NCBI GenBank assembly: GCA_044229845.1
Contig: JBGASG010000006.1
Coordinates: forward strand, 64,001 to 128,000
Direction of reading: 5' to 3'
DNA: 64,000 nt
DNA from: Candidatus Obscuribacteraceae bacterium
GTDB lineage: Bacteria > Cyanobacteriota > Vampirovibrionia > Obscuribacterales > Obscuribacteraceae
In this document: piece after piece, positions 1-64,000 of the stretch
How positions within the stretch are numbered: position 1 is the first letter of the stretch
Layout of the letters: each line of letters starts with the position of its first letter
The notes under the pieces: model-generated
The model's database searches: none
The model's input: the letters and a program-made list of their open reading frames with translations, nothing else
What the model was told of the DNA's origin: nothing
Translations under genes and position numbers: made by a program

Positions 1-423
1 GCCATTCTTGCCCATCTTGATGTCGCACTCGAATTGCTTGCCGATCTTCAATCGGCTTGCGACATCCTTCGCGGGATCTAAGTCGAGCTGCGCACCATCT
101 TTGAACTCCACCTTGGCGTGGTGGAAGTCATCTTTGTCTTTGCCTGGAGAGAAACTGAGTTTAGTAACGCCGTGCTTTCGCAGGATTTCTGCGGCTTTCG
201 GTCCGAACTGGTCGAAGTCTTTGGGAGTAAGTTCGGCAGACTTGGGAATCAATTCAGGAGGCGGCTTGTCTCCACGCTCCGGTGGAGGCACCGCTCGCAG
301 TGCCTCCGCGAACTCCTCGAACCAGTTGCCGTGCGCCTCAGTCTCGGCATTTGCCAGTTCGGTGGCAGCGGATACCGGCGGCGCATCGGCGCCTCGTATT
401 TCAGAATATAGATCGTCAGCCAT
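1..423 (-). CDS. Hypothetical protein, runs off the window edge; paralog of 463..1122
   Basis: My translation from ATG 423 is MADDLYSEIRG...EAHGNWFEEF...ELTPKDFDQFGPKAAEILRKHGVTKL...LKIGKQFECDI. It aligns with EAHGNWISEL...ELTDKDFDKIGPKAAQVLKDAGVTKL...LKIGKEFSCDI of the neighbour. Not in the ORF track because no stop lies in the window. Confidence 0.75.
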   Translation of the reverse strand, partial: MADDLYSEIRGADAPPVSAATELANAETEAHGNWFEEFAEALRAVPPPERGDKPPPELIPKSAELTPKDFDQFGPKAAEILRKHGVTKLSFSPGKDKDDFHHAKVEFKDGAQLDLDPAKDVASRLKIGKQFECDIKMGKNG

Positions 424-462
424 GAGCGAGCTCCTCCAGCACTGCGCAGCAACTTCGGTTTG

Positions 463-1122
463 CTACGACTTAGCTGGTGGTTTATCCTGACCCAATAACT
501 TCAAGAACCGGTCGAACAATAATTCTGCCTTGTCCATGACCTCGGCTGGTCTGGTACGAGTTTGATCGCGGCTGAATACTTTCCAAGTGCCGGTGGATGT
601 CACTTCGGATTCGCCTTTGGCGTTTCTTCCCATCGAGATCTTGGTCACGGTGGCATCGCGGAAGGCACCCAATATCTGCGACTCGGCGGTCAGTCCTTCA
701 ATATTGCTGAGGACAAATTTGCCGTTGGCATCTTTTGAGATATCGCAGGAAAATTCCTTGCCGATCTTGAGCTTGCGGCATCCATCGACGGCGGGATCTT
801 GATCTATCTCAAGTCCCTTCTTCAATTCCGCCTTCACATGGTTGACACCATCGGCGCCAGGCGTGAGCGTCAGTTTCGTCACGCCGGCGTCCTTCAAGAC
901 TTGCGCCGCCTTCGGACCTATTTTGTCGAAGTCTTTGTCGGTCAGTTCAACCGGTCCGCCGCCTGCCTGCTGGAGCATGGCGACTTGCTCGGGTGCTCCG
1001 GTCAACGTTGCTAATTCGGAAATCCAGTTGCCGTGGGCTTCATCGGCTGCGTCGTCGGCTGCAAGAGGTACTAAAGGTATGTCGTCAGCGGCGCGTGCGC
1101 CGTCTGCAAGTGGTGGTGTCAT
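463..1122 (-). CDS. Hypothetical protein, tandem paralog of 1..423
   Basis: ORF 463..1296. Likely start is ATG 1122 (MTPPLAD), preceded by CAGGAG. Confidence 0.7.
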   Translation of the reverse strand: MTPPLADGARAADDIPLVPLAADDAADEAHGNWISELATLTGAPEQVAMLQQAGGGPVELTDKDFDKIGPKAAQVLKDAGVTKLTLTPGADGVNHVKAELKKGLEIDQDPAVDGCRKLKIGKEFSCDISKDANGKFVLSNIEGLTAESQILGAFRDATVTKISMGRNAKGESEVTSTGTWKVFSRDQTRTRPAEVMDKAELLFDRFLKLLGQDKPPAKS

Positions 1123-1362
1123 AGAGGCGTCTCCTGATTGAATGGCTTCGCAACCATTCCCCACACCCTTTATATGGGACAGGGCACGACTTTGGTATGT
1201 GGCTAGAGGAAAACCTGACTGCACAATTCCACAGGCGAGCACGACCGTCAGCAGGGTTGATGCACGCCAAATCGGTGCGTAGACCCGTACTGCCATACCC
1301 GAGCCGGGTTTGTATGATTAACCAACCTTCCCCTCCAAATCGCGTCAAGCGTGGTGTTTCAG

Positions 1363-2238
1363 ATGACTGATGCTCCCAGACCTGATGTTAAGACGACCGT
1401 CGAGACTCCCAGCCCGTTCAAGTTCGAGATTCCCCCGCCGCAAGCGACCGATGCGCCGGGCGCCGACATGAACGACCCTTACACCCGCGAACTGGCCAAG
1501 ATGACGGCGCTCGATGACCGGGTGAATATCGGATTCAAGATGGCTCCCTCTGTCGAATCTGAATATCGGAATTTGATCGCGTCGCACGAGCAGCAGCCTC
1601 AGTCCCAGTCCGACCGCGACCTGGCGATTGCCGGCCGCATGCGGATGCTCGAACACTTCAATGCCGCCGGCGACTCGCCAAAAGTTTTGCAGATGGCCAC
1701 AGAGACAGCGCGACTCTATCCGGAGGTCTTCAGTCAACATCGTTTCGATGTGATCGCAAGCAACAATTTTTTAACCGCCAATCCTGAGTTCTTCGAACTG
1801 CTGAAGAACGCAACAGATGAACAAAAGGCGGTCTATCAGCGAGCGGCCCGCAAATCAGACCGAGACGTGGAATGGTTGAATGCCACCAGAGGGATGATGA
1901 ACCACTACGACGAGCTGATGAGCAACCCGGAAACGCACGACGCCGGATTGCGCGAGTACTGGAAACTGGTGAACGGTTCCGAACACCAAAAACCGCAGGA
2001 CCGCGGAGACAGAGAGGTTGCCGGAAAAGCGCGGCTGCGCATTCTGGATCATATGGACAAAGACGGCGTCGACAAAGCCGAAACAATGCAAGTAATGATT
2101 GAAAGCATGACGAGATATCCCGAGCTCCTGGCGCAGCCGAGGTTTATGTCCATCGCGCGGAATCTCGATGCCGGTCAGAACGCAGCCTGGGTTGCGGCAT
2201 ATAGAAACGCCGGCGGCGACCTGAGCAAACTGCAATAG
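1363..2238 (+). CDS. Hypothetical helical protein with an internal duplication
   Basis: ORF 1351..2238. Repeated halves: QPQSQSDRDLAIAGRMRMLEHF..YPE and QKPQDRGDREVAGKARLRILDHM..YPE. Confidence 0.7.
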   Translation: MTDAPRPDVKTTVETPSPFKFEIPPPQATDAPGADMNDPYTRELAKMTALDDRVNIGFKMAPSVESEYRNLIASHEQQPQSQSDRDLAIAGRMRMLEHFNAAGDSPKVLQMATETARLYPEVFSQHRFDVIASNNFLTANPEFFELLKNATDEQKAVYQRAARKSDRDVEWLNATRGMMNHYDELMSNPETHDAGLREYWKLVNGSEHQKPQDRGDREVAGKARLRILDHMDKDGVDKAETMQVMIESMTRYPELLAQPRFMSIARNLDAGQNAAWVAAYRNAGGDLSKLQ

Positions 2239-2522
2239 AATCTGCCGGGCGAACATTCTGCGCATGCCATCGGCGAACACCCGCATGGCATGGGCTACAC
2301 GAGTTGGCATTGGACATACAAACGCGCTAAGCTTTGCTGAATGCTACACGACAAGCCGGGAATTCCGTGGCAATATGCGGATGAAGACGTTCCACCCGAT
2401 TGGATCACAGGCACCACAGGTAGTGCAGACACAGACAACCCAACGGCGCCGCCGGCAGTGAATGCGGGACCAAGACAACAGGTAATGTACTCGCGATAAC
2501 GACCTACGACGCTGGTTTGGCT

Positions 2523-4288
2523 GGCGGCTCTAAAGCCGTCAACTACACAGTCCAGAGCGGCGACACGCTGAATTCCATCGCTTCGGGATTGGCGACTAAC
2601 ATCAATGCCGACACCGACCTCCAAGGGATAAGTGTGTCCGCTGTTGCGGTGACACCCACATCTGGTGTCTCAGTCGTCAATCTGCTCTCTGCATCAAAGA
2701 ACGCGACCACATATGCGAAGTCGTTGAGCGGTGGCGCTACGGAGACAATTGCCCTGAGCAAGAATGTCGGGGTGTCCCAAGCGACCTTCAATACGGTCAA
2801 TGAGCTAACCGGCATCTCGGCCGGTGGCAATGCCCACTTCGAGGAAACACTGACAGTCCGGTATTACCGGTGACTGTCGCAGGCAATGCTGTCGACATGC
2901 CGACATCTCAAAGTTTTTCGGGGAATGCCGCGCTGTCGTCGGGGAGTAACAGTATCAGCGTGAGCGCCACTGCTGGCGGCGGAAGTGGTACAACTACAAA
3001 TACCCACAAGCTAGAAGTGGTGGGCGCTGGCAGCCAGACGCTGACCTACGACGACAACGGCAACCTAACCAGCGACGGAACGAATTCCTTCGCATGGGAC
3101 GCCGAAAACCGACTGATTCAGATTACTTATCCCAGTTCGGGAAATAAAACCGAGTTTGTGTACGGGCCAACTGGCGGCCGGATGAAGATCGTCGAGACGG
3201 TATCCGGGAGCATAACGAGCACTAAGCAGTTCGTCGGTCCTGAGGAGCGCGATGCAAATGGCGATGTTTCTACGAAGTTTTTCGCAGGTGGACAGGTAAC
3301 CGGTGCATCACTTTTCTACTACACGAAAGACCAGTTAGGTTCAGTCCGCGAAATGTGCGACGACACTGGCGCTTCTCAAGCGTTATACGCTTTTGATTTG
3401 ATTGGGAGACCTACAAAACTAGAGGGTGCAGAGGAAAGTGATGTCCAGTTTGGCGGAATGTACATACATCGAAGAAGTGGTTTAAGTTTAGCTTCGTATC
3501 GAGAGTTCAGCGCAAAACTTGGACGATGGCTGAGTAGGGATCCCATCGGCGAGGATGGCGGCTCAAACCTGTATGCGTATGGTGCGAACGATCCCGTTGG
3601 TTCTGTCGATCCAAGTGGTCTGCTAAAGTTCTGCCTGTCTGCCCAGAAAGGACGGGGGCTGGCAGGGTTCTTAGGTTACCGAGGGTACCAAGGTCCCCCA
3701 ATTGGACCCCCCGTATACCCCCCGATTGACACAGGAGGCAGCTCCGGTTCTGGAGACGGTGGCGGAGGTGGAGATCCTTCATTCGGTCCCGTAGCTGGTC
3801 CCCCCATCAAAATACCAGGTAGCAATGGGCAACCCACATGGCACTGGGGTCCAATAGGAAGCGCTCTCTCTCAAATGAGTAGCGATGACGCCGCAACCAC
3901 TGGTTTCTATACGGGCATGGCGACCTTAGGAGGAGCTTTAGCAGGCGGCATGATGGCTGCTAGCAGCGGTGGCGGTGGCGGTGGCGGTAGCTCAGGTCCC
4001 ACATTCATTGTAACTCCAGGCGGTACAGCCTATCCCGTGCCAACAGGCGCAACGGGTCCCGTGCCGACTTTCGTCCGCACGGGCGCAACTGCAGGTTCTC
4101 GAAACGGTAGTGCTTTTGTCGGCGGCAGGGGAGGAGCAAACGGACAAGTCCGAACAATGAGAATCATGGACCCGAAGAGAGGAGCCTCTAGGGGATATAT
4201 AAAGTACGAAAACGCAAACGAGCAAGGCGTCAACCCTTATACTGGTCGAACTGGATCAGATGCCGAGACGCACTTCATGATTGATTAG
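2523..4288 (+). pseudogene. 5'-truncated, frameshifted rhs copy: Rhs core plus a putative nuclease-type C-terminal tip
   Basis: 2523-3144 matches the reverse complement of 28598-29220 in the main rhs. One base is missing near 2841 (CACTTCGAGGA vs CACTTCCAAGGA). Core motifs YYTKDQLGSVR, GRWLSRDPIG and DPSGL are present. The tip ends RIMDP..GYIKY.N..Q.VNPYTG...HF. Confidence 0.8.
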
Positions 4289-4300
4289 GCGGTGTGCTGA

Positions 4301-4777
4301 ATGACTCACGACAATCTGGCGCAACTCCCCCCCGCGGAGATTTGCTACCGAATTCTTGCAGGCAAAGAAATATCGGGCGTTCGATTCGGCTATCATCTCT
4401 CGGTGATAGTGGACGGATTACACAAGGGTTTTTCGAACACTGTCAAAGGCGAGTCCTTTGTCACCCTTGCTGGCCCATGGGTACTTTCTAAAGCAAACGG
4501 GGTGGATAACTGTCCAAAAGCTACATCATCTCCGGGCTTGAGCGCTGCCGATCAATTGATGCAAATTTCTCAGGTCGCCGAAAAGCTAATTCTGTCCGTT
4601 GAGGTGAGTGCGGACTCTTGTGACTTGCTGATCCATATAGAGGACGGATGGTTGCTGACGGCCAGCGGCGATGGTGATGAAGGGTGGCACGTAGGACTCC
4701 GGGATCAATTTAGCCTCTCCGTAAGGGAACGCGTGATTACGTCTCTGGATCTGTGTCTGCCTGGTGATGACGCATGA
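4301..4777 (+). CDS. Putative immunity protein for the upstream Rhs tip
   Basis: 158 aa ORF starting 12 bp after the Rhs stop. Function is inferred from position only. Confidence 0.6.
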   Translation: MTHDNLAQLPPAEICYRILAGKEISGVRFGYHLSVIVDGLHKGFSNTVKGESFVTLAGPWVLSKANGVDNCPKATSSPGLSAADQLMQISQVAEKLILSVEVSADSCDLLIHIEDGWLLTASGDGDEGWHVGLRDQFSLSVRERVITSLDLCLPGDDA

Positions 4778-5033
4778 TCTCTGTGACCGGCGATGCAACG
4801 CTCACTCCAGGTAAGCGAAGCATAGTTCCCCAATGGTCTGCACTGCCTGTGTGCTTCTTTATAATCGTCCTTCATTTTTCGCGAACAGCCGGACAAAGAG
4901 AAAGGGAGGACCACCATTTTTGAAAGCGGTATCAAAGCTTTGGCACTTTCTCGCAATTGGGCATCTGTGCACGGTTCAGCGGGACCACTCAACATGCCGC
5001 CGCTGCGCGCGCGTAAGTGCAGGTTAAAGAGGG

Positions 5034-5162
5034 CACTACTCACAGCCCGAAACCCGCAGAGAATGGGCGTTTATCCGTATACCAAAAATGCAGAAGTGAT
5101 ACCAAACCCACTACTCACAGCTCGAAAGAGCCAGCCAGTCAGAGTTTATCCGTATACCAAAA
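5034..5162 (+). repeat. Bipartite direct repeat with a 75-bp period
   Basis: CACTACTCACAGCYCGAAA at 5034 and 5109; GTTTATCCGTATACCAAAA at 5069 and 5144. Confidence 0.85.
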
Positions 5163-5550
5163 TCTCACTTCACCCCTGATCAGCACCCCGCAAAAACAAA
5201 TTCGCGGTCCCTTGTTGCCTGAATGTTCCCGACCGTGCCTGGTACTGCCCGTGTGGTCCGCACCGTAGACGGTGTCGTATTGCGCAAGCATCGATTGACC
5301 GGCTATATTGAGCAAATGCGATAGAAACGCGCCCGCAGACGGAAGCCCGCGTGTTCCGGTCGCAAATCTCTCACGCAAGCATCGAACAACGGTTGCTTAG
5401 CTCAACGAGTACGCGTTCCTCCCCGGGAACTTGCCTGAAGGACAACCAAGAATTCTGCGCGTCAGGAAGCAGGGGTTCGCACAAGCCCTGGACTGATTCC
5501 ATACCAGACGCCGTCACTCGCTCTCAGCGACTCCACAGCGACATTAGCGC

Positions 5551-5700
5551 GCGCCTGCGCTTCATGCCCGGCACCAGCCGAGCGGCGGAGCCCTAGTGTC
5601 AAGGCCAAGCCCCTGCGGGGTGGCTCCTTTCGTCGCCAGCCTTGACACCAGGGACCTGCTCCGCCGCTATTCAGGCATGAGGGCATGGCGACTTGGCGCG
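5551..5700 (+). promoter_or_regulatory. Conserved long hairpin upstream of integrase (candidate ssDNA promoter), copy 1
   Basis: Nested inverted repeats: TCATGCC/GGCATGA, AGCGGCGGAG 5581/CTCCGCCGCT 5659, GTGTCAAGGC 5596/GCCTTGACAC 5639. TTGACA lies in the stem. Homologous copies precede the other two int genes. Confidence 0.6.
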
Positions 5701-5831
5701 CGAATTTTTCCGCTAACCGGAGCCTGGAAACGCACAAGCCATCAGCCTTCCGGAACATAAACTTTTTTCCGAACTGCATACATTGTGCTTACACAACTTT
5801 TTTGCCCACCCCAAATTTCAAAGGCGGACCG

Positions 5832-7043
5832 ATGCCCAAATTGACCAAATTGTTCGTGACCAATGCACCGCTCCCACAGAAGGGACAGATTATCTATCGC
5901 GACACCGCGGTAGTCGGCCTGGGACTTCGCGTTACGCCCGCAGGGTGCAAAAGTTATGTGGTGGAAGGCCGGGTGAACGGTGTGTTCCGTCGCATCACCC
6001 TCGGCAGAGAGAATGAGCTAACTCCCACCGCCGCGCGCAAAAAAGCCCAGAAGGTTTTGACCTCGCTGGCAGCCGGCAAAGATCCGATTGTCGAAAAGTC
6101 GAAGAAGAAGATTCGAGGGGCAACCTTGCGGGAGGTTTTCGAGCATTTCCTCACCGTGCGCAACCTGCGCCCGAACACCATGCGTACCTACAGAAATATG
6201 CTGCCCCGCTGTTTGGGTGACTGGCTCGATCTGCCGGTGGTGGCAATCACAAGAGAAATGGTCGAGCAGCGTCACATGGACCTGCGCCGCACCACCAGGC
6301 AGGGCACATCTGGCGAGGCCCAGGCGAACACAGTCATGCACGTCCTGGGTACGCTCCTTAACTTCGCAGCTGTCAACTACGAAATCGACGGCAAGCCAAT
6401 CATCCTGGTCAATCCAGTCAAGCGCCTTTCCAATAATCGCCGCTGGTATCCCGAACGGCGCCGACAAACAATTATTCCTGACCACAAACTGCCTGCCTGG
6501 TACAGCGAGGTCATGTCGCTGAGGCAGGAAACTGTCAGGGACTACCTGCTGCTATTGCTGTTTACCGGATTACGCCGCAACGAAGCAGCCACCTTGCGAT
6601 GGGCTGATGTCGATCTTGAGGCGAAGGTCCTCACGATCCGTTCGGAGATAGCAAAGAACGGGAACGAGCACCGCTTGCCACTAAGTGACTTTCTCGAAGA
6701 CTTGTTGAAGCGAAGACACGCATGCCGGGGGGACGCAGAGTTTGTGTTTCCTGGACGCGGCAAGAAGCCGCACATCATAAGTCCAGATTGCTTGATCGAA
6801 CAATTAGCAGAGAGGATCAACTGTCCGTTCACGCCGCACGATTTGAGGCGAACGTTTCTGACGGTAGCCGAGAGGCTGGCACTTTCATACGTGGTGCTGA
6901 AAAAACTCGCAAATCATTCAGGAAAGAACGACACGACCTTTGGTTATGTCGTGGTGGATGTCGAACGACTGCGCGAACCCATGCAAAGAATCACGAATGA
7001 ATTTCTGAGGCTGTGTAAGCCAAATACCGACGAGGAAGCCTGA
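5832..7043 (+). CDS. Tyrosine integrase with N-terminal arm-DNA-binding domain
   Basis: Motifs TGLRRNE, KN, HDLRRT and NHS..TFGY give the R-K-H-R-H-Y catalytic set. The start MPKLT is shared by all three paralogs. Confidence 0.95.
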   Translation: MPKLTKLFVTNAPLPQKGQIIYRDTAVVGLGLRVTPAGCKSYVVEGRVNGVFRRITLGRENELTPTAARKKAQKVLTSLAAGKDPIVEKSKKKIRGATLREVFEHFLTVRNLRPNTMRTYRNMLPRCLGDWLDLPVVAITREMVEQRHMDLRRTTRQGTSGEAQANTVMHVLGTLLNFAAVNYEIDGKPIILVNPVKRLSNNRRWYPERRRQTIIPDHKLPAWYSEVMSLRQETVRDYLLLLLFTGLRRNEAATLRWADVDLEAKVLTIRSEIAKNGNEHRLPLSDFLEDLLKRRHACRGDAEFVFPGRGKKPHIISPDCLIEQLAERINCPFTPHDLRRTFLTVAERLALSYVVLKKLANHSGKNDTTFGYVVVDVERLREPMQRITNEFLRLCKPNTDEEA

Positions 7044-7175
7044 ACGCCAATGGCGCATTTTTCCGAATCGCATACAATGAGCTTACAAGCCTTTTGAAAC
7101 TCGACGTCGCCGCAAGCGAAGACACCGACACCACGACGCATTGGCACCACCGGCGATGCGAGCGTTTTCAAACAG

Positions 7176-8084
7176 ATTACTTATCCCAGTTCGGGAAACA
7201 ATTCGGCTTTTACATATGACCCGCACGGAAGAGTGGTCAAAATTGTGGAGACTGTGGCGAGCAGCGTCACCAGCACAAAACAGTTGATTAACCTTGGATT
7301 CCGATTTGCCGAGGAGCGGGATGGCTCTGGAAGTCTTACCAGGCAGTTCTTCCGAAGAGGTCAGATCGTTGGAGCTACCAATTATTTCTATTTCAAAGAT
7401 CAGCTTGGCTCGATCCGGGAAATGACCGACGCAGCTGGTTCGGCAGTGTCAAGTTACACCTTCGATCCTTTCGGCAGGGTTGCGAGCATCACCTCCACGG
7501 TTGAGAGTGACCTGGGCTTCGGCGGGTACTACCGCCATCGACGGAGTAATCTGGACCTCGCATTGTTTCGAATATACAGCGCTGCACTTGGCCGCTGGAT
7601 CAGCAGAGATCCCATTCGAGAAAAGGGCGGCTTGAACATGTATGCATACGCGGGAAATATGCCGGTGCGAAAGTTAGATCCGACGGGATTGAGCTGTAAC
7701 AACTTCGACGACGATGAAAACTACCCTCCTGATGAAGACGATTGGTTGCCTTGGCTGGAGATTCCATCTTACACAACAGATCCACACATGGAAGGGGTTT
7801 TTCAGCTTCCTAGACCGAAAAGACGAATCCGTCTACGTTCATTCTTTAAGCCCTGCAAACCGGATAGTGATCCGCAATGCTGCGAAGAAAACCGTGTGGG
7901 CTGCGGATCAGTGGCGAGAATCGTCAATGAAAAGTTCGACTTGAGTCTGGATGAGTTTCAAAAGTTGATTGATTGTTGTGACAAGGCATTTAAGGAATGC
8001 GAGGAGCATTACCGCAGTGGGACAGAGTACCCCCAACATCCCTGGGAAGATTGCTTTAAGGAATATGTGATTTTCACGAAATGA
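7176..8084 (+). CDS. Orphan Rhs core plus Cys-rich C-terminal tip cassette
   Basis: Frame is open from the core (ITYPSSGNNSAFTYDPHGRVVKIVE). Contains YFKDQLGSIR, GRWISRDPI and DPTGL. Confidence 0.85.
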   Translation: MTYPSSGNNSAFTYDPHGRVVKIVETVASSVTSTKQLINLGFRFAEERDGSGSLTRQFFRRGQIVGATNYFYFKDQLGSIREMTDAAGSAVSSYTFDPFGRVASITSTVESDLGFGGYYRHRRSNLDLALFRIYSAALGRWISRDPIREKGGLNMYAYAGNMPVRKLDPTGLSCNNFDDDENYPPDEDDWLPWLEIPSYTTDPHMEGVFQLPRPKRRIRLRSFFKPCKPDSDPQCCEENRVGCGSVARIVNEKFDLSLDEFQKLIDCCDKAFKECEEHYRSGTEYPQHPWEDCFKEYVIFTK

Positions 8085-8265
8085 TTTTCATGCTGCACCC
8101 AGATGCGTTGTTCGCTCAAACAGAGCTGACCGCTCAAACACGGACTGACTATCGCGGTGCACATAGCGCTACATATAACTACACTTGTTCCTGAAAGCGT
8201 TAGGCAGCACAATTGAACGTAGAACTGATTCCCATCTCTCTTCTCAACGCCAAAGGATTTCAAAG

Positions 8266-8844
8266 ATGGATGAAGAAACTTTCCGGAAGGTTCTTAGGAA
8301 TGGCTTCGTGCTAAGGGAACAAGCATTTGCTGAAGTTGGTCAGATTTCGCGAGGGCGCAAAGCTTTAGATTGTGCCGATCAGTTGCTAAACTGCGACGAT
8401 AAGTTGACTGGTTCCCAGCTTTTGGAAGTGCTTGTCGAGTTTACGCCCTTAGCAATAGCTTGTGGTGACTTTTCGCGAGCCTCAACCTACGTAGCGATGC
8501 TTGTGCAAATATCTCAGGAAAACACACATATGTGTCACTTGGCTTATACTGCCTGGATATTTAACGGTATGGTACTTCTCGGACAGGGAAGAGGCGTGGA
8601 AGCTGTAGACTCGTTGAACAGAAGCTCCCTTCCTCTGTCGCCAGACGGGAGTTTATTAGTACCCAGCAAACGCCTGCTCAACTTTTTACGCGAACTGCTG
8701 CATTCGGAAGCTGCCTTGATGGCGCATTCCAGAGAGGCAGTCGTTGGATTTGTCAGCAGATTAGTAGAAGGCATAAAAGATGAGCCAGGGAGACCAAACA
8801 AGCAGAACTTCTTATTATTCCTCGAAGAACTACAGGGAAGCTAG
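8266..8844 (+). CDS. Putative immunity/partner protein, helical (TPR-like)
   Basis: ORF 8185..8844 with likely ATG at 8266. Follows the Rhs tip. Confidence 0.55.
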   Translation: MDEETFRKVLRNGFVLREQAFAEVGQISRGRKALDCADQLLNCDDKLTGSQLLEVLVEFTPLAIACGDFSRASTYVAMLVQISQENTHMCHLAYTAWIFNGMVLLGQGRGVEAVDSLNRSSLPLSPDGSLLVPSKRLLNFLRELLHSEAALMAHSREAVVGFVSRLVEGIKDEPGRPNKQNFLLFLEELQGS

Positions 8845-8976
8845 AACGAAGCCTGGCGTCGAACCACCAGCGGCACCACGAGCCTTCCAAAATCAAGTCG
8901 CGAGCCAGAGCGACGGTCAACCTACCTACAGCATGTCCGTCATTGTGTTTCTTAGCCCTGTGAGCTACGGCGAACG

Positions 8977-9347
8977 GCAAGATAAAAGGATGATTTCAAC
9001 CACCCGAAACGCGCACCACTGGCGGTGTTACACGGTTTCGCCAATGGTATCCGCGAATGCCGCATGCCTAGATGGGAAGCCCTGTCTGACTCGAACGGCA
9101 TTCGCGCATCGGTAGCGCGTTTCCGGCATCTCTTCGGAGTCTTTCTCATTCTGTCGTGGCATCGGTTTGGGCTCAGAGAATTAGCGGATTTCACTTCCAG
9201 ACGCATGTTCCTAGCTGACCCTATATGTGGTGGCATTGTGGAACAACGCGCCCCAGTGCGCGTCACTGGCTACTGACGAGCTAACTTCGCTCGAACACCT
9301 CACTCTCCGTGAGGCATGGCAAGCCGCAGGCTTGCTTCAACAATTGC
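8977..9347 (+). repeat. Conserved non-coding module with an oriT-like site; inverted copy of 12361..12730
   Basis: GCAAGATAAAAGGATGATTTCA (reverse complement contains TATCTTG^C), palindrome at 9013-9028, and CTATATGTGGTGGCATT...CTTGCTTCAACAATT are all shared. Confidence 0.85.
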
Positions 9348-9456
9348 GTGTGCGTCCGGTAGTCCACGTCGTTGGCAATTTTGCGTCGCCGTGGTTTGCT
9401 AATTGCACATGCGGCGCTGCCAGTTCGAAGCTGCGAAGAGCGCCTGCACTGAGAGT

Positions 9457-9915
9457 ATGCGAGGGCAAGGCGTGGCACGAGCAAGAAAAGCGGATAGGCA
9501 CCAAGACGGCGACGTGCTCCTGACACGGAACGAAGCTGCCGAGTATCTCGGCGTCTCTCCCAATACGTTGGCGATCTGGAGTTGCACGGGGCGGTATGAC
9601 TTACCCTTCGTGAAGGTCGGGCGGCTTGCAAAATACCAGAGGTCAACTCTCGATCAGTTCTTGCAGCGCCGCACCAAGCACTGGAACGGGACGGAAACGG
9701 GACGCGCGGACCGTCCTTCCAAGCCCCGCGAGGTTCGGTCTCAGGAAGTCGAATTCCGTGAGGTGCGGCTGGTCGATCCTCGCAGGACCGACATCGTACC
9801 GTCATCCAGCAGCGTGTTGGAGATCGTTCTACCAAGTGGTATCACTCTTCGACTACCGGGAGGATCTTCTCCAGACTTCCTTGCTTCGGTAATCGCTACA
9901 TTGGAGAAAGCGTAG
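9457..9915 (+). CDS. tnpA: IS66 TnpA-like protein with an excisionase/MerR-type HTH N-terminus
   Basis: LLTRNEAAEYLGVSPNTLAIW...PFVKVGRLAKY (Xis-like) followed by the TnpA-like tail LEIVLPSGITLRLP. Stop overlaps the tnpB start. Confidence 0.75.
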   Translation: MRGQGVARARKADRHQDGDVLLTRNEAAEYLGVSPNTLAIWSCTGRYDLPFVKVGRLAKYQRSTLDQFLQRRTKHWNGTETGRADRPSKPREVRSQEVEFREVRLVDPRRTDIVPSSSSVLEIVLPSGITLRLPGGSSPDFLASVIATLEKA

Positions 9916-10322
9916 TGTTTAATTTGTCACCATCGGTGCGGATTTTCGTTTGCACAAAGCCTATCGACATGAGGCGTTCGTTCGACGGGCTATTCGGTCT
10001 TGTTCAATCGCTAGTGCATCAAGATCCATTTTCTGGATCGCTCTTTCTCTTCCGTAGTCGACGCGGCGACTTCATAAAAATTCTCTGGTGGGACCTCGAC
10101 GGCTTTGCCATTTTTGCCAAGCGCCTCGAAGTCGGAACATTTCGTTTTCCGGAAGTGCGGTTCGTGAACGGCGAGTATGAAGCAATCGAGATGGAACGAT
10201 CTGACCTTCTCCTGCTTCTAGAGGGCATCGACACCGATTCTGTGAAGAGATTGAAGCGCTACCGCCGGGAAAGCCCGGATCGAGCCAAAAGCGCCACCCC
10301 AAAAGTACCCGCCATGCGGTGA
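9915..10322 (+). CDS. tnpB: IS66 accessory protein TnpB
   Basis: PIDMRRSFDGL, LFLFRSRRGD.IKILWWD.DG...KRLE.G.F. Confidence 0.95.
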   Translation: MFNLSPSVRIFVCTKPIDMRRSFDGLFGLVQSLVHQDPFSGSLFLFRSRRGDFIKILWWDLDGFAIFAKRLEVGTFRFPEVRFVNGEYEAIEMERSDLLLLLEGIDTDSVKRLKRYRRESPDRAKSATPKVPAMR

Positions 10323-10504
10323 GCGATCAGACCAGTGCCACGGGCTGGTACTTTCGAGAAATGCGGAGTAAAACATAATAGAATTTTCCAAGACGCTGGC
10401 CGGCAATGTCGCCACCATTGGCGGTGCAATACAGATCAGTCAGATCTAAGCTGCAAAATACGGTCCCGAGTAGTACCATATACGGTATCACTCAGGTATT
10501 TGCC

Positions 10505-12049
10505 GTGCCAAAATCCGAAGATTCCGAAAATACGCGCCTCAGAAAAGAAAATGCCCGGCTCCAAAAGTCGCTGGACCGCATGGAGAAGCAGCTCCAAGAA
10601 GCCAATGACGCCAACAAAGAGCTGCGCGCGCTCATGAAGGATCTCCAGGAAAAACTCGACATCCTTATCGTCCAATTCAAAAAACGGAATCGCAAGGACT
10701 TTGGCAACAAGACTGAACGACACAATCCGCGGCCGGCACTCGCTGTCGAATTGTCTCCTCTGACTGCTAAGGAAAAGTCGACTCCAAAACCACGCAATCA
10801 CATCAAGCACATTCTCTCGCAGAACCTTCCCCCTGAGATTGTTCCGCACACCGTTAAGCCGGAAGATGCAACCTGTCCCTACTGCATCGTTGACACCGTT
10901 TTCGTCGGCACCGAAGTGACCCACCAGTTGGAGCGCTTGACTCAAACGCTTAAACATCTGCAGCATGAGCAGGAAGTTCGGGCGTGCCCGAAGTGTAGGA
11001 AGTACATCGTCACCGCAGAAAAACCTTGTTCGCCAATTCCCGGCAGCTACGCCGGACCGGGACTGCTCGCGGACGTCTGTGTGAACAAACTTGCAGACGG
11101 GCTTCCAAACTACAGACAGGAGAAAAGATACAAACGCGAAAGTGCCACCATACCACGGTCCACTCAAAGTGATTGGATGCTGGCTGCCTCGTTTACTGTT
11201 GAGCCTCTGTACGATCTCGTTACTCGACGCCTGCTCCTTTCTCGCGTAATACAGACGGACGACAGCGAACTTAAGGTCCAGGACCGGAAGCACAAGCGAA
11301 AAATGCGCAAAGGCAAAATGACTGTTTACCGCGGGGATGAGAATCACAGGTTTGTAGCCTTCGATTTCTCTCCCGATCAAACCTTCGCCAGGAACATTGC
11401 ATTCCTCGAACAGTTTGTCGGCATCGTACAGGCCGACGCCGCAAAGGGCTTCGACAAGCTGTACGAGGATGGCACCAAAGTCGAGGCCGGTTGTAACGCC
11501 CATTCGCGCAGGAAGTACTACGAAGCGCTGGTGATTGATCCTCAAAGCTGCAACCCGATCCTGGACATCTATCACGCACTTTACGACATCGAAGCGGAGA
11601 TCAAGACACGGAGTCCTGCGGAGAAGCTGGCTGAGCGACAAGCACGATCGAAGCCACTCGTTGGGCAGCTTCACGCCCTGGTTCTCTCTCTTAGTGAGAA
11701 ATTGAACCCTAAACATCCAGTCATGCGCGCCGTCCTGTACACGCTCACTCACTGGCAGGCGCTCACTCGCTTTCTCGAAGATCCTGCCATCAATATCGAC
11801 AACAACGCCGCCGAGCGAGAAATCAAAGACTTCGTGATTGATCGAAAGAATTTCCTGTTCGCAGGCTCGGACGCTGGCGGTAAGTCGATTGCCATTCTCC
11901 TGACTCTCATTGCCTCTGCGAAGCGCAACAAGATCGACCCACGTGCATACCTCACCGACGTGTTTACGCGCATCAACTCCATGAAGACCAGCGAGCTTGA
12001 GCAGCTTCTTCCGGACCGGTGGACGCCAAACCAAAACAAAGTCTCCTGA
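10505..12049 (+). CDS. tnpC: IS66 transposase TnpC
   Basis: Coiled coil, CPYC/CPKC zinc finger, QTDDS, GCNAHSRRK, IDNNAAEREIK, RKNFLFAGS, LLPDRW. GTG 10505 is the likely start (ORF from 10406). Confidence 0.95.
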   Translation: MPKSEDSENTRLRKENARLQKSLDRMEKQLQEANDANKELRALMKDLQEKLDILIVQFKKRNRKDFGNKTERHNPRPALAVELSPLTAKEKSTPKPRNHIKHILSQNLPPEIVPHTVKPEDATCPYCIVDTVFVGTEVTHQLERLTQTLKHLQHEQEVRACPKCRKYIVTAEKPCSPIPGSYAGPGLLADVCVNKLADGLPNYRQEKRYKRESATIPRSTQSDWMLAASFTVEPLYDLVTRRLLLSRVIQTDDSELKVQDRKHKRKMRKGKMTVYRGDENHRFVAFDFSPDQTFARNIAFLEQFVGIVQADAAKGFDKLYEDGTKVEAGCNAHSRRKYYEALVIDPQSCNPILDIYHALYDIEAEIKTRSPAEKLAERQARSKPLVGQLHALVLSLSEKLNPKHPVMRAVLYTLTHWQALTRFLEDPAINIDNNAAEREIKDFVIDRKNFLFAGSDAGGKSIAILLTLIASAKRNKIDPRAYLTDVFTRINSMKTSELEQLLPDRWTPNQNKVS

Positions 12050-12115
12050 ATTTCGCTACCTCAGGAAACCACGCCCCACCTTAATTTCCTAGGACGTGAA
12101 GAACCGGACGCACAC

Positions 12116-12328
12116 CAGCCAGCCAACAAACCGGTTCTCCATTCGCTGTAAGCGTCGTTCGACAAATTGAAACTGTGAGGTCGTGGTAGCCTCGGCGCGG
12201 ACAACTATCCCGTCAAGGACCAGGGCACGAATCATCTGGCATGGTTTGACTCCGTTCGTTTTCGCCAGGCGGAGGATTTCCTCTTCCATCTCGCGAGGGA
12301 AGCGGGTACAGTACTGGGTCTTTCGCAT
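12116..12328 (-). pseudogene. Ribbon-helix-helix (MobC/CopG-like) gene truncated by IS66
   Basis: MRKTQYCTRFPREMEEEILRLAKTNG...RMENRFVGWL aligns with 26164..26559 until the IS66 right end. Confidence 0.8.
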
Positions 12329-12360
12329 TCCTTACCTCGGAACACAAGCGCGGTTGCGCG

Positions 12361-12730
12361 TAATTGTTGAAGCAAGCCTGCGGCTTGCATGCCCCACGGA
12401 GAGTGAGGTGTTCGAGCGAAGTTAGCTCGTCAGTAGCCAGTGACGTGCACGGGGGCGCGTTGTTCCAACAATGCCACCACATATAGAGTCAGTAAGCAAC
12501 ACGCACCTGGTTGTGGAATGGGCTAAATTCCTGAGCCTCCGTCTGTGTCGCGACAGAATGAGAAAGACTACGCAACGATGCCCAAAACGAGCCGCCAATG
12601 CGCGAATGCCGTTCATCGCAGACCGGCAGTACCATTGAGGTGTGCGGCATTCGCGGATAGCGTTGACGAAACCGTGTAACACCGCCGGTGGTGCACGTTT
12701 CGGGTGATTGAAATCATCCTTTTATCCTGC
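12361..12730 (+). promoter_or_regulatory. oriT-like module with a MOBP/RP4-type nic motif TATCCTG^C at 12723-12730
   Basis: GAAATCATCCTTTTATCCTGC preceded by the palindrome at 12679-12694 and next to the RHH gene. Confidence 0.55.
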
Positions 12731-12779
12731 CTCGCCTGCACGCTCGGTGATCACTGCTCTTCGCACGAAATCTGTTTAG

Positions 12780-13466
12780 CTATAAAGAAAAACTTTCACT
12801 GAGTTGACTAGCTTCTTCCGGTGTGATCCATGGCGCGTTTTCTAAAATCAGCCGACGGCGAATTTTGTAAATCTTGGGCTCAGCCTGACGGATGCGTTTA
12901 ATGACCGATTCATCAACGGAAAGCAGCCGGTCGACGAGATCCGCAGCCTGGTTGTATTTGGCAAACTTGGGAGCAAGTCCGTGATTCGCCCCCTTTACCC
13001 AATCAGGAAATATAGACGGAACTCTCTTAACCCACCGGCGCTGGTACCAGGAAGCGATGCCCTCTTCCAACACGTTCGTCTCGGCTTTATCCCGTGGTGA
13101 TAAAAGATGTACGCATTCATGGCTTAATTGCCACAAGGCTTGAGGTCGGTCGTTCAGACAGTGGCGACTGAGGCGAATCATTAGATACTTATGCCTTCCG
13201 TGTCGTCCTGTTCCCCATATCTGCATGTGCGGCGTATCCGAATCAAAATTTATCCCAGCGAACATAAACGGATAGGGGTCTAATTTCGAGCCAAAAATAG
13301 TTTCTGCTTCTTCCAGCATCACGCACAAGAAGGTCGCGAAAACATCGCTGCTCAAATTTCTCGCTCGCACCTGATGCCTAATATACGCATACGGGTCGTC
13401 GACCAAACGATTCATTGCAAATGACATCCTCCGTCCATCGTTCCCAACCTGACAGTGTACGACCAA
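12780..13466 (-). CDS. HExxH zinc metallopeptidase-like protein
   Basis: WQLSHECVHLL...LEEGIA motif. The true start may be 13427 or 13415. Confidence 0.65.
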   Translation of the reverse strand: MVVHCQVGNDGRRMSFAMNRLVDDPYAYIRHQVRARNLSSDVFATFLCVMLEEAETIFGSKLDPYPFMFAGINFDSDTPHMQIWGTGRHGRHKYLMIRLSRHCLNDRPQALWQLSHECVHLLSPRDKAETNVLEEGIASWYQRRWVKRVPSIFPDWVKGANHGLAPKFAKYNQAADLVDRLLSVDESVIKRIRQAEPKIYKIRRRLILENAPWITPEEASQLSESFSL

Positions 13467-13604
13467 TTTCGTCTTCGCCGCTCTGTCTAGCTCTTGGCAG
13501 CGCGGGTCTGATCCTCTCTACGGGCGGCAATCAGTAAAACGCACAATTTTGTGTTTTGGCGGAGACCTTGGTTAAATGAGGTTGGAACGCAATCGCTGAC
13601 GAAC

Positions 13605-16600
13605 TCAAAATCGGGCATCGTTACCGCTAAGCCGCATGAGGTATTTGCTAACGGCAGTTCTGACAAGGATTTCAGCATGCTTGTTAATGCCGAACATACG
13701 ATTGCAATGCAGGTGCACAATGTCGGAGCAAATTTCAGTAACAGGCGTAGACAACTTGCCCTCTGCAGCAAGGGACAGAAGCCTGGAGCAATAAGGATCG
13801 ATTGCCTCACGAAACTGTTGTGATAACGCGATGATTTGGCGTTGGTTCGGCGCGCACCTATCAGTTACATCCGCATCGAGAACAGCTATTATGCTGGTCC
13901 AGCTGGATCTGCAGTCGGCGCTAACCGCACGAAAGTCGTCGGACGAAAATCCTTCCACTAGCATCTGCTTGCCTGTCGTATCGAAAAGTTGGAATGATTC
14001 CAAAATCGACTTCACGGTCGCTACCGCCGCTATCAACTTATTGGATTGCGGTGAGTTAAACAAATACTTGCACACTATCTCGCTGTCACAGTAAAAGATC
14101 GATTCAACCGCATCCAACGCCTCTGGCCCGCCGTAACGCTCCACTTCGCGGTCGTAGGTCTCAACTGAATACTTGGAACACACGCCAGAATAAACCAGAT
14201 CTGAGGCACGTTCGAAGAGAGCAGGTAGCGCCACGCTGCAAACATTGGACGGTTTAACATTGAAGCGCATTCGTAAATGGTCGCATCCATCTCGATAGCG
14301 AATGAAAAACCATTTCTCTACAATATTTGTGAAGAGCTTCGATTCAAGCAAATTCGAGAAGCGCTCCACGACTTCTTCTTGCAAAACATCTGCACATTCA
14401 AGGCGGAGGTAAATCCATTCGCTTCCAGGGGGACGGGTGTAGAGCGCTCTATCGACTGCGATGTTCCTTTTGCCGTTTCTGTCGGGAGTTGGTTGACCAT
14501 GAAGTTTTTTTCGAACAAAACTAGAAACGAATTCCGTGACATAGTGCTCGGTCCCGACGTCATGCCATGTGTGGGTGTTCAAATATTCGATGAGAAGCAG
14601 CTTTCTTTTGTCGCGCTCAGCTTGCTTGAATTCTCGTCGCAGAATAGCTAGGTCGGACGAATGAGAAAGATTCAGCAGAAGGGGGTTGTCATCGTCAAAG
14701 CTCTCGGCGAGCCAGACCAAGTCCGGGATCTGATAATCTGCTTTTGCTTTCTCAAAAGTTTCCTCAAAATGCTGATCGATGTTCACCATCGATTGAATGG
14801 ACCAGCGCGCTGAGGCCAAGATAAACCTTTCGAAGGTCACTCTCGGGAGATGCACCATTTGCTCCGCGCACCAGCCCCAATTGAATGAGCTGAGCGAGAA
14901 GCAATCTTGCCAAGCTACGTCTACAAGAAACCTGATCGTATCGGGAAGAAGCGCGCGTGACAATAAGTTTCTTGTGCGAAACAATAACCTCTGTCCTGTT
15001 CGTGACCACTGCGCAAAGAATTTGCCTGACTCAATTCCTATTTCAATTTCGGATAGCGGTACGCTTGTACTACCGTGAGACGGTAAGCAGCCTGAAGACG
15101 TGCTGAAATTACACTGAAATGAGGCAAGAGCGATGTTCAGCAGTCGGGCGTTCGCCGGCCAGTAGTTTGCATCGACGATTAGGTGATCATCAGCTGAATT
15201 TGCCTCACACTCGAATATTTCAGACAATGCGTTTGAGCCGGTCTCGCTGAACAGACGCGCGAATCTTCCCATCGCTCGCCCCGCTCCATCATCACCCACG
15301 CGGGGAGAGACTAATAGTTCGAACTTGCCATCGTCAATTTCCGACTGGGAATTGGCAACAATTTGAAAAAACAAATCGACCGACAGCGGCGCGGTTGACT
15401 CGTCTAGGTCAAAAATCGACAGACGCTGAAGATCTGTATCTGAAAGCTCAACGGGGTTACCTTTGCTGGTTTGCGCAAGTTCGAATAGAAAAGCTTCACG
15501 ACTCCAACGGTCGGTTGTGTCGGTCGCTACGTACCTCTCACCATACGGGGAACCCAGCCCGAAAGTGTCACTGATCAAAGATAGCAAAGGCACCACTCTG
15601 TCAACCTGGTAACGCTGTTCGAACGCTCGGAGGTATGGTGTCAATTTTTCGTTTTTAGTTGAGCTAATTTGCACGAGCAACCTGACCAAACGTGCCAGGT
15701 CTGCCGACAATTTGGAATTCAGGCGAGCGCTTTCAAGACGCATTTGGGTGTCTATTTGAAGCGCGTTATCGCTTTCGGAATACCCCGGAACCCGAGCCAT
15801 CAGGTCTAAATAATCTCTAGGCGACACCGGCTGATTGCGGGTTGCAGATTCTTGTATGTCACGGAGAGCGCCAACTACAGGCGGTGTCTCGACCGAATTC
15901 GCGCCAAAATACGATATTACGTAGTCACAGGGACTCTCGGTGTTCAGTGGAAACCGCAAGGTGGATATCAAAAATCCTTCTTCGATTAGCTCATCAACTA
16001 ATCCGTCAGAAACGCTGCTGGCGACGCCGAACGCGTTGGAGACAGACTCACTTAGTGTCTGGAAAGAGGCAGCATTGGAACGGCAGAGACTTAAAAGATA
16101 TCGCACTGGTTCTGTGGCTCTGATGTGTGTGGTCTGCTGCTGACCACTGGTCAAGTCGCGATTTGACCAAACTCGATTATCTTGGATTGCGATCTCCGGA
16201 TCGGTCACGTAAGACAGTTTTCGCCTAGACTGGCGGTCGGTTTCTAACTCTGAAATTACTGCGCCGAGGCAGGACATGTCCACTCTAAGCTTCGGCACGA
16301 CTTCTCCGGTACGCCTGATGCTGGTATCACTGCCAAAAGTCGCGAGGTCGACGCCTGCAAACAATCCGTACGGAGTTGGACGAGTCCCCATTCGTCTAAA
16401 ATACTTGAATGACTTATCAATAGCTTCTTCGCTGTCCTTTGTGGTGAATGCAAAATAGAGAGATGGGCTGCCTATTGCTAAGGCCGTTTCGAAAAGTTTC
16501 TGATGAGATTGGGGTGGTGAGCACATCATGCCGATTTCAAACGGCAGCAAAGGAGTGCGAACAAGCAAAGGTCCGACTTGTTCGTACTGAATGCTTGATG

Positions 16601-16622
16601 CGAATTTGAGATTCTGTCGCAT
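13605..16622 (-). CDS. lanB: Class I lanthipeptide dehydratase (LanB), glutamylation plus elimination domains
   Basis: 1005 aa with LLVRTPLLP, RMGTRPTPYGLFAGV, GRAMGRF, HLPRV, WFFIRY.D...HLRMR, YDREVERYGG and HLHCNR. Confidence 0.95.
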   Translation of the reverse strand: MRQNLKFASSIQYEQVGPLLVRTPLLPFEIGMMCSPPQSHQKLFETALAIGSPSLYFAFTTKDSEEAIDKSFKYFRRMGTRPTPYGLFAGVDLATFGSDTSIRRTGEVVPKLRVDMSCLGAVISELETDRQSRRKLSYVTDPEIAIQDNRVWSNRDLTSGQQQTTHIRATEPVRYLLSLCRSNAASFQTLSESVSNAFGVASSVSDGLVDELIEEGFLISTLRFPLNTESPCDYVISYFGANSVETPPVVGALRDIQESATRNQPVSPRDYLDLMARVPGYSESDNALQIDTQMRLESARLNSKLSADLARLVRLLVQISSTKNEKLTPYLRAFEQRYQVDRVVPLLSLISDTFGLGSPYGERYVATDTTDRWSREAFLFELAQTSKGNPVELSDTDLQRLSIFDLDESTAPLSVDLFFQIVANSQSEIDDGKFELLVSPRVGDDGAGRAMGRFARLFSETGSNALSEIFECEANSADDHLIVDANYWPANARLLNIALASFQCNFSTSSGCLPSHGSTSVPLSEIEIGIESGKFFAQWSRTGQRLLFRTRNLLSRALLPDTIRFLVDVAWQDCFSLSSFNWGWCAEQMVHLPRVTFERFILASARWSIQSMVNIDQHFEETFEKAKADYQIPDLVWLAESFDDDNPLLLNLSHSSDLAILRREFKQAERDKRKLLLIEYLNTHTWHDVGTEHYVTEFVSSFVRKKLHGQPTPDRNGKRNIAVDRALYTRPPGSEWIYLRLECADVLQEEVVERFSNLLESKLFTNIVEKWFFIRYRDGCDHLRMRFNVKPSNVCSVALPALFERASDLVYSGVCSKYSVETYDREVERYGGPEALDAVESIFYCDSEIVCKYLFNSPQSNKLIAAVATVKSILESFQLFDTTGKQMLVEGFSSDDFRAVSADCRSSWTSIIAVLDADVTDRCAPNQRQIIALSQQFREAIDPYCSRLLSLAAEGKLSTPVTEICSDIVHLHCNRMFGINKHAEILVRTAVSKYLMRLSGNDARF

Positions 16623-16626
16623 GGCT

Positions 16627-17892
16627 TTATGACACCATCATTAGCCGATCCCACATCGGCTCTCTATTTGTTGTTGCTGCCAGCAAAGCCAATGCAACGC
16701 CAGAAGCGCCCGTTACAAAGCTGGGATCATCAACTAAGTTGTCCCCGAGGTCAGGCTCCCGAAATCCAAATTTGTATTCGGATCGAAATTCTTCTAATAG
16801 TCTATCGATCAGTGAAATGGAGTACATACTTGGTACCGATGTCTCATTGCAAAAGCGTAATGCTATTAGCAATCGCCCCGCGAGCCCGTGGCACAGTGTT
16901 GCTCCATTTTCCGAGTCAAGTATTCTCGGATTGGAAAGAAGTTTTTCAATCCCCATAATGGCGAAAGATTTGTGGTCTGCGCAAGACAATGCTTTTCCCG
17001 CTAACCAAATCGACCTCAGGACGCCGGGTCCACCGTAACACCAGCCGTCGTGACTCATTTCGCGAAAGTCTTGATTCCGTGGCACTTTATATGGCCATCT
17101 GATTGAATCTTCCGATTTGACCGCAAGACTTTGAAGCCAACAAGCGAGCATGTCGATCGTTTCGCAAAGGCCATCCGCATCGACTCCTTCAATGCGAGCA
17201 ATTGAGAGGGAAGCGAGCACGCCGGGCATGCCGTGAGCAAGCCCACAGTTGATTAGCCCACTTTCGTCCGCCACGCGATCAGATAGAAAGTTTGTGAGTT
17301 TTTGCGGCAAAAATGGACCTGGAAAACGCACGAGCTTGATAAGCGTGTCTACTGAGTGGACTAATACATTCTCAATCGAACCAGCCGAGCGCCTTGCTAT
17401 CAGATAACGCATCATTCCGCTCAATCCACTCACCACATCATAATCAGATTGGTCGATATTGGTCACAGCAGAGAGGTCCCGAATCTTTTTAGACCTCAAA
17501 AAACATTCGGAACTTATTTGCAAATCCGTGCTTTCCAAAAACCTCTTGTGTCGGTTCGGACCGTCGTGCAGCATGAGTGCCAACAGCCCCAGTTGCGACA
17601 ATCCTTTAGATAGTGCACCACTCCGACATGACACCGTGTGAAAAATCGCCGCAGAGAAGAACTTCTCCGCAAAGAATTCGTGTTCCCAATCCCCCCTAGT
17701 GTAATAAAGAAATTGATAGAGCACTGCCATAACAGCCAGGTCAAAGGGATTCACACGCCATTGGGTTCCGCGAGTCGAAATGATCGCGTGGTTGCCTGAT
17801 AGCCTGCGCAGACGGTCCGCGACTGATGAAGCTACGGCTATGGCTCGGTCAGCTTGTTCTCCCGAGCAAACACTTTTCCATTCAGCGTTCAT
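16627..17892 (-). CDS. lanC: Lanthionine cyclase (LanC)
   Basis: YDVVSGLSG, GLAHG, WCYG and LCHG zinc-ligand motifs. Confidence 0.95.
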   Translation of the reverse strand: MNAEWKSVCSGEQADRAIAVASSVADRLRRLSGNHAIISTRGTQWRVNPFDLAVMAVLYQFLYYTRGDWEHEFFAEKFFSAAIFHTVSCRSGALSKGLSQLGLLALMLHDGPNRHKRFLESTDLQISSECFLRSKKIRDLSAVTNIDQSDYDVVSGLSGMMRYLIARRSAGSIENVLVHSVDTLIKLVRFPGPFLPQKLTNFLSDRVADESGLINCGLAHGMPGVLASLSIARIEGVDADGLCETIDMLACWLQSLAVKSEDSIRWPYKVPRNQDFREMSHDGWCYGGPGVLRSIWLAGKALSCADHKSFAIMGIEKLLSNPRILDSENGATLCHGLAGRLLIALRFCNETSVPSMYSISLIDRLLEEFRSEYKFGFREPDLGDNLVDDPSFVTGASGVALALLAATTNREPMWDRLMMVS

Positions 17893-17916
17893 GTAAAAGC
17901 CGAGTCCATAATTGCC

Positions 17917-18402
17917 TCATACACGGGTGCACTTGACTGTCGAAGGTTTGGGTCCTGGACCTGGTCCTCCGCCTGGTCCTGGTCCTGGTCCTGGTCCTGG
18001 TCCCGGTCCTGGTCCTGGTCCTCCGCCTGGTCCTGGTCCAGGTCCCGGACGCTTTGTCTTTTTGCAACATCCTTTAGCACTATCCTTAGTGCAAGTTGCT
18101 GGTGTCGAACAAGGGTGTCCAGGCACTTTCGAAATTGGTGGACATCCTTTTGGAAAAAATCCACCGGGAGGTAGCCCGACCGCTGCGAGAGAATCGCTGC
18201 CTATGCCTGCCCTGTTCAATCTTTTTACTTGTATGTCGAACATGTCAGCCCTTGTGCTGTCGTTCGAACCCACTCGCGTCAACTCAGTCTGATATGGAAA
18301 CACGCTGTTTAACAGACTGCCTCCCAATGTTAGGTTTAGAAAGCCGCAAGTTAAAGACCTGACCCACGAGGCAAAGCGTCCTCGCTGCGATTGTTTGTTC
18401 AT
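17917..18402 (-). CDS. Putative lanthipeptide precursor (LanA), 161 aa, with a (Gly-Pro)n tract
   Basis: Directly upstream of lanC. DMFDIQVK resembles the class I FxLD/FDLDV leader motif. The core is rich in Cys/Ser/Thr (GCPPIS..PCSTPATCTKDSAKGCC..STVKCTRV). Confidence 0.7.
   Translation of the reverse strand: MNKQSQRGRFASWVRSLTCGFLNLTLGGSLLNSVFPYQTELTRVGSNDSTRADMFDIQVKRLNRAGIGSDSLAAVGLPPGGFFPKGCPPISKVPGHPCSTPATCTKDSAKGCCKKTKRPGPGPGPGGGPGPGPGPGPGPGPGPGGGPGPGPKPSTVKCTRV
17951..18048 (-). repeat. Hexamer tandem repeat (GGACCA)n encoding Gly-Pro
   Basis: About 16 units reading (TGGTCC) on the plus strand, interrupted twice by GGG codon runs. Confidence 0.9.
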
Positions 18403-19004
18403 TTTGTGTTTACTCCGGAAATAGCAAGTGGAATGGGTATTTCTGATTTGACAGGGAAGGCGAGATCCGCCGAATCCACTGAGGATGTCGGTTCGGCAAC
18501 TTTTGGTTCAATGGCAGCTTCGGGATATCCGATGAGATTTCTGTCAGTCACGCGATCGGTTTCGGGACTTAGGAATGTTGCGTTTCTCGCGCTATACACT
18601 CTGCTTGACGTAAGTCCTAAACCACTTCGAGAGTGCACATAGTATCCAGCGTAGCCAAACTCAGGTTCTTGACCGCTCGACTGAAGTTTGATGGCGTTGC
18701 CATACGAATCGAACGCTTGCTGCAGTGCTATCTGTCCGCTTGTATTCGTCAGCTCTCTAACGGAAAGGTCAAGGTCCGCCGTGTAGTAGTAGTTACCCGC
18801 TGCGACCGCCTGCCCGTAAGCAAACAGATTGGTGGTCACAGAGCCCGACTGATCCCTGACTGCCGAGGGCTGAGTGTTGTCCGGACACCAAATCAGCTGT
18901 TTAGTGCTTGTGATACTGCTCGCCACCGTCTCGACGATCTTTACTGTCTTCCCGAACGGATCGACCGTTAATTTGGTGTCATTTCCCATTCCCTGATAAG
19001 TAAT
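18399..19004 (-). CDS. Degenerate orphan Rhs core cassette without a DPxG site or clear toxin tip
   Basis: In frame from the core (ITYQGMGNDTKLTVDPFGK..KIVETVASSITSTKQ). Eroded motifs: ATFLSPE for GRFxSRDP and NLIGY. The stop overlaps the lanA start (ATGA). Confidence 0.75.
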   Translation of the reverse strand: MTYQGMGNDTKLTVDPFGKTVKIVETVASSITSTKQLIWCPDNTQPSAVRDQSGSVTTNLFAYGQAVAAGNYYYTADLDLSVRELTNTSGQIALQQAFDSYGNAIKLQSSGQEPEFGYAGYYVHSRSGLGLTSSRVYSARNATFLSPETDRVTDRNLIGYPEAAIEPKVAEPTSSVDSADLAFPVKSEIPIPLAISGVNTK

Positions 19005-19135
19005 CTTTTCGAAAGCTGCGCATCGCCGGTGGTGCTATGGTGCACAGGACGCGGCAATCGGGCACGAACGATTGGTGTCCGATTTTCACTGCAGACGCAG
19101 TGTAGACGGCCCTCCGAAAGTGGCTTATCACGGAA

Positions 19136-20344
19136 TTAGCTTGTACTGGGATTTCTGGGGTTAAACAACCTTAGAAACTCTTTGGTGATCTTTTCCATAG
19201 GCTCACGGAGCCTCTCGATATCAACTATGATGTAACCGAATGTGGTGTCGTTTTTCCCAGAATGATTTGCCAGCTTTTTCAGAACGACGTACGAAAAATC
19301 CAGTCGCTCGGCCATCGTCAAAAAAGTCCGTCTCAAGTCGTGCAACACGAAGGGGCAAGCAGCATCTTCAATAATTTTGTCGATGGCATAACCGCAGTCT
19401 ACCATGTGGCTCTTGCCACCTCGTCCAGGAAAAACAAATTCTGATGTTCCGCGCTCCGCATAGCGGCGAGCCAACAGGTCTTCCAGAAACGCACTGAGCG
19501 GCAACCGATGTTCTTTGTTGTTCTTCGAAACCTCCGCGCGCACGGTCAAAACTTTCGCGGCGAAGTCGATATTATCCCAGCGAAGTGTAGCGGCTTCGTT
19601 CCGGCGCAAGCCGGTGAGCAGCAAGAGCACCAGATAGTCTTTCACCTTCTGCTGCGGGAGCGACATGACCGCGTCGTACCAGGCGGGTAACTTGTGGTCT
19701 GGTATCAGCGTTTGACGTCTGCGCTCTTGATACCACTGGCGGTTATGCGAAAGTTTGGTGACCGGGTTCGCAGTGATGATCGGTTTGCCTTCAATCTCGT
19801 AGTTAGCGGCGGCAAAGTTCAACAGTGTACCGAGCACGTGCATGACGGTATTTGCTTGCGCCTCGCCGGACGTACCCTGGCGTGTCGGCTTGCGCAAATC
19901 GGCATGACGCTGCTGCACCATTTCGCGGGTGATGGCTGCCACCGGCAGATCTACCCAGTCACCGAGACAACGCGGAATGAGATATCTATAGGTACGTTTT
20001 GTGTTGGGCTTCAGGTTGCGTACCGAGAGGTAGTGTTCCAAGACCTCCTGCAATGTGACGCCCGCCACCTTCCTTTTAGCTCTCTCCGCCGTTGGATCTT
20101 TTCCGGCGGCCATCTGCGCCAGGAGCTTGAGCGCTTTTGCTCTGGCGGCGGTAGCTGTCAATCTGGTGTGGTCGCCGAGGGTAATCCTGCGCACGACGCC
20201 ATTGACTCGGGCTTCGACTATGTACGTCTTGCTGCCAGGCGTGACGCGCAGCCCGAATCCGGGCAACGCGCTGTCGCGATAGAAGACCTGCCCTTTCTCT
20301 GGAAAAGGCAATGTAGACACGAATGTATTTGTTAGTTTCGGCAT
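19136..20344 (-). CDS. Tyrosine integrase, paralog 2
   Basis: TGLRRNE, HDLRRT, NHS..TFGY; start MPKLT at 20344. Confidence 0.95.
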   Translation of the reverse strand: MPKLTNTFVSTLPFPEKGQVFYRDSALPGFGLRVTPGSKTYIVEARVNGVVRRITLGDHTRLTATAARAKALKLLAQMAAGKDPTAERAKRKVAGVTLQEVLEHYLSVRNLKPNTKRTYRYLIPRCLGDWVDLPVAAITREMVQQRHADLRKPTRQGTSGEAQANTVMHVLGTLLNFAAANYEIEGKPIITANPVTKLSHNRQWYQERRRQTLIPDHKLPAWYDAVMSLPQQKVKDYLVLLLLTGLRRNEAATLRWDNIDFAAKVLTVRAEVSKNNKEHRLPLSAFLEDLLARRYAERGTSEFVFPGRGGKSHMVDCGYAIDKIIEDAACPFVLHDLRRTFLTMAERLDFSYVVLKKLANHSGKNDTTFGYIIVDIERLREPMEKITKEFLRLFNPRNPSTS

Positions 20345-20450
20345 GCTGTCTGCTTCTTGAAATTTGGGGTAGATTGTTAAGCTGTGTAGACGCGGTGTAG
20401 ACACTTTTCAAAACGGCCGGTTGGCTGAGATGCCCATGGAAAGCCATGCT

Positions 20451-20600
20451 TCGCGCGCCAAGACGCCATGCCCTCATGCCCGAATAGCGGCGGACCGGGT
20501 TCCTCCAGTCAAGGCTGGCTCCGAAGGAGACACCGCGAAGCGGTTTAGCCTTGACGGGAGGGGGCCGCCGCTTGGCTTTTGCCGGGCATGGCGCAGGCGC
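20451..20600 (-). promoter_or_regulatory. Conserved hairpin upstream of integrase, copy 2
   Basis: AGCGGCGG..GTCAAGGCT..AGCCTTGAC..CCGCCGCT; homologous to 5551-5700. Confidence 0.6.
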
Positions 20601-21223
20601 GCGCAGCTATCGCCATGGACCGCCGGATCGATGCCGGAGGCAAGATGCGAATGCTGGGCAAGTTCGACTGCTATGCGGCGACCAGGCTCTTCAAAGGACG
20701 GCAGGTCGTTTCGTGGGGCAGGCTGCTCTCAGCGGGGCAGGCGAGTGCTGTTGAATTTTTAGGCGAGTTCCTGAAAGAGGAACGTTGTTGTTGATTCACC
20801 GGAGGCGGTTTCGTCAACCCTCTGGTGAGCGGCGGCGCAAGTTAATCGCGCATTGATCTAGGTGCGTGCTACTGCTTGCACGAATTCATCATACCGAGTG
20901 CCGCAGTCCTGCGGATATCGGGATAACCCTATCGACGCCGACGCGAGAAGCACTGCATATGGTGCGAGGATAGGGGAGCGTATCGGCAAGCCAAAAATTG
21001 AATCAGAAAACGTCAGCAAGTGTGGGTTGAACAAAGAGGATGCAGTAGTCATCCATCCAGGAAGCTGGTACTGTGTCAAACGAAGACCGCTTTCAGGCGC
21101 CGACCTGACGTTCTTGTTGCGAAAAGTGCCTCGTGAATACGGCGCAGATTGAGCACGACAGAGAGAGGCGGAGCGATACCACGGTGGTGACGGAAAGGCT
21201 TGAGAAGAATGACTGAAACGCAA

Positions 21224-21361
21224 CAGCGATGGGCGACTGCCGCTCAGCGCTCGCCTGGAGCCAGTTTTGGGTGCCTGGCATTATGTGGGGTACTTTCTGA
21301 AATCGTGGCAAGGCACCGCCCGTGGTGCGTACGCCGAAATGAAATCATCGCTTTATCCTGC
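21224..21361 (+). promoter_or_regulatory. oriT-like module with nic motif TATCCTG^C at 21354-21361
   Basis: About 140 bp shared with 26795-26931; palindrome at 21313-21328. Confidence 0.55.
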
Positions 21362-21804
21362 TGCTGCTCGCTAAAGCTCACAGGATTTGAAAACATGAAC
21401 GACGAACATTATACTCGTACATCGCCCCGTCGTCTGGGGCTCGCGAAGCGATCTAAAGGCACGTGTTGCCGCTGGTGGTTCGACGCCAGGCTCGATTCGC
21501 CAGCATTGCAAGCCTGCACCACCGCCGGAAGGTGGCGACCTGTTTTTGCGTTCTGATTTGCCGTCCCCGCACCGAAAGGAGTTGTGCCCGATCAACCATT
21601 TGCGCTCTAGTGATGATGGTGCCGCCGACAACAACTGCAAAGAAATTGCACTCAGCACAACAGCGACCTAAACGGCTCTGCAGCCAGGTGTCATCATGCC
21701 TTAAACTTGACCTACGGCGCGCAGCGAGCGGGGAAGATATTCGTCATATCAGGTGCTTACGTCGACGCCTATTCCATTCCCAATGCATGATCGCCCATCG
21801 CAGA

Positions 21805-22131
21805 CTAATCCTTCGAGGGAATCCAGATACGTTTTGGTCCCCCATGAGCCCAGCCGGTAAAGGAGCCGGGCGCGCCTTGTAGGAATTGCTCCCGATTCAT
21901 TGTTCCCTTCGCTAGCCCCCTGTACGGACGTACCGCTGATGCAGTCTCCTTACGTCCACTCTTTAGGTGTTTCAATTGGCTGGCAGCAATCTGGAGCGAG
22001 TCGTTGGTGGATTCCACAACAGGTCCCAATGTGCCATCGGATCGGTCGTCTTTCTTTATTTGCGCCAACACCGCTGACATGGACAATCCAAAGAGTAGTG
22101 CGGTGGACAGAACTATTCTAGCTATATACAT
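21805..22131 (-). CDS. Putative exported immunity/partner protein
   Basis: Starts 17 bp after the Rhs tip; signal-peptide-like N-terminus MYIARIVLSTALLFGLSMSAVLA. Confidence 0.55.
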   Translation of the reverse strand: MYIARIVLSTALLFGLSMSAVLAQIKKDDRSDGTLGPVVESTNDSLQIAASQLKHLKSGRKETASAVRPYRGLAKGTMNREQFLQGAPGSFTGWAHGGPKRIWIPSKD

Positions 22132-22148
22132 GGGTTACTCTCGGTTAA

Positions 22149-23123
22149 CTAGGTTTCTGATCTATTGATTAACAGGTCCAGTATCCAGTTTGGCGGATCT
22201 GGATGCCCTCCATCATCTGGATGGTTCGTCCAATACTCCACCCATTCTATCGCGCGAATCGCGTTTCCGGATTCGGGCAAAAGATCCGGACGATACTCAG
22301 GGATCTGCGCAGAGGGGAGATCTTCTGGAATGTCTGCAGGAGGTTCTCCCTGATGTTGCGATGAATCTGGATACTCTGATTCTAGGTCCCAAAATCCACG
22401 ATTATCTGTCGAATGGAACGGTCGATCAGCGCTCTCGCTCCAGCTGTCAGCTTTACGATCGTCTCCTTGCTGTTCCATCGTCTCTCCTGTGAATGGGTCA
22501 GATATCTGTGCCAAGATTCGAATATTGCGTGTCCCGGAACCAAACTGACCAAGATCGGGATCAGGTCTGTCTGAGTCCTTTCTCGGACAAGGCCACCACA
22601 TGAAATAGGTCCCCGATGGGTCGACAAAGCTAACCGGATTACTGCGTGAATATGTGAATAGGTTCAGACCACCCCGTTCTGCGATGGGATCACGGTTGAT
22701 AAACCTCCCCAGTCCAGGGCTGTACGCCCGTGCAACTGTAAGATTTAAACCGCTTCTGCCGTGCGCGTAGTAGCCAGCAAATTGAAAATCGCTGTCCTGT
22801 CCGCCCTCAAGTCTATTGGCCCGTCCGAATGGATCAAAGCTGTAAGCTGCCTGAGCATCGCCGTTATTGTCGGTCATGGTTCGTACGGAGCCGAGGTGGT
22901 CTTTTGCGTAGAAATAGTTCATGCCGCTGTTGATTTGTCCTCGTGAGAAGAACTGCTTCGATTGGCTTCCACTGCCATCGCGCTCCTCGCAGCGGTTGTT
23001 TGAGCACCATATGTGCTGCTTCGTGCTGGTCATGGTGCTCGCCACGGTCTCCACAATCTTGACCATTCTTCCGAATGGGTCATATGTGAAAGCCGAATTG
23101 TTTCCCGAACTGGGATAAGTAAT
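22149..23123 (-). CDS. Orphan Rhs core plus acidic C-terminal tip cassette
   Basis: Rhs homology starts exactly at the core (ITYPSSGNNSAFTYDPFGR). Contains KDHLGSVR, GRFINRDPI and DPSG. Confidence 0.85.
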   Translation of the reverse strand: MTYPSSGNNSAFTYDPFGRMVKIVETVASTMTSTKQHIWCSNNRCEERDGSGSQSKQFFSRGQINSGMNYFYAKDHLGSVRTMTDNNGDAQAAYSFDPFGRANRLEGGQDSDFQFAGYYAHGRSGLNLTVARAYSPGLGRFINRDPIAERGGLNLFTYSRSNPVSFVDPSGTYFMWWPCPRKDSDRPDPDLGQFGSGTRNIRILAQISDPFTGETMEQQGDDRKADSWSESADRPFHSTDNRGFWDLESEYPDSSQHQGEPPADIPEDLPSAQIPEYRPDLLPESGNAIRAIEWVEYWTNHPDDGGHPDPPNWILDLLINRSET

Positions 23124-23264
23124 CTTTTTGGATCGGTGTGCACCGCGCGTGGTGCTTGTACGACACAGGTGCCGAATTTTGAAATTGCGTTGTAAATAGC
23201 TTTCCGACGACTGTCGCTGCATTGTCGACAACAAAGAAAAATACGCGGTGCTGAAATACGGCTT

Positions 23265-24491
23265 TTACTGCGCTTTCTCGGGGTGTGGTGAACTTTCAGA
23301 AGCTTCTTGGGACACTCTCGCCTTACACAGGGTTAGAAGCTCGTTGGTGGCTCGCAGTCTCTCCACATCTACTACAACATAACCGAAGGTGGTGTCATTC
23401 TTGCCGGAATGGTTCGCCAGCTTTTTCAGAACGACATAAGAAAGCGCAAGTCTTTCTGCTACCGTGAGGAAAGTTCGCCTGAGATCGTGAGGCGTGAACG
23501 GACAACCGATCTTTTCCGCGAATGCATCTATCGCGCAATCTGAGCTTACCATGTGGACTTTTTTGCCACGTCCAGGAAACACATATTCGGCGTCTCCGCG
23601 CCCTTCGTATCGTCGCTTCAGCAGCTCTTCCAAGAAGTCACTCAATGGAAGTCGATGCTCTTTTCCGTTCTTTGCGATCTCTGATCTAACGGTGAGGACT
23701 TTGGCGTCAAAGTCAACGTCTTCCCAGCGCAAGGTGGCAGCTTCGTTGCGGCGCAATCCGGTGAACAACAGAAGCAGAAGATAGTCCGTCACTGCTTGAC
23801 GCTTCAGCAGCATGACCTCTCGAAACCACTCGGGCAGCTTGTGGTCTGGAATTATTGTCTGCCGCCTGCGCTCTGGATACCAGCGGCGATTCTGCGACAG
23901 ACGCTTGACGGGGTTATATATAATGATGGGTTTTTCGTCTATCTCGTGGTTTGCGGCGGCGAAGTTGAGCAGCGCTCCGAGCATGTGCATCACGGTGTTC
24001 GCTTGTGCCTCTCCTGACGTTCCTTGCCTGGTGGTCCTGCGCAATTCGGCATGGCGTTGCTCGACCATGTCCCGCGTGATTGAAACCACCGGCAAGTCGA
24101 GCCAGTCTTCCAGGCAGCGCACGACCATATAGCGGTAAACCCGCACGGTGTTCGGCTTGAGATTCCGGACTGAGAGAAACTGTTCCAGAATTTCGTGCAA
24201 CGTCACTCCGGTGATCTTTTTCTTCGCCTTCTCCACCATCGGATCTTTACCGGCGGCCATCATGGCTTGCAGTTTGCGCGCCTTTTTCCGCGCCGTGGTT
24301 GGAGTCAGGGGTCCACTTTTGCCCAGGGTGATTCTTCTGGCGACTCCGTTGACCCGAGCTTCAACGACGTACGTCTTGCTTCCGGGCGTCACCCGTAACG
24401 CGAGCCCGACAAGCACCGTGTCCCGATAGATTTTCTGGCCTCGCTCCGGAGGCTCCACTTCATTCACAAACTTTTGGGTCAATTTGGGCAT
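23265..24491 (-). CDS. Tyrosine integrase, paralog 3
   Basis: Full catalytic set. A short in-frame gap follows the Tyr (ERLRATNE vs ERLREPMQRITNE). Confidence 0.95.
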   Translation of the reverse strand: MPKLTQKFVNEVEPPERGQKIYRDTVLVGLALRVTPGSKTYVVEARVNGVARRITLGKSGPLTPTTARKKARKLQAMMAAGKDPMVEKAKKKITGVTLHEILEQFLSVRNLKPNTVRVYRYMVVRCLEDWLDLPVVSITRDMVEQRHAELRRTTRQGTSGEAQANTVMHMLGALLNFAAANHEIDEKPIIIYNPVKRLSQNRRWYPERRRQTIIPDHKLPEWFREVMLLKRQAVTDYLLLLLFTGLRRNEAATLRWEDVDFDAKVLTVRSEIAKNGKEHRLPLSDFLEELLKRRYEGRGDAEYVFPGRGKKVHMVSSDCAIDAFAEKIGCPFTPHDLRRTFLTVAERLALSYVVLKKLANHSGKNDTTFGYVVVDVERLRATNELLTLCKARVSQEASESSPHPEKAQ

Positions 24492-24624
24492 TTCGTCGCC
24501 TTTGATTTTGGGGTGGTATGTAAAGTTGTGTCGTCACTATGTCGACGACTTGAGAAAAAGTTGCTTCCGCTATGGCTGATTGGATGGGGCTTTCCGACGT
24601 TTACTGCTTTTTGATTTCAAAAAT

Positions 24625-24761
24625 CCGCGCCAAGTCGCCATGCCCCCATGCGGAATAGCGGCGGACCGGGTTCCTGCTGTCAAGGCTGGCTCCGAAGGAG
24701 ACACCCCGCAGGGGTTTAGCCTTGACAGTAGGGGTCCGCTGCTCGGCTTCAGCCGGCATGG
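24625..24761 (-). promoter_or_regulatory. Conserved hairpin upstream of integrase, copy 3, with IS110 inserted at its outer edge
   Basis: CTGTCAAGGCT..AGCCTTGACAG and GCGGCGGAC..GTCCGCTGC. Confidence 0.6.
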
Positions 24762-24880
24762 AGATTTCCCGTCAAATGTCAATCTGGTGAACGCGCGCAA
24801 ACAAGTTCGCCAGTTGCGAAGCAACTGGCACCGTATTCAGTGCACTTCGATGTCGAACTAAGACGCTTTGAAGTGTGGGT

Positions 24881-25762
24881 TTACGTGGTTTCGTGCTTTC
24901 CTTGCGCAAGAAGGCGTTCAGAGAATTCTCTGATCTGGGGATTGTGTACTCGCGCGGCGCGTGCCGGCATGAATAAAGCTCCCCTAACTGCCGCACTTCC
25001 TCGTTTAGAAATACGATCCTTTTCTCTCACTGATATTCCTGATGCGTGTTTTCGGCTGGTCAATCCGAGAAAGCATGCTAAAGACCGACTTGAACGAAAG
25101 CGCCGGAAATCAATAAGCGTGAGTAGGGTGACCGCTGATCTGTCAGCTATTCCAGGGATCGTGCACAAGAGCGTGAAATCGTTGCTCAGAACAGGGTGTT
25201 GACCGATTAGCTCTTTGGCCCGCCCCAGGGTTTGCTCTAAATTAGACTCCGCCATCGCCAACTCGGCTTCGAGCTGCTGTTTCACAAACTTGGAGCGGAG
25301 TCCACATGCAAGCTGGCATCGGATTGCCACAGTTCGCTTTGTCAGCGAACGAATCAATACTACCGTGTCTCTCAGCTCCCACTCTAAGTTCGTCTTTGGC
25401 TGCCACTGAGGAAGTTTGTCAGAACGCTCTTTGCAGTATTCTGCGAGCAGGTACGCTGCCTTCCGATCAGAACGAATGCGAATCTCGTGTGATTCAGCGT
25501 ACTTCGAAAACTTGAGCGGCTGCGCCAAAAAGACGCGCGTCTTGCGTTTATGAAAATACTCAGCAACGATTTCACCGTATCGCCCGGTCGGTTCGATGAC
25601 TAAGTCGATACTCTGAATGCCGTTCTCTTCAAGCCATTTGACACAGGCTCGAAGTCCATGAGCATTTCGCGCAAAGCGCTCGGAAAGTGCTTTACCATTT
25701 GGTGGTAGAACGCAAATGTCAAACCATGGTTCGGATATATCCGCACCAGCTGGAACCTTCAT
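24881..25762 (-). pseudogene. IS110 recombinase/transposase, C-terminus disrupted
   Basis: GADIS, IEPTGRY, RSDRKAA (the fourth acidic residue reads Ala), TIPGIA, LGL..SG.S, ISKRG. Stops right after GKH, without the usual A.xRK.L helix. Confidence 0.8.
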
Positions 25763-25784
25763 AGAACCTCTTTCTATTGTAGTG

Positions 25785-25955
25785 TGCGGATCGAAGCAGC
25801 GGCCTTATCCGAAGCTCTTATACGGTTTCACGAACGTGACCAAAGATTTCCCTCGGGTTAGACTATTGCTGCGGTGAGAGGAGAGTCGCAAATCTCCATA
25901 TGACAGGTTTTGCACTGGGCGCAGGCTCGGTTTACTCTCCTCTCTCCGATCTCTC
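25785..25955 (-). ncRNA. Putative IS110 bridge RNA with target-binding and donor-binding loops
   Basis: Two stem-loops whose loops contain GCCTGCGC, ATGGAG, GGGAAATCT and TATAAGAG, matching the four junction halves. TTGACA lies upstream at 25988-25983. Ends are approximate. Confidence 0.75.
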
Positions 25956-26163
25956 AATAATTACCTAACCACATATCAAAGCTGTCAAGTTCAATATAAG
26001 AGCGCAGGCGCGCTACCATCGGGATGGATTTTTGGCGGATGGATTTCCAGCGGCGTGATGTGGAACCGCGGAACGTCAGGCTCCTTGCCGGATTTGAGCC
26101 ATTCGAATCGCCCATGCGCAACGTTGAGTGCGCGGTACGCTTTCGGTGGCCTTCTCGGGCTTG

Positions 26164-26559
26164 CTATTCCTGGTCCAGATGCTCCTGGTCATCTTTGAGA
26201 TGGCTGGAGGTCTTTTGTTGCAGAAATTGCCTCGCGAAGCTTTGCGCCAATTGCTTCAGTGCTATTTGGTCCTTCTCATCAACCTCGTACAGAGCGAGCT
26301 GCTCGGTGAAGAACCAGACCATCGAGATGGCTTTGCTCAGTTTGATCATCCAGCCAGCAAATCGGTCTTCCATTCGCCGCAGACGCTTCTCTACGTAGGC
26401 GAATTGGGAGTTGGTGGCTGCCTCGGCCCGGGCGACAATTCCGTCGCGGACCAATTCACGCACCATCTCGGCGGGGGTGAGCCTGTTCGCTTTCGCCAGT
26501 CGGGTGACTTCTTCTGCCATCTCCTTTGGGAAGCGAACACAGAATTGGGGTAAACGCAT
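26164..26559 (-). CDS. Ribbon-helix-helix protein (MobC/CopG-like relaxosome accessory candidate)
   Basis: QFCVRFPKEMAEEVTRLAKANRLTPAEMVRELVRDG fits a beta-helix-helix pattern; lies next to the oriT-like site. Confidence 0.7.
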   Translation of the reverse strand: MRLPQFCVRFPKEMAEEVTRLAKANRLTPAEMVRELVRDGIVARAEAATNSQFAYVEKRLRRMEDRFAGWMIKLSKAISMVWFFTEQLALYEVDEKDQIALKQLAQSFARQFLQQKTSSHLKDDQEHLDQE

Positions 26560-26794
26560 TCATACCTCAGAACACGCGCGCGTTGCGCTTGGACATTGAT
26601 GCAAGCAAGGCGCTTGCGGGGCTCCTCAATGAGAGCGAGGAGAAATGACGAGTTAACTCATCAGTTTCCGTTGACGCGAGAAAAGGCGGTTGGTTCCCAG
26701 AATGCCACCACATATAGTGTCGGATGGGCATCGCTATCGAGGTGTAGGCAGGGACAGGAAGAAAAAGGCGGAGTAACGGTTCCTCAAACGCACC

Positions 26795-26931
26795 AGCGAT
26801 GGGCGACTGCCGTTCACCGCACTCCTGGAGCCAGTTGAGGGTACCCGGCATTATGTGGGGTACTTTCTGGAACCATGGCAGGGCACCACTCGTGGTGCAC
26901 GCGCCAAAATGAAATCATCGCTTTATCCTGC
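26795..26931 (+). promoter_or_regulatory. oriT-like module with nic motif TATCCTG^C at 26924-26931
   Basis: Perfect palindrome GCACCAC-TC-GTGGTGC at 26883-26898, followed by GAAATCATCGCTTTATCCTGC. Confidence 0.55.
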
Positions 26932-27240
26932 GTTCCGGTCCGAACTACTGAGGTGCGATAAAATTCAAAGCCAAGAGTCTGCAATGTTGTTGCAGCGGAT
27001 TCTGAGTTGGTCGCTTTGCCGCAGGCGCAGACTCAGTCGAACTCACGGCACTGCGTGATCGGCTGAAGTAAGGAAATCCTTCGTATTGATTCACTGCGAG
27101 CGCGGCGTGTGGTCATTTGGGATCTGTCGCTCTCCTCCATAACAAAACGTCCCCTACAAAGTCCGCGACGAACGCACACTGCGTTGCGTGCAGGCGCGAT
27201 AGTAGCGTCGGGTGATTCACAGGGTGCAGGCTAAGGCACC

Positions 27241-27678
27241 CTATCTGCGTCCCAACAGCCGCATCATAGTCGAACGAATGACAGAGGCATCGACGCCACC
27301 AAGCGAACTTTGATTTGGATCCCAGTTTGTCAATGCCAGCAGCAAGTGTTCGGGACCAATAACCCTCATGCCCAGTTTGCTGGCTTCGACGTAACTAGCA
27401 CGAATCAAACTGAGCAGCCGAACGGGTCTGCCCATGCTCTGCCCAACGCTGTCTTCCGCGTAGATTTGCTCTGAGGAGATGCGCAAGAGGCTCAATACTT
27501 TTGCTGCAGTGCATGTGCCTTCCTTAGATATTCCGCCCATGATATCGCGCAATTGAGCATTCGGAGTTGCTGCATGTTCAAAAGCAAGTTTCAAAACGGT
27601 TCGAGCTTTTGGCGTAAGTCGAATCGGGCTCGCCTTTACTGATTCTTCTTGCATAGTGGCTCGTTGGGATAGCCCCAC
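27241..27678 (-). CDS. Clp N-terminal (Clp repeat) domain protein in the immunity position
   Basis: RLTPKARTVLKLAFEHA and EASKLG..IGPEHLLLAL. Starts 6 bp after the rhs stop. Confidence 0.7.
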   Translation of the reverse strand: MGLSQRATMQEESVKASPIRLTPKARTVLKLAFEHAATPNAQLRDIMGGISKEGTCTAAKVLSLLRISSEQIYAEDSVGQSMGRPVRLLSLIRASYVEASKLGMRVIGPEHLLLALTNWDPNQSSLGGVDASVIRSTMMRLLGRR

Positions 27679-27684
27679 TCCTCT

Positions 27685-30600
27685 TTATTCAATGCCATAA
27701 GTGTCCATGCATTCCTGGACGCAATCATCACGTGTTTCCTCGGCTTGTCTTAGCTTAGCGCGTTTCTCATTGCCTTCGGGCATTGAGTCGACCTCTTTCA
27801 GATCAATTCGGTACCAATCATCGCAATCCTTGCAGCAATCGTCAAACGGATCCTTGTCCGGTTTTTGTTCTGGAGGATCATCGTGCCCGTCTGGCGGAGG
27901 CGGTCCTCCTCCTGCTCCGCCCATAATGACGGTCTCATCTGTCGGCGTCACGGGTGGACCGTCATCTTCGTCCTCGTCCTTCGGGCATGGATTAGGTGGT
28001 TGCGGATTAGGCGGTTCAGGCACAGGTCCCGGAGGCTGACTCTGATTGAATTGCTGCCAGAGCCATAGCAAAATGTCCATTAGGTCCATTTTTCTGATTA
28101 CGGCATTACCGCTTGGGTCCCTCCACATAGTCGGGCGATTCCCAACATATCGATATAGATTGAGGCCGCCCCTTTCTCCGATGCGATCGCGCGAAATGAA
28201 TCTACCGATCTTCGCGTTGTAAGCCCGCGTTCGAGTAAAGTTGAGCCCACTACGGGCATGCAGATAGTAACCGGCGAACTGAAAATCGCTGTCCTGCATA
28301 CTCTCAAGCGTCTTAGTCCTGCCAAAGGGATCAAAGCTATAAGAAGCCTGCACATCGCCGCTGTCGTCCGTCATTGTCCAGACGGAGCCAAGATGGTCCT
28401 TGTTGTAGAAATAGCTTGTTGAGTTATCGATCTGCCCGCGCGAGAAAAACTGCTTGGAGGCGTTTCCGCTGCCGTCGCGCTCTTCGCACCGAGTACTACC
28501 TGACCAAATATGCTGCTTGGTGCTGGTGACGCTGCTCGCAACGGTCTCCACAATTTTGACCATTCTTCCGAATGGGTCATATGTGAAAGCCGAGTTATTT
28601 CCCGAACTGGGATAAGTAATCTGAATTAGGCGGTTTTCGGCGTCCCATGCGAAGGAATTCGTTCCGTCGCTGGTTAAATTGCCGTTGTCGTCGTAGGTCA
28701 GCGTTTGGCTGCCAGCGCCCACCACTTCTAGCTTGTGGGTATTTGTTGTTGTACCGCTTCCGCCGCCGGCGGTGGCGCTGACGTTGACACTGTTACTCCC
28801 CGACGACAGCGCCGCGTTCCCAGAGAAATTCTGAGATGTCGTCATATCGACGGCATTTCCTGCGACAGTCACCGGCAGTACCGGTCTGTCGGTGTTTCCT
28901 TGGAAGTGGGCATTGCCACCGGCAGAAATGCCTGTCAGTTCGTTGACCGTATTGAAGGTCGCTTGAGAGGCCCCAATGTTCTTGCTCAGGGCAATCGTCT
29001 CGGTAGCGCCGCCACTCAGCGATTTGGCATACGTGGTCGCGTTTTTGGACGCAGAGATGAGGTTGACGACCGAGACACCAGATGTCGGTGTCACAGCAGT
29101 GGCGGACACACTTATCCCTTGGAGGTCCGTGTCGGCATTGATATTAGTCGCCAGTCCTGAGGCAATCGAATTCAGGGTGTCGCCGCTCTGGACCGTGTAA
29201 TTGACGGCTTTAGAGCCGCCGGACAAGCCGGCGTCGTAGACCGTTATTGTGAGTACATTGCCTGTTGTTTTGGTCCCACCAATGACAGCGGTCACCGTGC
29301 CGTTCGCTGGAAGGTCCCAGAGAATGGTTTCGGTTGCGCTGGTACTTCTCGACGGAAGGTAGGTGGTAGCATTTCGCGAGACAGATGTGACTGTTAGCAC
29401 AGTTCCTGATGATGAGGCAGAAACGCCTACAGCTTTCAGATCCGAGTCGGCGTTGAGTGCCGATGCGAATCCGCTGGTTATGGACGTGAGGTTGTCTCCG
29501 CTTTGAACTGTGTACGAAACGCCCTTAGACCCGCCGGATAGTCCGGCATCGAAAACCGTCAGAGTTAAGACATCTGCTGTTGTCTTGCTTCCGCCGATGA
29601 GGGCGTTGACGGTGCCATTCAAGCTTGGCCCGAGAGCGACAGTTTCCGTACCAGCGCCCGTGACCGACTTCGTGAAGGTCGTGACATTTGGCGAGAGTGA
29701 CTGAATGGCGATCACCGGTCCATTGGATGTCGCAGTGATGCCGGCTCCCGAGAGACTCCCGCTTCCGTTGATGGATGCCGTCAGAGCCGTGGCAATCGAG
29801 GTCAGCGTGTCGCCACCCTGGACTGTGCGGCTAACGCTCGTAGAACCACCGCCGAGGGCTGGATCATGAACGGTTATCTGAACGACGTCGCTCGTGGTTG
29901 GCGTGCCCCCGATAGTGGCGTTATGCAGAGCTGCATTCACGCCGAGGCTGGCGGTTTCTGTTGAACCACCGCTCAAGCTGGTCGCGAAGGTAGTCACGTT
30001 AGGAGACTTCGAGCGCAGCGTCACCGTGGTCCCGCTCGAAACAGCATCGATTCCAACCGATTGGCAATCGGAGTTCGCCGTTATCGTTGCAGCCAGATTG
30101 GCGGCAATCGTCGTTAGCGTGTCTCCAGAGAGCACTGTGTAAGCGACCGCTTCCGTACCTCCGCTCAATCCGCTGTCAGTTGCGGTGACGGTGATGACGT
30201 CACTAGTGGTTTTGCTGCCGCCGATCACGAGATTCTGGACCTGGCTCGTTTGCACGTCAGTCCGGTTGGCTGCGGAGTCGTAGGAGAAGAAGTGCTGGTC
30301 CGCGAATGGCGCGGGCAACACGCCCTTACCACTTACCGCTGCCGTCAGTTGACCTGCAGCGTCGTAATCCAGACCGAATCCCACGTGCCGGGTTTTCTGC
30401 TGCTGCATCCAGCGAGTGATTTGCCCCGTTGGATCTTGCGCATAGTTGAATTGAGACAATGCTTGCGAATTCGGATCAAGATTCCTTATCTCGCGTAAGC
30501 GTTGATCTTGATCGTTGCCGTACCAATCAAATGCAGTTGTTTGACCATTCGGATATGCGATACTGGCTAGTCGGGATTGTCCCTTTGAGACCCCGACGCC

Positions 30601-33600
30601 ATCATCTACATAGGTGAAGTCGAATTGTCCCAACTCGTTTGTTTCTGAGACGACGCGAGACATGCCGTCATAGACCCAATCGATCGAATTGTTTGTACCA
30701 TCTATAGAGCGGTTCGTCGTTCTACCCAATTCGTCATATTCAAAAGTGATATCAGAATTTGGAATTACCGTGTTCGTGATGGTTGCTAGTCTGCCACCAC
30801 CGGTGATGGGTGGATCGGTGGGATCCGTGATGTAATCGTTGTATTCATATTTATATGAGCCCCAACCATTGCGTGCCTCAATCAGGCGGTTGTAGTGGGT
30901 GTCATACGAATTGAGCACAGTAGAAGTCGCGTTGACTGCATCAACATACTGCAGCGAATTCAGAGTACCGTCCCAAATCCGATAATACTGCGTCTCCTGT
31001 CCGAGCGCATCTCGCTTGATTGCAAGGGCATTGCGATTTGTCTCCCAGATATATTTTGTGGTTGCATTGTCTTCCAAGACCTTCTCGATGACACGACCTT
31101 GCAAGTCGTGATTCCAGGTTGTTGTATGCCCGGCAGCATCGGTGAGTTCGCTGAGCGAACCACAAGAGCACCAGGTGTAGGATGTTTTCCTGCCTAGCGG
31201 ATCAATCTCGAATGCGAGCTGGTCCATGTTGTCGAATGAGCGTTGTGTGGTTCTCCCGAGACGATCTATGAAGAAGATCGCGTCAAGGTCTTGGAACACT
31301 GTCTGCTGCGTGGTCTGATCAGGAAATGTCGTTTTGACCAAACGATCCATGTCATCGTAGTCAAACGACAATGTGTAACCTTCCGCATCCGTGCTTGACG
31401 CGAGCGTTCCGTTTTCATTCAAGACCAGGGTTGTGACATCGTCTTCTTGAAGCGGACCGGTTATTTTTGTCAGGAAGCCATAGGCGACCGGCGACAGGGA
31501 GACGGTTACGCCGCCGGTTACCGCCTGGCTATAGCTCGTCGCGTTGACCGAAACAGACTTGATGGTCAAGTCTGCACCACTTGCACTCGCCGAAACGCCG
31601 AGGGTCTGCAGATCTGTATTGCCATTGATATTGGAAGCCAATGATGCGGCGACGTTGCTAGCCGTTTGTCCCGGCGTAGCGGTGTGAGATACCGTCTCCG
31701 AGCCACCAGGCAGATCCGGATCAGACACGGTGATGCTTGCCTGGTTGCCCGAGCTGATGGTGCCGCCTATGGTGGCATTCTCCGTTGACGTGTATTCGTA
31801 CGTCGTCACATTAGAAAGGGGATCCGTGACAGAGGTGAGCTGCCCGAAGACATTGTAGGTCATGTCGGTCTCTTGTCCTGAGCCGTCCATTTTTGTCAGC
31901 GGCAGATGTTGGCTGTTGTATGTGAATGTCCCAAGGACGAAATCATTGCTGTCGCGCGTTTCGTGAATTTCCTCCAAATCAATATTGTTTGCGGCATACT
32001 CGTAGGAAATCTCGCGCCCGGCGGGATGAGTAGTTAGCCCAGAACGCACCGACTCCCCAGCCCAAGTGACAAAAGATCTTGTTACCGCTCGCAGAGAAGG
32101 AGCAATTATGGGAACGACTGAACGAGTCATCCGTTAGCATGTATGCAACTTTCTGAGCGATCGTTTCCAGCGTGTCTCCACTGACGACAGTGTACGAGAA
32201 GACTGGGTAGGTAGGTGGATAAGCCGAGTGCAAGTAGACAATGTCGCCGGCAGTTGGTGTGCCGCCAAAAACTATGTTCACGGGAGAGCGGCTCCAGTCC
32301 TGTTCCAGCTCCGCTGTGAAAGTCTCGGTAGCGCCGCCTGATGTCAGAGCCTGCGGATAACTGTAATAGACATCTTCGGGAGTTACAACCAGGTAGCCGT
32401 CGTCCATCTCAGCGTAAATTCCACGCTTGAGAAATTCGCTGTCGTTGTTGACCAGGTCGCCCAATTCTTCGAGTATATCGTTGGCGGTGTCGCCGCTCTG
32501 CACCGTATATGATACCGTTTTCACTGCGCCCGGCAGCAGGTTGTTCCAGATCCGCACCGAGAGAATATCTCCTGGTGTGATGGTGCCCGTAATCGAAAAA
32601 CGCGCTTTCAAATTATAGTCATTTCGTTGCGTGATTGCGCTCGGCCGGTTTAGTGTGTCGTAGAAGCCTGAAGAGATTTGATTCGGGTACGTGTATGCAA
32701 TCTGAGACTCAAGCGGATTCTTTGAAGCACGTGCAATTGGCGCAACATTAGCTGAGAAACCCTCAGCAAACCACGTTGTCTTGCGGCAGTGCGAAAATAT
32801 CCGGTTGGTTGGATCATTTGGGTAGCGTGCCATGGCCTCGCGGTCCCAGTAGTGCGTTTCATTTTCATGATCCAGAGTGTGCTCAATAACAGATGTGGTG
32901 CCATCAGGATAAGCGAAATTCAGTCCGCGTCCTGGGTACACATAGCCGGTCGAAATCGTGTAACTGTCAAAATCAGTCGTACCATACGGCGTCGTCAAAG
33001 ACTCGCAGAAAGCGCTTCCGACGTCATATGTGAAAGTTGATTCAATGCCAACGGCGTCAGTAATTGCCTCCAGAAAATAGTTGCCATCGTAGGAAAAGGA
33101 GCAGTCTCTGCCAAATGGATCGTGGATCGCAGAGATCAGGAAGAAGTCCGGGTCGAGCGGGTTATTTGATGCATGATCAAACGTGGTCACATTTCCGTTA
33201 GCATCCGTCACCGACTGGATTCGAAAGTCGACATCGTAGGCGACGGTTGCACTATTGCCTTGTGGATCAATCACTTCTGTCATGAAGTAGTTGTCGTTGC
33301 CGTCATCCAGATCGAAGACTTCAATCGAGCCGTCCGGTAATTCGCGGTGATAGACACCGGCACTTGGAACAGTCAATTCCGCTACGGACATGACATCTGG
33401 ATCGTAAGGATCACCTGAATTTCCTGTGTAGTCATGCGGCTCTACGCCACCGTCGCGCAAGTGTACCGTTGCGTTATTTGAACCGTCTATGGAGATCCAA
33501 GACACCCAGTTAGTAGACCAGTTCGGTCCAAGATTGGAGAACGTAAACGTAGCAGGTTGCTCAATTTCATTCTGGCTGTAATTGACCGCAAATCTCATGT

Positions 33601-34918
33601 CAGGACCGATTGGACAGTTATAGGACAGTGGCTCATCACGAATGTTCAACTCTGCTTGCATGGTCCATGCGGTTGCCACCGCCATGCCACCACATCCGCA
33701 GTTGGGACCGGTGCATTGATTCGGATGGTCTGAGCCTTTGTTTTCGTTACTTGTTTGCATGTAGCCTTTGCCGAATATATTCGCGGCTACAGAATCTGAA
33801 ACAGGCTCCCAACCAGCAGGCAATTCTCCTGCCGGCACAAGAAAGAATCCATCACTCTCCGAATCTATAGCTCGCTTGCTTACCCAAAGTTGCCCGTTTC
33901 GATCAAAGGTCGGATCTTCAATATGGAACTTGCTGTCCTTCAACTCAGTTAGCGCGCCATAGTGTCCTGCACGCCAATGCATAACAGCCGGCAATAACAC
34001 GTCAGCTCCAGGGGATCGCTTAGCAATCTGCATATTCAAGCCGCCCTTCTGGGCCAGCTGCTTAACCTCGAGCAACGAATTGCCCTTGCTGGTCGACTTT
34101 GCTTTGCGAATAAATGAATCGGCTGGCACCGGAGTGCCCTTAAGTTCCATCAGCGTTTGTACGGCAAAGGGTCCGCATCTAAATGCATCACCTGGCGCTT
34201 TCTGCATGACCTGGACCGCATCGCGTGCTGCGGAAACTCTCTCACTGGATGAACCCACCATCGGACGATTTCCAATTTCAGCCAGTCCGACTTTCATTTC
34301 GTCCAATCTGCCAAGCATCCCCTCTAAGAAGAGAAGTTCTGAAAGAGCACGTTGAGCCAGTTGAGATTGCTCCTTTCCTTTTGCACTCTTCGACTGCTGC
34401 CATGAGGTATTCAGCAGGGCAAGTGCCTCGCTGATATAACCTGTTTCTCGGCGGAGCAATCCGACGTTCAATGCAAGCGCAGCATTCCAGCGCGAGTTAG
34501 GATGCGTATCCATGAATGAAGTAATTGCAGATACGTCTTCCGGGTCATTCTTCGCCTTGAATGCAATCAAAGCCTTCGCAAGCTCCGCATTTTCTCCGGC
34601 CACTCGTGATCCAGTCATTGCCACCAGTGGTTCGGAGAAGGACCTCGATCTAAAAATTTCGGCATCAGTAGGAGCTGGTGACAGTACAAATTGATGTTTG
34701 CGCGCAGTCGACATGGCAGCTCGTTCCTGGGCGCTGACAGCGCCAATAGGATTGTGAGGCATCTTCTTTGGTGCATGTCCGTGCGGCGCTCGCCTCATCG
34801 GATGAACCGGCTCGGCTGCCATTACCGGCAATACCGCCTGGGTGAAAACAACCAGGATTGACATAAGGCTACTCATGCCTTTTTTCAGAGTCTGGTTATT
34901 CTTGGAAGTGCGAAACAT
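27685..34918 (-). pseudogene. Giant Rhs/YD-repeat protein (signal peptide, C39 peptidase-like domain, YD shell, inserted repeats, core, Cys-rich tip), split by a frameshift near 32025
   Basis: Overlapping ORFs 31979..34918 and 27685..32130. Motifs RCGPFA..HW..GHY..IEDP, DPxG/YD repeats, NKDHLGSV, GRFISRD and DPSG. Confidence 0.88.
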
Positions 34919-34939
34919 AATTCTCCTGCTTTGTCAGTT

Positions 34940-35401
34940 TTACTGACCGATAACTGGGCGCTGCAAATTGATGACTGGTGCGGTGGTGCCACCAGCGGAT
35001 GGTGCGGGGTACTTCTGGGCGTCTAAGGTGTATGAGGCCGTGACGACGCTGCTGGTCGAAACACCGACGACAGCTATAGCCTTGATCGTTTCGCTCCAGC
35101 GAATGGTCAGTGGTCCGGTGTATAAGGTGCTGCCGGTCGAAGGCGAACTTCCATCACGAGTAAAACGGATCTCGCCATCAAAAGGAATCGCGATCGCCAC
35201 CTGATGCGGGGCGGAGAAGTTTGTGCCGCTGGGGACGCTAAATACTGGGTTGCGTGGTGCTGCCTGTGCAGCCAAGCACACAAGTAGGAGGATTGCGCTC
35301 GCGACTACGAATATCCAAAGCACTTGTTCGAACCAATCGAACAAGCGCTTTCTAATTTGAGAGCGGCACAGCTTATGGTGCTCTGGTGAAATGTGCAGCA
35401 T
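34940..35401 (-). CDS. Exported protein with a chitobiase/beta-hexosaminidase C-terminal (Fn3-associated) domain
   Basis: PVFS..SG....IRFTRDGSSP..S.LYTGPLTI..SETIKAIAV after a hydrophobic segment; 21 bp upstream of rhs. Confidence 0.8.
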   Translation of the reverse strand: MLHISPEHHKLCRSQIRKRLFDWFEQVLWIFVVASAILLLVCLAAQAAPRNPVFSVPSGTNFSAPHQVAIAIPFDGEIRFTRDGSSPSTGSTLYTGPLTIRWSETIKAIAVVGVSTSSVVTASYTLDAQKYPAPSAGGTTAPVINLQRPVIGQ

Positions 35402-36350
35402 TGTCTATCACACCTCCTGATAAGTGTGCATGCGTCTACTTGCGAGCTTAAGATCTCGCGCGGATTTAATGACTCAATGGGCACCAGAAGCGGTGCCTCT
35501 CACTATAGAGGAAAGATATGCGCTCGCTTCTTCATGGCTGAGCGTCGTGCTCTATACGTTTCGCGTCGCTCATTCCCCAGCGTCTTTCTGGTGGCTGTTG
35601 CGGCGACATGGAAGCCTTGGGTTTCTTCTACTCCGGGACGTGGGCAGGCAGGCAATCGCCTGTCGAACCAGTTCTACTAAAAGATATCCAGGACAGGCGT
35701 TTCGAAATTCAAGTTAGGTATTTGTGTGATCATTCGATTGAACCTTTTAATCTCTTGAACTTCTCGCCGCCTGCCTGGGCAAGGGATGCTTTGCGGATTC
35801 CAATTAGGTTATTGTCCACAAACGTCAAAACTTTCAAGCCCCCCTCTGAAGGGTGGCGCTTGAAGTGCCGCTCGGTATGTGGTTGTCCGGCTGTGTGCCT
35901 GTAAGAACAGGGTAAGATACAGGACCTCGGCGATGAGTGCGTCAGCGAATATAGGATTTCTCTCAAGTTCCAAAAGCCAGTCTCCGTGACATTGGAACGC
36001 CCTGTGAGGGGTCCACTCATTCTTGTGCTGACACTACCCTCGGTGCTGTCCTTCCTGAGCGATTTGTGTGGATATAGCGAAAACCCCTAATGTTACACAA
36101 TTCGAAACTGTCGGAGGAGTTACCCTCGCCGCCAACCAAATTTTACTGGGTCCTCTGGCGCTACCATCGGGTCGTTGTGACGAAATCATCACAAGTTTCC
36201 AACAGCGGTTTTTAACTTTTTCTGTGGACAACGACACCATAAGCGGTGCCGCTTGTCAACCGGCGTGTATCTGCTATGCTGTATTTGGAAACCCGGGAGT
36301 CGGCATTCAGGCTGACTTTCAGGAGGCAGCCGGTTCCAAGGTACACCGAG

Positions 36351-37277
36351 ATGGTTGGCACAGAACCAGAGTCAGCACCCCCCGACGCCGAACCTGAGGA
36401 ACACAGGGAATCGGAGCATGAGGAAGAGAATCCCGCCGCAGAGCGTCAATTCGCGGACGATAGCGAGAAACGGGGCGTCAGCACCGAAACGACGGTCGAC
36501 GAAATTGATCTAGTTAAGAAGGGAGATTCGACTGCCTTTGAATCCTTGCTCAACCGACACTCCGCGATAATCTCTCGATGTGCGCGAAGGTTCACACGCC
36601 CCAACCTGGGACTCGAGTTTTCCGACCTGTGTTCAGTGGGTAATGAAGCTCTTTGGGATGCTGCCAAGAAATTTGACCCCAATAGAGAAGTTCGATTCTC
36701 AACATTCGCTACAACCCTCATCTTTCGCGGTATATATCGCTACGCGCGCAGAACTGGCGAACTATTGCATCGATCTGAGAGATGGAGGAAGATTGAAGAG
36801 CGAGTTGAAGCACTCGAATATGAGACCTATACTTTATCGGGACGAACACTGTCTGAAACGGAAGTTGCAGCCTTGCTCGATCTTACCGCTCAGGAAGTTT
36901 TGGAAGTAAGAAGTCTAAGGCGATGGATCGTATCCGGAGATCAAAAAGAGAGTGAGGACGATGCAGACGTTCCGTATGCGAATTTTCCTGACGATAACGA
37001 TTCATTTGCGAAAGTCCAGGATAGGGATACGGTGAAGTTCCTTCTCAAGGACCTCACTCCGCGCGAGCGCGATGTCCTCATTCTAAGACTTGATCTTCTT
37101 GGAGACGGCGAGCACACCTTGGACGAGATTGGAAAGAAGTGGAAGATAACCGCAGAGCGAGTCAGGCAGATTGAAGCAAAAGCCTATTCGAAGTTTCGTT
37201 CGAAGCGCATCTTGGACATGCTATACGGACCAGCGAGTGCTTCGGCGCCAAATGTCGCTTCACCGACTTCGCTGTAG
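36351..37277 (+). CDS. Sigma-70 family RNA polymerase sigma factor
   Basis: Region 2 DLCSVGNEALWDAAKKFDP..RFSTFA and region 4 LTPRERDVL..TLDEIG..ITAERVRQIE. ORF runs from 36246; start uncertain. Confidence 0.9.
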   Translation: MVGTEPESAPPDAEPEEHRESEHEEENPAAERQFADDSEKRGVSTETTVDEIDLVKKGDSTAFESLLNRHSAIISRCARRFTRPNLGLEFSDLCSVGNEALWDAAKKFDPNREVRFSTFATTLIFRGIYRYARRTGELLHRSERWRKIEERVEALEYETYTLSGRTLSETEVAALLDLTAQEVLEVRSLRRWIVSGDQKESEDDADVPYANFPDDNDSFAKVQDRDTVKFLLKDLTPRERDVLILRLDLLGDGEHTLDEIGKKWKITAERVRQIEAKAYSKFRSKRILDMLYGPASASAPNVASPTSL

Positions 37278-37312
37278 ATTGGAAGGCTAGCGACGTCCAA
37301 TCTGGAAGTGCG

Positions 37313-37954
37313 TCATGCTTTTGGCTTCGAAAGGGCGACAAGATCGCCCGGCGCGCCTCTGAACCGATTTACATCAACGTTGCCGGAGACGCCAGGAATT
37401 TGGCCTTTATCGCTAAATTGCCAGAAAGTCCACTTCGACCAGGGTGGCGGAATCAACGGATTGGGTTTCGATGTGTAGTGCGCAATCCAGAGCGGATAAC
37501 TGCTGAGTTCAGGATATTTAGCCGATTGCAGAACGTCTCGCGCGAAATAAAACCCGAGGTACAAAATAGGTTTCGTGCCGAGTTCTTCCTCGACCATGCG
37601 CAGCCAGGTCAGAACCATTTCCATTCTCTGGTGCGGTGCAATCGGAGTCCACTTGTTGCCTTCCAAGTCCAGGACGGCAGGGAGGTCGCCGGCACCGGCT
37701 GCTTGAAGCGTCGACAGGAAGTGCTTGGCTTGCAGGGCGGCGGGTTGCGTTGGGTCAAAGAAGTGGTATGCACCACGGACGATTCCTTGGGATTTTGTTT
37801 CTGCCCAGTCGTGCTTAAAACGCGGGTTGACGTATTTGATTCCTTCGGTTGCCTTGATAAAGGCGAATGTAATGCCGCTAGCCTTGACCTTCGCCCACGA
37901 GATTTTTCCCTGCCAACTTGATGTATCGATCCCTTCCAGCATAAGTGCCACCAT
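37313..37954 (-). CDS. Glycoside hydrolase family 25 lysozyme/muramidase
   Basis: GIDTSSWQG, FIKATEG, GAYHFF, LDLE, LWIAHY, WQFS and VDVN. Confidence 0.93.
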   Translation of the reverse strand: MVALMLEGIDTSSWQGKISWAKVKASGITFAFIKATEGIKYVNPRFKHDWAETKSQGIVRGAYHFFDPTQPAALQAKHFLSTLQAAGAGDLPAVLDLEGNKWTPIAPHQRMEMVLTWLRMVEEELGTKPILYLGFYFARDVLQSAKYPELSSYPLWIAHYTSKPNPLIPPPWSKWTFWQFSDKGQIPGVSGNVDVNRFRGAPGDLVALSKPKA

Positions 37955-38145
37955 TCCTGAAGTCGCACTTCCATCCTATCGCCTGGTGTCGGTTTGCGCT
38001 AGTCCCCGGCACCGGTGACAGTGGCAGACATTGTCTCCACCTGTGGTGCCCTTGACGGAATCGCCAAGTCGCACTATAACGGTAAAAGAGGCTCCAGAAC
38101 TTAGCGGGAGCCGATTCGGGAGAGGTCCGGACGGACCGTCGAACT

Positions 38146-38553
38146 ATGGCATTCAGCAATAATAATGATGATCATGATCTAGATCTATTTTGTTTGGCTA
38201 CCAGGGATGGTGGCGTTAAGTGGACCATTGTCCAACGGATGGACGGAGCGCTTTTTGATGTCGCGACCGTGGAAGGTTGCTCTCAACCTGTCGCTGCCTG
38301 GATCGTCGAATCCATGAATGAACTTCATCGGAGCGAACAAAGGTTTCTCGTCCGCCGGGCGCTCGCCGAGGCTTTCGATAAGCGCGACGAGCAGATGCGC
38401 CTTCAGAAATCTGACAATCGGGTCCGCCGCGCCGAGCACGTGATCTGGTGCATCTACCAGATCGCGAGTGAACCCCAAAAGGCGGCCGAGGCGCAGTGGC
38501 AACCGGTGCTAAATGTGTTGCGCGCGTATTTCGAACGCTTCCGGGGGACGTAG
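38146..38553 (+). CDS. Hypothetical protein, paralog of 40428..40823
   Basis: Shared FCLAT...W..V....V.T.E.C....A.WIV...N..H..EQR. Confidence 0.7.
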   Translation: MAFSNNNDDHDLDLFCLATRDGGVKWTIVQRMDGALFDVATVEGCSQPVAAWIVESMNELHRSEQRFLVRRALAEAFDKRDEQMRLQKSDNRVRRAEHVIWCIYQIASEPQKAAEAQWQPVLNVLRAYFERFRGT

Positions 38554-38574
38554 GTGCCAAGCGGATGATCGAGG

Positions 38575-40317
38575 ATGATTTTTGAAGTCGGACTAGTCTT
38601 ATCAGGAACGGTCTCCGCCGGCCCATACACGGCGGGAGTCATCGACTATTTGATCGAGGCTCTAGATGCCTGGTACGAAGCGAAGCGCGCCGGCGGCAGT
38701 GACATCCCAACGCATGATGTTCTCGTGCGAGTGGTCGCCGGCACATCAGGTGGTGCCATGACAGCCTCCCTATTGCCTGGCGCTCTTTATGGTGATTTCC
38801 AGCACTTCGCACAGCGAAGCTCAGCCTTAGTCACGAACAGCAATAATCGGCTCTACTGGAGTTGGGTCGAGGACATCGACATGACCGATTTGCTCCAGCG
38901 CTCCGACTTGAATGCGGCTGCGAATGTATGTTCCGTGTTTGACAGTACGAAAATCGAAAACATCGTCGATCAGATCTTCGACGTCGATCGACTAGGCAAG
39001 GCGCGCCCCCAGCCCGATTGGTTGGACACAGAATTGGACATCTATATAATGGTGACCGACTTGACGGGCGTTCCGTATGCGATCGACATGAACGGCGCCG
39101 CGCTGGGCATGCGCTCGCACGGAAGTTTCTTGCATTTTGTTTTAAGCCCCAACTTGGCACCCCAATCTCCCAGACCGTACTGGCTCGCCGATACGATTTG
39201 GCTGAATACGGCGTTGCTCAGAGGCAGCTCGCCTGCAAGCAACTCGCAGGCAGGCAGACAGCTCAAGAATGCAGCCCTGGCATCTGGTGCATTTCCCATC
39301 GGCTTGAAGAGCCGCGATCTCACCGTGAGCCGGTCGCATTATTTCTCTCTACCGTGGATGGTGCCTGTCAGTCCCGAGGAAGGGTGCATCGTTGTCAGAA
39401 CCATTCCGCCAGTCAAAGCCTGGCGCACGAGTGAAGCCGACTACACCTTCACCGCCGTGGATGGTGGCATCGTCAACAATTCAGCCGTGGAGTTTGCCCG
39501 GTTGTCGCTGCGCGGGTCCGGCATGGGGCGCAACCCCCGCTTCGCCGACCAAGCCGACAAGGCACTAATCATGATCACCCCCTTCGCCCGCCAGTCCTCG
39601 CCGGATGTCCGCCCGTCCGACATCTTCTCAATCGCCAAAGCGGTAGTCGTGGCAATGCTCGATCAGTCGCGGTTCAAGATAGACGAGCTGCGCCTTGCCC
39701 TAGATGAGGATGTGTACAGCCGGTTCATCATCTCGCCGAGTTACTCCGACCGGCGAGGTAACACCAGGCGTTGGCCGATTTATGGTGAACTGGTCGGCGC
39801 ATTTGGTGCCTTCGTTCACAAGACGTTCCGGAAGCACGACTATTTGCTGGGGCGGAGGAACTGTCAGCAGTTTCTTCGAAACCATTTCGTCCTTCCCTCC
39901 AAGCACGCGTTGTTTGCCGGACTGTCTGAGGAGATGAAGCTGCGGCATGCGGCAGACGTCGACGAGGCGAATGGGCAGCCTCTTCTCCGGAGCTACACGC
40001 ATAGCAGCCGTCCGGATGGGCCCAAGGAGGCTGATTACTTTGTGCAGGTGATACCGGTGATTAACCAAACCGAGGAACCCCTGCCCGCCGACTTCCGGGT
40101 CAACCCGTTGGCGGTCGTTAATTGGCAGGGACTGGAGCAAGCGATTGGACAGCGTCTCGATGCGGTGGTGCAAGCGCTCGTCAAACAAAAATTGGGTGCC
40201 GTGAAGAGCGCCCTGCTGCGCATGGTTCTGTGGGTGCCGCTAAGTGTGGTGCGCGCCCGGGTGGTAGCCACCATCATAGATTTGTTGAGACGCGAGTACT
40301 CGAAATTCGACCTCTGA
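38575..40317 (+). CDS. Patatin-like phospholipase
   Basis: Gly-rich SGTVSAGPYTAGV, nucleophile GTSGG, ASGAFP and DGG. Confidence 0.9.
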   Translation: MIFEVGLVLSGTVSAGPYTAGVIDYLIEALDAWYEAKRAGGSDIPTHDVLVRVVAGTSGGAMTASLLPGALYGDFQHFAQRSSALVTNSNNRLYWSWVEDIDMTDLLQRSDLNAAANVCSVFDSTKIENIVDQIFDVDRLGKARPQPDWLDTELDIYIMVTDLTGVPYAIDMNGAALGMRSHGSFLHFVLSPNLAPQSPRPYWLADTIWLNTALLRGSSPASNSQAGRQLKNAALASGAFPIGLKSRDLTVSRSHYFSLPWMVPVSPEEGCIVVRTIPPVKAWRTSEADYTFTAVDGGIVNNSAVEFARLSLRGSGMGRNPRFADQADKALIMITPFARQSSPDVRPSDIFSIAKAVVVAMLDQSRFKIDELRLALDEDVYSRFIISPSYSDRRGNTRRWPIYGELVGAFGAFVHKTFRKHDYLLGRRNCQQFLRNHFVLPSKHALFAGLSEEMKLRHAADVDEANGQPLLRSYTHSSRPDGPKEADYFVQVIPVINQTEEPLPADFRVNPLAVVNWQGLEQAIGQRLDAVVQALVKQKLGAVKSALLRMVLWVPLSVVRARVVATIIDLLRREYSKFDL

Positions 40318-40427
40318 TGAAGCGAGTTTCGTGAGTATGATGATGTGAACTCGGGCATAGACAGTCGCTCTTGACAGCATGCGATGCTGGATCTATAACG
40401 AGGGTAGAGACTACTTGGACCAGCAAT

Positions 40428-40823
40428 GTGAGTACACGCGACGATTTACCATATATCGATGACGAGCCGTTTTGTCTGGCTACCCAAACTGATGGCTCCA
40501 ACTGGGAAGTCTTCATGATGACGGGGGATGACGTCTCCCTTGTTACTACGCTGGAAAACTGTCCGCAAGAATCCGCTGAGTGGATAGTAGACGCACTGAA
40601 CCAAAGACATCAGGCGGAACAGCGTGTTGCCAGATATAGAGCACGTCCCTTGCCGTATTGGGGCGCATCTGTTTCATCGGAAAACGAGGATGGTTCTGAA
40701 TGCGATACCACAGCCCTCATTGCCAAGCTATTTGATTTAGCGATTGCTTCCGGAATCGCAATAGATGGGGAATGGCGTGACGTAGTAGCAGAGGCCCATC
40801 AGTTTCTTACCGAGCATCCCTAA
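40428..40823 (+). CDS. Hypothetical protein, paralog of 38146..38553
   Basis: See paralog. GTG 40428 is the likely start (ORF from 40371). Confidence 0.65.
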   Translation: MSTRDDLPYIDDEPFCLATQTDGSNWEVFMMTGDDVSLVTTLENCPQESAEWIVDALNQRHQAEQRVARYRARPLPYWGASVSSENEDGSECDTTALIAKLFDLAIASGIAIDGEWRDVVAEAHQFLTEHP

Positions 40824-41349
40824 TTTGCGCGAAGCTTTCTCTAACCAAGTTTGTTGGTCTCTGGGTGCCCCGCTCAATAGTTTTCGTTTGCGGACCAGAT
40901 AGGCGCGGTGTGACCGGGCTGGCCGTTGCCGGACCGCCCTGGAGAATATCCACGTTGGCAGTTGTACTTAGGCAAACCTCTGCACGCATGAGCGTGCGTT
41001 GCGCAATCCTGTTACACCTGATTAGCTCTGAACACAGAGCACCGGCAAGTGATTCTTCTGCAACTAAGAGGGTGCTCGCAGCAACAAATTGCAGACATCA
41101 CTGGTGCCAAGTTGGGGACGGTGAAGTCGAGGTTGTATCACGCCCGAAGAAACATTCAGGAAGCGATGGCTTTAAGCGCGTGAAATCAGGTATAGAGGGA
41201 GACAGAGGTGCACGTTGCTTCGGTCTCTTTCTTTCGCAGTTCTTCCAAGATGACAACAGACAATACAACACTCTCGGCTATACTTTGAGTTTCGCGGACT
41301 TAGTTTTAAGCTACGACTTGGAAGCAATTGTTTCTAAGTACTTAAAGGT

Positions 41350-41628
41350 ATGAGAGTCACAGCGACTCTCTACATGCTTCCGGGCAACGAGGACACGGCG
41401 GATGCTTTGGCGTTTGTGCGAAAGCTTTTGGAGAAATACGGTTCGGACAAAATTGAGCTTTTGATTGTGGATATCGGCCGCTTGGCTGAGAAGACGGCTG
41501 CAGAGAATGTGATTTGTGTGCCTTGCTTGGTGATCAGGACGGCAAAAGGCAGGGAGCATTTCGTGGTGGATTTGGAGAAGCAGAGGCGCGAGATTGAGTC
41601 ATTGTTAGGAAGCTCGCCGGGTTCTTAG
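41350..41628 (+). CDS. KaiB-like thioredoxin-fold protein
   Basis: 92 aa; LY..GN.....A...R.LLE......L..VDI......A..NVI.VP.LV....R...V.DL matches the KaiB pattern. Confidence 0.65.
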   Translation: MRVTATLYMLPGNEDTADALAFVRKLLEKYGSDKIELLIVDIGRLAEKTAAENVICVPCLVIRTAKGREHFVVDLEKQRREIESLLGSSPGS

Positions 41629-41723
41629 GCGCGGCGGACTGGAGTTCAGTGGCGCCGAATGTGGTGGCAGGTGAACATAACGCGGGGATATCAGCCGCTT
41701 TTCGGACCGCTTTCTAGGTTTAC

Positions 41724-41924
41724 TTATTGGTCAGAGAAATCGGACGATTCCAAACTGCCCGCCGATCCGCGGATCAACGAACTTTGCAACTTATGATTCC
41801 GATCGAGAGGACGAAATTCTAAAGGGACGCTCGATGCAGACGCGGACTCGGCTCCGAAACAAGTAGCAATCGGCAGCTGAAACGCAAGTGCAATCAAGAA
41901 GCAGGCAGCTACTATCAGCTTCAA
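41724..41924 (-). CDS. Small exported hypothetical protein
   Basis: Signal-peptide-like MKLIVAACFLIALAFQLPIA; starts 3 bp after the upstream stop. Confidence 0.4.
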   Translation of the reverse strand: MKLIVAACFLIALAFQLPIATCFGAESASASSVPLEFRPLDRNHKLQSSLIRGSAGSLESSDFSDQ

Positions 41925-41927
41925 GCA

Positions 41928-43238
41928 TTACATCGAGTCTGGATAGAGCTGGGCGTGAGGCTCATCACAGTGATCGCCCCACCAGCCTTCGCGGTAACCA
42001 TCGGCGCATCCGCCTGATTGCCCGCCGCGCTGTCCCCACCAGTTGGACTTGAAGCCATTGTTGGAACCAGTGGAACGTCCCTGCGCACAACCACCGTTGC
42101 CGCCGAAGCTGCCGCTGCCGAAGCTGCCGTTACCGAAGCTGCCATTGCCATAGCTGCCGTTGCCGTAACTGCCGTCCATGCAGTCGGTTCCATATTGGCC
42201 GCCACCAATCATGCCGGTACCGCCGGCGCATTGGGTGCCGCTGTTGAAGCCGACTCCGAAGGAGCCGCCATTGCCGAATTGACCGCCGACGCCGAACTGA
42301 CCGCCGGTTCCGAATTGACCACCAGTGCCGAATTGTCCGCCACCGCCGAAGTTGCCGCCGGTGCTGCAGCTACCGCTGCCGCCGGGATAGTTGCTGCCGC
42401 CCGGATAATTGCTACCACCCGGATAATTGCTACCGCCCGGGAAGCTGCCCTGGCTGCCGCCGTTGCCCGGATAGCCGCCTAAGTTACCACCAGATTGACA
42501 GCTTTGGCCGCCGCCCGACGACGGGAATGTCGGATTGCCGCCACCAGTGGGACATCCGGTGCTGCTGCCGCCCGGGAATTGCCCGTTGCTGCCGCTGCAA
42601 TTGGCTGTGCTCGACCCGGGCCAGTTCTGGCTGCCGCCACCAGTGGGACAGCTCCCGTTCATCATTGAGCCGGTTGGGGTGTTTCCACCAAAGTTGTTCA
42701 GATTGCCAGTTTGCCATGAAGTGTCCCCGCCGGAGGAATAGTTTGTAATGACACTGGGTGCCTGGGGTGCCGGAAGTGGAACCTGCGAAGCCGCCATGCT
42801 CGCCGGGTTGCTCGTGGACAGGAATGGGGAGACGCCGCCAAAGCTCTGCCCGCCGCCCATCGTATTTAATGTAGTCGCGCCGGACCCAGCCGGATTGTAG
42901 ACGCCAGTCGGTCCCATGGGAGGCTGAGCGCCGGCGTTGCCGCCCTTGCCGCGTTTGCCTTTGCGCATTAGCATGCCCAGACCAGCGGCCCCGCCCACGG
43001 CAGCTCCCATGCCCAGGAGCGGCAAACCGGGAACCGGCAAGCGCTTCTTGCCCTTGGATGACCCGTCGTCCTCTTCGTTGGTCGACGGCGCGGGCGACAT
43101 GGCATTACCTGGCGCCATTCCGGAGTTCCCGCCTTTCGACTTGGCGCAAACCGCGAGGGGGTTGCACAGGAGGAGGGAGGCTAGAAGAATTGCGAATGCA
43201 CGACTCATGTTTTTCTCTCGGGGGCTGAGACCCGCCAT
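41928..43238 (-). CDS. Exported Gly/Ser-rich low-complexity protein
   Basis: Signal peptide, one hydrophobic segment, and tandem GGSNYP, GGQFG and GNGSY/F repeats. Confidence 0.7.
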   Translation of the reverse strand: MAGLSPREKNMSRAFAILLASLLLCNPLAVCAKSKGGNSGMAPGNAMSPAPSTNEEDDGSSKGKKRLPVPGLPLLGMGAAVGGAAGLGMLMRKGKRGKGGNAGAQPPMGPTGVYNPAGSGATTLNTMGGGQSFGGVSPFLSTSNPASMAASQVPLPAPQAPSVITNYSSGGDTSWQTGNLNNFGGNTPTGSMMNGSCPTGGGSQNWPGSSTANCSGSNGQFPGGSSTGCPTGGGNPTFPSSGGGQSCQSGGNLGGYPGNGGSQGSFPGGSNYPGGSNYPGGSNYPGGSGSCSTGGNFGGGGQFGTGGQFGTGGQFGVGGQFGNGGSFGVGFNSGTQCAGGTGMIGGGQYGTDCMDGSYGNGSYGNGSFGNGSFGSGSFGGNGGCAQGRSTGSNNGFKSNWWGQRGGQSGGCADGYREGWWGDHCDEPHAQLYPDSM

Positions 43239-43385
43239 TTGCGGTATGTAGATTGTATGTAAGGGATCAGTAAATGGCTGTACGTAATAACCCCATGTAG
43301 GGACGTAGAACCACCATGCCGCCTGAGACCGAGCTCACCACCCCGATGCCACCGCAAGCGATACCACACCAAATCACACTAGCTC

Positions 43386-44333
43386 ATGGAAGAAACTAGA
43401 AGTAGCACCAACCCACATCTAATTCTGCCGGTCGGAACGCAGGTCGTTACCGTGGTCGAAGTGCGAGCGAAGAACGGACAACCGCTGCGACGCAGCGGCA
43501 CCGTCGCCAAGATTGTCAAATCGCCTACCGATGGCAAGCACGCATACACGATTCGTTTTCCCGATGGCGGTGAAACCAGCCTGCATCGTCATGAGATCGC
43601 CATTCGCAAGCATGTGCAGAACCTGCACTTCGACCGCCCGGACGCCGACATCGGGGACCGGGATCTCTATCAATACATCATCTACAGCTGCATCATCGGC
43701 TCACGGGCGTATGGGCTGGATGTGGATGGCTCCGATACCGACAAGCGCGGTATTTTCTTGCCTCCGGCAGATCTGCAGTGGTCGCTGTACGGCATGCCCG
43801 AACAGGTCGAAGACGCCGACACTCAGGAGTGCTACTGGGAGTTGCAGAAGTTTCTGGTCCTGGCTCTGAAAGCCAATCCCAACATCCTCGAATGTTTGTT
43901 TACCCCGCTGGTCGAGTCGGCAACTCCGCTGGCGCAGGAGCTGCTCGCCGCGCGCGGAGCGTTTCTTTCCAAACTGGTCTATCAGACCTACAACGGCTAC
44001 GTACTCTCGCAGTTCAGCAAGCTCGAACAAGACTTGAGGACGCAGGGAGAGCTGAAGTGGAAGCACGTCATGCACCTGATCCGGCTGCTGCTTTCGGGAA
44101 TCACCATATTGCGGGAAGGGTGTGTGCCGGTGCGTGTCATCGATGGACAACGAGATCGGTTGCTGTCTATTCGCCGCGCTGAGGTCTCTTGGGATGACGT
44201 CAACGTATGGCGATTGGAGTTGCACAAAGATTTCGACCAGGCCTACGAAACCACTGCTTTGCCCGATCGCCCCGATTACGAATGGGCTAACAATTTCCTG
44301 ATCAAAGCGCGACGGGAGATGAGCAGACAATGA
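43386..44333 (+). CDS. Pol-beta superfamily nucleotidyltransferase (RlaP/Nuc-transf-like) with an N-terminal extension
   Basis: GSRAYG....SDTDKRG, KANPNILECL, KHVMHLIRLL and LPDRPD. Confidence 0.88.
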   Translation: MEETRSSTNPHLILPVGTQVVTVVEVRAKNGQPLRRSGTVAKIVKSPTDGKHAYTIRFPDGGETSLHRHEIAIRKHVQNLHFDRPDADIGDRDLYQYIIYSCIIGSRAYGLDVDGSDTDKRGIFLPPADLQWSLYGMPEQVEDADTQECYWELQKFLVLALKANPNILECLFTPLVESATPLAQELLAARGAFLSKLVYQTYNGYVLSQFSKLEQDLRTQGELKWKHVMHLIRLLLSGITILREGCVPVRVIDGQRDRLLSIRRAEVSWDDVNVWRLELHKDFDQAYETTALPDRPDYEWANNFLIKARREMSRQ

Positions 44334-45109
44334 AGTTTCCCAGTCAGCTCGCTGAGGCCGTTGAGAATCATCCTCACTCGCTCATTTTCGCCACCGTCAG
44401 TGGTGCACATTTGTACGGGTTTCCATCACCTGATTCGGATTGGGATCTGCGCGGCGTTCATATCTTGCCGCTGGCGCAAGTGGTGGGGCTCGGGGAGCCA
44501 AACGAGACGATTGACTTCATGCGCAAGGACGACGCCATCGAACTGGATCTGGTCACGCACGACATCAAAAAGTTCTTCAAGTTGATGCTGCGAAACAACG
44601 GCTATGTACTGGAGCAACTCTACTCACCGCTGGTGGTGCATACCACGCCGGAACACCAGGAGCTGAAGGAGATCGGGAGCACCTGTATCACACGATATCA
44701 CTCGCGTCATTACCTGGGTTTCGCCGATACCCAGTGGAACCTGTTCGAGAAGGAAGATCCACCCCGAGTGAAGCCATTGCTGTATGTCTACAGAGTTCTG
44801 CTCACCGGCATCCACTTGATGGAGACACACCGGATTGAGGCAAACCTGGTTAATCTGAACGAGCAGTACAAATTGCCGTACATACCAGAACTGATCGAGC
44901 GAAAAGTGTCAGGCAAGGAGAAACAGACCCTGGCTGCCGCCGACATGGCGTTCCACAAAAGTGAGTTTGAGCGGCTAATTGGGTTGTTGAAACAGAAGGC
45001 CGAAACGACATCTTTGCCGGATTCCGCCTCCGGGCGCCCGGCGCTGGACGACTTGCTCAAGCGGCTGCGCCTGAAGTCGGCGCACTTAGCTCGTATTTCG
45101 AGGAATTAG
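44330..45109 (+). CDS. Pol-beta superfamily nucleotidyltransferase (RlaP/YcgL-like)
   Basis: SGAHLYGFPSPDSDWDLRG, NGYVLEQL and KPLLYVYR; ATGA overlap with the upstream gene. Confidence 0.88.
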   Translation: MKFPSQLAEAVENHPHSLIFATVSGAHLYGFPSPDSDWDLRGVHILPLAQVVGLGEPNETIDFMRKDDAIELDLVTHDIKKFFKLMLRNNGYVLEQLYSPLVVHTTPEHQELKEIGSTCITRYHSRHYLGFADTQWNLFEKEDPPRVKPLLYVYRVLLTGIHLMETHRIEANLVNLNEQYKLPYIPELIERKVSGKEKQTLAAADMAFHKSEFERLIGLLKQKAETTSLPDSASGRPALDDLLKRLRLKSAHLARISRN

Positions 45110-48100
45110 AACCGATCAAAAATCCCGGCGTCGTGCTCATCATCGACTTTCTGAGCGCGTCGAAGGTTTTCTTCCGCCGTTTCAAGGTTCTTCTTTGCCC
45201 ACCTTTTAACTGCACTGACCCTGTGCTTAGAAAGAACCTGGAACAGCTCCACTCGCGCTTTGTATCTAGGCGCACTAGATCCCCATCCTGCAAACGAACC
45301 AATGTTAGCCGACAGTTCTGATAGGAAAGATTCTTTGTGCCCATGCTGATCTAGAAGTCGCAATGCAAGCGGATGTACTTCAATAGAGGGGCCGCCCGCG
45401 GATGGTGAACTCGCCACCATCACTGGTACCGATCTTGCAAGAATGTTGGCGGCATCCTCCGACTTAAGTGACCAATCAAACAACAAATCGTTAGGAAGAC
45501 AGTACAGAGGTCCGGGTTCACCATCTTCATCACTCTGAAACAGCTCGTTGCCCAGGAGCCACTGCATATGAAGTCTCAGTCGCCAGTCATCCGAGATGAG
45601 CGCTTCCGAGAGGATGTGCCAAACTGGAACCAGATATGGCTCTTTCAACAGATCCGGCAACATTTTCTTAAGTAGTTGGTCAAACTTGAAAAACACTCTG
45701 TCCTCAGCAGATGCGCACACCTGAACGATCTGAACTGCCATGTGTTCGGCCAGCTCTGGATCAGCTGATCCAACAATCAGGCGCGCACAGGTCTTCTGCC
45801 AAACATATCCAGCCATGACGGAGTCAATATTTTTCTGAATCAAAGCGAGCCGGATTTTAAGGACAATCTCCCTAAACGTCTGACTGCAGCTAGCCCACAA
45901 GTCCTCACGATTCAAGCAATATTGATCAAGAATCATTAGCGCAGTCCACTGTCCCGCGTCAGAATGTCTATGCAATTCCAGACAAAACTCGCTGACGTCA
46001 CCTGGTGAAATGGAGGCTAGTGCATTTCCGTATGAGAGAACTACAAATTCTGTCACATCAATGCATGGATCAGCGAGCAGCCCGACACATCTTTTCAGGT
46101 CGGCTGCGTCCGGAAACACCCCAGTGGTCAACGCAACGACATACTTTCGTAGATCAGGTATGCTCGCGAATTCGTCCAAAAGAGTCGATGCTGCATCTCT
46201 ATTGTCACCAGAGAGCACGGATATCAACCCACACATAAACGACACATTCAATCGTTCCTGGTTCTGTTGCAAAAGATGATGCTTGCAAACCGAGAGCAGC
46301 GCGGAAATGTTGATAGCCCGTTTTCCGACTTCCTTACCAAATAGGTATCCATTACGCTGAGTGCCCTGAAAAAAGATAGGGAGGACGTTCTCAAAGTCGC
46401 CTAAGTCTCGCATGCAGTCCTCCGCAAGCCGGACGACCTCAGGAACACTATCATCGACAACTTCGCCGCCCGCATCCAAATGCAAATAATCCCACGAAGC
46501 ATCCACCACCCACATTCTCAGTCGATCCGACAATGACTTAGGTTCGAGAAGCCTGTAAATTTCCTGTGCCAGTTGCTTCTCCTCATCGTCGAGAACCGTG
46601 CCAGAGGTTCGAAGTGCAAAATCAAGCTTTTGACGAGCGGTGTACCATTGATCTTGCGATTTGGCAGTAATTTTCGCGATTGCATTCCAAAGGGGTTCCC
46701 AAAAGTGCTTTTGGACGCAGGAGTAAATGATATTCTCAATACCTCGCTGCGCCAGTGCGGCGGAAGATGGGGAGTCAAGGTTGAACACCGAAACCAAAAC
46801 GTCTATGCACCGCTGCCAGTACTCTATGACTTCTTGTCCCGTTTTTGGTTGATAGTCTCGCTCTGCCGCGCGCGCACCTTGTTGCTCTACGCCTCCCGCA
46901 CGCCCATAGTGCGACAACTGGAATGCTCGCTCAGCAGCTTTGACAATCACCTCGCAAACCTCTGGACTGGGCGACTGAAGCGCTTCCTCAAGGATACTAA
47001 CGCGAGAATCAAACGACGTCTGCGTTCCGGAGAGATAAAGTTGAAACAGCTGAACAAATTGCCCCGTAGCATTATTACTCCAACTCTCATTTTCGGCTTC
47101 AGCAAAACGGAGAAGCAGTTTTGCTGCCACAGAAAAACTGTCTTGCCAGAAGCACATCTTTTCCAATGCCCAGATGATGTTTCTTCGTCCGTCGCTCACG
47201 GACAAGAGTCTATCTCGAGACCATCCAGAGAAAGCTCTATCGATCGCATTAGCACAGTCACTTGGGCTCACTTCCGCAAACGCACCGAAGAACAGTGAGC
47301 CTCTCTTAGTATCGAGAACCTCGGGGCGTCCAAAAGGGCCAGACTCTCCGCAAAGCTTGCGAGTTATGTCTTGAACTTTCGGTAAATAGTGCAGCATCTT
47401 GATTTGCTCGCACAATGCACGATCCAAATTCCCTGCAAGCTGTCCCGTAATCAATTCAATCGCTCGCTCGTCTGGACATCGCTTCCACCAATCGGCTGAA
47501 AGCCGCGCAGCTAGAGGTGCTGGCACCACAATGATGAAGTCACCCCGTCTCTGAATGATGCGTCTTTCCAAGAAATTTTGAACATGGGAGTAAAACTTCG
47601 CCTGATCGACGCGCGCGAAATGCTCGGCAACGAAGCTGCGTTCTGCGGACACCTCTTCCTCAAATCCAACGCGAGCAAAGAGTGCGCAGCCGCTGATAGT
47701 GTCAAAAGCTTCATCGCTCCTTTCCTTCCTGCCCCAAAGCAGCCTGTCCAGCAATTCGTCGTCATTGAGAGTCCCCGCCTCTTCTTTGCCATCTAAACGC
47801 TCACGAGCTATGAGCGCAGCCATTTGAGGGTAGCCTTCGGAAAACTCGACTATCCGTTCTAACTCATTCTCCGGAAGCGCTTGACCGAATACTTGCTTTA
47901 ACATCGCTCGAATGAGATGATCCGCCATCGGAGAAACGATGATGACTTCGTCAGGACCGGAGGCACCCGTCCGTTCTCCGGGATCAAAATCTATGCTCAG
48001 CAGCGTCAGGCGACTTTCCTGATGCATAATCTCTTTTCGCAATTGCTGATGCAATTCGAGATTGCAATTATCGACCACAATAATCGCAGAATCGTGGCGA

Positions 48101-49017
48101 TGCCTAAACTGGCGAACAACTCCAACAATTTCTGGTGATTCGATCGCCGCATCGATGTATGCGACGCTACGCCGCAACTGCTCATCGGTAGAAAGAGCTT
48201 GCAGAGCCAATCTGGATTTGCCCAAACCAGGATTGCCCAAGATTCGCGCAACACTCTTCTCTTGGCTCAAGTGTTTGGAAAGGGCTTCGACCTCCGCACC
48301 GCGTTCATCGTCCTGAACGAAGTCGAAGAGACTGTGTTCGTCGTATCCGCTCCAACTCTCCCATGTCTGCACGCAAAAAGGAATATCCTTCCCAATCCAG
48401 TGTGAAATTTGCCCTACAGCTACCAGGTGTTCGTTGGACCACAAAGCGATCTTGTTGGCGTCGTAAATATCCAGCGCAGCTGTTTCGGCGTCGGCTCGAC
48501 CAGTTATGCGAAGGGCATCTCGAATTCCCCCAAGGCGATTTGAAAGGCCAGCCTTCGTAAGAGCCCCGGAATAGAAAAAACTGTAGGCGCCGCGACTATC
48601 CAATATCTCCGCTACCTGCGGCTTCAGGCAAGGAACGAAATCTTCGGTGCTTTTCGACCTTCGCCCTCTCGCACTATTGATCTTTTGAAGCCTGCCATCG
48701 GCAACCTTGTATCCAGATGGAACTGGTTTCATCAAGCTAGCGTTCATGAAATCAATCTTGCTCATGTCTTTTTCAGCTTTGCATTGGAACATCGAAAGCC
48801 GATTCGGCAAATGAGGAATTGCGCCGGGACCGCCTTCCCAACTCACCCTTCCATCCTCGCCACCATCCGGCACATTGATCTTTAGCGACACATCGACTGA
48901 AGATGTGACAATCCCGGCCTTCCGCGTTTCCAACCACAGCAGATTTCGCAGCAAATCCGTTAGTTGAATGGCATTCAACCGCTCGATGTCTTCATAGTCA
49001 ACCTGAAAAATGCCCAT
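45106..49017 (-). CDS. Large STAND-like NTPase with an N-terminal PD-(D/E)xK/Mrr-like nuclease (Avs-like defence candidate)
   Basis: PDGGEDG...FQCKA, Walker A GNPGLGKS, Walker B IIVVDNC, GYP motif and a long helical C-terminus. ATG 49017 is the likely start. Confidence 0.8.
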   Translation of the reverse strand: MGIFQVDYEDIERLNAIQLTDLLRNLLWLETRKAGIVTSSVDVSLKINVPDGGEDGRVSWEGGPGAIPHLPNRLSMFQCKAEKDMSKIDFMNASLMKPVPSGYKVADGRLQKINSARGRRSKSTEDFVPCLKPQVAEILDSRGAYSFFYSGALTKAGLSNRLGGIRDALRITGRADAETAALDIYDANKIALWSNEHLVAVGQISHWIGKDIPFCVQTWESWSGYDEHSLFDFVQDDERGAEVEALSKHLSQEKSVARILGNPGLGKSRLALQALSTDEQLRRSVAYIDAAIESPEIVGVVRQFRHRHDSAIIVVDNCNLELHQQLRKEIMHQESRLTLLSIDFDPGERTGASGPDEVIIVSPMADHLIRAMLKQVFGQALPENELERIVEFSEGYPQMAALIARERLDGKEEAGTLNDDELLDRLLWGRKERSDEAFDTISGCALFARVGFEEEVSAERSFVAEHFARVDQAKFYSHVQNFLERRIIQRRGDFIIVVPAPLAARLSADWWKRCPDERAIELITGQLAGNLDRALCEQIKMLHYLPKVQDITRKLCGESGPFGRPEVLDTKRGSLFFGAFAEVSPSDCANAIDRAFSGWSRDRLLSVSDGRRNIIWALEKMCFWQDSFSVAAKLLLRFAEAENESWSNNATGQFVQLFQLYLSGTQTSFDSRVSILEEALQSPSPEVCEVIVKAAERAFQLSHYGRAGGVEQQGARAAERDYQPKTGQEVIEYWQRCIDVLVSVFNLDSPSSAALAQRGIENIIYSCVQKHFWEPLWNAIAKITAKSQDQWYTARQKLDFALRTSGTVLDDEEKQLAQEIYRLLEPKSLSDRLRMWVVDASWDYLHLDAGGEVVDDSVPEVVRLAEDCMRDLGDFENVLPIFFQGTQRNGYLFGKEVGKRAINISALLSVCKHHLLQQNQERLNVSFMCGLISVLSGDNRDAASTLLDEFASIPDLRKYVVALTTGVFPDAADLKRCVGLLADPCIDVTEFVVLSYGNALASISPGDVSEFCLELHRHSDAGQWTALMILDQYCLNREDLWASCSQTFREIVLKIRLALIQKNIDSVMAGYVWQKTCARLIVGSADPELAEHMAVQIVQVCASAEDRVFFKFDQLLKKMLPDLLKEPYLVPVWHILSEALISDDWRLRLHMQWLLGNELFQSDEDGEPGPLYCLPNDLLFDWSLKSEDAANILARSVPVMVASSPSAGGPSIEVHPLALRLLDQHGHKESFLSELSANIGSFAGWGSSAPRYKARVELFQVLSKHRVSAVKRWAKKNLETAEENLRRAQKVDDEHDAGIFDRF

Positions 49018-49301
49018 AGCCTTGGTTCTCCGAGAGACTAGCCGGCAGCAATTGCGACCAAGCTTTGGCAGCAGAAATAGATATTTTACAATGGCGGGCA
49101 GCATCCAGGAGGCTGCATCCTACGCCGCGGACAAAAACAGTGTTTATCGCCTCGTGGCACACCTCAGGTTGTTAAAGAGGTTAGACTCAGTGAAAAGATG
49201 GCTGCCAGTGACAAAATTCCGGGTTATCCCGCTGGCGCAAGTGTCCGAGATCGGGCACATTTAATATAGCCAGTTCAGTCGCGCGCACAGGAGCTGAAGG
49301 A

Positions 49302-51101
49302 ATGCATCGAAAAGCACTGTCCCTCTCGATTTGCTTGACGAGTGCGGCACTCAATTGGCTAATGTCACCATCTGTGGTCTGCGCGCAGGATGTGTTCGGC
49401 TCCGAAGCAGATCCCTTCACGTCCGCCCACGATAACGACGCGACGCCACCACCGGCAAGCTTTTTCGTTCGTCCAGCTTCTACATCTGAAGCAACGCCGG
49501 CGGCAACTACCAGCCCTGCCACCCCGGCTACAACATCCGCCGCCGGTGACTTGACGATAGCCGAAACGCAGCAGATCACTGAACTACTCAATTGCATCGC
49601 CGGCATCGACAGGGCCCAAAAGAGTCTCGAGAACGAGGCGCCCGATACCATCGAGCGGGAGAAGGCTCTTAGCTACAACCGCAAAACTATTCAAGAATCA
49701 GAGCAGAAACTGATGGCGTTCGGTCCGCGAGCCATTCCTCTTTTGATCGAGGCGCTCAATCGGTCGGAAAAAGATGTTTCGGAAGCGGCGTCGCGGGTCT
49801 TGCTGGCCTTTGGTCCACAGATCGTCAAACCGATCATCGTCAGTATGACCAACAAAACTTTGACTGCCAATCGAGGCAAGTCAGCCGCTGCCGGCACCAT
49901 CGAGCAGCTAGGCAGCGAGGCTAATGGTGCGCTGAAAGACATGCTGAACAGCACATCAGACACAGAGCGGCTGGCGACCATGCGGCTGATTGGTGACATG
50001 GCGCCTTCGCCGCCCGGCGTGCACCGTGCATCTTCTTTTGGGTACTATCGGCCTTCCCGTGACTCCGACAATCAATGGGTCGTGCCGAGCAGCCTTATTC
50101 AGCCGATCTGCAATGCCACCAACGACAAGAGTGAAAGTGTCAGGCGCACCGCTGTGGAAACACTCGGCAAAATCGGTCCGCGCAATGCTGCACTGATTCA
50201 GACGGTAGTGCGGGTATTGAAAAAAGATCCGGACGAATCTGTCAGGCGCACGGCTGCCACCGCCCTCGGTGAAATCGGCAGCATGCAGAGCAGCGGACCC
50301 GCTGCTCATACGGTGGAGGTGCTGGAAGCCACCATGACCACCGATGAGTACGAAGGAGCGCGGATGGCCGCCGCCAAGTCCATCGGCAAAATGCAACAAG
50401 CACCGAATGCGGTGAAAGCGCTGGTGCTTGGACTAAACGATCCTGTGCAGATGGTCAAAGATTCCTGCATAAACTCACTGCAGAACATGGGCCCCGCAGC
50501 CGCCCCGGCCGTGCCTGACCTGATCAAATGCCTGGACACAACAAATGCTCGCCAGGCAGAAGATGTAGCCCGGGCGCTGGCACGCATTGGACCTGCGGCC
50601 GCCCCGGCATTGCCCCAGATCATCAAGATGGCGCGTGGCTCGACACAATACTCCTCCTTTAAATATACGCTTGCGGATGCCTGCAGAAATATGGGTGCCC
50701 AGGCATCATGTGCAGTACCAATGCTGATCGACATGCTTAAGGAAGTGGACAACAAGGGCAATCAGTACATGGCTGTCGATGCGCTCGGTGCCATCGGTCC
50801 AGCGGCAATCTCTGCCGAGTCCGCCCTCGTCGAAACTCTCAAGGATCCCGCGTTGAAACATCGCAGCGAAACCGCGCTCAAGAAAATTCGCGGTCAGTCG
50901 ACGGCGACTTTGGTACAACCAGGATCGATCGGTTCCGGCTCCGGAGCCACGATCATCATCACTCCGCAGGGAATTACCACGCAACCCGGCACGGGACCCA
51001 TACAACCGAATACACAGCAGCCTGGTATTACACAGCCACGCACCAACCCGTCACCCGCGACCCCGGTGGTGGCACCGCGCGCCGGCGATGAAATGATCTA
51101 G
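49302..51101 (+). CDS. Exported HEAT-repeat protein
   Basis: Signal peptide and repeated VRRTA..LG.IG / A.PAVP.L units. Confidence 0.88.
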   Translation: MHRKALSLSICLTSAALNWLMSPSVVCAQDVFGSEADPFTSAHDNDATPPPASFFVRPASTSEATPAATTSPATPATTSAAGDLTIAETQQITELLNCIAGIDRAQKSLENEAPDTIEREKALSYNRKTIQESEQKLMAFGPRAIPLLIEALNRSEKDVSEAASRVLLAFGPQIVKPIIVSMTNKTLTANRGKSAAAGTIEQLGSEANGALKDMLNSTSDTERLATMRLIGDMAPSPPGVHRASSFGYYRPSRDSDNQWVVPSSLIQPICNATNDKSESVRRTAVETLGKIGPRNAALIQTVVRVLKKDPDESVRRTAATALGEIGSMQSSGPAAHTVEVLEATMTTDEYEGARMAAAKSIGKMQQAPNAVKALVLGLNDPVQMVKDSCINSLQNMGPAAAPAVPDLIKCLDTTNARQAEDVARALARIGPAAAPALPQIIKMARGSTQYSSFKYTLADACRNMGAQASCAVPMLIDMLKEVDNKGNQYMAVDALGAIGPAAISAESALVETLKDPALKHRSETALKKIRGQSTATLVQPGSIGSGSGATIIITPQGITTQPGTGPIQPNTQQPGITQPRTNPSPATPVVAPRAGDEMI

Positions 51102-51107
51102 TTGGAT

Positions 51108-52061
51108 CTACTGTTCGTGCAAAGCAAGTTTCACCAGCAGCGGTAAATGATCTGATCCGATATTGGGTCCCGATTGGCGCTGCAAAGTTGCAAACTGATC
51201 GCTGATTAAGCAGTGGTCGATGGTGACGAACGGGAAGATGTGCGTCGTCCAGGTCGGCTGAAACCCGAAGCCCTGTTCACTGTCCTGTAGATTTCCATCG
51301 CGCAGCAATTGCGAAAAGTAGAAAGACCAGGGGCTGCAATTAAGGTCTCCCATGAGAATCACAGGTTGCGTCGCACTGCGCGCCTCGGTGGCCAGGGTCT
51401 TCATCTCAGGGTTGCGCAGACCCGATTTGTCATGCGGAATCACCGTGTGCGCCATGATTAAAGCTATGTCGCCGCCGGGCATCTCGAGAGTCGCCTTAAT
51501 ACGCGGTCGGCGAATTTTACCGGTGTACATGACCTGTGCACCGCGCAGCGGATAGCGGCTGTAAATGGCAATGCCGCCATGATGCGGTTCGACCACGCGG
51601 TACGGATATTCAGAGAGCCGGCTGCTCAGCTGCGCGTCCCACTTTTTTGTAATCTCGGAAAACCCAATCACATCCGGCGACTTGTCTTTAACCAGCTGCA
51701 CCACCTCGTCGTAGTGGCTGTTTCGTCCGCCCCACAAATTGAATTGCAGCAGAGTCAACTCCTGTTTAACTGATCCCGCAGCTTGCGCGGCCGGCATATA
51801 AAGCTGGACAACCGGAACCAGATTGATAAACGCAAACACTGCCAGCACGGACAGAGACTTCCATCGTTTTGCGACAGCGAAGATCAGGAGTGCCACCAGA
51901 AACGCCACCGCGTAGAGAACGCGCAGATGACTGAACAGCTCCGGCAGCCAGTGCACTTGTCCGAAAAAACCGGACATACTGATGCAACACAAGGCTACTG
52001 AGGCGCAGCAAACCACAAATAGAAAAATATTTGCCAGCGCTCTCGACAACCCAGAAGCCAT
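51108..52061 (-). CDS. Endonuclease/exonuclease/phosphatase family membrane protein (YafD-like)
   Basis: Three N-terminal TM segments; QFNL, PDVI..E, MGDLN, IDH and GSDHLP. Confidence 0.9.
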   Translation of the reverse strand: MASGLSRALANIFLFVVCCASVALCCISMSGFFGQVHWLPELFSHLRVLYAVAFLVALLIFAVAKRWKSLSVLAVFAFINLVPVVQLYMPAAQAAGSVKQELTLLQFNLWGGRNSHYDEVVQLVKDKSPDVIGFSEITKKWDAQLSSRLSEYPYRVVEPHHGGIAIYSRYPLRGAQVMYTGKIRRPRIKATLEMPGGDIALIMAHTVIPHDKSGLRNPEMKTLATEARSATQPVILMGDLNCSPWSFYFSQLLRDGNLQDSEQGFGFQPTWTTHIFPFVTIDHCLISDQFATLQRQSGPNIGSDHLPLLVKLALHEQ

Positions 52062-52191
52062 ATACCTTCCTCGCTGCTAGGCCATCCTATCGCATGTCGC
52101 TTGAGTCTGCTCGCACAACGCAAGGCGCCACCCTGTCGCACTTTTCCCGGTCGGCTAAAATAGACATTGGATTTCTGAGGCGTCGTTTGGT

Positions 52192-53040
52192 TTGTCATCA
52201 GGTGCATCGAAGATAAACTTAGTCGGCGCCCTGCTGATAACAGCGCTGGCAGCAATCGCAACCCTGTCGAGCCCCTTGTGCCGGCCGGCGGTTGCTCAAC
52301 CGGCTTCGACCGACAAGCTGGCACAGATCACTGCCCGCGGCAAATTGCTCGCTGAGTACGATGATGCCTGCTGGAAGGCAACCGATGCACTGGCTGCCAC
52401 TTCACCGGCACGCGGTTCCAGACGATTTTTTGCGCGCAAGGTAGGCAATACCTGGTGGGTCGTGTTCGGCCGACCGACCGCCGATCGCAGCGCTTTCGCA
52501 GTGGAGTACGAGGCGACCTGGGCACCGGGCACGCAACGTGCATTCGGGCGCAAAATCGTGCCACCACGAATCGAGACCAATTCAGACTGGCTAAATTATT
52601 CTCGTGCACTGGATACGGTGCTACCCGGTTACAAACCGCAAGTCTCAAACATGAACTATGCGGTGCTGCCGGCAGCAAATGGATATTACGTTTATTTCTA
52701 TCCCGGTTCGACTGAGCAAGGCACCTACCTGCTTGGCGGTGACAATCGCTATCTGGTATCACGCGACTTGAGCCGCATTTTGGAAGCGCGCACGCTGCAC
52801 AAGTCGATCATTCCTTATAGTGCGGAGCCAGGCAAAACTATCACCCTTGGCTATCACACCGCCATCGTCGATAACCTGCCGGAAGACACCGACGTGTTTC
52901 ACGTGCTGCAACGGCGACCTGCGGTGCCTGAGCTGGTAGTGACGCGCGATTACGTTTACAAGATTTTCAATAACGGCACCATTAAATATATGGGCACTGC
53001 CGCCGATCTGGAAAACAACAAACTCCACGTCGAAGACTAG
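52192..53040 (+). CDS. Exported hypothetical protein
   Basis: Signal-peptide-like N-terminus and a long ORF; start uncertain. Confidence 0.65.
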   Translation: MSSGASKINLVGALLITALAAIATLSSPLCRPAVAQPASTDKLAQITARGKLLAEYDDACWKATDALAATSPARGSRRFFARKVGNTWWVVFGRPTADRSAFAVEYEATWAPGTQRAFGRKIVPPRIETNSDWLNYSRALDTVLPGYKPQVSNMNYAVLPAANGYYVYFYPGSTEQGTYLLGGDNRYLVSRDLSRILEARTLHKSIIPYSAEPGKTITLGYHTAIVDNLPEDTDVFHVLQRRPAVPELVVTRDYVYKIFNNGTIKYMGTAADLENNKLHVED

Positions 53041-53041
53041 T

Positions 53042-54217
53042 TCAAGCTGCTTGCGGCGTAATGAAGAATTTGATTGCGCCCTGCTGTTTCTTGACGAAAG
53101 TCTTGTACGCTTCCGGGATGTCGTCCATGCCGATTTTGTGCGTAATGACGAAACTCGGATCGATCTCTCCGGATTGGATGCGTTCCAGCAGCATCGGCAT
53201 GTATCGCTGAACGTGAGTTTGTCCCATTTTCAGACTGAGCCCTTTTGCAAACGCAATGCCAATCGGGAAGTTCTGCACCACCCCCACGTAGACGCCGGGG
53301 ATGGAGACCGTACCTCCATTACGGCACACCTTGAATATTTCACGCAATACGTGAGGACGATCTGTCTCCAGCTTCACCGCCTGCATCGCTTTGTCCAGCA
53401 CCGCATCCACGGTGTGTCCGGACGCTTCCATACCGACCGCGTCGATGCATGCGTCTGGTCCGAGTCCGTTAGTCATTTGCTTAAGTGCGTCACTGATATC
53501 TTCCGCGGCGAAGTCGATGGTTTCGGCACCCGCTTTCCGGGCCATCTCTAATCGTTCAGGCAGTTCATCGATGGCAATCACTCTTTCCGCGCCCAACATG
53601 AAGGCACTGCGTATCGCGAACTGCCCCACGGGTCCGCAGCCCCAGACTGCCACAGTCTGTCCAGGTTGAATGTTGCAATTCTCAGCCGCCATATAACCAG
53701 TGGGAAAAATATCGGACAGAAACAAGACTTGCTCATCTGACATCGACTCCGGTATCACCACCGCACCGACATCGATATAAGGCACTCGCACAAATTGTGC
53801 CTGTCCGCCTGGAAATCCGCCGTACATATGCGAATAACCAAATAGACCCGCGGTGCCGTGTCCGATTAGTTTTTCTTGCATCTGCGCATTCGGATTGGTG
53901 CGGTCGCATAAGGCAAACATCTGTTGAGCGCAAAATGAACATTGCCCGCAGGAGATTGTGAACGGGACGACAACACGATCGCCGACTTTGACCCTTTGCA
54001 CGGCAGAACCGACCTCAGTTACTCTTCCGGCAAATTCGTGCCCAAGAATGTCCCCCTTTTCCATCGTTGGCACGAATCCATCGTAGATGTGCAGATCAGA
54101 GCCACAGATCGCCGACGCTGTAACCTCCAGAATCGCATCAGTAGGGGCCAGAATTTTTGGCTCAGCAACCTCTTCCACGCGTATATCCTTCGTACCATGC
54201 CATGTTGCAGCTTTCAT
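53042..54217 (-). CDS. Zn-dependent alcohol/formaldehyde dehydrogenase-like (MDR family)
   Basis: ICGSDLH, GHE, CGQCSFC...C and GCGPVG. Confidence 0.93.
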
Positions 54218-54365
54218 CTGTGCACCTTCCAGTTCTGGGTCCTCAGGGGCGACGGGATGTCTGAGGCAAAGTTCCGCATCTCACGGTGAGCACGCTAGCG
54301 GTACTGTATATGGTGTCACGTCCTCCAACGGGAACCAAGGACAGGCTCTGACTGTCCAGTTAAAC

Positions 54366-55112
54366 ATGAGCACCGCATTCATGTACAAGCCGAGCCGAGC
54401 CCAGCAGAAGGAGCAGGAGAAACAGTGTACCCTCACGCAATGCTTGCTGGCAGAATTTGTCGGCACGTTATTGCTGACAGTTGTAGCCACAGCGCCAATC
54501 GTGATCGGTCAGCAATCTGCTGAGATCACCCACGCCGATAAAGTAGTTGCACCGGGATTGCTGGTGATGGCCATGATATACACTGTCGGAAATCTGTCCG
54601 GAGCTCATTTCAATCCTGCTGTTACTCTTGCATTTGCTGCTCGACGAGACTTTCCGTGGCGTCGAGTGCCCGGTTACTGGCTTGTCCAATTGGCCGGGGC
54701 TCTAGCCGGCGCCGGCTTAACCTCCTTGCTATTTGGAACCGGCGAGCACGTCGGCGCGACGTTGCCCCATGGCGGAATTGGTGTTGCTCTGGTCACAGAG
54801 CTGTTTCTAACTACACTTTTGCTGCTGGTAATTCTTGGTACTTCAAAAAATCACAAAATCGCAGGCAGCAATGCTGCTATCGCTGTTGGTGCCACCATAA
54901 GCTTATGCGGCATGATTGCCAGTCCGATCAGCGGTGCATCTATGAATCCCGCACGCTCGTTCGGACCAGCACTTCTCTCCGGCTCATTGGATACCTGGTG
55001 GATATACCTGATCGGTCCGTGCTGCGGGGCCCTGCTGGCAGTCCTCTTACTGTTTATGCTGCACGGACAGCACAACGTGGACGAAATTGAAGCAGCACAG
55101 GGAAAGGATTGA
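54366..55112 (+). CDS. Aquaporin / MIP family channel
   Basis: SGAHFNPAVT and SMNPARS; likely ATG at 54366. Confidence 0.93.
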   Translation: MSTAFMYKPSRAQQKEQEKQCTLTQCLLAEFVGTLLLTVVATAPIVIGQQSAEITHADKVVAPGLLVMAMIYTVGNLSGAHFNPAVTLAFAARRDFPWRRVPGYWLVQLAGALAGAGLTSLLFGTGEHVGATLPHGGIGVALVTELFLTTLLLLVILGTSKNHKIAGSNAAIAVGATISLCGMIASPISGASMNPARSFGPALLSGSLDTWWIYLIGPCCGALLAVLLLFMLHGQHNVDEIEAAQGKD

Positions 55113-55115
55113 TCC

Positions 55116-55904
55116 ATGGCGGGTAGGATATCGGTCGGCACCTCCGGCTGGAATTACCAACACTGGCGCAAAAAATTCTATCCAGAAGGAGTTGCTTCAA
55201 AGCATTGGCTGGAGTTTTATGCTGAGTCTTTTTCAACTGCTGAGGTCAACTATTCGTTTTATAGGCTGCCGAAAGCAGAGACGTTTGAAAAGTGGTACCA
55301 GCAGGTCCCCGATGATTTCATCTTTGCCTGCAAGGCAAGCCGCTATCTGACGCATAATCTTAAGCTCTCTCATGCGGCCGATGCGTGGTCACGGGTGATA
55401 ACTCCCATGGCTCATCTTGAGGACAAGCTCGGTCCGGTGCTGCTTCAGTTTCCAGACCACTGGCAAAAGAATTACGACCGATTGGCTGAGTTTCTCCAAA
55501 TGACGAAGAGCAACACGCCTGAAGTCATCAAACTGCGATTAGCCTTTGAGTTTCGCCACCAGTCGTGGCTCGCAGATGAGATCTATGAATTGCTGAGGGA
55601 GTACGATGCAGCCTTTTGCATTGTCGACTCCAATCAGATGCCACGCACGGATGTCATCACAGCTTCGTTTGCATACTATCGCTTTCACGGTCGCACCCGC
55701 AAATATGGTTCGCGATATACCGATGCGGAGCTGCAAGAAGAAGCTGCAGCCATGAAGAAGCTAGCTCGGCGTGGGACTGATGTATTTGCTTACTTCAACA
55801 ACGATGCTCAGGCTTATGCCGTCGAGAATGCGCAAACGCTTATGCACTACACGCAACTGGAGCGAGCACGCCGTGGAACTAAGGAGCAACGCTCCGCTTC
55901 ATAG
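55116..55904 (+). CDS. DUF72 family protein
   Basis: VGTSGW.Y..W...FYP, EVNYSFY, EFRH.SW, RFHG and YFNND. Confidence 0.92.
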   Translation: MAGRISVGTSGWNYQHWRKKFYPEGVASKHWLEFYAESFSTAEVNYSFYRLPKAETFEKWYQQVPDDFIFACKASRYLTHNLKLSHAADAWSRVITPMAHLEDKLGPVLLQFPDHWQKNYDRLAEFLQMTKSNTPEVIKLRLAFEFRHQSWLADEIYELLREYDAAFCIVDSNQMPRTDVITASFAYYRFHGRTRKYGSRYTDAELQEEAAAMKKLARRGTDVFAYFNNDAQAYAVENAQTLMHYTQLERARRGTKEQRSAS

Positions 55905-55936
55905 CGAAAAGCCCCGCAAATCGAAGAGGAATAGTC

Positions 55937-56824
55937 ATGGACAAGCGACTGGACAACAAAGTAATCGTCATCACAGGGGCCTCGAGCGGCTTCGGCAAAG
56001 GCGCGGCCAGACGTATGTCTGAACTGGGGGGATCGCTGGTTCTGGCTGCTCGTCGCGAATATTTGCTAGACGACCTTGTCTATGAGTGCGAGCGCCTCGG
56101 AGGTCATGCCACCGCTGTGCCGGCGGACGTTTCGCTGGTCGGCGATGTACAAAACATTTACGATGCAGCCATTGCAAAGTTTGGAAGAATCGATGTCTGG
56201 ATCAATAACGCGGGAGGAGCAGCGATAGGCAACTTCACCGACGTCCCCCTCGCAGATCACATCAAAGTGATCGAAACCGATCTGAACGGCACCATGTATG
56301 GAAGCTATTTTGCATTACAAGCTTTCGAGAGGCAGGGGTTCGGCACTTTGATCAACGTCGCTTCGATGATCGGTAGAATCGCTGCGCCATACTACACTTC
56401 ATATTCTGCTGCAAAACACGGAGTTATTGGCTTGACAGCAGCACTGCGCCAGGAAATGTCAGAACGCAAGCTCGACAATATTCACATTTGCTCAGTGCTA
56501 CCAATGGCGATGGAAACACCGTTCTTTGAACACGCAGCGAACTATACCGGCAAGGAGTCGGTTGCCATTCCCCCAATCAGCAACCCGATAAAAGTGGTTG
56601 AGACTTTCATCGATTTGATTTTCCACCCCAAAGCGGAAGTAGCGGTTGGAAAGGGTGGAGTTCTGTTCTCCATTTCCGATGCCATGGCACCGGGACTAAC
56701 TGAAGCGATGATGGCCAAAAATACCCACAATGCGCAGATAAAGAATGCACCGCCCGCGGAGCCGACGCCCGGCAACTTGATAAATCCGACTCCGGACGGA
56801 TCTGACGTCCGCGGCCGGGTTTGA
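55937..56824 (+). CDS. SDR family oxidoreductase
   Basis: TGASSGFG, NNAG and YSAAK. Confidence 0.93.
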   Translation: MDKRLDNKVIVITGASSGFGKGAARRMSELGGSLVLAARREYLLDDLVYECERLGGHATAVPADVSLVGDVQNIYDAAIAKFGRIDVWINNAGGAAIGNFTDVPLADHIKVIETDLNGTMYGSYFALQAFERQGFGTLINVASMIGRIAAPYYTSYSAAKHGVIGLTAALRQEMSERKLDNIHICSVLPMAMETPFFEHAANYTGKESVAIPPISNPIKVVETFIDLIFHPKAEVAVGKGGVLFSISDAMAPGLTEAMMAKNTHNAQIKNAPPAEPTPGNLINPTPDGSDVRGRV

Positions 56825-56839
56825 GGAGTTCTAACCGAA

Positions 56840-58411
56840 ATGAATGAGAAGAAACAGGACAGGCAGACCTCATCGATTTGGATGGAAAACTATCCCGGTC
56901 GTATATTCCCCACCTTGTCCGGCAACATCGACGCAGTAGATGTATGCGTTATCGGAGCCGGTATCACCGGTTTGTCGACAGCACTGCTGCTCTTGCAAAA
57001 CGGCAAGTCAGTTATCGTTCTGGATGACGGTGCGGTCGGCGGTGGCGACACTTGCAGAACGACGGCCCACATCACGGCTGTGCTGGATTCGCGTTACTTC
57101 GAAATTGCCCAGATGCACGGCAAAGAGAATGCGGCGCTCGTCGCCGAGAGTCACATCTCAGCTATAAACAAAATCGAATCAATCATCAAGCTCTTCGTGA
57201 TCGATTGCGACTTCAAACGAGTCGACGGATACCTGTTTGCTGCCGATAGCGACCAGCACACGATCAAAGACTTGAAACGAGAAATGGATGCGGTGCAAGA
57301 GTTGCCCGCGCTTTCCGCCCGCCTCGTGGATCAACTGCCATTCGCGCCGAATACTCCGGCCATCAAATTCTCGCGGCAGGCCCAGTTTCATATCCTTAAA
57401 TATCTAAATGCGCTTTGCGACGGAATCGAAGAGATGGGAGGACGCATCTTCTCTCACGAACATGTCGTTGGATTTGAAGACGGCGAAAACGTTCGCATAA
57501 TGACACGCAGTGGAAAGCAAGTTATTGCTAGCAATCTGGTGGTGGCCACGCACAGCCCGATTTCAGATTGGGTAAAAGTGCACACGAAGCAAGCACCGTA
57601 TCGGTCGTATGCGATTGGCGTCCCTATTCCCAAAGACTCTTTCCCTCTTGGACTCTACTGGGACACAGCAGAACCATATCATTACGTACGGGTTCAGACC
57701 TCCCCTTCCACGGATGAGGACATGTTGATCGTTGGCGGAGAAGACCATCGCACCGGCGAAGCGAACGATGCAGAAAAACGATTTGCGCGCTTAGAAGAAT
57801 GGATGCACAAGCGACTGGCGGTAACCGGCAGGGTCGAATATAAGTGGTCAGCTCAGGTCTACGAGCCTGCCGACGGACTTGGATATATCGGAGTGGATCC
57901 AGCTCACAGCAAATACAAAAATGTTTTCGTTTCGAGCGGCGCGTCCGGCGTCGGCATGACACATGGCACTATTTCAGCAATGTTATTGACAGATCTGATC
58001 AGCGGCGTAGACAACCCCTGGAAGGAGATCTATTCTCCGGCGCGCAAACCGCTGGGTGCGGTACTCGACTATCTCAAGGAGAACATCAATACCGCCGGGC
58101 AATATGCCAGACTCGCAGCCCCGAGCGAAGTTAGCGGCATCGAGTCTCTGGCTCCAGGAGAAGGTGCCATAATCCGACGCGGTCTGGATCAGATTGCGGC
58201 ATACAAAGATGAGCAGGGGCGTGTACACGAACTTTCAGCGCACTGCCCACACTTGGGCGCAACGTTGTGCTGGAACTCCTGCGAGAAGAGTTGGGATTGT
58301 TCGGCCCACGGGTCACGATTCGACGCTACCGGACAAGTGATCAACCCGCCGGCTAATTCGGATTTGAAACCACATAAAGAATCGCAGTCCAAACATCCAA
58401 AAGCATCGTAA
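56840..58411 (+). CDS. FAD-dependent oxidoreductase with a C-terminal Rieske domain (YhfW-like)
   Basis: GAGITG; CPHLG...WDCSAHGSRF. Confidence 0.92.
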   Translation: MNEKKQDRQTSSIWMENYPGRIFPTLSGNIDAVDVCVIGAGITGLSTALLLLQNGKSVIVLDDGAVGGGDTCRTTAHITAVLDSRYFEIAQMHGKENAALVAESHISAINKIESIIKLFVIDCDFKRVDGYLFAADSDQHTIKDLKREMDAVQELPALSARLVDQLPFAPNTPAIKFSRQAQFHILKYLNALCDGIEEMGGRIFSHEHVVGFEDGENVRIMTRSGKQVIASNLVVATHSPISDWVKVHTKQAPYRSYAIGVPIPKDSFPLGLYWDTAEPYHYVRVQTSPSTDEDMLIVGGEDHRTGEANDAEKRFARLEEWMHKRLAVTGRVEYKWSAQVYEPADGLGYIGVDPAHSKYKNVFVSSGASGVGMTHGTISAMLLTDLISGVDNPWKEIYSPARKPLGAVLDYLKENINTAGQYARLAAPSEVSGIESLAPGEGAIIRRGLDQIAAYKDEQGRVHELSAHCPHLGATLCWNSCEKSWDCSAHGSRFDATGQVINPPANSDLKPHKESQSKHPKAS

Positions 58412-58438
58412 GACGTCGAGATTGATTGGGCTATCGCT

Positions 58439-59152
58439 ATGGAAAACAGCAAACGTGTATTGACCATCGACATCGGTGGCAGCAGCACGAAGATGCTCGT
58501 ATCGGGTAAGCGCAAACCGATTAAGATTCCCACCGACAAGAGATTTTCCCCACAGATATTGATGGATGGTGTTGAAAGCCTTCCAGACGATTGGGAATAT
58601 GATTGCGTGTCGGTTGGATTTCCCGGACGCGTCAGCAGGCAAGGGCGAATTCTCGTCGAACCGCTCAATCTAGGAAAAGGCTGGGTCGATTTCGATTTCG
58701 AGAAGGAATTCAATAGACCGACTAAAGTAGTGAACGACGCGGTATTGCAGGCCGTGGGCAGCTATGGTGGCGGGCGCATGCTGTATCTTGGACTTGGTAC
58801 TGGCGTGGGCTCAGCATTCATCGTTCACTACCATGTCATCGACTTTGAGTTGGGCGCGTTGTTGTACACCAGCCAGATGCTGGCCGGAGATGTGATCACC
58901 AAAGAGAAACTCCGCACGATCGGCAAGCGTGAGTGGAATCGGCGCGTCAAAAAACTCGCCCGAGCCATGCGAGACGCATTTCTCGTCGACTACGTTGTCC
59001 TCGGAGGTGGCAATGCGGAGCATCTGAAAAATTTGCCGAAGCGTATCGTGCGTGGCGATAATAAACTGGCGTTCAAAGGCGGTCAAAGGCTGTGGGCACC
59101 AACTAAAGATGGCGAGGAATTCGTCCTCCACACATCTCATGTCGTTAGCTGA
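58439..59152 (+). CDS. ROK family kinase (polyphosphate glucokinase-like)
   Basis: IDIGGS, VGFPG, VNDA, GLGTGVG and GGGNA. Confidence 0.88.
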   Translation: MENSKRVLTIDIGGSSTKMLVSGKRKPIKIPTDKRFSPQILMDGVESLPDDWEYDCVSVGFPGRVSRQGRILVEPLNLGKGWVDFDFEKEFNRPTKVVNDAVLQAVGSYGGGRMLYLGLGTGVGSAFIVHYHVIDFELGALLYTSQMLAGDVITKEKLRTIGKREWNRRVKKLARAMRDAFLVDYVVLGGGNAEHLKNLPKRIVRGDNKLAFKGGQRLWAPTKDGEEFVLHTSHVVS

Positions 59153-59156
59153 AGTT

Positions 59157-60173
59157 TTAGAACTGCTGCAGCTCTTCGAGCGAGAAGATCTCACCCTGTT
59201 CATCAGCGATGAAACGCAATGCGCTTTCGTACAGTGGTTCTTGCGGAGATGGCTTCCAGGGCGTCTTCTGTCCAACCTGGCGGGCAATCTCTGCCAAGGC
59301 GATGGAAGCGGTCAAACGAAACTGATGATTGTGGACAGAATCGCCACATTCGATGAACGCCATCTGAACCCGCTGTGCAAATCGGCTGAACTCACCGATG
59401 ATCGAATCATCAATTACGGACTGATCGATCAAAACGACCAATTGGGACAACCCTTCAGCGAGTCGAGCTTTGTGCAATGGCACGACACCGGAGAGTCTGC
59501 TGCTTCCCCGAGATACACCACACACAACAATGACCGCTTCTTGAAATTTATATTGATGGTGCTGTTTCGTGGGAATTACCCTGATCTCGTTCTTAGCACG
59601 GCGAGCGGCGGCACGCGCCTCCCGCTTTAAACCGTGATTGCCTCCAAACCAGACGTTGTGTCGATCTTCCACGAACACCCGCTGCCAACCAAACGCGCAG
59701 GCAGACCGAATAGAACTGCCCAGCTCCACATGGTCGCTTCCTGCAATCAGCAATATCTCCGGTCGCCTTTTTTGCGGTTGACTCCTGGTCGCCATCGGTG
59801 CCGCAAATCGGTTGGACAAGTAATAGAGAACAACGGCGGACGCACTGGCCACATTCAAGCAGTTGACTTTTCGCGAGACCATCGGGATGCACAGCAGGGC
59901 GTGCGAGGAAGAAACCACAGCTACGTTTCGTGATTCCGCCGGCACGCGATAGCCATAAACACTCTTCGCCCCGGGTTGATTGTCCAGAGCAATAATCATG
60001 TCGTGTTCCGACACGACTTGTTCGAGCGTTGCCACAGAGCATTCGACTTGTGTCGCGATACCCTTTCGATCGAGCAGCGAGCAGTCTGCGCCAAACATCG
60101 TCGCGGCGCCGATCATCGCCCGAGCGTTATGAGGGTTTTCTATTCCGTCACCAACGAGATCGATTTTATGCAT
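59157..60173 (-). CDS. SpoU/TrmH-like RNA methyltransferase with a duplicated domain
   Basis: GIENPHN...A..FG, IPM....CLNVASA, and a second ELGSSIRSACAFG. ATG 60173 is the likely start. Confidence 0.7.
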   Translation of the reverse strand: MHKIDLVGDGIENPHNARAMIGAATMFGADCSLLDRKGIATQVECSVATLEQVVSEHDMIIALDNQPGAKSVYGYRVPAESRNVAVVSSSHALLCIPMVSRKVNCLNVASASAVVLYYLSNRFAAPMATRSQPQKRRPEILLIAGSDHVELGSSIRSACAFGWQRVFVEDRHNVWFGGNHGLKREARAAARRAKNEIRVIPTKQHHQYKFQEAVIVVCGVSRGSSRLSGVVPLHKARLAEGLSQLVVLIDQSVIDDSIIGEFSRFAQRVQMAFIECGDSVHNHQFRLTASIALAEIARQVGQKTPWKPSPQEPLYESALRFIADEQGEIFSLEELQQF

Positions 60174-60867
60174 CCAGCGCCTTCGCATACAGCGCTCGAC
60201 ATTTACGGGCAAACAGCTCGGCCGCCCGTTCATGATCAGCGGTGCGCATCACCTGCGCTTTGCGCTTTCCCTTGAAGTGCTGAATCAGGTGATGCCCCAC
60301 CTCGTGCATCAGCACCTCGAACAGCATGTAATCCCGTAATCCATTCTCATCCCAGGAAATGATGTTGCGCAGGCCGTCATCGGATGTTTCTATCTGCGCG
60401 CCACATTGCTGCAATTCCTTCTTGTCGTGCCTCGAAAGTTTACTCGGCACAAACCAGGGAGAGACGGGCTGCTCATACAAAACGACTTTGCCCGGCACAA
60501 ACAAACGCCCGAATAACAAGTTTCTTCCAGGCTTGGCGCTCGCCGGTGCCTGGGACAAATGAATCTCTTTGATGCCGTAAAACGCCCGCGCACCGAAGAA
60601 CTGCAGCAGTTGCTCGATGTCATTCTTGCCGGCCGGATGGTGCTGGTTTCTTCGCGCACGTTCTACAGTGATGCGCGGCAACCGAGGCTGCGGAATGTCA
60701 TCTTCGCCCGCATCGTCAAATTCTTCCGCTGCAATTCCCAATTGCTTAAGCAATGCACCGGCGCGCCGAGCCGCACTGATATCGCCGGCACCGCGCGGTT
60801 CGCGAGGCAGGCGCACCCGACGGGCGGCAATAATTTCTTGTGGTCGCGTGTGTTTGCTTCTGGACAA
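60166..60867 (-). CDS. HExxH zinc metallopeptidase-like protein
   Basis: VLMHEVGHH...HERAAE. Confidence 0.7.
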   Translation of the reverse strand: MSRSKHTRPQEIIAARRVRLPREPRGAGDISAARRAGALLKQLGIAAEEFDDAGEDDIPQPRLPRITVERARRNQHHPAGKNDIEQLLQFFGARAFYGIKEIHLSQAPASAKPGRNLLFGRLFVPGKVVLYEQPVSPWFVPSKLSRHDKKELQQCGAQIETSDDGLRNIISWDENGLRDYMLFEVLMHEVGHHLIQHFKGKRKAQVMRTADHERAAELFARKCRALYAKALDA

Positions 60868-60901
60868 ACTGAATCGGTCCTTCCATGCTCGGAAAACTCA
60901 A

Positions 60902-61765
60902 CTATAACAGTTTCCCCAGAACCTCCCCCAGCTTCTCGTGCAAGAGGAAGTGCCCATAGTCAGGCAACGCAATCAACTGGCAGTCCGCCATTTGGTCCGC
61001 GTATCGCTGCCCCATCGTCAGGGGACAGAGATTGTCCTGCATGCCCTGCCAGGCGATCACCTTCGTTTTAATATCAATCAGTTCAAATCCCCACGGCGAG
61101 CCGACCGCCTTGTAATCAGCGAGCACCCCGTCCGAACCTTGCCGCAGCGCCTCGCGAAAAAACTTGGCGACGAAGTCGGCCGGCGCTTCGCGAATCACAC
61201 GCCGGTCTCGCTCGCAATGGAGGTGGGCGACCAGCCAGGCATCCAGCGACCATGGTGGCATATGGCGCACGGTTTGCAAAATCGCCGACAATATCGGGGC
61301 CAGCGTCGCATCACATTTGAGCAACAAGCGATCCTCGACCCAGCCGAGCTGTTTGAGCGACAGCGAATCGGCAGGACCCATACCACCGACGGTGCCCACC
61401 ATCGAGACCAGATGCGGCAAAGCAAAACCGCAAACCAGTGCGTAGGCGCCACCGAGTGACCAACCCAATACGGGAAAGTTGCGGATGGAAAGTTGCGAAG
61501 CCAATTCCTCGATGTCGGCGGCAAAGCTACGTAAAGTGCGCTCCGGCAAATGATCCGAGAGCCCCATGCCGGGACGATCGACTGCCAGCAAACGGACTCC
61601 CATATCACTGCAAATCTGATCGGCGAACGAGATATCGTACCGACTGGACAGACCGCCATGGCAGTAAATCACCGGTTTGCCGCCGGAGGCGCCATATTGA
61701 GCAAAGCCAAGCAGGCGCCCGTCTTTGAGGCGAATTTGCTGACTGTCGAGTGCGCTATTATTCAC
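60902..61765 (-). CDS. Alpha/beta hydrolase
   Basis: HGG, DRPG.G.S, GWSLGG, D and GH. Confidence 0.92.
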   Translation of the reverse strand: MNNSALDSQQIRLKDGRLLGFAQYGASGGKPVIYCHGGLSSRYDISFADQICSDMGVRLLAVDRPGMGLSDHLPERTLRSFAADIEELASQLSIRNFPVLGWSLGGAYALVCGFALPHLVSMVGTVGGMGPADSLSLKQLGWVEDRLLLKCDATLAPILSAILQTVRHMPPWSLDAWLVAHLHCERDRRVIREAPADFVAKFFREALRQGSDGVLADYKAVGSPWGFELIDIKTKVIAWQGMQDNLCPLTMGQRYADQMADCQLIALPDYGHFLLHEKLGEVLGKLL

Positions 61766-61838
61766 TGGGACCCATGTGTTTTACGTCACATTCGTCTATT
61801 ATGCTGCTCGGAAACCTTACTCTCCTGAGACCACCATC

Positions 61839-62975
61839 ATGCAATCAGTCAACGCAACCGCGACCAGCCGTCAAGATATCCTCGATCTGCTTCGTTTGCA
61901 TGGTCGTGGATCGCTATCGTATTCGGCGCTGCAAGAAGGCATGCTCTGGTATGTCAAGCCGGGCATCGGACTGATTCAATACGAGCAGTTGCAACCCATC
62001 TCGCACAGCCCGATCGTTCTCGGCGACCCAATTTGCCAGCCGGAACATGCAGATGAGCTGCTCAGCGATTTTATGATCGCGCATCCGGATCCGGCGTTCA
62101 TTCACATTTCTGCCGAGACAGGGAAGGTGCTGGAAAAGCATGGATTTTACGTGAACGAGATGGGCGTCGAAACCCTGATCGAGATTCAGAACTTTACGCT
62201 CAGCGGTTCGAAAAAGGAATTTCTGCGCAGCCAAAAAAATCGCGCCGGGAAAGACGGCGTCGTGGTGCGCGAATTACAAGAAGCCAACATATCGTCTGAC
62301 AAACTGCGCCACATCAGCGAAGAGTGGATGCACCGCAAGGCTAATCACGACCATGAGCTGTCGTTTCTCGTGCGACCGGCCGTCTTCGAAAACGAGCCGG
62401 ACGTGCGCAAGTTCGTGGCTATGCAACATGAGGAAGTGATTGGGTTTGTCTTTTTCGATCCCATGTATCGCGATGGCAAACCGTACGGCTACATGGCCAA
62501 CATTTTGCGGACGCTCGGTGAACGCTCATACAGCATTACCGATTTCATCATTCTGGAAGCGATGGAAAAGTTCAAACGCGAAGGAGTGGAGACGCTGTCG
62601 CTGGGCTTCGTGCCTTTCTACGGCGTCGACGACAAAGGCGAGTTTCATTACAGCAAGCCGCTGCACGACATGTTCAAGTACACCTACGAACATGCAAATC
62701 ACTTATACAGTTTCAAGTCTCTGGCATTCCACAAAGAACGTTATCGTCCGGATCAGCCCGGGGCCTGCGACGTAAAGGTTTACGCCGGCACCAAACACGT
62801 GCTGCCAATGTTCACGCTCTACGGTGTCTTCCGCAAAATGGGAATCCACCCGGTGACGCAAACACTTGAACAGGCAGTGGAATGCACCGAGCAAATGATC
62901 AAGAGCGTACCGGAAGAGTTGCACCACCTGATTCAGCACTGGCGAGCGCGTCCTGAACCGGCAGCCAACTCTTGA
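61839..62975 (+). CDS. Stand-alone DUF2156 / MprF-type aminoacyltransferase domain protein
   Basis: LGDPIC, G.E..I....F.L.G, GFVFFDP, LSLG..P and L.FHK.RY. No flippase TM domain. Confidence 0.82.
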   Translation: MQSVNATATSRQDILDLLRLHGRGSLSYSALQEGMLWYVKPGIGLIQYEQLQPISHSPIVLGDPICQPEHADELLSDFMIAHPDPAFIHISAETGKVLEKHGFYVNEMGVETLIEIQNFTLSGSKKEFLRSQKNRAGKDGVVVRELQEANISSDKLRHISEEWMHRKANHDHELSFLVRPAVFENEPDVRKFVAMQHEEVIGFVFFDPMYRDGKPYGYMANILRTLGERSYSITDFIILEAMEKFKREGVETLSLGFVPFYGVDDKGEFHYSKPLHDMFKYTYEHANHLYSFKSLAFHKERYRPDQPGACDVKVYAGTKHVLPMFTLYGVFRKMGIHPVTQTLEQAVECTEQMIKSVPEELHHLIQHWRARPEPAANS

Positions 62976-62991
62976 AGACCGGTATTTTTAT

Positions 62992-63273
62992 CTAGACCTC
63001 TTCGTCAAGCTTGTAAAGAGCGGCAATGCGATCGGCTTCGTTACGGTATTGCTCAGCTTGTCCCATATTGCCCTGCTGTTCACAAACCTGAGTCAGCATG
63101 ACGTAGACAAGTCCTACTTCGCCGCGATTGGCGCCGAAGATTTGCAACCCCTGCTCGAGTGCCTGATTGAGAAGCTTTTCGCATTTAGTAAGTTCGCCAC
63201 GGCCCATCAGCCGTCGAATGACAGCCATCAGTTCCTTCCAAGCTTGCAGCTTGTCCATGCAAACGTTGTACAT
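62992..63273 (-). CDS. Small TPR protein
   Basis: G....CE.LL.QAL....IFG....VG..Y..L.......G....AEQY. Confidence 0.7.
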   Translation of the reverse strand: MYNVCMDKLQAWKELMAVIRRLMGRGELTKCEKLLNQALEQGLQIFGANRGEVGLVYVMLTQVCEQQGNMGQAEQYRNEADRIAALYKLDEEV

Positions 63274-63499
63274 CTCGTCACCTCAGCACACAGAACGGGA
63301 TACCATTTTTAGTCTAGCCTGCCTCATGTGAACCTTGCACGACATGGGCGTGAGCTTTGCGCGAGCCTTGCATGATCTTTTGGTGAGCCGAACGTGAGCT
63401 TTGTGTGAGCAGTACCCCTTTAATTAATCTGCGATTTGGTCTAAAGTTACCTGCCATGGCATCTTCGGTAACCTGTCATTCCCGTCCTGGAAACAGCTG

Positions 63500-64000
63500 A
63501 TGGCGAAGATTTTACTTGTCGAGGACGATCTGGGCGTTGCGCAGCTGATTGAGTTCACGCTGGAGTCAGAACGTTATGTCATCGACCACTACACCCGCGT
63601 CAATGACGCCCTGGCAGCGTTGAAAACTGCTGAGTACGATCTATTGATATTGGATTGGGCATTGCCGGACAACACGGGCGTCGAACTGTGCAAGCAATAT
63701 CGATCCATGGGCGGCAGCAAGCCGGTTCTCATGTTGACTGCTCGCGAATCCAGTCGAGACAAAGTAGCGGGATTGAATGCCGGCGCCGACGATTATGTCG
63801 TGAAGCCATTCGATCCCGACGAGCTGGTGGCGCGGGCGAAAGCGCTCTTACGCCGCCCGCCGGTGATCGCCGGTTCTATACTCAAAGTTTCCTCCATCGA
63901 AATGGACACCAGCAACTTCACTGTCAAACTGGCTGGACAATCAATCTCTCTCTTGCCCAAGGAATTTGCTATCCTGCAACTGTTGATGGAACATCCAGAC
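63500..64000 (+). CDS. OmpR/PhoB-family response regulator (partial, runs off the window)
   Basis: My translation is MAKILLVEDD...YDLLILDWALP..PVLMLTAR..GADDYVVKPFD..LLPKEFAIL. Absent from the ORF track. Confidence 0.93.
   Translation, partial: MAKILLVEDDLGVAQLIEFTLESERYVIDHYTRVNDALAALKTAEYDLLILDWALPDNTGVELCKQYRSMGGSKPVLMLTARESSRDKVAGLNAGADDYVVKPFDPDELVARAKALLRRPPVIAGSILKVSSIEMDTSNFTVKLAGQSISLLPKEFAILQLLMEHPD

Follow-up and report, generated by a model that had tools for sequence, protein, structure and literature searches.

The window, i.e. the whole stretch of 64,000 nucleotides that was analysed, contains three complete units of 4.1-5.5 kb and two terminal tips. The units share one layout, which consists of a core, a Rhs shell end of ~170 aa, a variable tip, a partner gene, a structured element, an integrase and a conserved arm. 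Array B is located on the minus strand and starts with a resident rhs gene (27685..34918), which is composed of two overlapping ORFs, 31979..34918 with Peptidase_C39, RHS repeat and LysM domains and 27685..32130 with RHS repeats and LysM. The shell of this gene lies upstream of 28622, and its current tip, composed of ~171 aa of shell end and of CT1, occupies 28622 to 27685 and is at the same time the first part of cassette B1 (23126..28622, 5497 bp). Behind it follow the partner gene (27241..27678), a conserved segment X (26931-26347), small ORFs (26567..26851 and 26164..26559) with a weak RHH/Arc match, an inserted IS110-family transposase (24881..25762), the structured element of ~160 nt upstream of the integrase (24624..24780), the integrase of 408 aa (23265..24491) and, between integrase and next core, the arm L (23126..23264), with the motif GACAATGCAGCGACA (23212-23226) and a palindrome of 16 nt (23140-23155). 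Cassette B2 (19007..23125, 4119 bp) comprises shell end and CT2 from the core to 22149 with the motif DPSGT, a partner gene (21805..22131), segment X (21492-21213), an ORF at 20858..21223, the structured element (20452-20611), an integrase (19136..20404) and an arm (19007-19135). The array ends with the decayed tip B3 (18399..19006). The order rhsN-core-CT1-partner-int-core-CT2-partner-int-core-CT3 given by the original prediction holds on this strand, as read from the assembly only. CT3 is indeed positioned at the end of the array, but it is a degenerate tip without DPxG, and its Rhs_assc_core score of 21.6 bits stays below the cut-off of 32.5.

A shorter second array of the same design, array A, is encoded on the plus strand. 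It starts with a 5'-truncated rhs shell fragment (2466..3119), the DNA of which is 88% identical to 28623-29277, and continues with cassette A1 (3120..7173, 4054 bp), in which shell end and tip extend from the core to 4288 (DPSGL), followed by the partner gene (4301..4777), the structured element (5540-5702), the integrase (MPKLT start at 5832, stop at 7043, ORF 5685..7043) and the arm (7044-7173) with the motif TACAATGAGCTTACA at 7073-7087. The terminal unit A2 (7174..9348) consists of core, shell end and a Cys-rich tip to 8084 (DPTGL), a partner ORF (8185..8844) and segment X (8850-9348), truncated by an IS66-family element on the plus strand (9349..12115; ORFs 9403..9915, 9915..10322 and 10406..12049). 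This element sits exactly between inverted copies of X (8969-9348 and 12736-12359) at the junction of arrays A and B; other IS66 copies are found inside the units C13, C1 and C22. The arrays are rearranged by IS66 and IS110 elements.

The core is recognizable as the 12-mer AGATTACTTATC, which the window scan detected exactly at 3120 and 7174 on the plus strand and at 18995, 23114 and 28611 on the minus strand, i.e. five times compared to 0.16 copies expected by chance. A near-copy with one mismatch at 30479 represents a sixth site, and none of 100 shuffles reached six. At four of the five exact sites the identity extends to the 25-mer AGATTACTTATCCCAGTTCGGGAAA, for which no further match was found in the 5.16-Mb genome with up to three mismatches allowed; the copy at 18995 (18995-19006, the core of B3) has only the first 12 nt in common with it. 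Two copies lie inside rhs reading frames (..ENRLIQ|ITYPSSGN), namely the core of A1 (3120-3144) and the attL-like core inside rhs B (28598..28622), the 25-mer of which encodes (Q)ITYPSSGN. The other three are found 130, 139 and 129 bp behind the stop codons of integrase ORFs, respectively the core of A2 (7174-7198) behind 5685..7043, the core at 23101..23125 behind 23265..24491, which is attR-like for B1 and attL-like for B2, and the core of B3 behind 19136..20404. When the five sites are aligned, the parts upstream of the core belong to two unrelated classes, rhs and integrase tail, while all five become alignable exactly at AGATTAC, and the Rhs homology behind the three integrases begins in frame at the ITYP codons. 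Within Rhs, the core corresponds to (K/Q)-ITYP codons of a YD repeat that is among the last ones and precedes the Rhs-associated core domain by ~100 aa. The units are bordered by the core as a direct repeat and have the integrase at one end, a feature of target-restoring integrative elements. Thereby the sites listed in the original prediction were all found again, i.e. the five 12-mers, the identical 25-mer in four of them, the two cores in rhs coding sequence, the three cores placed some 130-140 bp (measured 129-139 bp) past related tyrosine integrases and the abrupt in-frame start of rhs at the core.

All three integrases of the window showed PF00589 (Phage_integrase) and PF13356 (Arm-DNA-bind_3) above the cut-offs. 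The columns R247/R248, H335, R338, H361 and Y371, which we take to be the catalytic R, HxxR, H and Y of a tyrosine integrase, are invariant in seven aligned integrases; they are also kept in integrase B1, which has a deletion of five residues near the C-terminus. Among the five integrase copies of the genome, the pairwise dN/dS ranges from 0.01 to 0.09 (nine pairs with defined dS), with synonymous sites near or beyond saturation in every pair except C13/C22 (dS 0.36, dN/dS 0.01). Judged from these ratios, the integrases are under strong purifying selection. Moreover, the near saturation of the synonymous sites implies that the units are old separate lineages and not recent tandem duplicates. 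These values also bear on the assumption of a fossil array, in which the units were inserted site-specifically in the past and are now fixed and inactive, and in which the inverted position of A and B resulted from an IS66-mediated rearrangement rather than from the integrases. The IS66 element at the junction, the IS110 within B1, the IS66 copies within the units C13, C1 and C22, the decayed core and tip of B3 as well as the deletion in integrase B1 would all agree with such a scenario. However, strong selection on all five integrases, including the pair C13/C22, argues for continuing function and four cores are still identical over 25 nt, which makes a mere fossil improbable in our view.

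The arms between integrases and cores are conserved as well. The motif KACAMTG-N4-K[A/G]CA is found ~100 nt before the core in all seven arms of the genome, which account for 7 of its 28 matches in 5.16 Mb. Its half-sites covary (TACA..TACA or GACA..GACA), and such a paired change is the behaviour that would be expected of direct-repeat binding sites. The integrase always points toward the core, with a gap of 129-185 nt in nine copies and of 400-497 nt in the four copies of locus L021. At C13:49728, arm and core are followed by DNA that is not rhs. Every unit further contains the hairpin-rich structured element of ~160 nt upstream of the integrase, which is 1.3-1.5 kb away from the homology boundary.

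The same unit design occurs elsewhere in this genome and in related Obscuribacterales-like genomes. The shell end gave 40 tblastn matches in this genome and the related loci, 38 of which begin with the first query residue (ITYP). An rhs match directly precedes 13 of these 38, and one more, C22:403464, follows a short rhs fragment seen by eye, while 24 are tips without rhs upstream. In each of the 24, the ATY codon is immediately preceded by AG, and for 19 of them an integrase gene lies upstream on the same strand at a distance of no more than 3 kb. Core sequences agree with each other inside an array, but synonymous positions vary from genome to genome; at L021 the rhs core and the cassette core are identical in 33 of 33 nt, at L015 in 32 of 33. 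The exact-core scan of metagenome contigs gave no match. The four public runs, which were used as contigs only, yielded contigs that end at the repeats, and no circle junction, excision scar or other fusion of rhs and tip was seen in them; odd joints went back to a paralogous locus on contig C1. For a comparison of occupied with empty sites, the species-representative genomes are too distant.

Since a few units lack an integrase, e.g. L021:4428, which has no preceding rhs, no integrase within 3 kb and 17 nt of arm as in its neighbour, one could also think of a platform similar to integrons or rAID, on which one active recombinase reshuffles integrase-less tip cassettes and the other integrase copies are redundant. 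The hairpin-rich element in every unit is reminiscent of attC, too. However, 19 of the 24 units without preceding rhs have their own integrase, the integrases represent divergent lineages which are each under purifying selection, the hairpins are distant from the homology boundary, and an attI-plus-promoter arrangement is not present at the locus. We consider this explanation very unlikely. An integron in the strict sense was ruled out by the presence of one integrase per unit and by the scores of the integron-integrase models, which reached 22.2 and 16.8 bits compared to cut-offs of 265 and 435.

The linkage between integrase and tip was further analysed in a tree of 121 distinct integrase sequences, in which a shell end within 3 kb downstream was counted as linkage. 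All 17 tip-linked integrases belong to one clade of 23 rows (support 92), which is nested in a clade of 30 rows (support 100), whereas linkage was found for 0 of 98 integrases outside the 23-row clade, with at least 800 bp of downstream sequence for 79 of these. Hence, the search of related genomes for this integrase clade beside rhs cores, which had been proposed initially, revealed the linkage and its restriction to a single clade. Inside the clade, five of the 22 integrases with enough flank (L016, L019, L043, L127 and L134) showed neither a shell end downstream nor the arm-plus-core motif. The only proteins common to the cassettes are integrase and shell end, and no excisionase was identified among the cassette proteins. 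Furthermore, searches of viral contigs (best 40%) and plasmids (best 42%) brought up no close relative of the integrase and hence no candidate vehicle for transfer between cells.

Not all features of the units are explained by site-specific insertion. A second conserved boundary exists directly behind the partner gene, where the homology starts at a shared point in five copies. Behind the partner gene, cassettes B1 and C13 have a stretch of 2 kb with 95% identity, compared to 80% for the integrases and none for the tips, and such mosaics imply that homologous exchange also shapes the units. These observations would fit ordinary C-terminal displacement, i.e. crossover in conserved rhs sequence with integrases as passive cargo or remnants. 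Gene conversion could moreover be driven by the first 110-120 nt past the core, which are 90-92% identical between some copies, and classical orphans with long rhs fragments do exist in the same genomes, starting at aa 482 (C1:1061120) and aa 515 (C18:334018) in this genome and at aa 638 at L015:15147. However, displacement by homology predicts rhs fragments of variable length, as they are seen before the tips at C18:334018 and C1:1061120, but not at the fixed-boundary copies, in which 24 of 24 start at the same nucleotide. Passive integrases should decay, in contrast to the low dN/dS values and intact catalytic columns, and the conserved orientation and spacing of the integrases, the conserved arm motif and the restriction of tip linkage to one integrase clade are likewise not in favour of it. 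As the sole explanation, homologous displacement has a low probability in our opinion.

Regarding the payload, the RHS repeat model PF05593 scored 122.8 bits on ORF 27685..32130 and also matched ORF 31979..34918 as well as the tip ORFs 2870..4288 and 22149..23234. Rhs_assc_core (TIGR03696) reached 62.9-76.9 bits in the four tips other than B3, and the motif P....DPxG is equally present in four of five tips, as DPSGL (A1), DPTGL (A2), DPSGT (B2) and DPSGN. None of the tips or partner genes matched a toxin or immunity family in Pfam or NCBIfam, and in the search among longer proteins CT1 found only itself. The toxin role of the tips and the immunity role of the partner genes are presumed from their position.

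Taken together, we regard it as likely that the units are site-specific integrative cassettes, by which a new tip is fused to the resident Rhs and the old tip is pushed downstream. Each unit of 4.1-5.5 kb would then represent a minimal integrative element, the circular form of which carries an attP. This would consist of the arm (L), which follows the integrase gene, and then of the core of 16-33 bp, with which at the same time the substitute 3' end of rhs begins. Recombination of this core with the identical one in the resident rhs would be catalysed by the P4-type tyrosine integrase. Such an integration would join the resident shell in frame to the shell end of ~170 aa with its PxxxxDPxG autoproteolysis motif, and the new C-terminal tip as well as the partner gene behind it, the presumed immunity gene, would arrive together with this shell end. 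The previous tip would end up promoterless behind the integrase, with a regenerated core in front of it; hence, repeated integration with regeneration of the core would build the tandem array. Recombination between two cores may excise units and re-expose an older tip; in addition, the conserved sequences that flank the module of tip and partner undergo homologous exchange. Formation of the circle, recombination catalysed at the core, the sequence of events, the functions in toxicity and immunity and a route to another cell are steps that we infer from sequence comparison. Compared to the original prediction of an integrase-borne tip swap, the fixed left boundary in 24 of 24 copies, the conserved arm, the linkage to a single clade, purifying selection and array-specific cores speak in its favour, but the situation is less clean than it was drawn because of homologous exchange, rearrangement by IS66 and IS110, the decayed CT3 and tips and partners without known family.

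A more far-reaching idea, which we put forward tentatively and believe somewhat less than we doubt it, is that these are autonomous tip-swapping elements, i.e. dedicated minimal mobile DNA with a Rhs toxin end and its antidote as the only cargo. The integrase would have evolved for making in-frame chimeric toxins within coding sequence, the toxin/antidote pair would lock the element in, and core recombination might permit reversible switching among stored tips. The covarying structured element of ~160 nt could in this case serve as a control or transfer signal, either as RNA switch or as folded single-stranded DNA site.

Orphan tip arrays behind rhs, cdiA and similar genes are widespread and usually explained by homologous recombination. 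Integrase genes are often found among them, for which we know of no explanation so far. The present locus offers a concrete mechanism, in which the core in coding sequence and the arm are both defined and every unit has one integrase. Should it be confirmed, site-specific integration could be a way of re-arming bacterial weapons, and a mobile element could pay for its insertion by upgrading the target gene and not merely by restoring it. As a tool, an integrase capable of precise in-frame fusions within protein-coding targets could be of use as well. The host group comprises non-photosynthetic relatives of cyanobacteria from sludge and bioreactor metagenomes, in which interbacterial antagonism is, to our knowledge, almost unstudied.

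Among known systems, islands and prophages with P4-type integrases use the 3' end of a gene, in most cases of a tRNA gene, as insertion site and bring a substitute for it along. The units resemble them in the Arm-DNA-bind_3 plus Phage_integrase architecture, the integrase adjoining the attachment site, the core direct repeat flanking each unit, the possibility of tandem arrays at one site, and in bringing the part of the target gene downstream of the crossover. In contrast to these islands, the units target a toxin gene, i.e. a protein-coding sequence, and the 3' end they bring is a new toxin tip with a payload of different function and not a faithful copy. Moreover, one arm of the presumed attP is coding sequence, and the units comprise only ~4 kb without replication, transfer or phage genes. 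The similarity to displacement arrays of Rhs and CDI systems is found in tip and partner pairs that are stacked in the same orientation behind a full-length gene with integrases in between. Intervening transposase or integrase genes were reported to be frequent in orphan arrays, and site-specific recombination was suggested (Ruhe et al., 2016; PMC4927057), while integrase-like genes near Rhs loci were described for bee-gut bacteria (Steele et al., 2017; PMC5727410). In these reports, the arrays keep core-gene pieces of variable length with homologous recombination as working model, and neither an attachment site nor an arm is defined, nor a one-to-one match of integrases with cassettes; the units described here differ by one fixed boundary nucleotide and their own integrase at a fixed distance. 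The original statement that no described system with one integrase per cassette was known should thus be put more mildly, as integrases in such arrays were already mentioned in both reports, although none of the earlier papers on orphan toxin arrays that we found defines an integration site. Finally, rAID-1 of Bacteroidales (Ross et al., bioRxiv 10.1101/471110), a defensive store of immunity genes, and classical integrons share with our arrays a tyrosine recombinase, an array of interbacterial-conflict genes and repeats between the units. In both of them, a single recombinase is situated at the head of the array, the cassettes have no integrase of their own and rAID-1 does not rebuild a toxin gene, whereas at the present locus the insertion would create an in-frame fusion and each cassette is equipped with its own integrase.

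Five copies of the 12-mer AGATTACTTATC lie in the window, at 3120 and 7174 on the forward strand and at 18995, 23114 and 28611 on the reverse strand, where 0.16 copies are expected by chance, and four of the five extend to an identical 25-mer, exactly as the original prediction had stated. For this 25-mer no further site was found in the 5.16-Mb genome, even with up to three mismatches allowed. When the five core sites were aligned with 200 nt upstream and 300 nt downstream of each, the two copies in rhs genes were preceded by one common sequence (..WDAENRLIQ) and the three integrase-linked copies by a different one. The alignability of all five begins exactly at AGATTAC, and the frame is kept through ITYPSSGN..FDPFGR, which confirms the claimed abrupt and in-frame start of rhs homology at the core. 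The three core-linked ORFs (5685..7043, 23265..24491 and 19136..20404) all contain the Arm-DNA-bind_3 and Phage_integrase domains and stop 130, 139 and 129 bp ahead of their cores, respectively, so that the proposed distance of about 130-140 bp behind tyrosine integrases also holds.

On the reverse strand, the order begins with the rhs shell of array B, which runs down to 28623, followed by cassette B1 (28622-23126), cassette B2 (23125-19007) and the terminal tip B3 (19006-18399). Cassette B1 extends from the core through the integrase to the arm, i.e. the DNA between integrase stop and next core, and comprises the core, a 171-aa shell end (the Rhs segment from ITYP to DPxG), the variable tip CT1, a partner gene (27241..27678), two small ORFs, one of them with a weak RHH/Arc match, an IS110 transposase insertion, a structured element, the integrase and the arm; B2 has the same layout. 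The postulated succession rhsN-core-CT1-partner-int-core-CT2-partner-int-core-CT3 is hence found on this strand, and a third tip is indeed present behind the last core, but it is decayed. A second array, A, lies on the forward strand with an rhs fragment from 2466, cassette A1 (3120-7173) and the terminal unit A2 (7174-9348). Four of the five tips show the Rhs-associated core domain above cut-off together with the P....DPxG motif, which means that each unit supplies its own shell end, autoproteolysis motif and variable C-terminus. Searches of Pfam and NCBIfam gave no family match for the variable ends or the partner genes, and a search for CT1 homologues among longer proteins returned CT1 itself only. 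The best scores of the A1 tip in a protein atlas (0.79-0.82) are at noise level; the neighbouring clusters are named after the polymorphic-toxin families MafB, Tox-HNH-EHHH and Ntox21, which at such scores is a lead only. Judged from their position and following the established Rhs protein architecture, we infer that the tips are toxins and the partner genes their immunity genes.

Some further features were noticed around the arrays. The resident rhs (27685-34918, reverse strand) consists of two ORFs, 31979..34918 and 27685..32130, which overlap by 152 nt; the split may be due to a frameshift or to an error in the assembly, or the two genes may be real. The upstream ORF has Peptidase_C39 and LysM domains, and no PAAR or VgrG-type domain was among the Pfam matches to the two ORFs. 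Cassette A1 carries two tandem 54-nt repeats (5034-5162, forward strand; 80% identical, 75 nt apart) between partner gene and structured element. Directly behind the decayed tip B3, class I lanthipeptide genes occupy the region 12780-18402 (reverse strand), with LanB at 13605..16622 and LanC at 16627..17892; a 161-aa ORF with a Cys/Ser/Thr-rich stretch and GP repeats (17917..18402) precedes them, and a 228-aa ORF with an HExxH motif (12780..13466) follows LanB.

The geometry admits one simple reading, which we regard as probable, namely the integration of a circle at the rhs core. A circle with arm, core, shell end, tip, partner gene and integrase would recombine at the core of an rhs gene and give the order rhsN, core, new tip, partner gene, integrase, arm, core and old tip, and this predicted order is the one that is seen. 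The new tip would be fused in frame, while the old tip would be left without a start and would retain its partner gene. With the core regenerated on either side, arrays could grow, and recombination between two cores could remove units again. Since the cores behind integrases would be equally good targets, the unit order need not be chronological.

The identical 25-nt core in four copies, despite the divergence of the integrases, points to selection on the DNA itself; between genomes the cores vary at synonymous positions, and it is against these differences that the near-perfect match within an array argues for such selection. Elsewhere in the same genome, a variant core, AGATCACTTATCCCGG, occurs in an rhs gene on contig C13 and also behind integrases on C13 and C1, and in two public loci the rhs core and the cassette core are the same in 33 of 33 nt (L021) and 32 of 33 nt (L015). 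Approximately 100 nt ahead of the core, all seven arms of the genome contain the motif KACAMTG-N4-K[A/G]CA, which has 28 matches in 5.16 Mb, seven of them in these arms. Its two half-sites co-vary as paired binding sites would, and the integrase's arm-binding domain, for instance, is a candidate to bind it. A palindrome, GCACCAC-N4-GGTGC (16 nt, 15-18 nt before each core), was also considered as a specific part of the attachment site and was rejected as a genome-wide repeat: GCACC-N6-GGTGC occurs 274 times in 5.16 Mb, compared to 8-25 times for spacers of 2-5 or 7-10 nt. Copies in the window include 7144-7159, 21313-21328, 23140-23155 and 26883-26898; each integrase-linked core is preceded by one copy at a distance of 15-18 nt, and each partner gene is closely followed by another.

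The search of related genomes for this integrase clade beside rhs cores recovered the same design in the window's own genome and in public loci. Three more integrases with 74-84% identity are encoded on contigs C13, C22 and C1, and an integrase alignment, used to scan public genomes and metagenomes, gave 106 loci. These loci and the window's genome were then searched by tblastn with three queries, namely shell end, shell and integrase. Among the 40 shell-end matches, 38 begin at query residue 1. An rhs match lies directly ahead of 13 shell ends and a short rhs fragment, recognized by eye, ahead of one more; 24 have no rhs ahead, and in every one of these AG precedes the ATY codon, while 19 of the 24 are preceded, on the same strand and at a distance of at most 3 kb, by an integrase. 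Classical orphans also exist in these genomes, with rhs fragments starting at aa 482, 515 or 638, and these variable starts are a useful internal contrast to the units with fixed start. The closest loci carry the record titles Melainabacteria or Obscuribacterales. A spread across phyla, suggested by MAG contigs titled 'Bryobacterales' (L017, = G010 C7) and 'Oculatellaceae cyanobacterium' (L021, = G014 C40), had to be dropped, because a genome search places both in the window's family; as far as genomes and metagenomes were searched, the design is therefore limited to this one family.

The point at which the partner gene ends is followed at once by a second sharp boundary, from which five copies are homologous. 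Cassette B1 and the C13 unit are 95% identical over 2 kb behind the partner gene, their integrases are 80% identical and their tips are unrelated; these mosaic identities indicate that the tip and partner module is also exchanged by homologous recombination between its conserved flanks. That homologous recombination alone built the arrays is nevertheless unlikely in our estimation, given the fixed start of the units at the core. Insertion sequences complicate the picture further. The exact meeting point of arrays A and B is occupied by an IS66 element (9349-12115), with inverted copies (8969-9348 and 12736-12359) of segment X, the conserved DNA that follows the partner gene, on its two sides. 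IS66 or IS110 copies are found inside several other units, among them copies of the same IS66-family element at C13:46314-49114, C22:405740-408499 and C1:1064310-1067035. At C13:49700-49760, a complete arm with about 20 nt of the core (C13:49728) is followed by non-rhs DNA and then by ORFs which, from their sequence features, we take to be IS3-like and group II intron-like. The place may mark a secondary insertion site or the end of a deletion.

In a FastTree phylogeny of 121 distinct integrases (stop-free tblastn matches of 330 aa or more, identical sequences dropped), all 17 integrases that are followed by a shell end within 3 kb fall into one clade of 23 rows (support 92), which is nested in a clade of 30 rows (support 100). 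None of the 98 rows outside the 23-row clade is linked, at least 800 bp of downstream sequence being present for 79 of them. Inside the clade, five rows with enough flank are unlinked, with no arm-plus-core motif found in them, and one row has no room. A sister group with about 45% identity stands behind rhs tips (C1:1048432-1049598, L023, L025, L125 and L126), but the DNA shortly after these integrases has no shell end; for the C1 member, a search further along the contig gave no second copy of the local core. The R, HxxR, H and Y columns are invariant across seven aligned integrases. Among the five complete integrases of the genome, dN/dS is 0.01-0.09 in the nine pairs with defined dS, and dS is at least 1.5 or beyond saturation in every pair but C13/C22 (0.36). 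The units are thus ancient lineages, each maintained separately, and did not arise by recent duplication inside the array. No close integrase relatives were found on viral contigs or plasmids, and a tRNA gene directly upstream of the integrase in one of 22 loci of distant homologues is uninformative.

All-against-all comparison of the cassette ORFs yielded only integrase and shell end, apart from spurious ORFs that overlie the structured element; no excisionase or other conserved protein was recognized. The structured element of approximately 160 nt lies about 130-300 nt upstream of each integrase, at 24624-24780 and 20452-20611 (reverse strand) and 5540-5702 (forward strand) in the window and at C13:42215-42371, C22:412832-412988 and C1:1064010-1064170 elsewhere in the genome. 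Its predicted fold is a three-way junction; RNAalifold with 12 copies gave 44 predicted pairs, ten with compensatory double changes and almost no G-U intermediates, and Rfam returned no family at E up to 1 for positions 1-36000, the element included. A covariance model places it upstream of the integrase in other clade members, and weaker relatives occur away from this integrase in 22 of 61 genomes searched, including the window's own; 14 weaker copies in one genome adjoin IS256-type transposases. The element may act as a control RNA of the integrase or as a DNA site that folds, or it may be a repeat to which insertion sequences are drawn.

Twenty runs contain all or part of the window stretch. 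Of the words sampled from 18900-28700, 71-97% are present in 16 DNA runs, which come from nine studies of sludge, bioreactor, digester, biofilm and fermentation metagenomes; the assembly may derive from one of these runs. Four runs, all as assembled contigs, were compared over 12500-32400. Their contigs show no differences from the unique parts of the window and stop at repeats, e.g. at 23088/23096 and 28585, and hence cannot bridge a core, and none of their joints falls on a core; the exact 25-mer core had no match in metagenome contigs. Three apparent rearrangements, two of which connect 20604 to 26124 and 26721 to 12500 while the third is a loose end at 28609, were explained by a paralogous C1 locus and a repeat (12420-12490/26651-26721), and the low-depth joints 19696>23875 and 28697>21715 in X12 were set aside and given no weight. 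With the constraint on the integrases in mind, we give a small chance, about equal to that of homologous recombination alone, to the reading that the arrays are now inactive, i.e. fossils.

Among open-access papers and bioRxiv preprints, we found none in which a unit with one integrase per tip, or an attachment site within rhs, is defined. This agrees with the original prediction, which knew of no described system with one integrase per cassette, but integrases among orphan arrays were already on record: Ruhe et al. (2016, PMC4927057) state that orphan arrays often have integrase and transposase genes in between and suggest site-specific recombination, and Steele et al. (2017, PMC5727410) mention genes resembling integrases in the vicinity of Rhs loci, without settling what they do. 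Immunity-gene arrays headed by a single XerD-like recombinase are described in the preprint of Ross et al. (bioRxiv 10.1101/471110). With an integrase in each cassette of the arrays studied here, an integron-like platform is the least probable of the explanations considered. Circle integration at the rhs core would make the locus work like a gene-restoring integrative island, with the difference that the restored gene end is here the payload.

Follow-up and report, generated by a model that had tools for sequence, protein, structure and literature searches.

The Rhs proteins known so far cage enzyme toxins, while class I lanthipeptides are made from small free precursors that have an exporter of their own; the exporter LanT and the leader protease LanP are usual in class I systems, but not universal. 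Some integrative mobilisable elements repair the gene into which they insert. We found no description in the literature of an Rhs tip that serves as a lanthipeptide precursor. In the Photorhabdus Rhs1 study (PMC8636562), the Rhs autocleavage motif is defined as PxxxxDPxGL. Toxins of this type have a YD-repeat shell, a conserved core, a variable tip after the motif and a downstream partner gene, all of which are shared by the Rhs loci of the relatives described below.

We analysed a window of 64,000 nucleotides from a Candidatus Obscuribacteraceae bacterium (contig JBGASG010000006.1 of assembly GCA_044229845.1), in which a lanC-lanB pair lies behind an eroded Rhs core in the third cassette of an array of integrase elements:

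27685..34918, minus strand: host rhs gene of the Peptidase C39/LysM type, spread over two overlapping frames
28607-28622: active att inside the host rhs gene
19136..20344, minus strand: tyrosine integrase of element 2, the preceding element, directly upstream of cassette 3
19020..19035, minus strand: arm motif on the element side (GCACCAC-N3-CG-R-TGC), some 30 nt ahead of the att core
18991..19006, minus strand: att core of cassette 3, in frame with rhsN
18399..19004, minus strand: degenerate Rhs core, an open frame of 201 codons
18462..18491, minus strand: decayed autocleavage motif PTSSVDSAD-L, with PxxxxD retained and the invariant Gly changed to Asp
18413-18416, minus strand: GGAG ribosome-binding site
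18399-18402, minus strand: ATGA stop/start overlap
17917..18402, minus strand: LanA-like precursor, 161 aa
18226-18240, minus strand: leader-like FDIQV in LanA (context DMFDIQVK)
17950-18048, minus strand: Pro-Gly repeat in LanA
16627..17892, minus strand: LanC cyclase, with D152, H220, C285, C334 and H335
13605..16622, minus strand: LanB dehydratase, full length, both domains
12780..13427, minus strand: HExxH (HECVH) protein of a family without a name, apparently separate cargo
12329..12745, minus strand: shared non-coding element module, with the nic-like TATCCTGC at 12723-12730 on the plus strand
12116..12328, minus strand: RHH-like gene truncated where the IS66 element ends, its RHH match under the Pfam cut-off
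9348..12115, plus strand: IS66-family element with terminal inverted repeats and no target duplication

The cassette runs from att through the degenerate Rhs core, the ATGA overlap, the precursor, lanC, lanB and the gene for the HECVH protein to the shared module, which is the order given in the initial annotation. As claimed there, it shares with the other two cassettes the att core at which it begins (at 19006; 12 nt identical with the copies at 23125 and 28622, and 3 mismatches against them), and it also shares their frame (ITY...). Comparison of the att sites, together with the integrase loci, supports the proposed element model, in which an integrase exchanges tips in frame at an att site within the rhs core. 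Elements 1 and 2 have an integrase and flanking att sites; element 3 keeps its left att and the module, with neither an integrase nor a distal att. Across the genome, the arm motif stands ahead of seven att sites on the element side and ahead of none of the three compared on the rhs side; the motif alone is frequent in this genome and is informative by its position only. Among 24 close integrase loci in relatives, 12 have an Rhs core just downstream. With integrative mobilisable elements these elements share a tyrosine integrase, an att site in a coding gene, a replacement 3' end, a nic-like motif and an RHH-like gene; no relaxase of the PF03432 family was found in this genome, which is 88% complete. 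Unlike other such elements, they target the rhs core, so that integration swaps the toxin tip, and they form tandem arrays at several loci within one genome. Extra core-tip modules downstream of a main gene are also a feature of Rhs toxins and orphan core-tip modules, but here they ride on integrase elements with the att site inside the core.

Because cassette 3 is third in the array, 9.6 kb beyond the active att, the earlier claim that it is under rhs operon control is not supported for its present position. No excision joint between att sites was present in contigs of four sequencing runs, which drop rare variants. A scan for promoters predicted 8 where 6.2 would be expected, and one for terminators 11 where 10.3 would be, so that neither is informative; a 33-nt inverted repeat at the start of lanC was set aside as chance, judged by its length.

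Downstream, the HExxH gene starts about 180 nt past lanB. Homologues of this gene show no linkage to lan genes; a part in the pathway is not supported for it, and we read it as unrelated cargo and no lan gene. The "shared oriT/RHH module" of the initial annotation stands in so far as the module and a truncated RHH-like gene are present, the latter 61% identical over 72 aa to a 131-aa copy at 26164-26559; but the RHH match falls below the Pfam cut-off, and the putative oriT label depends on the likeness of TATCCTGC, found in six of seven module copies, to the IncP nic motif. The C1 copy of the IS66 element has an 8-bp duplication, whereas the copy at 9348..12115 has none, and the distal part of element 3, integrase included, is missing at the IS66 insertion.

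The two enzymes resemble those of class I lanthipeptide systems (NisA/NisB/NisC; MibB; PDB 4wd9, 6m7y, 5ehk, 9g04, 2g02, 8byk), with a full-length LanB that has glutamylation and elimination domains, a separate zinc-dependent LanC and, in the candidate precursor, a variant of the FNLD-type motif before a Ser/Thr/Cys region. LanB scores 369 bits with PF04738 and 157 bits with PF14028, and its alignment to NisB matches R83, R87, T89, D121, R154, R464, R786, R826 and H961, from a list of residues that we take to be essential in NisB. In LanC, the five listed residues align with NisC D141, H212, C284, C330 and H331, giving the Cys-Cys-His zinc site and the catalytic His and Asp; the equivalent of NisC R280 is not retained. 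Unlike most class I systems, the window has no LanT or LanP among the 52 ORFs scanned.

In a FastTree phylogeny of 79 LanB rows, the window's LanB falls in a seven-member clade (SH-like support 100) with G004, G022, G036, G070, G073 and G090, and in five of the seven an Rhs core immediately precedes the lan genes. Of the remaining two, G070 is identical to G073 but interrupted by an IS, and G004, which has the LanB closest to the window's, has no Rhs on its 7.3-kb contig. The other four (G090, G073, G036 and G022) encode a full-length Rhs of 1,840-1,885 aa, with a YD-repeat shell and an Rhs-associated core, on the same strand and 89-172 nt upstream of lanC or lanB. These relatives thus provide the LanB/LanC homologues beside rhs that the initial annotation had asked for, and its refuting condition, that such homologues never neighbour rhs, does not hold. 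In G090, G073 and G036, lanC-lanB occupy the position of the immunity gene, whereas no LanC match was found in G022. No Rhs core was found beside 145 other LanB loci (96 of them with at least 3 kb upstream), and the genomes with Rhs-adjacent lan genes carry just 4-7 Rhs cores each. On sequence grounds, the link between rhs and lan genes is supported, and more strongly than first proposed; the four intact cases, however, are not independent, because they are related by descent, and all come from unannotated assemblies.

The four Rhs proteins retain the PxxxxDPxGL form, and each ends in DPxG and a tip of 75-110 aa. In contrast to class I systems, the candidate precursor in the relatives is the last 75-110 residues of the Rhs protein itself, behind the autocleavage site. 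In contrast to Rhs toxins, the tips have no enzymatic toxin fold and resemble RiPP precursors, and modifying enzymes take the place of the immunity gene. The G090 tip begins DPLG|LFDLDVD, with a class I leader motif right at the autocleavage site, and the G073 tip contains DLYDIDAQ, in which YDIDA fits an FNLD-type leader; no leader motif was recognisable in the G036 and G022 tips. With a pattern defined after the tips had been seen, this gives two of four lan-adjacent tips against none of 52 others, and the strict F[DN]L[DN] gives one of four against none of 52 (p=0.07). The four tips are rich in Ser and Thr (0.16-0.22, against a median of 0.116 in the 52; p=0.0015) and in Cys (p=0.018), although Cys- and Pro-rich tips are common in the family and 15 of the 52 tips without lan genes reach the lowest lan-tip Cys fraction. 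In a six-frame scan of the flanking loci, the only motif-plus-Cys candidates in G090 and G073 were the Rhs tips, and G022 and G036 gave none; the control, G120, returned both of its free LanAs. A strong hairpin separates Rhs from the lan genes in all four relatives (z -2.5 to -4.3). Hairpins of that kind follow lanA genes, but these, two with U-tracts, could also be ordinary terminators, in which case lanCB would not be coupled to rhs.

Near the lan genes of the relatives are a convergent S41 peptidase gene (G090, G073, G004) and MFS/HlyD/OEP genes (G036). A sigma-70 gene considered as a link between G004 and the window locus was rejected (26% identity, the weakest of 8 matches). A LanB single-protein scan of the genome contigs gave no match, and no further LanB was found in 297 genomes of the class outside the family or, at E 1e-60, in 400 genomes of the phylum. 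A LanC profile search returned about 15 more proteins close to the Rhs-adjacent LanCs, for which genomic context is lacking; the LanC tree is poorly resolved. A protein search with the G090 Rhs end gave one repeat match and no relatives, which is not evidence of novelty.

We consider it somewhat probable that in this family an Rhs tip acts as a lanthipeptide precursor, and that the window holds a split, mobile derivative. One class I enzyme lineage would take the Rhs C-terminal tip as its substrate: LanB would bind the leader motif before the shell closes and dehydrate Ser and Thr, LanC would then close the thioether rings, and cleavage by the aspartyl protease of Rhs would release the modified tip within the shell for delivery. 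We infer this succession of steps as a whole, and regard it as probable; the access of a 100-kDa LanB to a tip that ends up caged is a difficulty. The window would hold a derived version, carried by an integrative element that targets rhs but belongs to another Rhs type: its core is of the C39/LysM type and the relatives' Rhs of the transglutaminase/DUF6531 type, and transfer between types must therefore be assumed. The core fragment has kept its open frame and att site but no longer has the cleavage motif, and what was once the tip would now be the 161-aa LanA, separately initiated and translationally coupled. Later insertions would have pushed the cassette to third place, with the integrase lost in the IS66 rearrangement, and its return to the rhsN frame would require excision of both upstream elements.

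The window LanA begins with a 53-aa extension and ends in STVKCTRV. Its Ser/Thr/Cys core has 6 Cys and 12 Ser+Thr beyond M54, and its FDIQV is a variant of the FNLD-type motif. It is the better of just two motif-plus-Cys candidates in the genome, and all four single-base variants in its repeat fall at third codon positions of the LanA frame. Its Ser+Thr fraction from M54 (0.11) is not raised. Considered as a possible signal peptide, the extension has a hydrophobicity of 1.4, against 2.2 for the rhsN signal. A look-alike of a second eroded core end in the LanA N-terminus (GRFAS...LNL) was rejected (HMM -1.3 bits, equalled by 328 of 500 shuffles). A protein search with LanA gave three Pro-Gly low-complexity matches only, and an Atlas search no relatives, neither of which is evidence of novelty; no family match was found for LanA or the relatives' tips.

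The core fragment is eroded, as first noted: it scores 21.6 bits with TIGR03696 (cut-off 32.5), against 62.9-74.6 for four other cores in the window, but 85 bits with an HMM built from the family. It keeps 40 of 58 conserved columns (47-58 in 20 other cores), with the shell end conserved to about residue 140, an eroded protease plug and a 21-residue tail. The claim that it has no DPxG site or tip is literally true of the site, its Gly being Asp here and Gly in 57 of 57 other cores; but the position is still recognisable and the tail follows it. P172 and the catalytic Asp177 fall at positions that do not vary in an alignment of 16 cores, and the first-motif Asp aligns to Glu148; the idea that both catalytic Asp had become Glu was dropped, since Asp177 is retained in larger alignments. 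In a PSSM test 50 of 5000 shuffles scored as well as the decayed motif, and an HMM test of the tail was not significant (144 of 2000). AlphaFold2 gives the plug of core 3 a pLDDT <50 but does the same for the intact core 2 used as a control, and so is uninformative on the erosion.

At the junction, the ATGA overlap reported initially was located, and the GGAG ahead of M1 pairs at -6.1 kcal/mol. Contigs of four of four runs, from four studies, span it with no differences or gaps, ruling out an assembly error, although two of these runs may themselves be the source of this DNA. The core and precursor frames are both open over 37 codons, one base apart. This invites the reading that the family system is real but the window copy is a decaying Rhs-LanA pseudogene, its tip severed by a one-base frame break and its ATGA and GGAG accidental, which would also fit the Rhs-tip fusion in all four relatives, the decayed motif, the missing integrase and the host rhs gene likewise split in two frames. 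We consider this improbable: lanB and lanC (4.3 kb) are uninterrupted with their active-site residues retained, the core is open for 201 codons despite saturated synonymous sites against 20 other cores (pS 0.71-0.88, pN 0.40-0.47), and to become a working core it would need many changes in the motif and not just one. In the split derivative that we favour, where, unlike in class I systems, the precursor gene overlaps an Rhs core fragment and, unlike in Rhs toxins, the cleavage motif is decayed, LanA would be a free peptide modified by the intact LanB and LanC. The earlier suggestion that a tip-less shell is co-expressed with this peptide as its cargo is not supported.

We judge it less probable still that the operon is passenger cargo behind a dead core, its precursor never an Rhs tip and the relatives' adjacency one old insertion. 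The unrelated HExxH gene carried by such elements, the GC content (0.49 against 0.55 for the genome), the lack of an Rhs neighbour for the G004 LanB and the terminator-like hairpins are consistent with it. So is the lack of a significant match between LanA and the relatives' tips (including by BLASTP to that of G090): in global alignments the G073 and G090 tips rank first and second of 38 (z 2.9 and 2.7), but local alignments do not single out lan tips. Against it, the same LanB clade would have to land behind Rhs cores of two types, G090 and G073 would have no precursor other than a tip bearing a leader motif, and chance is an unlikely source of FDLDV exactly at the G090 cleavage site.

The programmed -1 slip first proposed at ACA AAA UGA, by which some core-LanA fusion would join rhsN in a shell carrying the modified peptide, is weakly supported and very unlikely: P-site AAA after A can re-pair one base back with UGA in the A site (as in IS and dnaX frameshifting), GGAG lies 7 nt upstream and the product would mimic the relatives' architecture, but the overlap lacks a heptamer of the canonical X XXY YYZ form, the downstream fold does not exceed shuffles (z -0.5, -0.7), GGAG suits ordinary initiation, ATGA occurs in 83 of 538 adjacent gene pairs in this genome, four A in a row do not suffice for transcript slippage, the sequence is known from one strain, and the fusion could probably not release its tip because the cleavage motif is decayed.

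Returning to the tip as precursor, we hold more tentatively, at slightly less than even chance, that what the Rhs containers of this family deliver is a lanthipeptide, cyclised after translation, and not an enzyme toxin. In this reading the shell would be the carrier and the aspartyl protease the release step, with LanC and LanB in place of an immunity gene, and the rhs-core-targeting integrase element would move the tip-plus-enzymes unit between Rhs types like any toxin tip. If true, this would join two systems so far studied apart, provide a new precursor and delivery design for RiPP biosynthesis, and open an Rhs payload to chemical tailoring before or during caging. It would also explain lanB/lanC clusters without a visible precursor, since genome-mining tools based on short ORFs would overlook one that forms the last part of a 1,850-residue gene. 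The window would show in addition that a unit of tip and enzymes can be moved, and later uncoupled, by site-specific elements.

Among 107 genomes of the order we identified LanB in 13, the one carrying the window and 12 others, all within the family; none of 297 further genomes of the class had it. The initial annotation had set a search for LanB or LanC homologues beside rhs genes as a check, and inspection of the gene surroundings in all 12 genomes revealed that they do adjoin rhs in four. In three of them a full-length Rhs gene precedes lanC-lanB in the same orientation, ending 143 (G036), 89 (G090) and 172 nt (G073) before it; these Rhs proteins of 1,841-1,884 aa contain transglutaminase, DUF6531 and RHS domains. 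In G022, 140 nt separate the end of Rhs from lanB downstream, and LanC was not found in this 87% complete genome. Elsewhere, the G073 gene recurs in G070 as an IS-cut copy, the lanC of G004 is truncated at its 5' end and there is no Rhs on that 7.3-kb contig, the G009 contig starts within lanB, and an Rhs fragment in G035 lies 4 kb upstream, past an IS, and was left out of the count. No Rhs was seen beside LanB in G026, G066 or G093, and G120 encodes two ordinary free LanAs with FDLDL leaders before lanC-lanB (L032:8950-10130), one with many TC repeats.

In a FastTree phylogeny of 79 LanBs, the window protein groups with those of G004, G022, G036, G070, G073 and G090 in one clade (SH-like support 100), and the remaining six family LanBs fall outside it. 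The association between Rhs and this clade was not significant in a label-shuffle test over the 13 family rows (87/500), because G004 and G070 sit inside the clade. We also scanned a wider set of 150 LanB loci, the best 75 of 459 and the best 75 of 580 candidates. An Rhs core occurs in only three of these, all repeats of G073 and G090, and in 0 of the 145 left after setting aside five that repeat family members (96 of the 145 have at least 3 kb upstream). The rhs-lan link is probably ancestral in the LanB clade. Separately, the family contains LanC-domain frames of 1,051-1,101 aa (L211, L212 and L227, in G099 and G097) that are probably class II LanM enzymes. In a poorly resolved LanC tree, roughly 15 additional LanC proteins fall close to those of the Rhs-linked clade (P0010, P0011, P0016, P0019, P0026, P0030, P0033, P0035, P0042, P0050, P0052, P0097, P0108, P0111 and P0128). 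A gene for a small lipoprotein-like product and one for a membrane protein recur upstream of transglutaminase-type Rhs genes (L012:5595-6666, L009:2258-3385, L028:19405-19899, L033:18645-19133) and are possible export or accessory factors; the G036 pair has no Pfam match.

It is likely that in this family the Rhs tip, the part following the DPxG autocleavage site, is itself the lanthipeptide precursor. The four tips adjoining lan genes extend 75-110 aa after DPxG (median of other tips, 143). We compared them with 52 other tips from 11 genomes, a set from which the degenerate window core, three incomplete matches and one duplicate were dropped and in which one near-identical pair was kept. The lan tips are richer in Ser+Thr (0.16-0.22 versus a median of 0.116; p=0.0015) and in Cys (0.04-0.11 versus 0.022; p=0.018), with 12 Cys in G036 and 4 in G022. 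The G090 tip starts with LFDLDVD, a leader box of class I type (FNLD in nisin), followed by CPSGATCK, an Asp-Gly repeat and a final Cys, while in the G073 tip DLYDIDAQ comes after a linker and is followed by a region of Ser/Thr/Cys and then by a run of Pro. The pattern [FY]D[LI][DQ][VA], written after seeing the tips, matches 2/4 lan tips versus 0/52 others, and the strict F[DN]L[DN] 1/4 versus 0/52 (p=0.07). When the flanking loci were scanned in six frames with a pattern looser than these, only the G090 and G073 tips came up, with nothing in the G022 and G036 loci, and both free LanAs of G120 were recovered as a control.

In all four relatives, the gap from the Rhs stop to the following lan gene contains a hairpin of 11-14 pairs (z -2.5 to -4.3); it is absent from the window. 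In nisin, an attenuator hairpin lies between precursor and enzyme genes, and by analogy the hairpin here would fit either such an attenuator or a plain terminator. The window LanA has its parts in the same order as the G090 and G073 tips, and these rank second and first of 38 in global alignment to it, with z below 3. Other comparisons count against a tip precursor: BLASTP found no match between window LanA and the G090 tip, local alignments did not single out the lan tips, and the Ser+Thr fraction of window LanA (0.11) shows no enrichment. If the tip is the precursor, LanB would bind nascent Rhs at the leader motif of its tip and dehydrate Ser/Thr there with glutamyl-tRNA, LanC would close the rings, and autocleavage would then release the tip within the cage. 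A convergent S41 peptidase adjoining lanB in G090, G073 and G004 is at most a candidate for leader removal.

The window spans positions 64001-128000 of contig C3 in a genome of 5.16 Mb that is 88% complete, and the stretch turns up in metagenomes from sludge, biofilms and bioreactors (20 of 24 runs among the matches listed; 11 studies). It holds two opposed rhs arrays joined by an IS66 element:

Rhs arrays of the window
34918-27685, minus strand: host rhs gene of Peptidase C39/LysM type, in two overlapping frames
att 28622, minus strand: unit 1 of a tandem array 3' of host rhs, with core-tip 1, partner gene, module, IS110 and integrase
att 23125, minus strand: unit 2, with core-tip 2, partner gene, module and integrase
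att 19006, minus strand: unit 3, the lan-bearing cassette 3
2466-9347, inverted relative to the first array: second rhs array, with a partial rhs body, two core-tip cassettes and one integrase

Rhs cores at such loci occur on five contigs (C1, C3, C13, C18 and C22), with close integrases on four of the five. An arm motif lies 5' of 7 element-side att sites and of 0/3 rhs-side ones, and at 12 of the 24 close integrase loci in relatives an Rhs core follows downstream within 1.5 kb. From this layout and linkage, we infer that each element integrates inside the rhs core and supplies a new in-frame 3' end. Several further features accompany these loci. At its apparent frame break (31979-32130), the host rhs gene lacks about 30 codons relative to its C1 paralogue. 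The immunity-position gene of element 1 (27241-27678) has no Pfam or NCBIfam match; by eye its product resembles a Clp N-terminal domain. In the first IS66 ORF (9403-9915), which has five related copies in the genome, an excisionase-like HTH_17 domain is followed by a C-terminus of IS66 type, and a similar inverted array junction is present on C22. In the C1 rhs locus (1048432-1059103), a more distant integrase (48%) precedes other cargo of about 10 kb, in which the products of one gene pair resemble, by eye, a nucleotidyltransferase and a small membrane effector.

Cassette 3 begins at att 19006 and is read from there in the ITY frame. As initially annotated, it starts at the core like the other cassettes, and its Rhs core is eroded. 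Its TIGR03696 score is 21.6 bits, below the cut-off of 32.5 (other window cores, 62.9-74.6), and it keeps 40 of 58 conserved columns versus 47-58 in 20 other cores, with losses mostly in the last 40 residues. The cleavage site had been described as missing; the motif has decayed, but its position is still recognisable as PTSSVDSAD-L where PxxxxDPxGL is expected. The Asp of this motif is catalytic in Photorhabdus Rhs1, according to an excerpt of PMC8636562. P172 and Asp177 align as invariant across 16 cores, Asp replaces the Gly kept in 57/57 other cores, and a Glu stands opposite the first-motif Asp. An 11-position PSSM picks this spot (50/5000 shuffles equally good), and a tail HMM was not significant there (144/2000 shuffles). 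The cassette 3 system differs from the Rhs toxin-immunity kind in its decayed cleavage motif and in having lanC and lanB where the immunity gene would be, and is not a member of it. That the copy is a decaying Rhs-LanA fusion we consider unlikely; beside this eroded core, the enzymes are intact. LanB is full length and matches NisB at the active-site residues. LanC has the NisC residues named in an excerpt of PMC7296275, except R280.

The lan operon being unrelated cargo seems a shade less plausible still; LanB falls in the Rhs-linked clade. In this genome, lanB, lanC and the HExxH gene each occur once. The HExxH protein, previously assigned to the lan unit, does not belong there: homologues (33-49% identity) occur in 12/106 genomes, ten without LanB, and in the other two lie on contigs other than that of lanB. 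The family of this protein (12780-13427) has no name: its Atlas clusters, at 0.97, carry no Pfam assignment, and the nearest named clusters, below 0.9, are zinc peptidases.

The 21-residue tail of core 3 terminates at a TGA overlapping the ATG of the next gene. Assembly error is excluded here, since contigs from 4/4 runs (4 studies; two of the runs may be of the source sample type) span the junction without difference or gap. The next gene encodes a LanA-like ORF of 161 aa, in which FDIQV occupies 55-59 and the part beyond M54 has 6 Cys and 12 Ser+Thr. Four of four single-base variants in its Pro-Gly repeat fall at third positions of its frame. Motif plus Cys occurs in just one other short ORF of the genome, which looks like a shadow frame. 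Over the precursor lies a 91-codon frame (17889-18164, minus strand) with an Asp-Gln repeat, whose TGA overlaps the lanC ATG; it is probably a shadow, since variation at wobble positions speaks for the Pro-Gly frame. Since a GGAG site lies within the last core codons before LanA M1 (-6.1 kcal/mol versus -4.0 for M54), the precursor would most simply be a free, translationally coupled peptide, with the core persisting as an att-bearing arm. A useful -1 slip joining core and LanA at the ATGA overlap, as proposed, is improbable, with no canonical heptamer, no stimulatory fold, and such overlaps ordinary in this genome (83/538 adjacent pairs).

Beyond the HExxH gene lies the shared module, and after it an RHH-like gene that the IS66 element interrupts at 12115. 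This element lacks a target duplication here (the C1 copy has one); element 3 has lost its integrase. Expression of the window lan genes would need read-through from integrase 2, upstream of cassette 3, or an unseen promoter; a promoter scan gave 8 sites where 6.2 were expected. The segment 19007-19135 (minus strand), which separates integrase 2 from the att core, folds more stably than shuffles (z -2.6) and may contain arm sites or a terminator limiting read-through.

The gene layout, the motifs, the intact enzymes and the phylogenetic clustering are direct observations. What the initial annotation observed was largely right, and the rhs-lan link is stronger than it proposed, with the Rhs tip itself as the candidate precursor in relatives. 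The window holds a derived, split and immobilised copy, in which the unit would have moved, on an integrative element, behind a core fragment of a different Rhs type. We lean slightly towards this copy being a working split form of the Rhs-tip lanthipeptide system, predicted to work like a class I lanthipeptide system. Our literature search, largely of open-access main texts, did not find the combination of Rhs and lanthipeptides, which a genome-mining table may still mention; the excerpted text of PMC8600333, on Melainabacteria and lanthipeptides, does not mention Rhs. As read here from the genes, the system would join two known kinds, Rhs polymorphic toxins and class I lanthipeptides.

Follow-up and report, generated by a model that had tools for sequence, protein, structure and literature searches.

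The locus described here raises the question of why an IS110-family insertion sequence (IS) lies exactly at the base of a hairpin in front of an integrase gene, and whether its guide was shaped to bring it there. The IS lies in a 64,000-nucleotide stretch of DNA from a Candidatus Obscuribacteraceae bacterium (assembly GCA_044229845.1, contig JBGASG010000006.1, positions 64,001 to 128,000), which we call the window and within which coordinates are counted from the first base. An earlier note, made from the letters of this DNA, read target and donor guides in the leader of the IS and proposed that the element is programmed to hitch-hike on the integrative elements around it. We have followed this proposal through the host genome (G000, 88% complete), 103 other genomes of the family, sequencing runs and the literature.

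Results

The IS and its putative bridge RNA

The IS occupies 24762–26002 on the minus strand, both CT cores included, and measures 1,241 bp in the window and 82 bp more in its other copies. Read along the minus strand, a 240-bp non-coding left end precedes the recombinase ORF (25762–24881), which is followed by a short right end. At the left junction the target half GCCTGCG (26009–26003) and the CT core (26002–26001) together span 26001–26009 and lead into CTTATA; at the right junction GGGAAAT (24770–24764) is followed by the second CT core (24763–24762) and CCATG, with core and target half at 24757–24763. The leader contains a target-binding loop (25876–25944, minus strand) in which an 11-bp stem (25944–25934 with 25886–25876) encloses the left target guide (LTG), GCCTGCGC (25926–25919), and the right target guide (RTG), ATGGAG (25899–25894), which a U at 25900 may lengthen to TATGGAG. 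The donor-binding loop (25796–25872, minus strand) comprises a GCAGC/GCTGC outer stem, the left donor guide (LDG), GGGAAATCT (25852–25844), an inner hairpin and the right donor guide (RDG), TATAAGAG (25822–25815). All four guides match their target or donor halves at the junctions. When the 228-nt leader was shuffled 5,000 times with dinucleotides preserved, LTG occurred 10 times, RTG 358, LDG 9 and RDG 41 times; at least two guides occurred jointly five times and all four never, so that the junctions and guides described in the earlier note are borne out.

Directly after the right guides lie the bases that would form the ‘handshake’, AU at 25893–25892 in the target loop and CU at 25814–25813 in the donor loop. 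By the rule given for IS621 in the available part of PMC11208158, the target-loop AU pairs with donor positions 7 and 6, and the donor-loop C with target position 7. The closest named relatives of the IS are in Candidatus Obscuribacterales genomes. In nine complete relatives, with recombinases 41–60% identical and differing targets, the guides co-vary with the flanks, which confirms an IS110 element with bridge-RNA guides; this count omits the IS110 elements of genome G001 (42% identity, with other ends and guides) and four loci (L022, L024, L028 and L031) with one junction missing or not located. The donor-loop handshake pairs with target position 7 in 10/10 elements and the target-loop handshake with donor position 7 in 9/10 by script, the exception (L016), mislocated by the script owing to a short match, fitting by eye.

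The structural evidence is uneven. Of the 12 pairs of the target-loop stem, 10 have changed in a compensatory way. A single-sequence fold of the leader is no better than chance (z = −1.16). The concern that such a fold might bury the guides in stems holds in part, in that three of them are partly paired (unpaired probabilities of 0.30–0.72 for LTG, below 0.1 for two RTG bases and 0.01 for the first two LDG bases), whereas RDG is open (0.82–0.98). The donor-loop outer stem is seen in the single fold and is missing from the consensus fold. In the latter, the DNA-level right donor and its guide also pair with each other, an artefact that arises because the folded sequence extended beyond the probable start of the RNA on its upstream side. 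Taking pairing and covariation together, we infer that the leader RNA is a bridge RNA with target and donor loops.

A −35 box, TTGACA (24777–24782, minus strand), lies in the right end of the IS and a −10 box, TATATT (25993–25998, minus strand), in the left end, and only across the junction of a circularised element do they come to lie 17 nt apart, in a sigma70-like arrangement. The same 17-nt arrangement is present in eight of nine relatives (9/10 elements with the window copy), and a promoter scan found none in the integrated form. The circle joint was not found among the contigs of four sequencing runs. One contig of an RNA run (X16, share 0.14) covers 25924–26178 and crosses the left junction, so it is not evidence of expression.

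The recombinase

The recombinase gene (24881–25762, minus strand) encodes an N-terminal DEDD RuvC domain, PF01548 (E 6e-15), and a C-terminal domain, PF02371 (E 1e-21). In a fold search, a model built for the complete protein found IS621 and ISCro4 (E 1e-20, TM 0.73), and identity to IS621 is 29–32%. In the window 82 bp are deleted at 24891/24890, which cuts the ORF to 293 aa with loss of the C-terminal helix, and the truncated ORF scores 136 bits against NF033542, for which the cut-off is 140. The missing 82 bp are present in a second copy of the IS on contig C13 of the host genome and in contigs of all three DNA runs, and the protein is found in a 328-aa form on 15 contigs and in the 293-aa form on one. 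Thus the recombinase that the earlier note took to be damaged is indeed broken in the window, but the deletion is private to this assembly, being either an assembly error or a private lesion. A different population variant, interrupted or truncated near 25078, was seen in run X3 (P0036, 233-aa product).

A second peculiarity is shared by the whole local family. The acidic residues D8, E57 and D99 are present and the serine and glycine of the SG motif, the catalytic S241 and G242, are invariant in the alignment, but the fourth DEDD position is Ala102, leaving the tetrad incomplete. Ala102 aligns to D105 of IS621, where 31 other homologues in the alignment have Asp, and it occurs in all near-identical copies (P0001, P0035, P0036 and both assembled G000 genes). 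An incomplete tetrad bears on activity, not on descent. As far as the available text of PMC11208158 goes, mutation of D105 abolished recombination by IS621, and D105 touches the metal only through water. The Ala102 variant therefore either works or was moved in trans.

Copies in the host genome

Besides the window and C13 copies, G000 has a left and a right end of the IS at the ends of contigs C1 and C22, which are probably one third copy split over two contig ends. All three copies sit at the same base of a hairpin of about 160 nt that precedes the gene of an Arm-domain tyrosine integrase. In the window, the IS separates the arms of the basal stem, with the 5′ arm at about 26013–26003 and the remainder of the hairpin at 24621–24761 (minus strand), before the integrase gene at 23265–24491 (minus strand; PF13356 and PF00589). 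Covariance-model scores are 111 bits for this interrupted hairpin versus 163 and 153 for two intact ones nearby. The first of these (5545–5705, plus strand) precedes an integrase gene at 5685–7043 and has a near-target at 5553–5565 with T for C at position 10, a G–T wobble; the second (20449–20606, minus strand) precedes an integrase gene at 19136–20404 and has a target at 20598–20587 that is short of two core bases. Both near-matches had been pointed out in the earlier note, and both are real and empty in G000. Among the six hairpins of this genome, the three with a perfect rebuilt 13-mer are all occupied and the three with imperfect targets (5553, 20590 and C1:1064016) are all empty. No unoccupied perfect 13-mer was found in G000, and two perfect 11-mers are unused, which suggests a role for the two additional bases or for the surrounding hairpin.

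The IS copies differ by no substitution over 1,236, 120 and 108 aligned bases, whereas their flanks diverge from those of the window copy by 6.6–10.7% (C13) and 14–16% (C1); to the right of the IS, the flanks on C13 and C22 are just 1.7–3.8% apart. Identical copies in divergent flanks favour separate insertions. Among the entries listed for short-read contigs of three runs, there are no variants within the IS and many in its flanks. The assembled C13 copy has homopolymer indels, as is often the case in long-read assemblies. From these comparisons the insertions in front of the integrase gene were probably repeated and independent, with the polishing of repeats as a caveat.

Contigs of run X10, from another population, extend this picture. 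On one (depth 5.7), the left end of the IS is joined to a 5553-type flank, from which it follows that the near-match site is usable; on another, the right end is joined to CT-CC-TGGGG, an unrelated flank outside any hairpin. The flanks of the loose ends in X10 and X3 were not found in G000. One-sided and off-target insertions have been described for IS621 in the part of bioRxiv 10.64898/2026.08.31.748434 that was available. Other copies at unrelated sites would have told against the proposal of the earlier note, and here the answer is divided, the three G000 copies lying in hairpins and one X10 contig having an unrelated flank.

The target hairpin

Searched with a covariance model, 68 of the 103 other family genomes contain the hairpin. 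Across 42 copies, two-sided changes occur in 32 of 43 pairs and 94.5% of cells pair, values that lean high since the alignment was fitted to the model. Rfam gave no match for the window at the gathering score, nor for the hairpin at 5450–5850 up to E 5. It was claimed that the target is the conserved base of this hairpin; the structure is conserved, but the 13-nt target is not, as none of the 42 aligned copies elsewhere carries it perfectly, one has a single mismatch, six have two and 35 have three or more. Judged as a specialist for mobile elements, the IS keeps to one site in 3/3 G000 copies, yet has one unrelated right flank in X10 and a target that varies across the hairpin family (7/42 within two mismatches).

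Of 24 loci sampled, 15 have the hairpin where a long ORF ends, and these ORFs are homologous (16 ORFs tested); the ORF resembles archaeo-eukaryotic primases weakly, below the cut-off. Neighbouring genes encode KfrA, ribbon-helix-helix (RHH) proteins, relaxases or toxin-antitoxin systems, and the contigs are plasmid-like. We infer that plasmids and integrative elements may use the hairpin as a signal for single-strand initiation or as an origin. In genome G065 (L360–L362) a multicopy element of 1.5 kb contains the hairpin together with a transposase-like ORF of 386 aa (IS256-like by eye), and the genome has 14 matches to the hairpin model.

Homologous hairpins also harbour a second lineage of IS110 elements, with 33% identity and an IS621-like donor, at AGC-CT-AYCA, a position about 20 nt deeper in the hairpin. 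Its members there are L279 (G106:C244; rebuilt site E 7e-7) and L290 (G113:C183), and the G106 copy carries an entire hairpin in its right end; no match to the hairpin was obtained for the third close member (G076) or for four distant ones. By eye, AGCCTACCA is present in 13/42 hairpin copies, which makes this second lineage the better candidate for true programming against the hairpin. L114/L289, where an IS110 element lies about 330 bp from a hairpin and outside it, was considered as a second case and dropped.

The host elements

The reading of the neighbours as integrative elements holds up. Twenty-five identical bases, beginning AGATTACTTATCC, occur within the long rhs gene (28622–28598, minus strand) and at the head of an orphan rhs fragment (23125–23101, minus strand), and these att-like copies, the putative left and right ends of the host element, bracket a 5.5-kb unit. 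Its order is rhs tip, small ORF, RHH gene, hairpin with IS, and integrase gene; no relaxase was seen in it. The RHH gene (26164–26559, minus strand) encodes a 131-aa Arc-like protein (Arc E 6e-4, below the cut-off). An rhs-core fragment follows the integrase gene within 1.2 kb in 5/8 cases in G000 and in 7/12 cases in six other genomes, and these fragments begin nearly always at ITYP codons, with a sharp break at AGATYACTTATCC in G000. Further integrase/rhs sites are at 7174, 19006 and 3120 in the window, on C13 and C1 of G000, and at L386, L387, L389 and L390. The host elements look like circles that integrate at a fixed rhs-core site (AGATYACTTATCC), bringing a new toxin tip in and leaving the old tip downstream. 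Elements integrated at tRNA genes are ruled out here, as there is no tRNA in the window. We found no report of att-specific rhs integrases in the open-access literature.

Several other features of these islands may be recorded. Contig G014:C40 has a tandem array of integrase/rhs units. The long rhs gene of the window (27685–34918) is split into two ORFs that overlap (peptidase C39, RHS repeats, LysM), which may reflect an assembly frameshift. IS66-family elements gather in the same islands (window 9346–12115; C1:1064310–1067035; C13, C20 and C22), and on C1 such an element lies between the hairpin and the start of the integrase gene. More homologues of the RHH gene lie by IS66 ends (C13:45850–46264; window 12116–12490), here without an adjacent hairpin or integrase gene. 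Genes for a LanB dehydratase and a LanC cyclase are within the island at 13605–17892 of the window.

Where the guide fits

The sequence read by the target guides also occurs outside hairpins. In sister elements (G072, G081 and G085), a set that overlaps with the nine relatives used for covariation, a perfect 7-bp inverted repeat ends 20 of 25 left junctions, the kin being non-independent, and most of the remaining junctions look like imperfect copies of inverted repeats; the sister elements of this clade thus lie in REP-like palindromes. The pattern GCRGGC-N5-GCCYGCGCTCC, the tail of which is the target of the guide, is present in 19 of the 103 other genomes, with up to 109 copies in G070 and 68 in G076; it has no occurrence in G000 or G001, and a reversed control gave none. 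All 26 such repeats in G081 continue with AT. In that genome 36 sites read GCCYGCGCTCCATA, and three are the exact 14-mer read by the extended guide TATGGAG; at position 14 the hairpin carries G, which can form no more than a wobble with that guide. Exact 13-mers number 41 in the other family genomes, none of them inside a hairpin. Three of four repeat-rich genomes have a RAYT-like Y1 gene, and the pattern occurs once beside one of these and related motifs beside another; since this tie is seen at few loci we term the repeats ‘REP-like’.

The window IS itself was never found in a REP, and its nearest relatives (65% and 58%) are known without flanks. No close copy was found in the 103 other family genomes (best match 60%), and a plasmid collection gave no match. 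Viral contigs gave none to the 18-nt left junction; 98 stretches in them match the 15-nt circle-junction pattern, which we take as chance. No report of this IS was found in the open-access literature, where supplementary tables (e.g. Supplementary Table 1 of PMC11208160) may list relatives.

Discussion

By descent the element is an IS621-type bridge IS110 that would work in the same way, and the targeting of REPs and of mobile DNA is already known for such elements. It shares with IS621 of E. coli, as far as the accessible text of PMC11208160 and PMC11208158 describes it, the non-coding left end, predicted target and donor loops, CT core, circle-formed promoter, handshake bases, the RuvC plus Tnp fold, and a lineage that targets REP-type palindromes. 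It differs in having a natural RTG of 6–7 nt rather than 4 nt, Ala rather than Asp at the D105 position, and a site in a mobile-element hairpin where IS621 sits in REPs. IS4321/IS5075, in the inverted repeats of Tn21, and ISKpn4/ISPst6, in attC sites, are also IS110-superfamily elements with targets in another mobile element, some of them in folded DNA; in the part of PMC11187229 available, these are IS1111-type, with the non-coding region downstream and subterminal inverted repeats, whereas the RNA of the window IS is upstream. Membership of the IS1111 group is excluded, all guides being upstream of the gene. ISPpu10, from what could be consulted of bioRxiv 10.64898/2026.03.19.712850, has a conserved intergenic target with a stem-loop, the measured effect of which can be to raise efficiency, and tolerates a G–T wobble at one RTG position, a tolerance that agrees with insertion at the 5553 site. 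For the host elements, the nearest parallel is the displacement of rhs C-termini (Jackson 2009, PMC2935791; Steele 2017, PMC5727410, as far as these were accessible), in which a full rhs gene is likewise followed by strings of orphan cores and tips; here, many orphans follow their own integrase gene and start at one fixed att-like sequence.

We lean, with some reserve, towards the view that this is an IS621-type IS with a guide from a REP-targeting lineage, which lands in integrase hairpins where the perfect matches of this host happen to be. Circularisation would join the −35 box of the right end to the −10 box of the left end; the boxes are seen, and expression from them is expected by analogy with IS621. 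The leader RNA would then bind the recombinase, its loops reading donor GGGAAAT-CT-CTTATA and target GCCTGCG-CT-CCAT(A), and the handshake bases would aid exchange at CT, a pattern seen here with its chemistry borrowed from IS621. The guide is of the kind usual in a clade directed at REP-like palindromes with GCGCTCC at their end. In a host with no such repeats, one subfamily of integrase hairpins has the same 13 bases, and all its members would have been hit separately, the occupancy being observed and the history conjectural. Riding on the elements would be a consequence, and a likely costly one because the basal stem of the hairpin is broken. What the earlier note saw as programmed hitch-hiking thus stands in so far as integrative elements were hit repeatedly at their hairpins, but shaping of the guide for riding is not established, and the apparent hitch-hiking may be a by-product, not design.

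Several facts sit uneasily with a REP-derived guide. Use of the 5553 near-match in X10 means that hairpins are hit beyond the exact subfamily, the second IS110 lineage in the same hairpins makes targeting of such a structure evidently selectable, and the sharing of 13 bases between REP tail and hairpin base is a coincidence that wants explanation; the incompleteness of G000, its unused perfect 11-mers and the failure to find any copy of this IS in a REP count on the same side. The guide may instead have been selected in this lineage for the hairpin of integrative elements, with the IS travelling along, and all the hairpin insertions in G000 and the 5553-type junction of X10 agree with this, as do the RTG G at position 10, which pairs with C and T hairpin variants alike, integrase-linked hairpins in other genomes that are just two or three mismatches off, the second lineage, and the precedents of IS4321/IS5075 in Tn21 ends and ISKpn4/ISPst6 in attC (PMC11187229, in part). 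Such natural retargeting is possible, though we think it rather unlikely, given that the REP tail is at least as good a match to the guide (14/14 versus 13 plus a wobble), that no other hairpin copy has the perfect target and that no spread by riding is seen among the 103 genomes; an insertion that splits the basal stem and a host element without a relaxase or conjugation gene speak against it too. A broader version, in which the hairpin is a recurrent landing pad for at least two unrelated, naturally programmed IS110 lineages and this IS switched from REP to hairpin and rides on integrase elements that exchange rhs tips, we regard as unlikely.

The history of the copies can also be read otherwise. 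That one old insertion was copied with the elements, or that the IS copies were homogenised by gene conversion or assembly polishing, would suit the relatedness of the occupied elements (the C13 and C22 right flanks), the homopolymer indels of C13 and a third copy split over contig ends. We consider it highly improbable, because an unsubstituted IS lies between flanks as divergent as those of C13 and C1, the short-read entries listed from three runs place their variants in the flanks and none in the IS, X10 has the IS at a 5553-type flank, a far more divergent element, and C1:1064016, a sibling of the occupied subfamily, is empty. Compatible with either history of the guide is the idea that the local IS family is catalytically dead through Ala102 and owes its movement to a different IS110 recombinase acting in trans. 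The loss of recombination on mutation of D105 in IS621 (PMC11208158, as available) and the Asp of the 31 homologues point that way, but the Ala allele seems to have reached several sites, a search of the 88%-complete G000 found no further IS110 recombinase gene, and the metal contact of D105 in IS621 is indirect, which together leave the idea quite unlikely.

As an IS110 element, the IS adds to the known bridge systems one whose right target guide is naturally long and whose active site has an unusual Ala; should the Ala102 protein prove active, the fourth DEDD residue would not be a universal requirement. On the favoured reading, a REP guide diverted onto a mobile element in a host without the repeats shows how specialists for mobile elements could come about. 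The host elements may be of greater importance than the IS110 itself: if their integrase truly inserts at a fixed rhs site, it would provide a site-specific mechanism for the displacement of rhs tips, which has so far been ascribed to homologous recombination.
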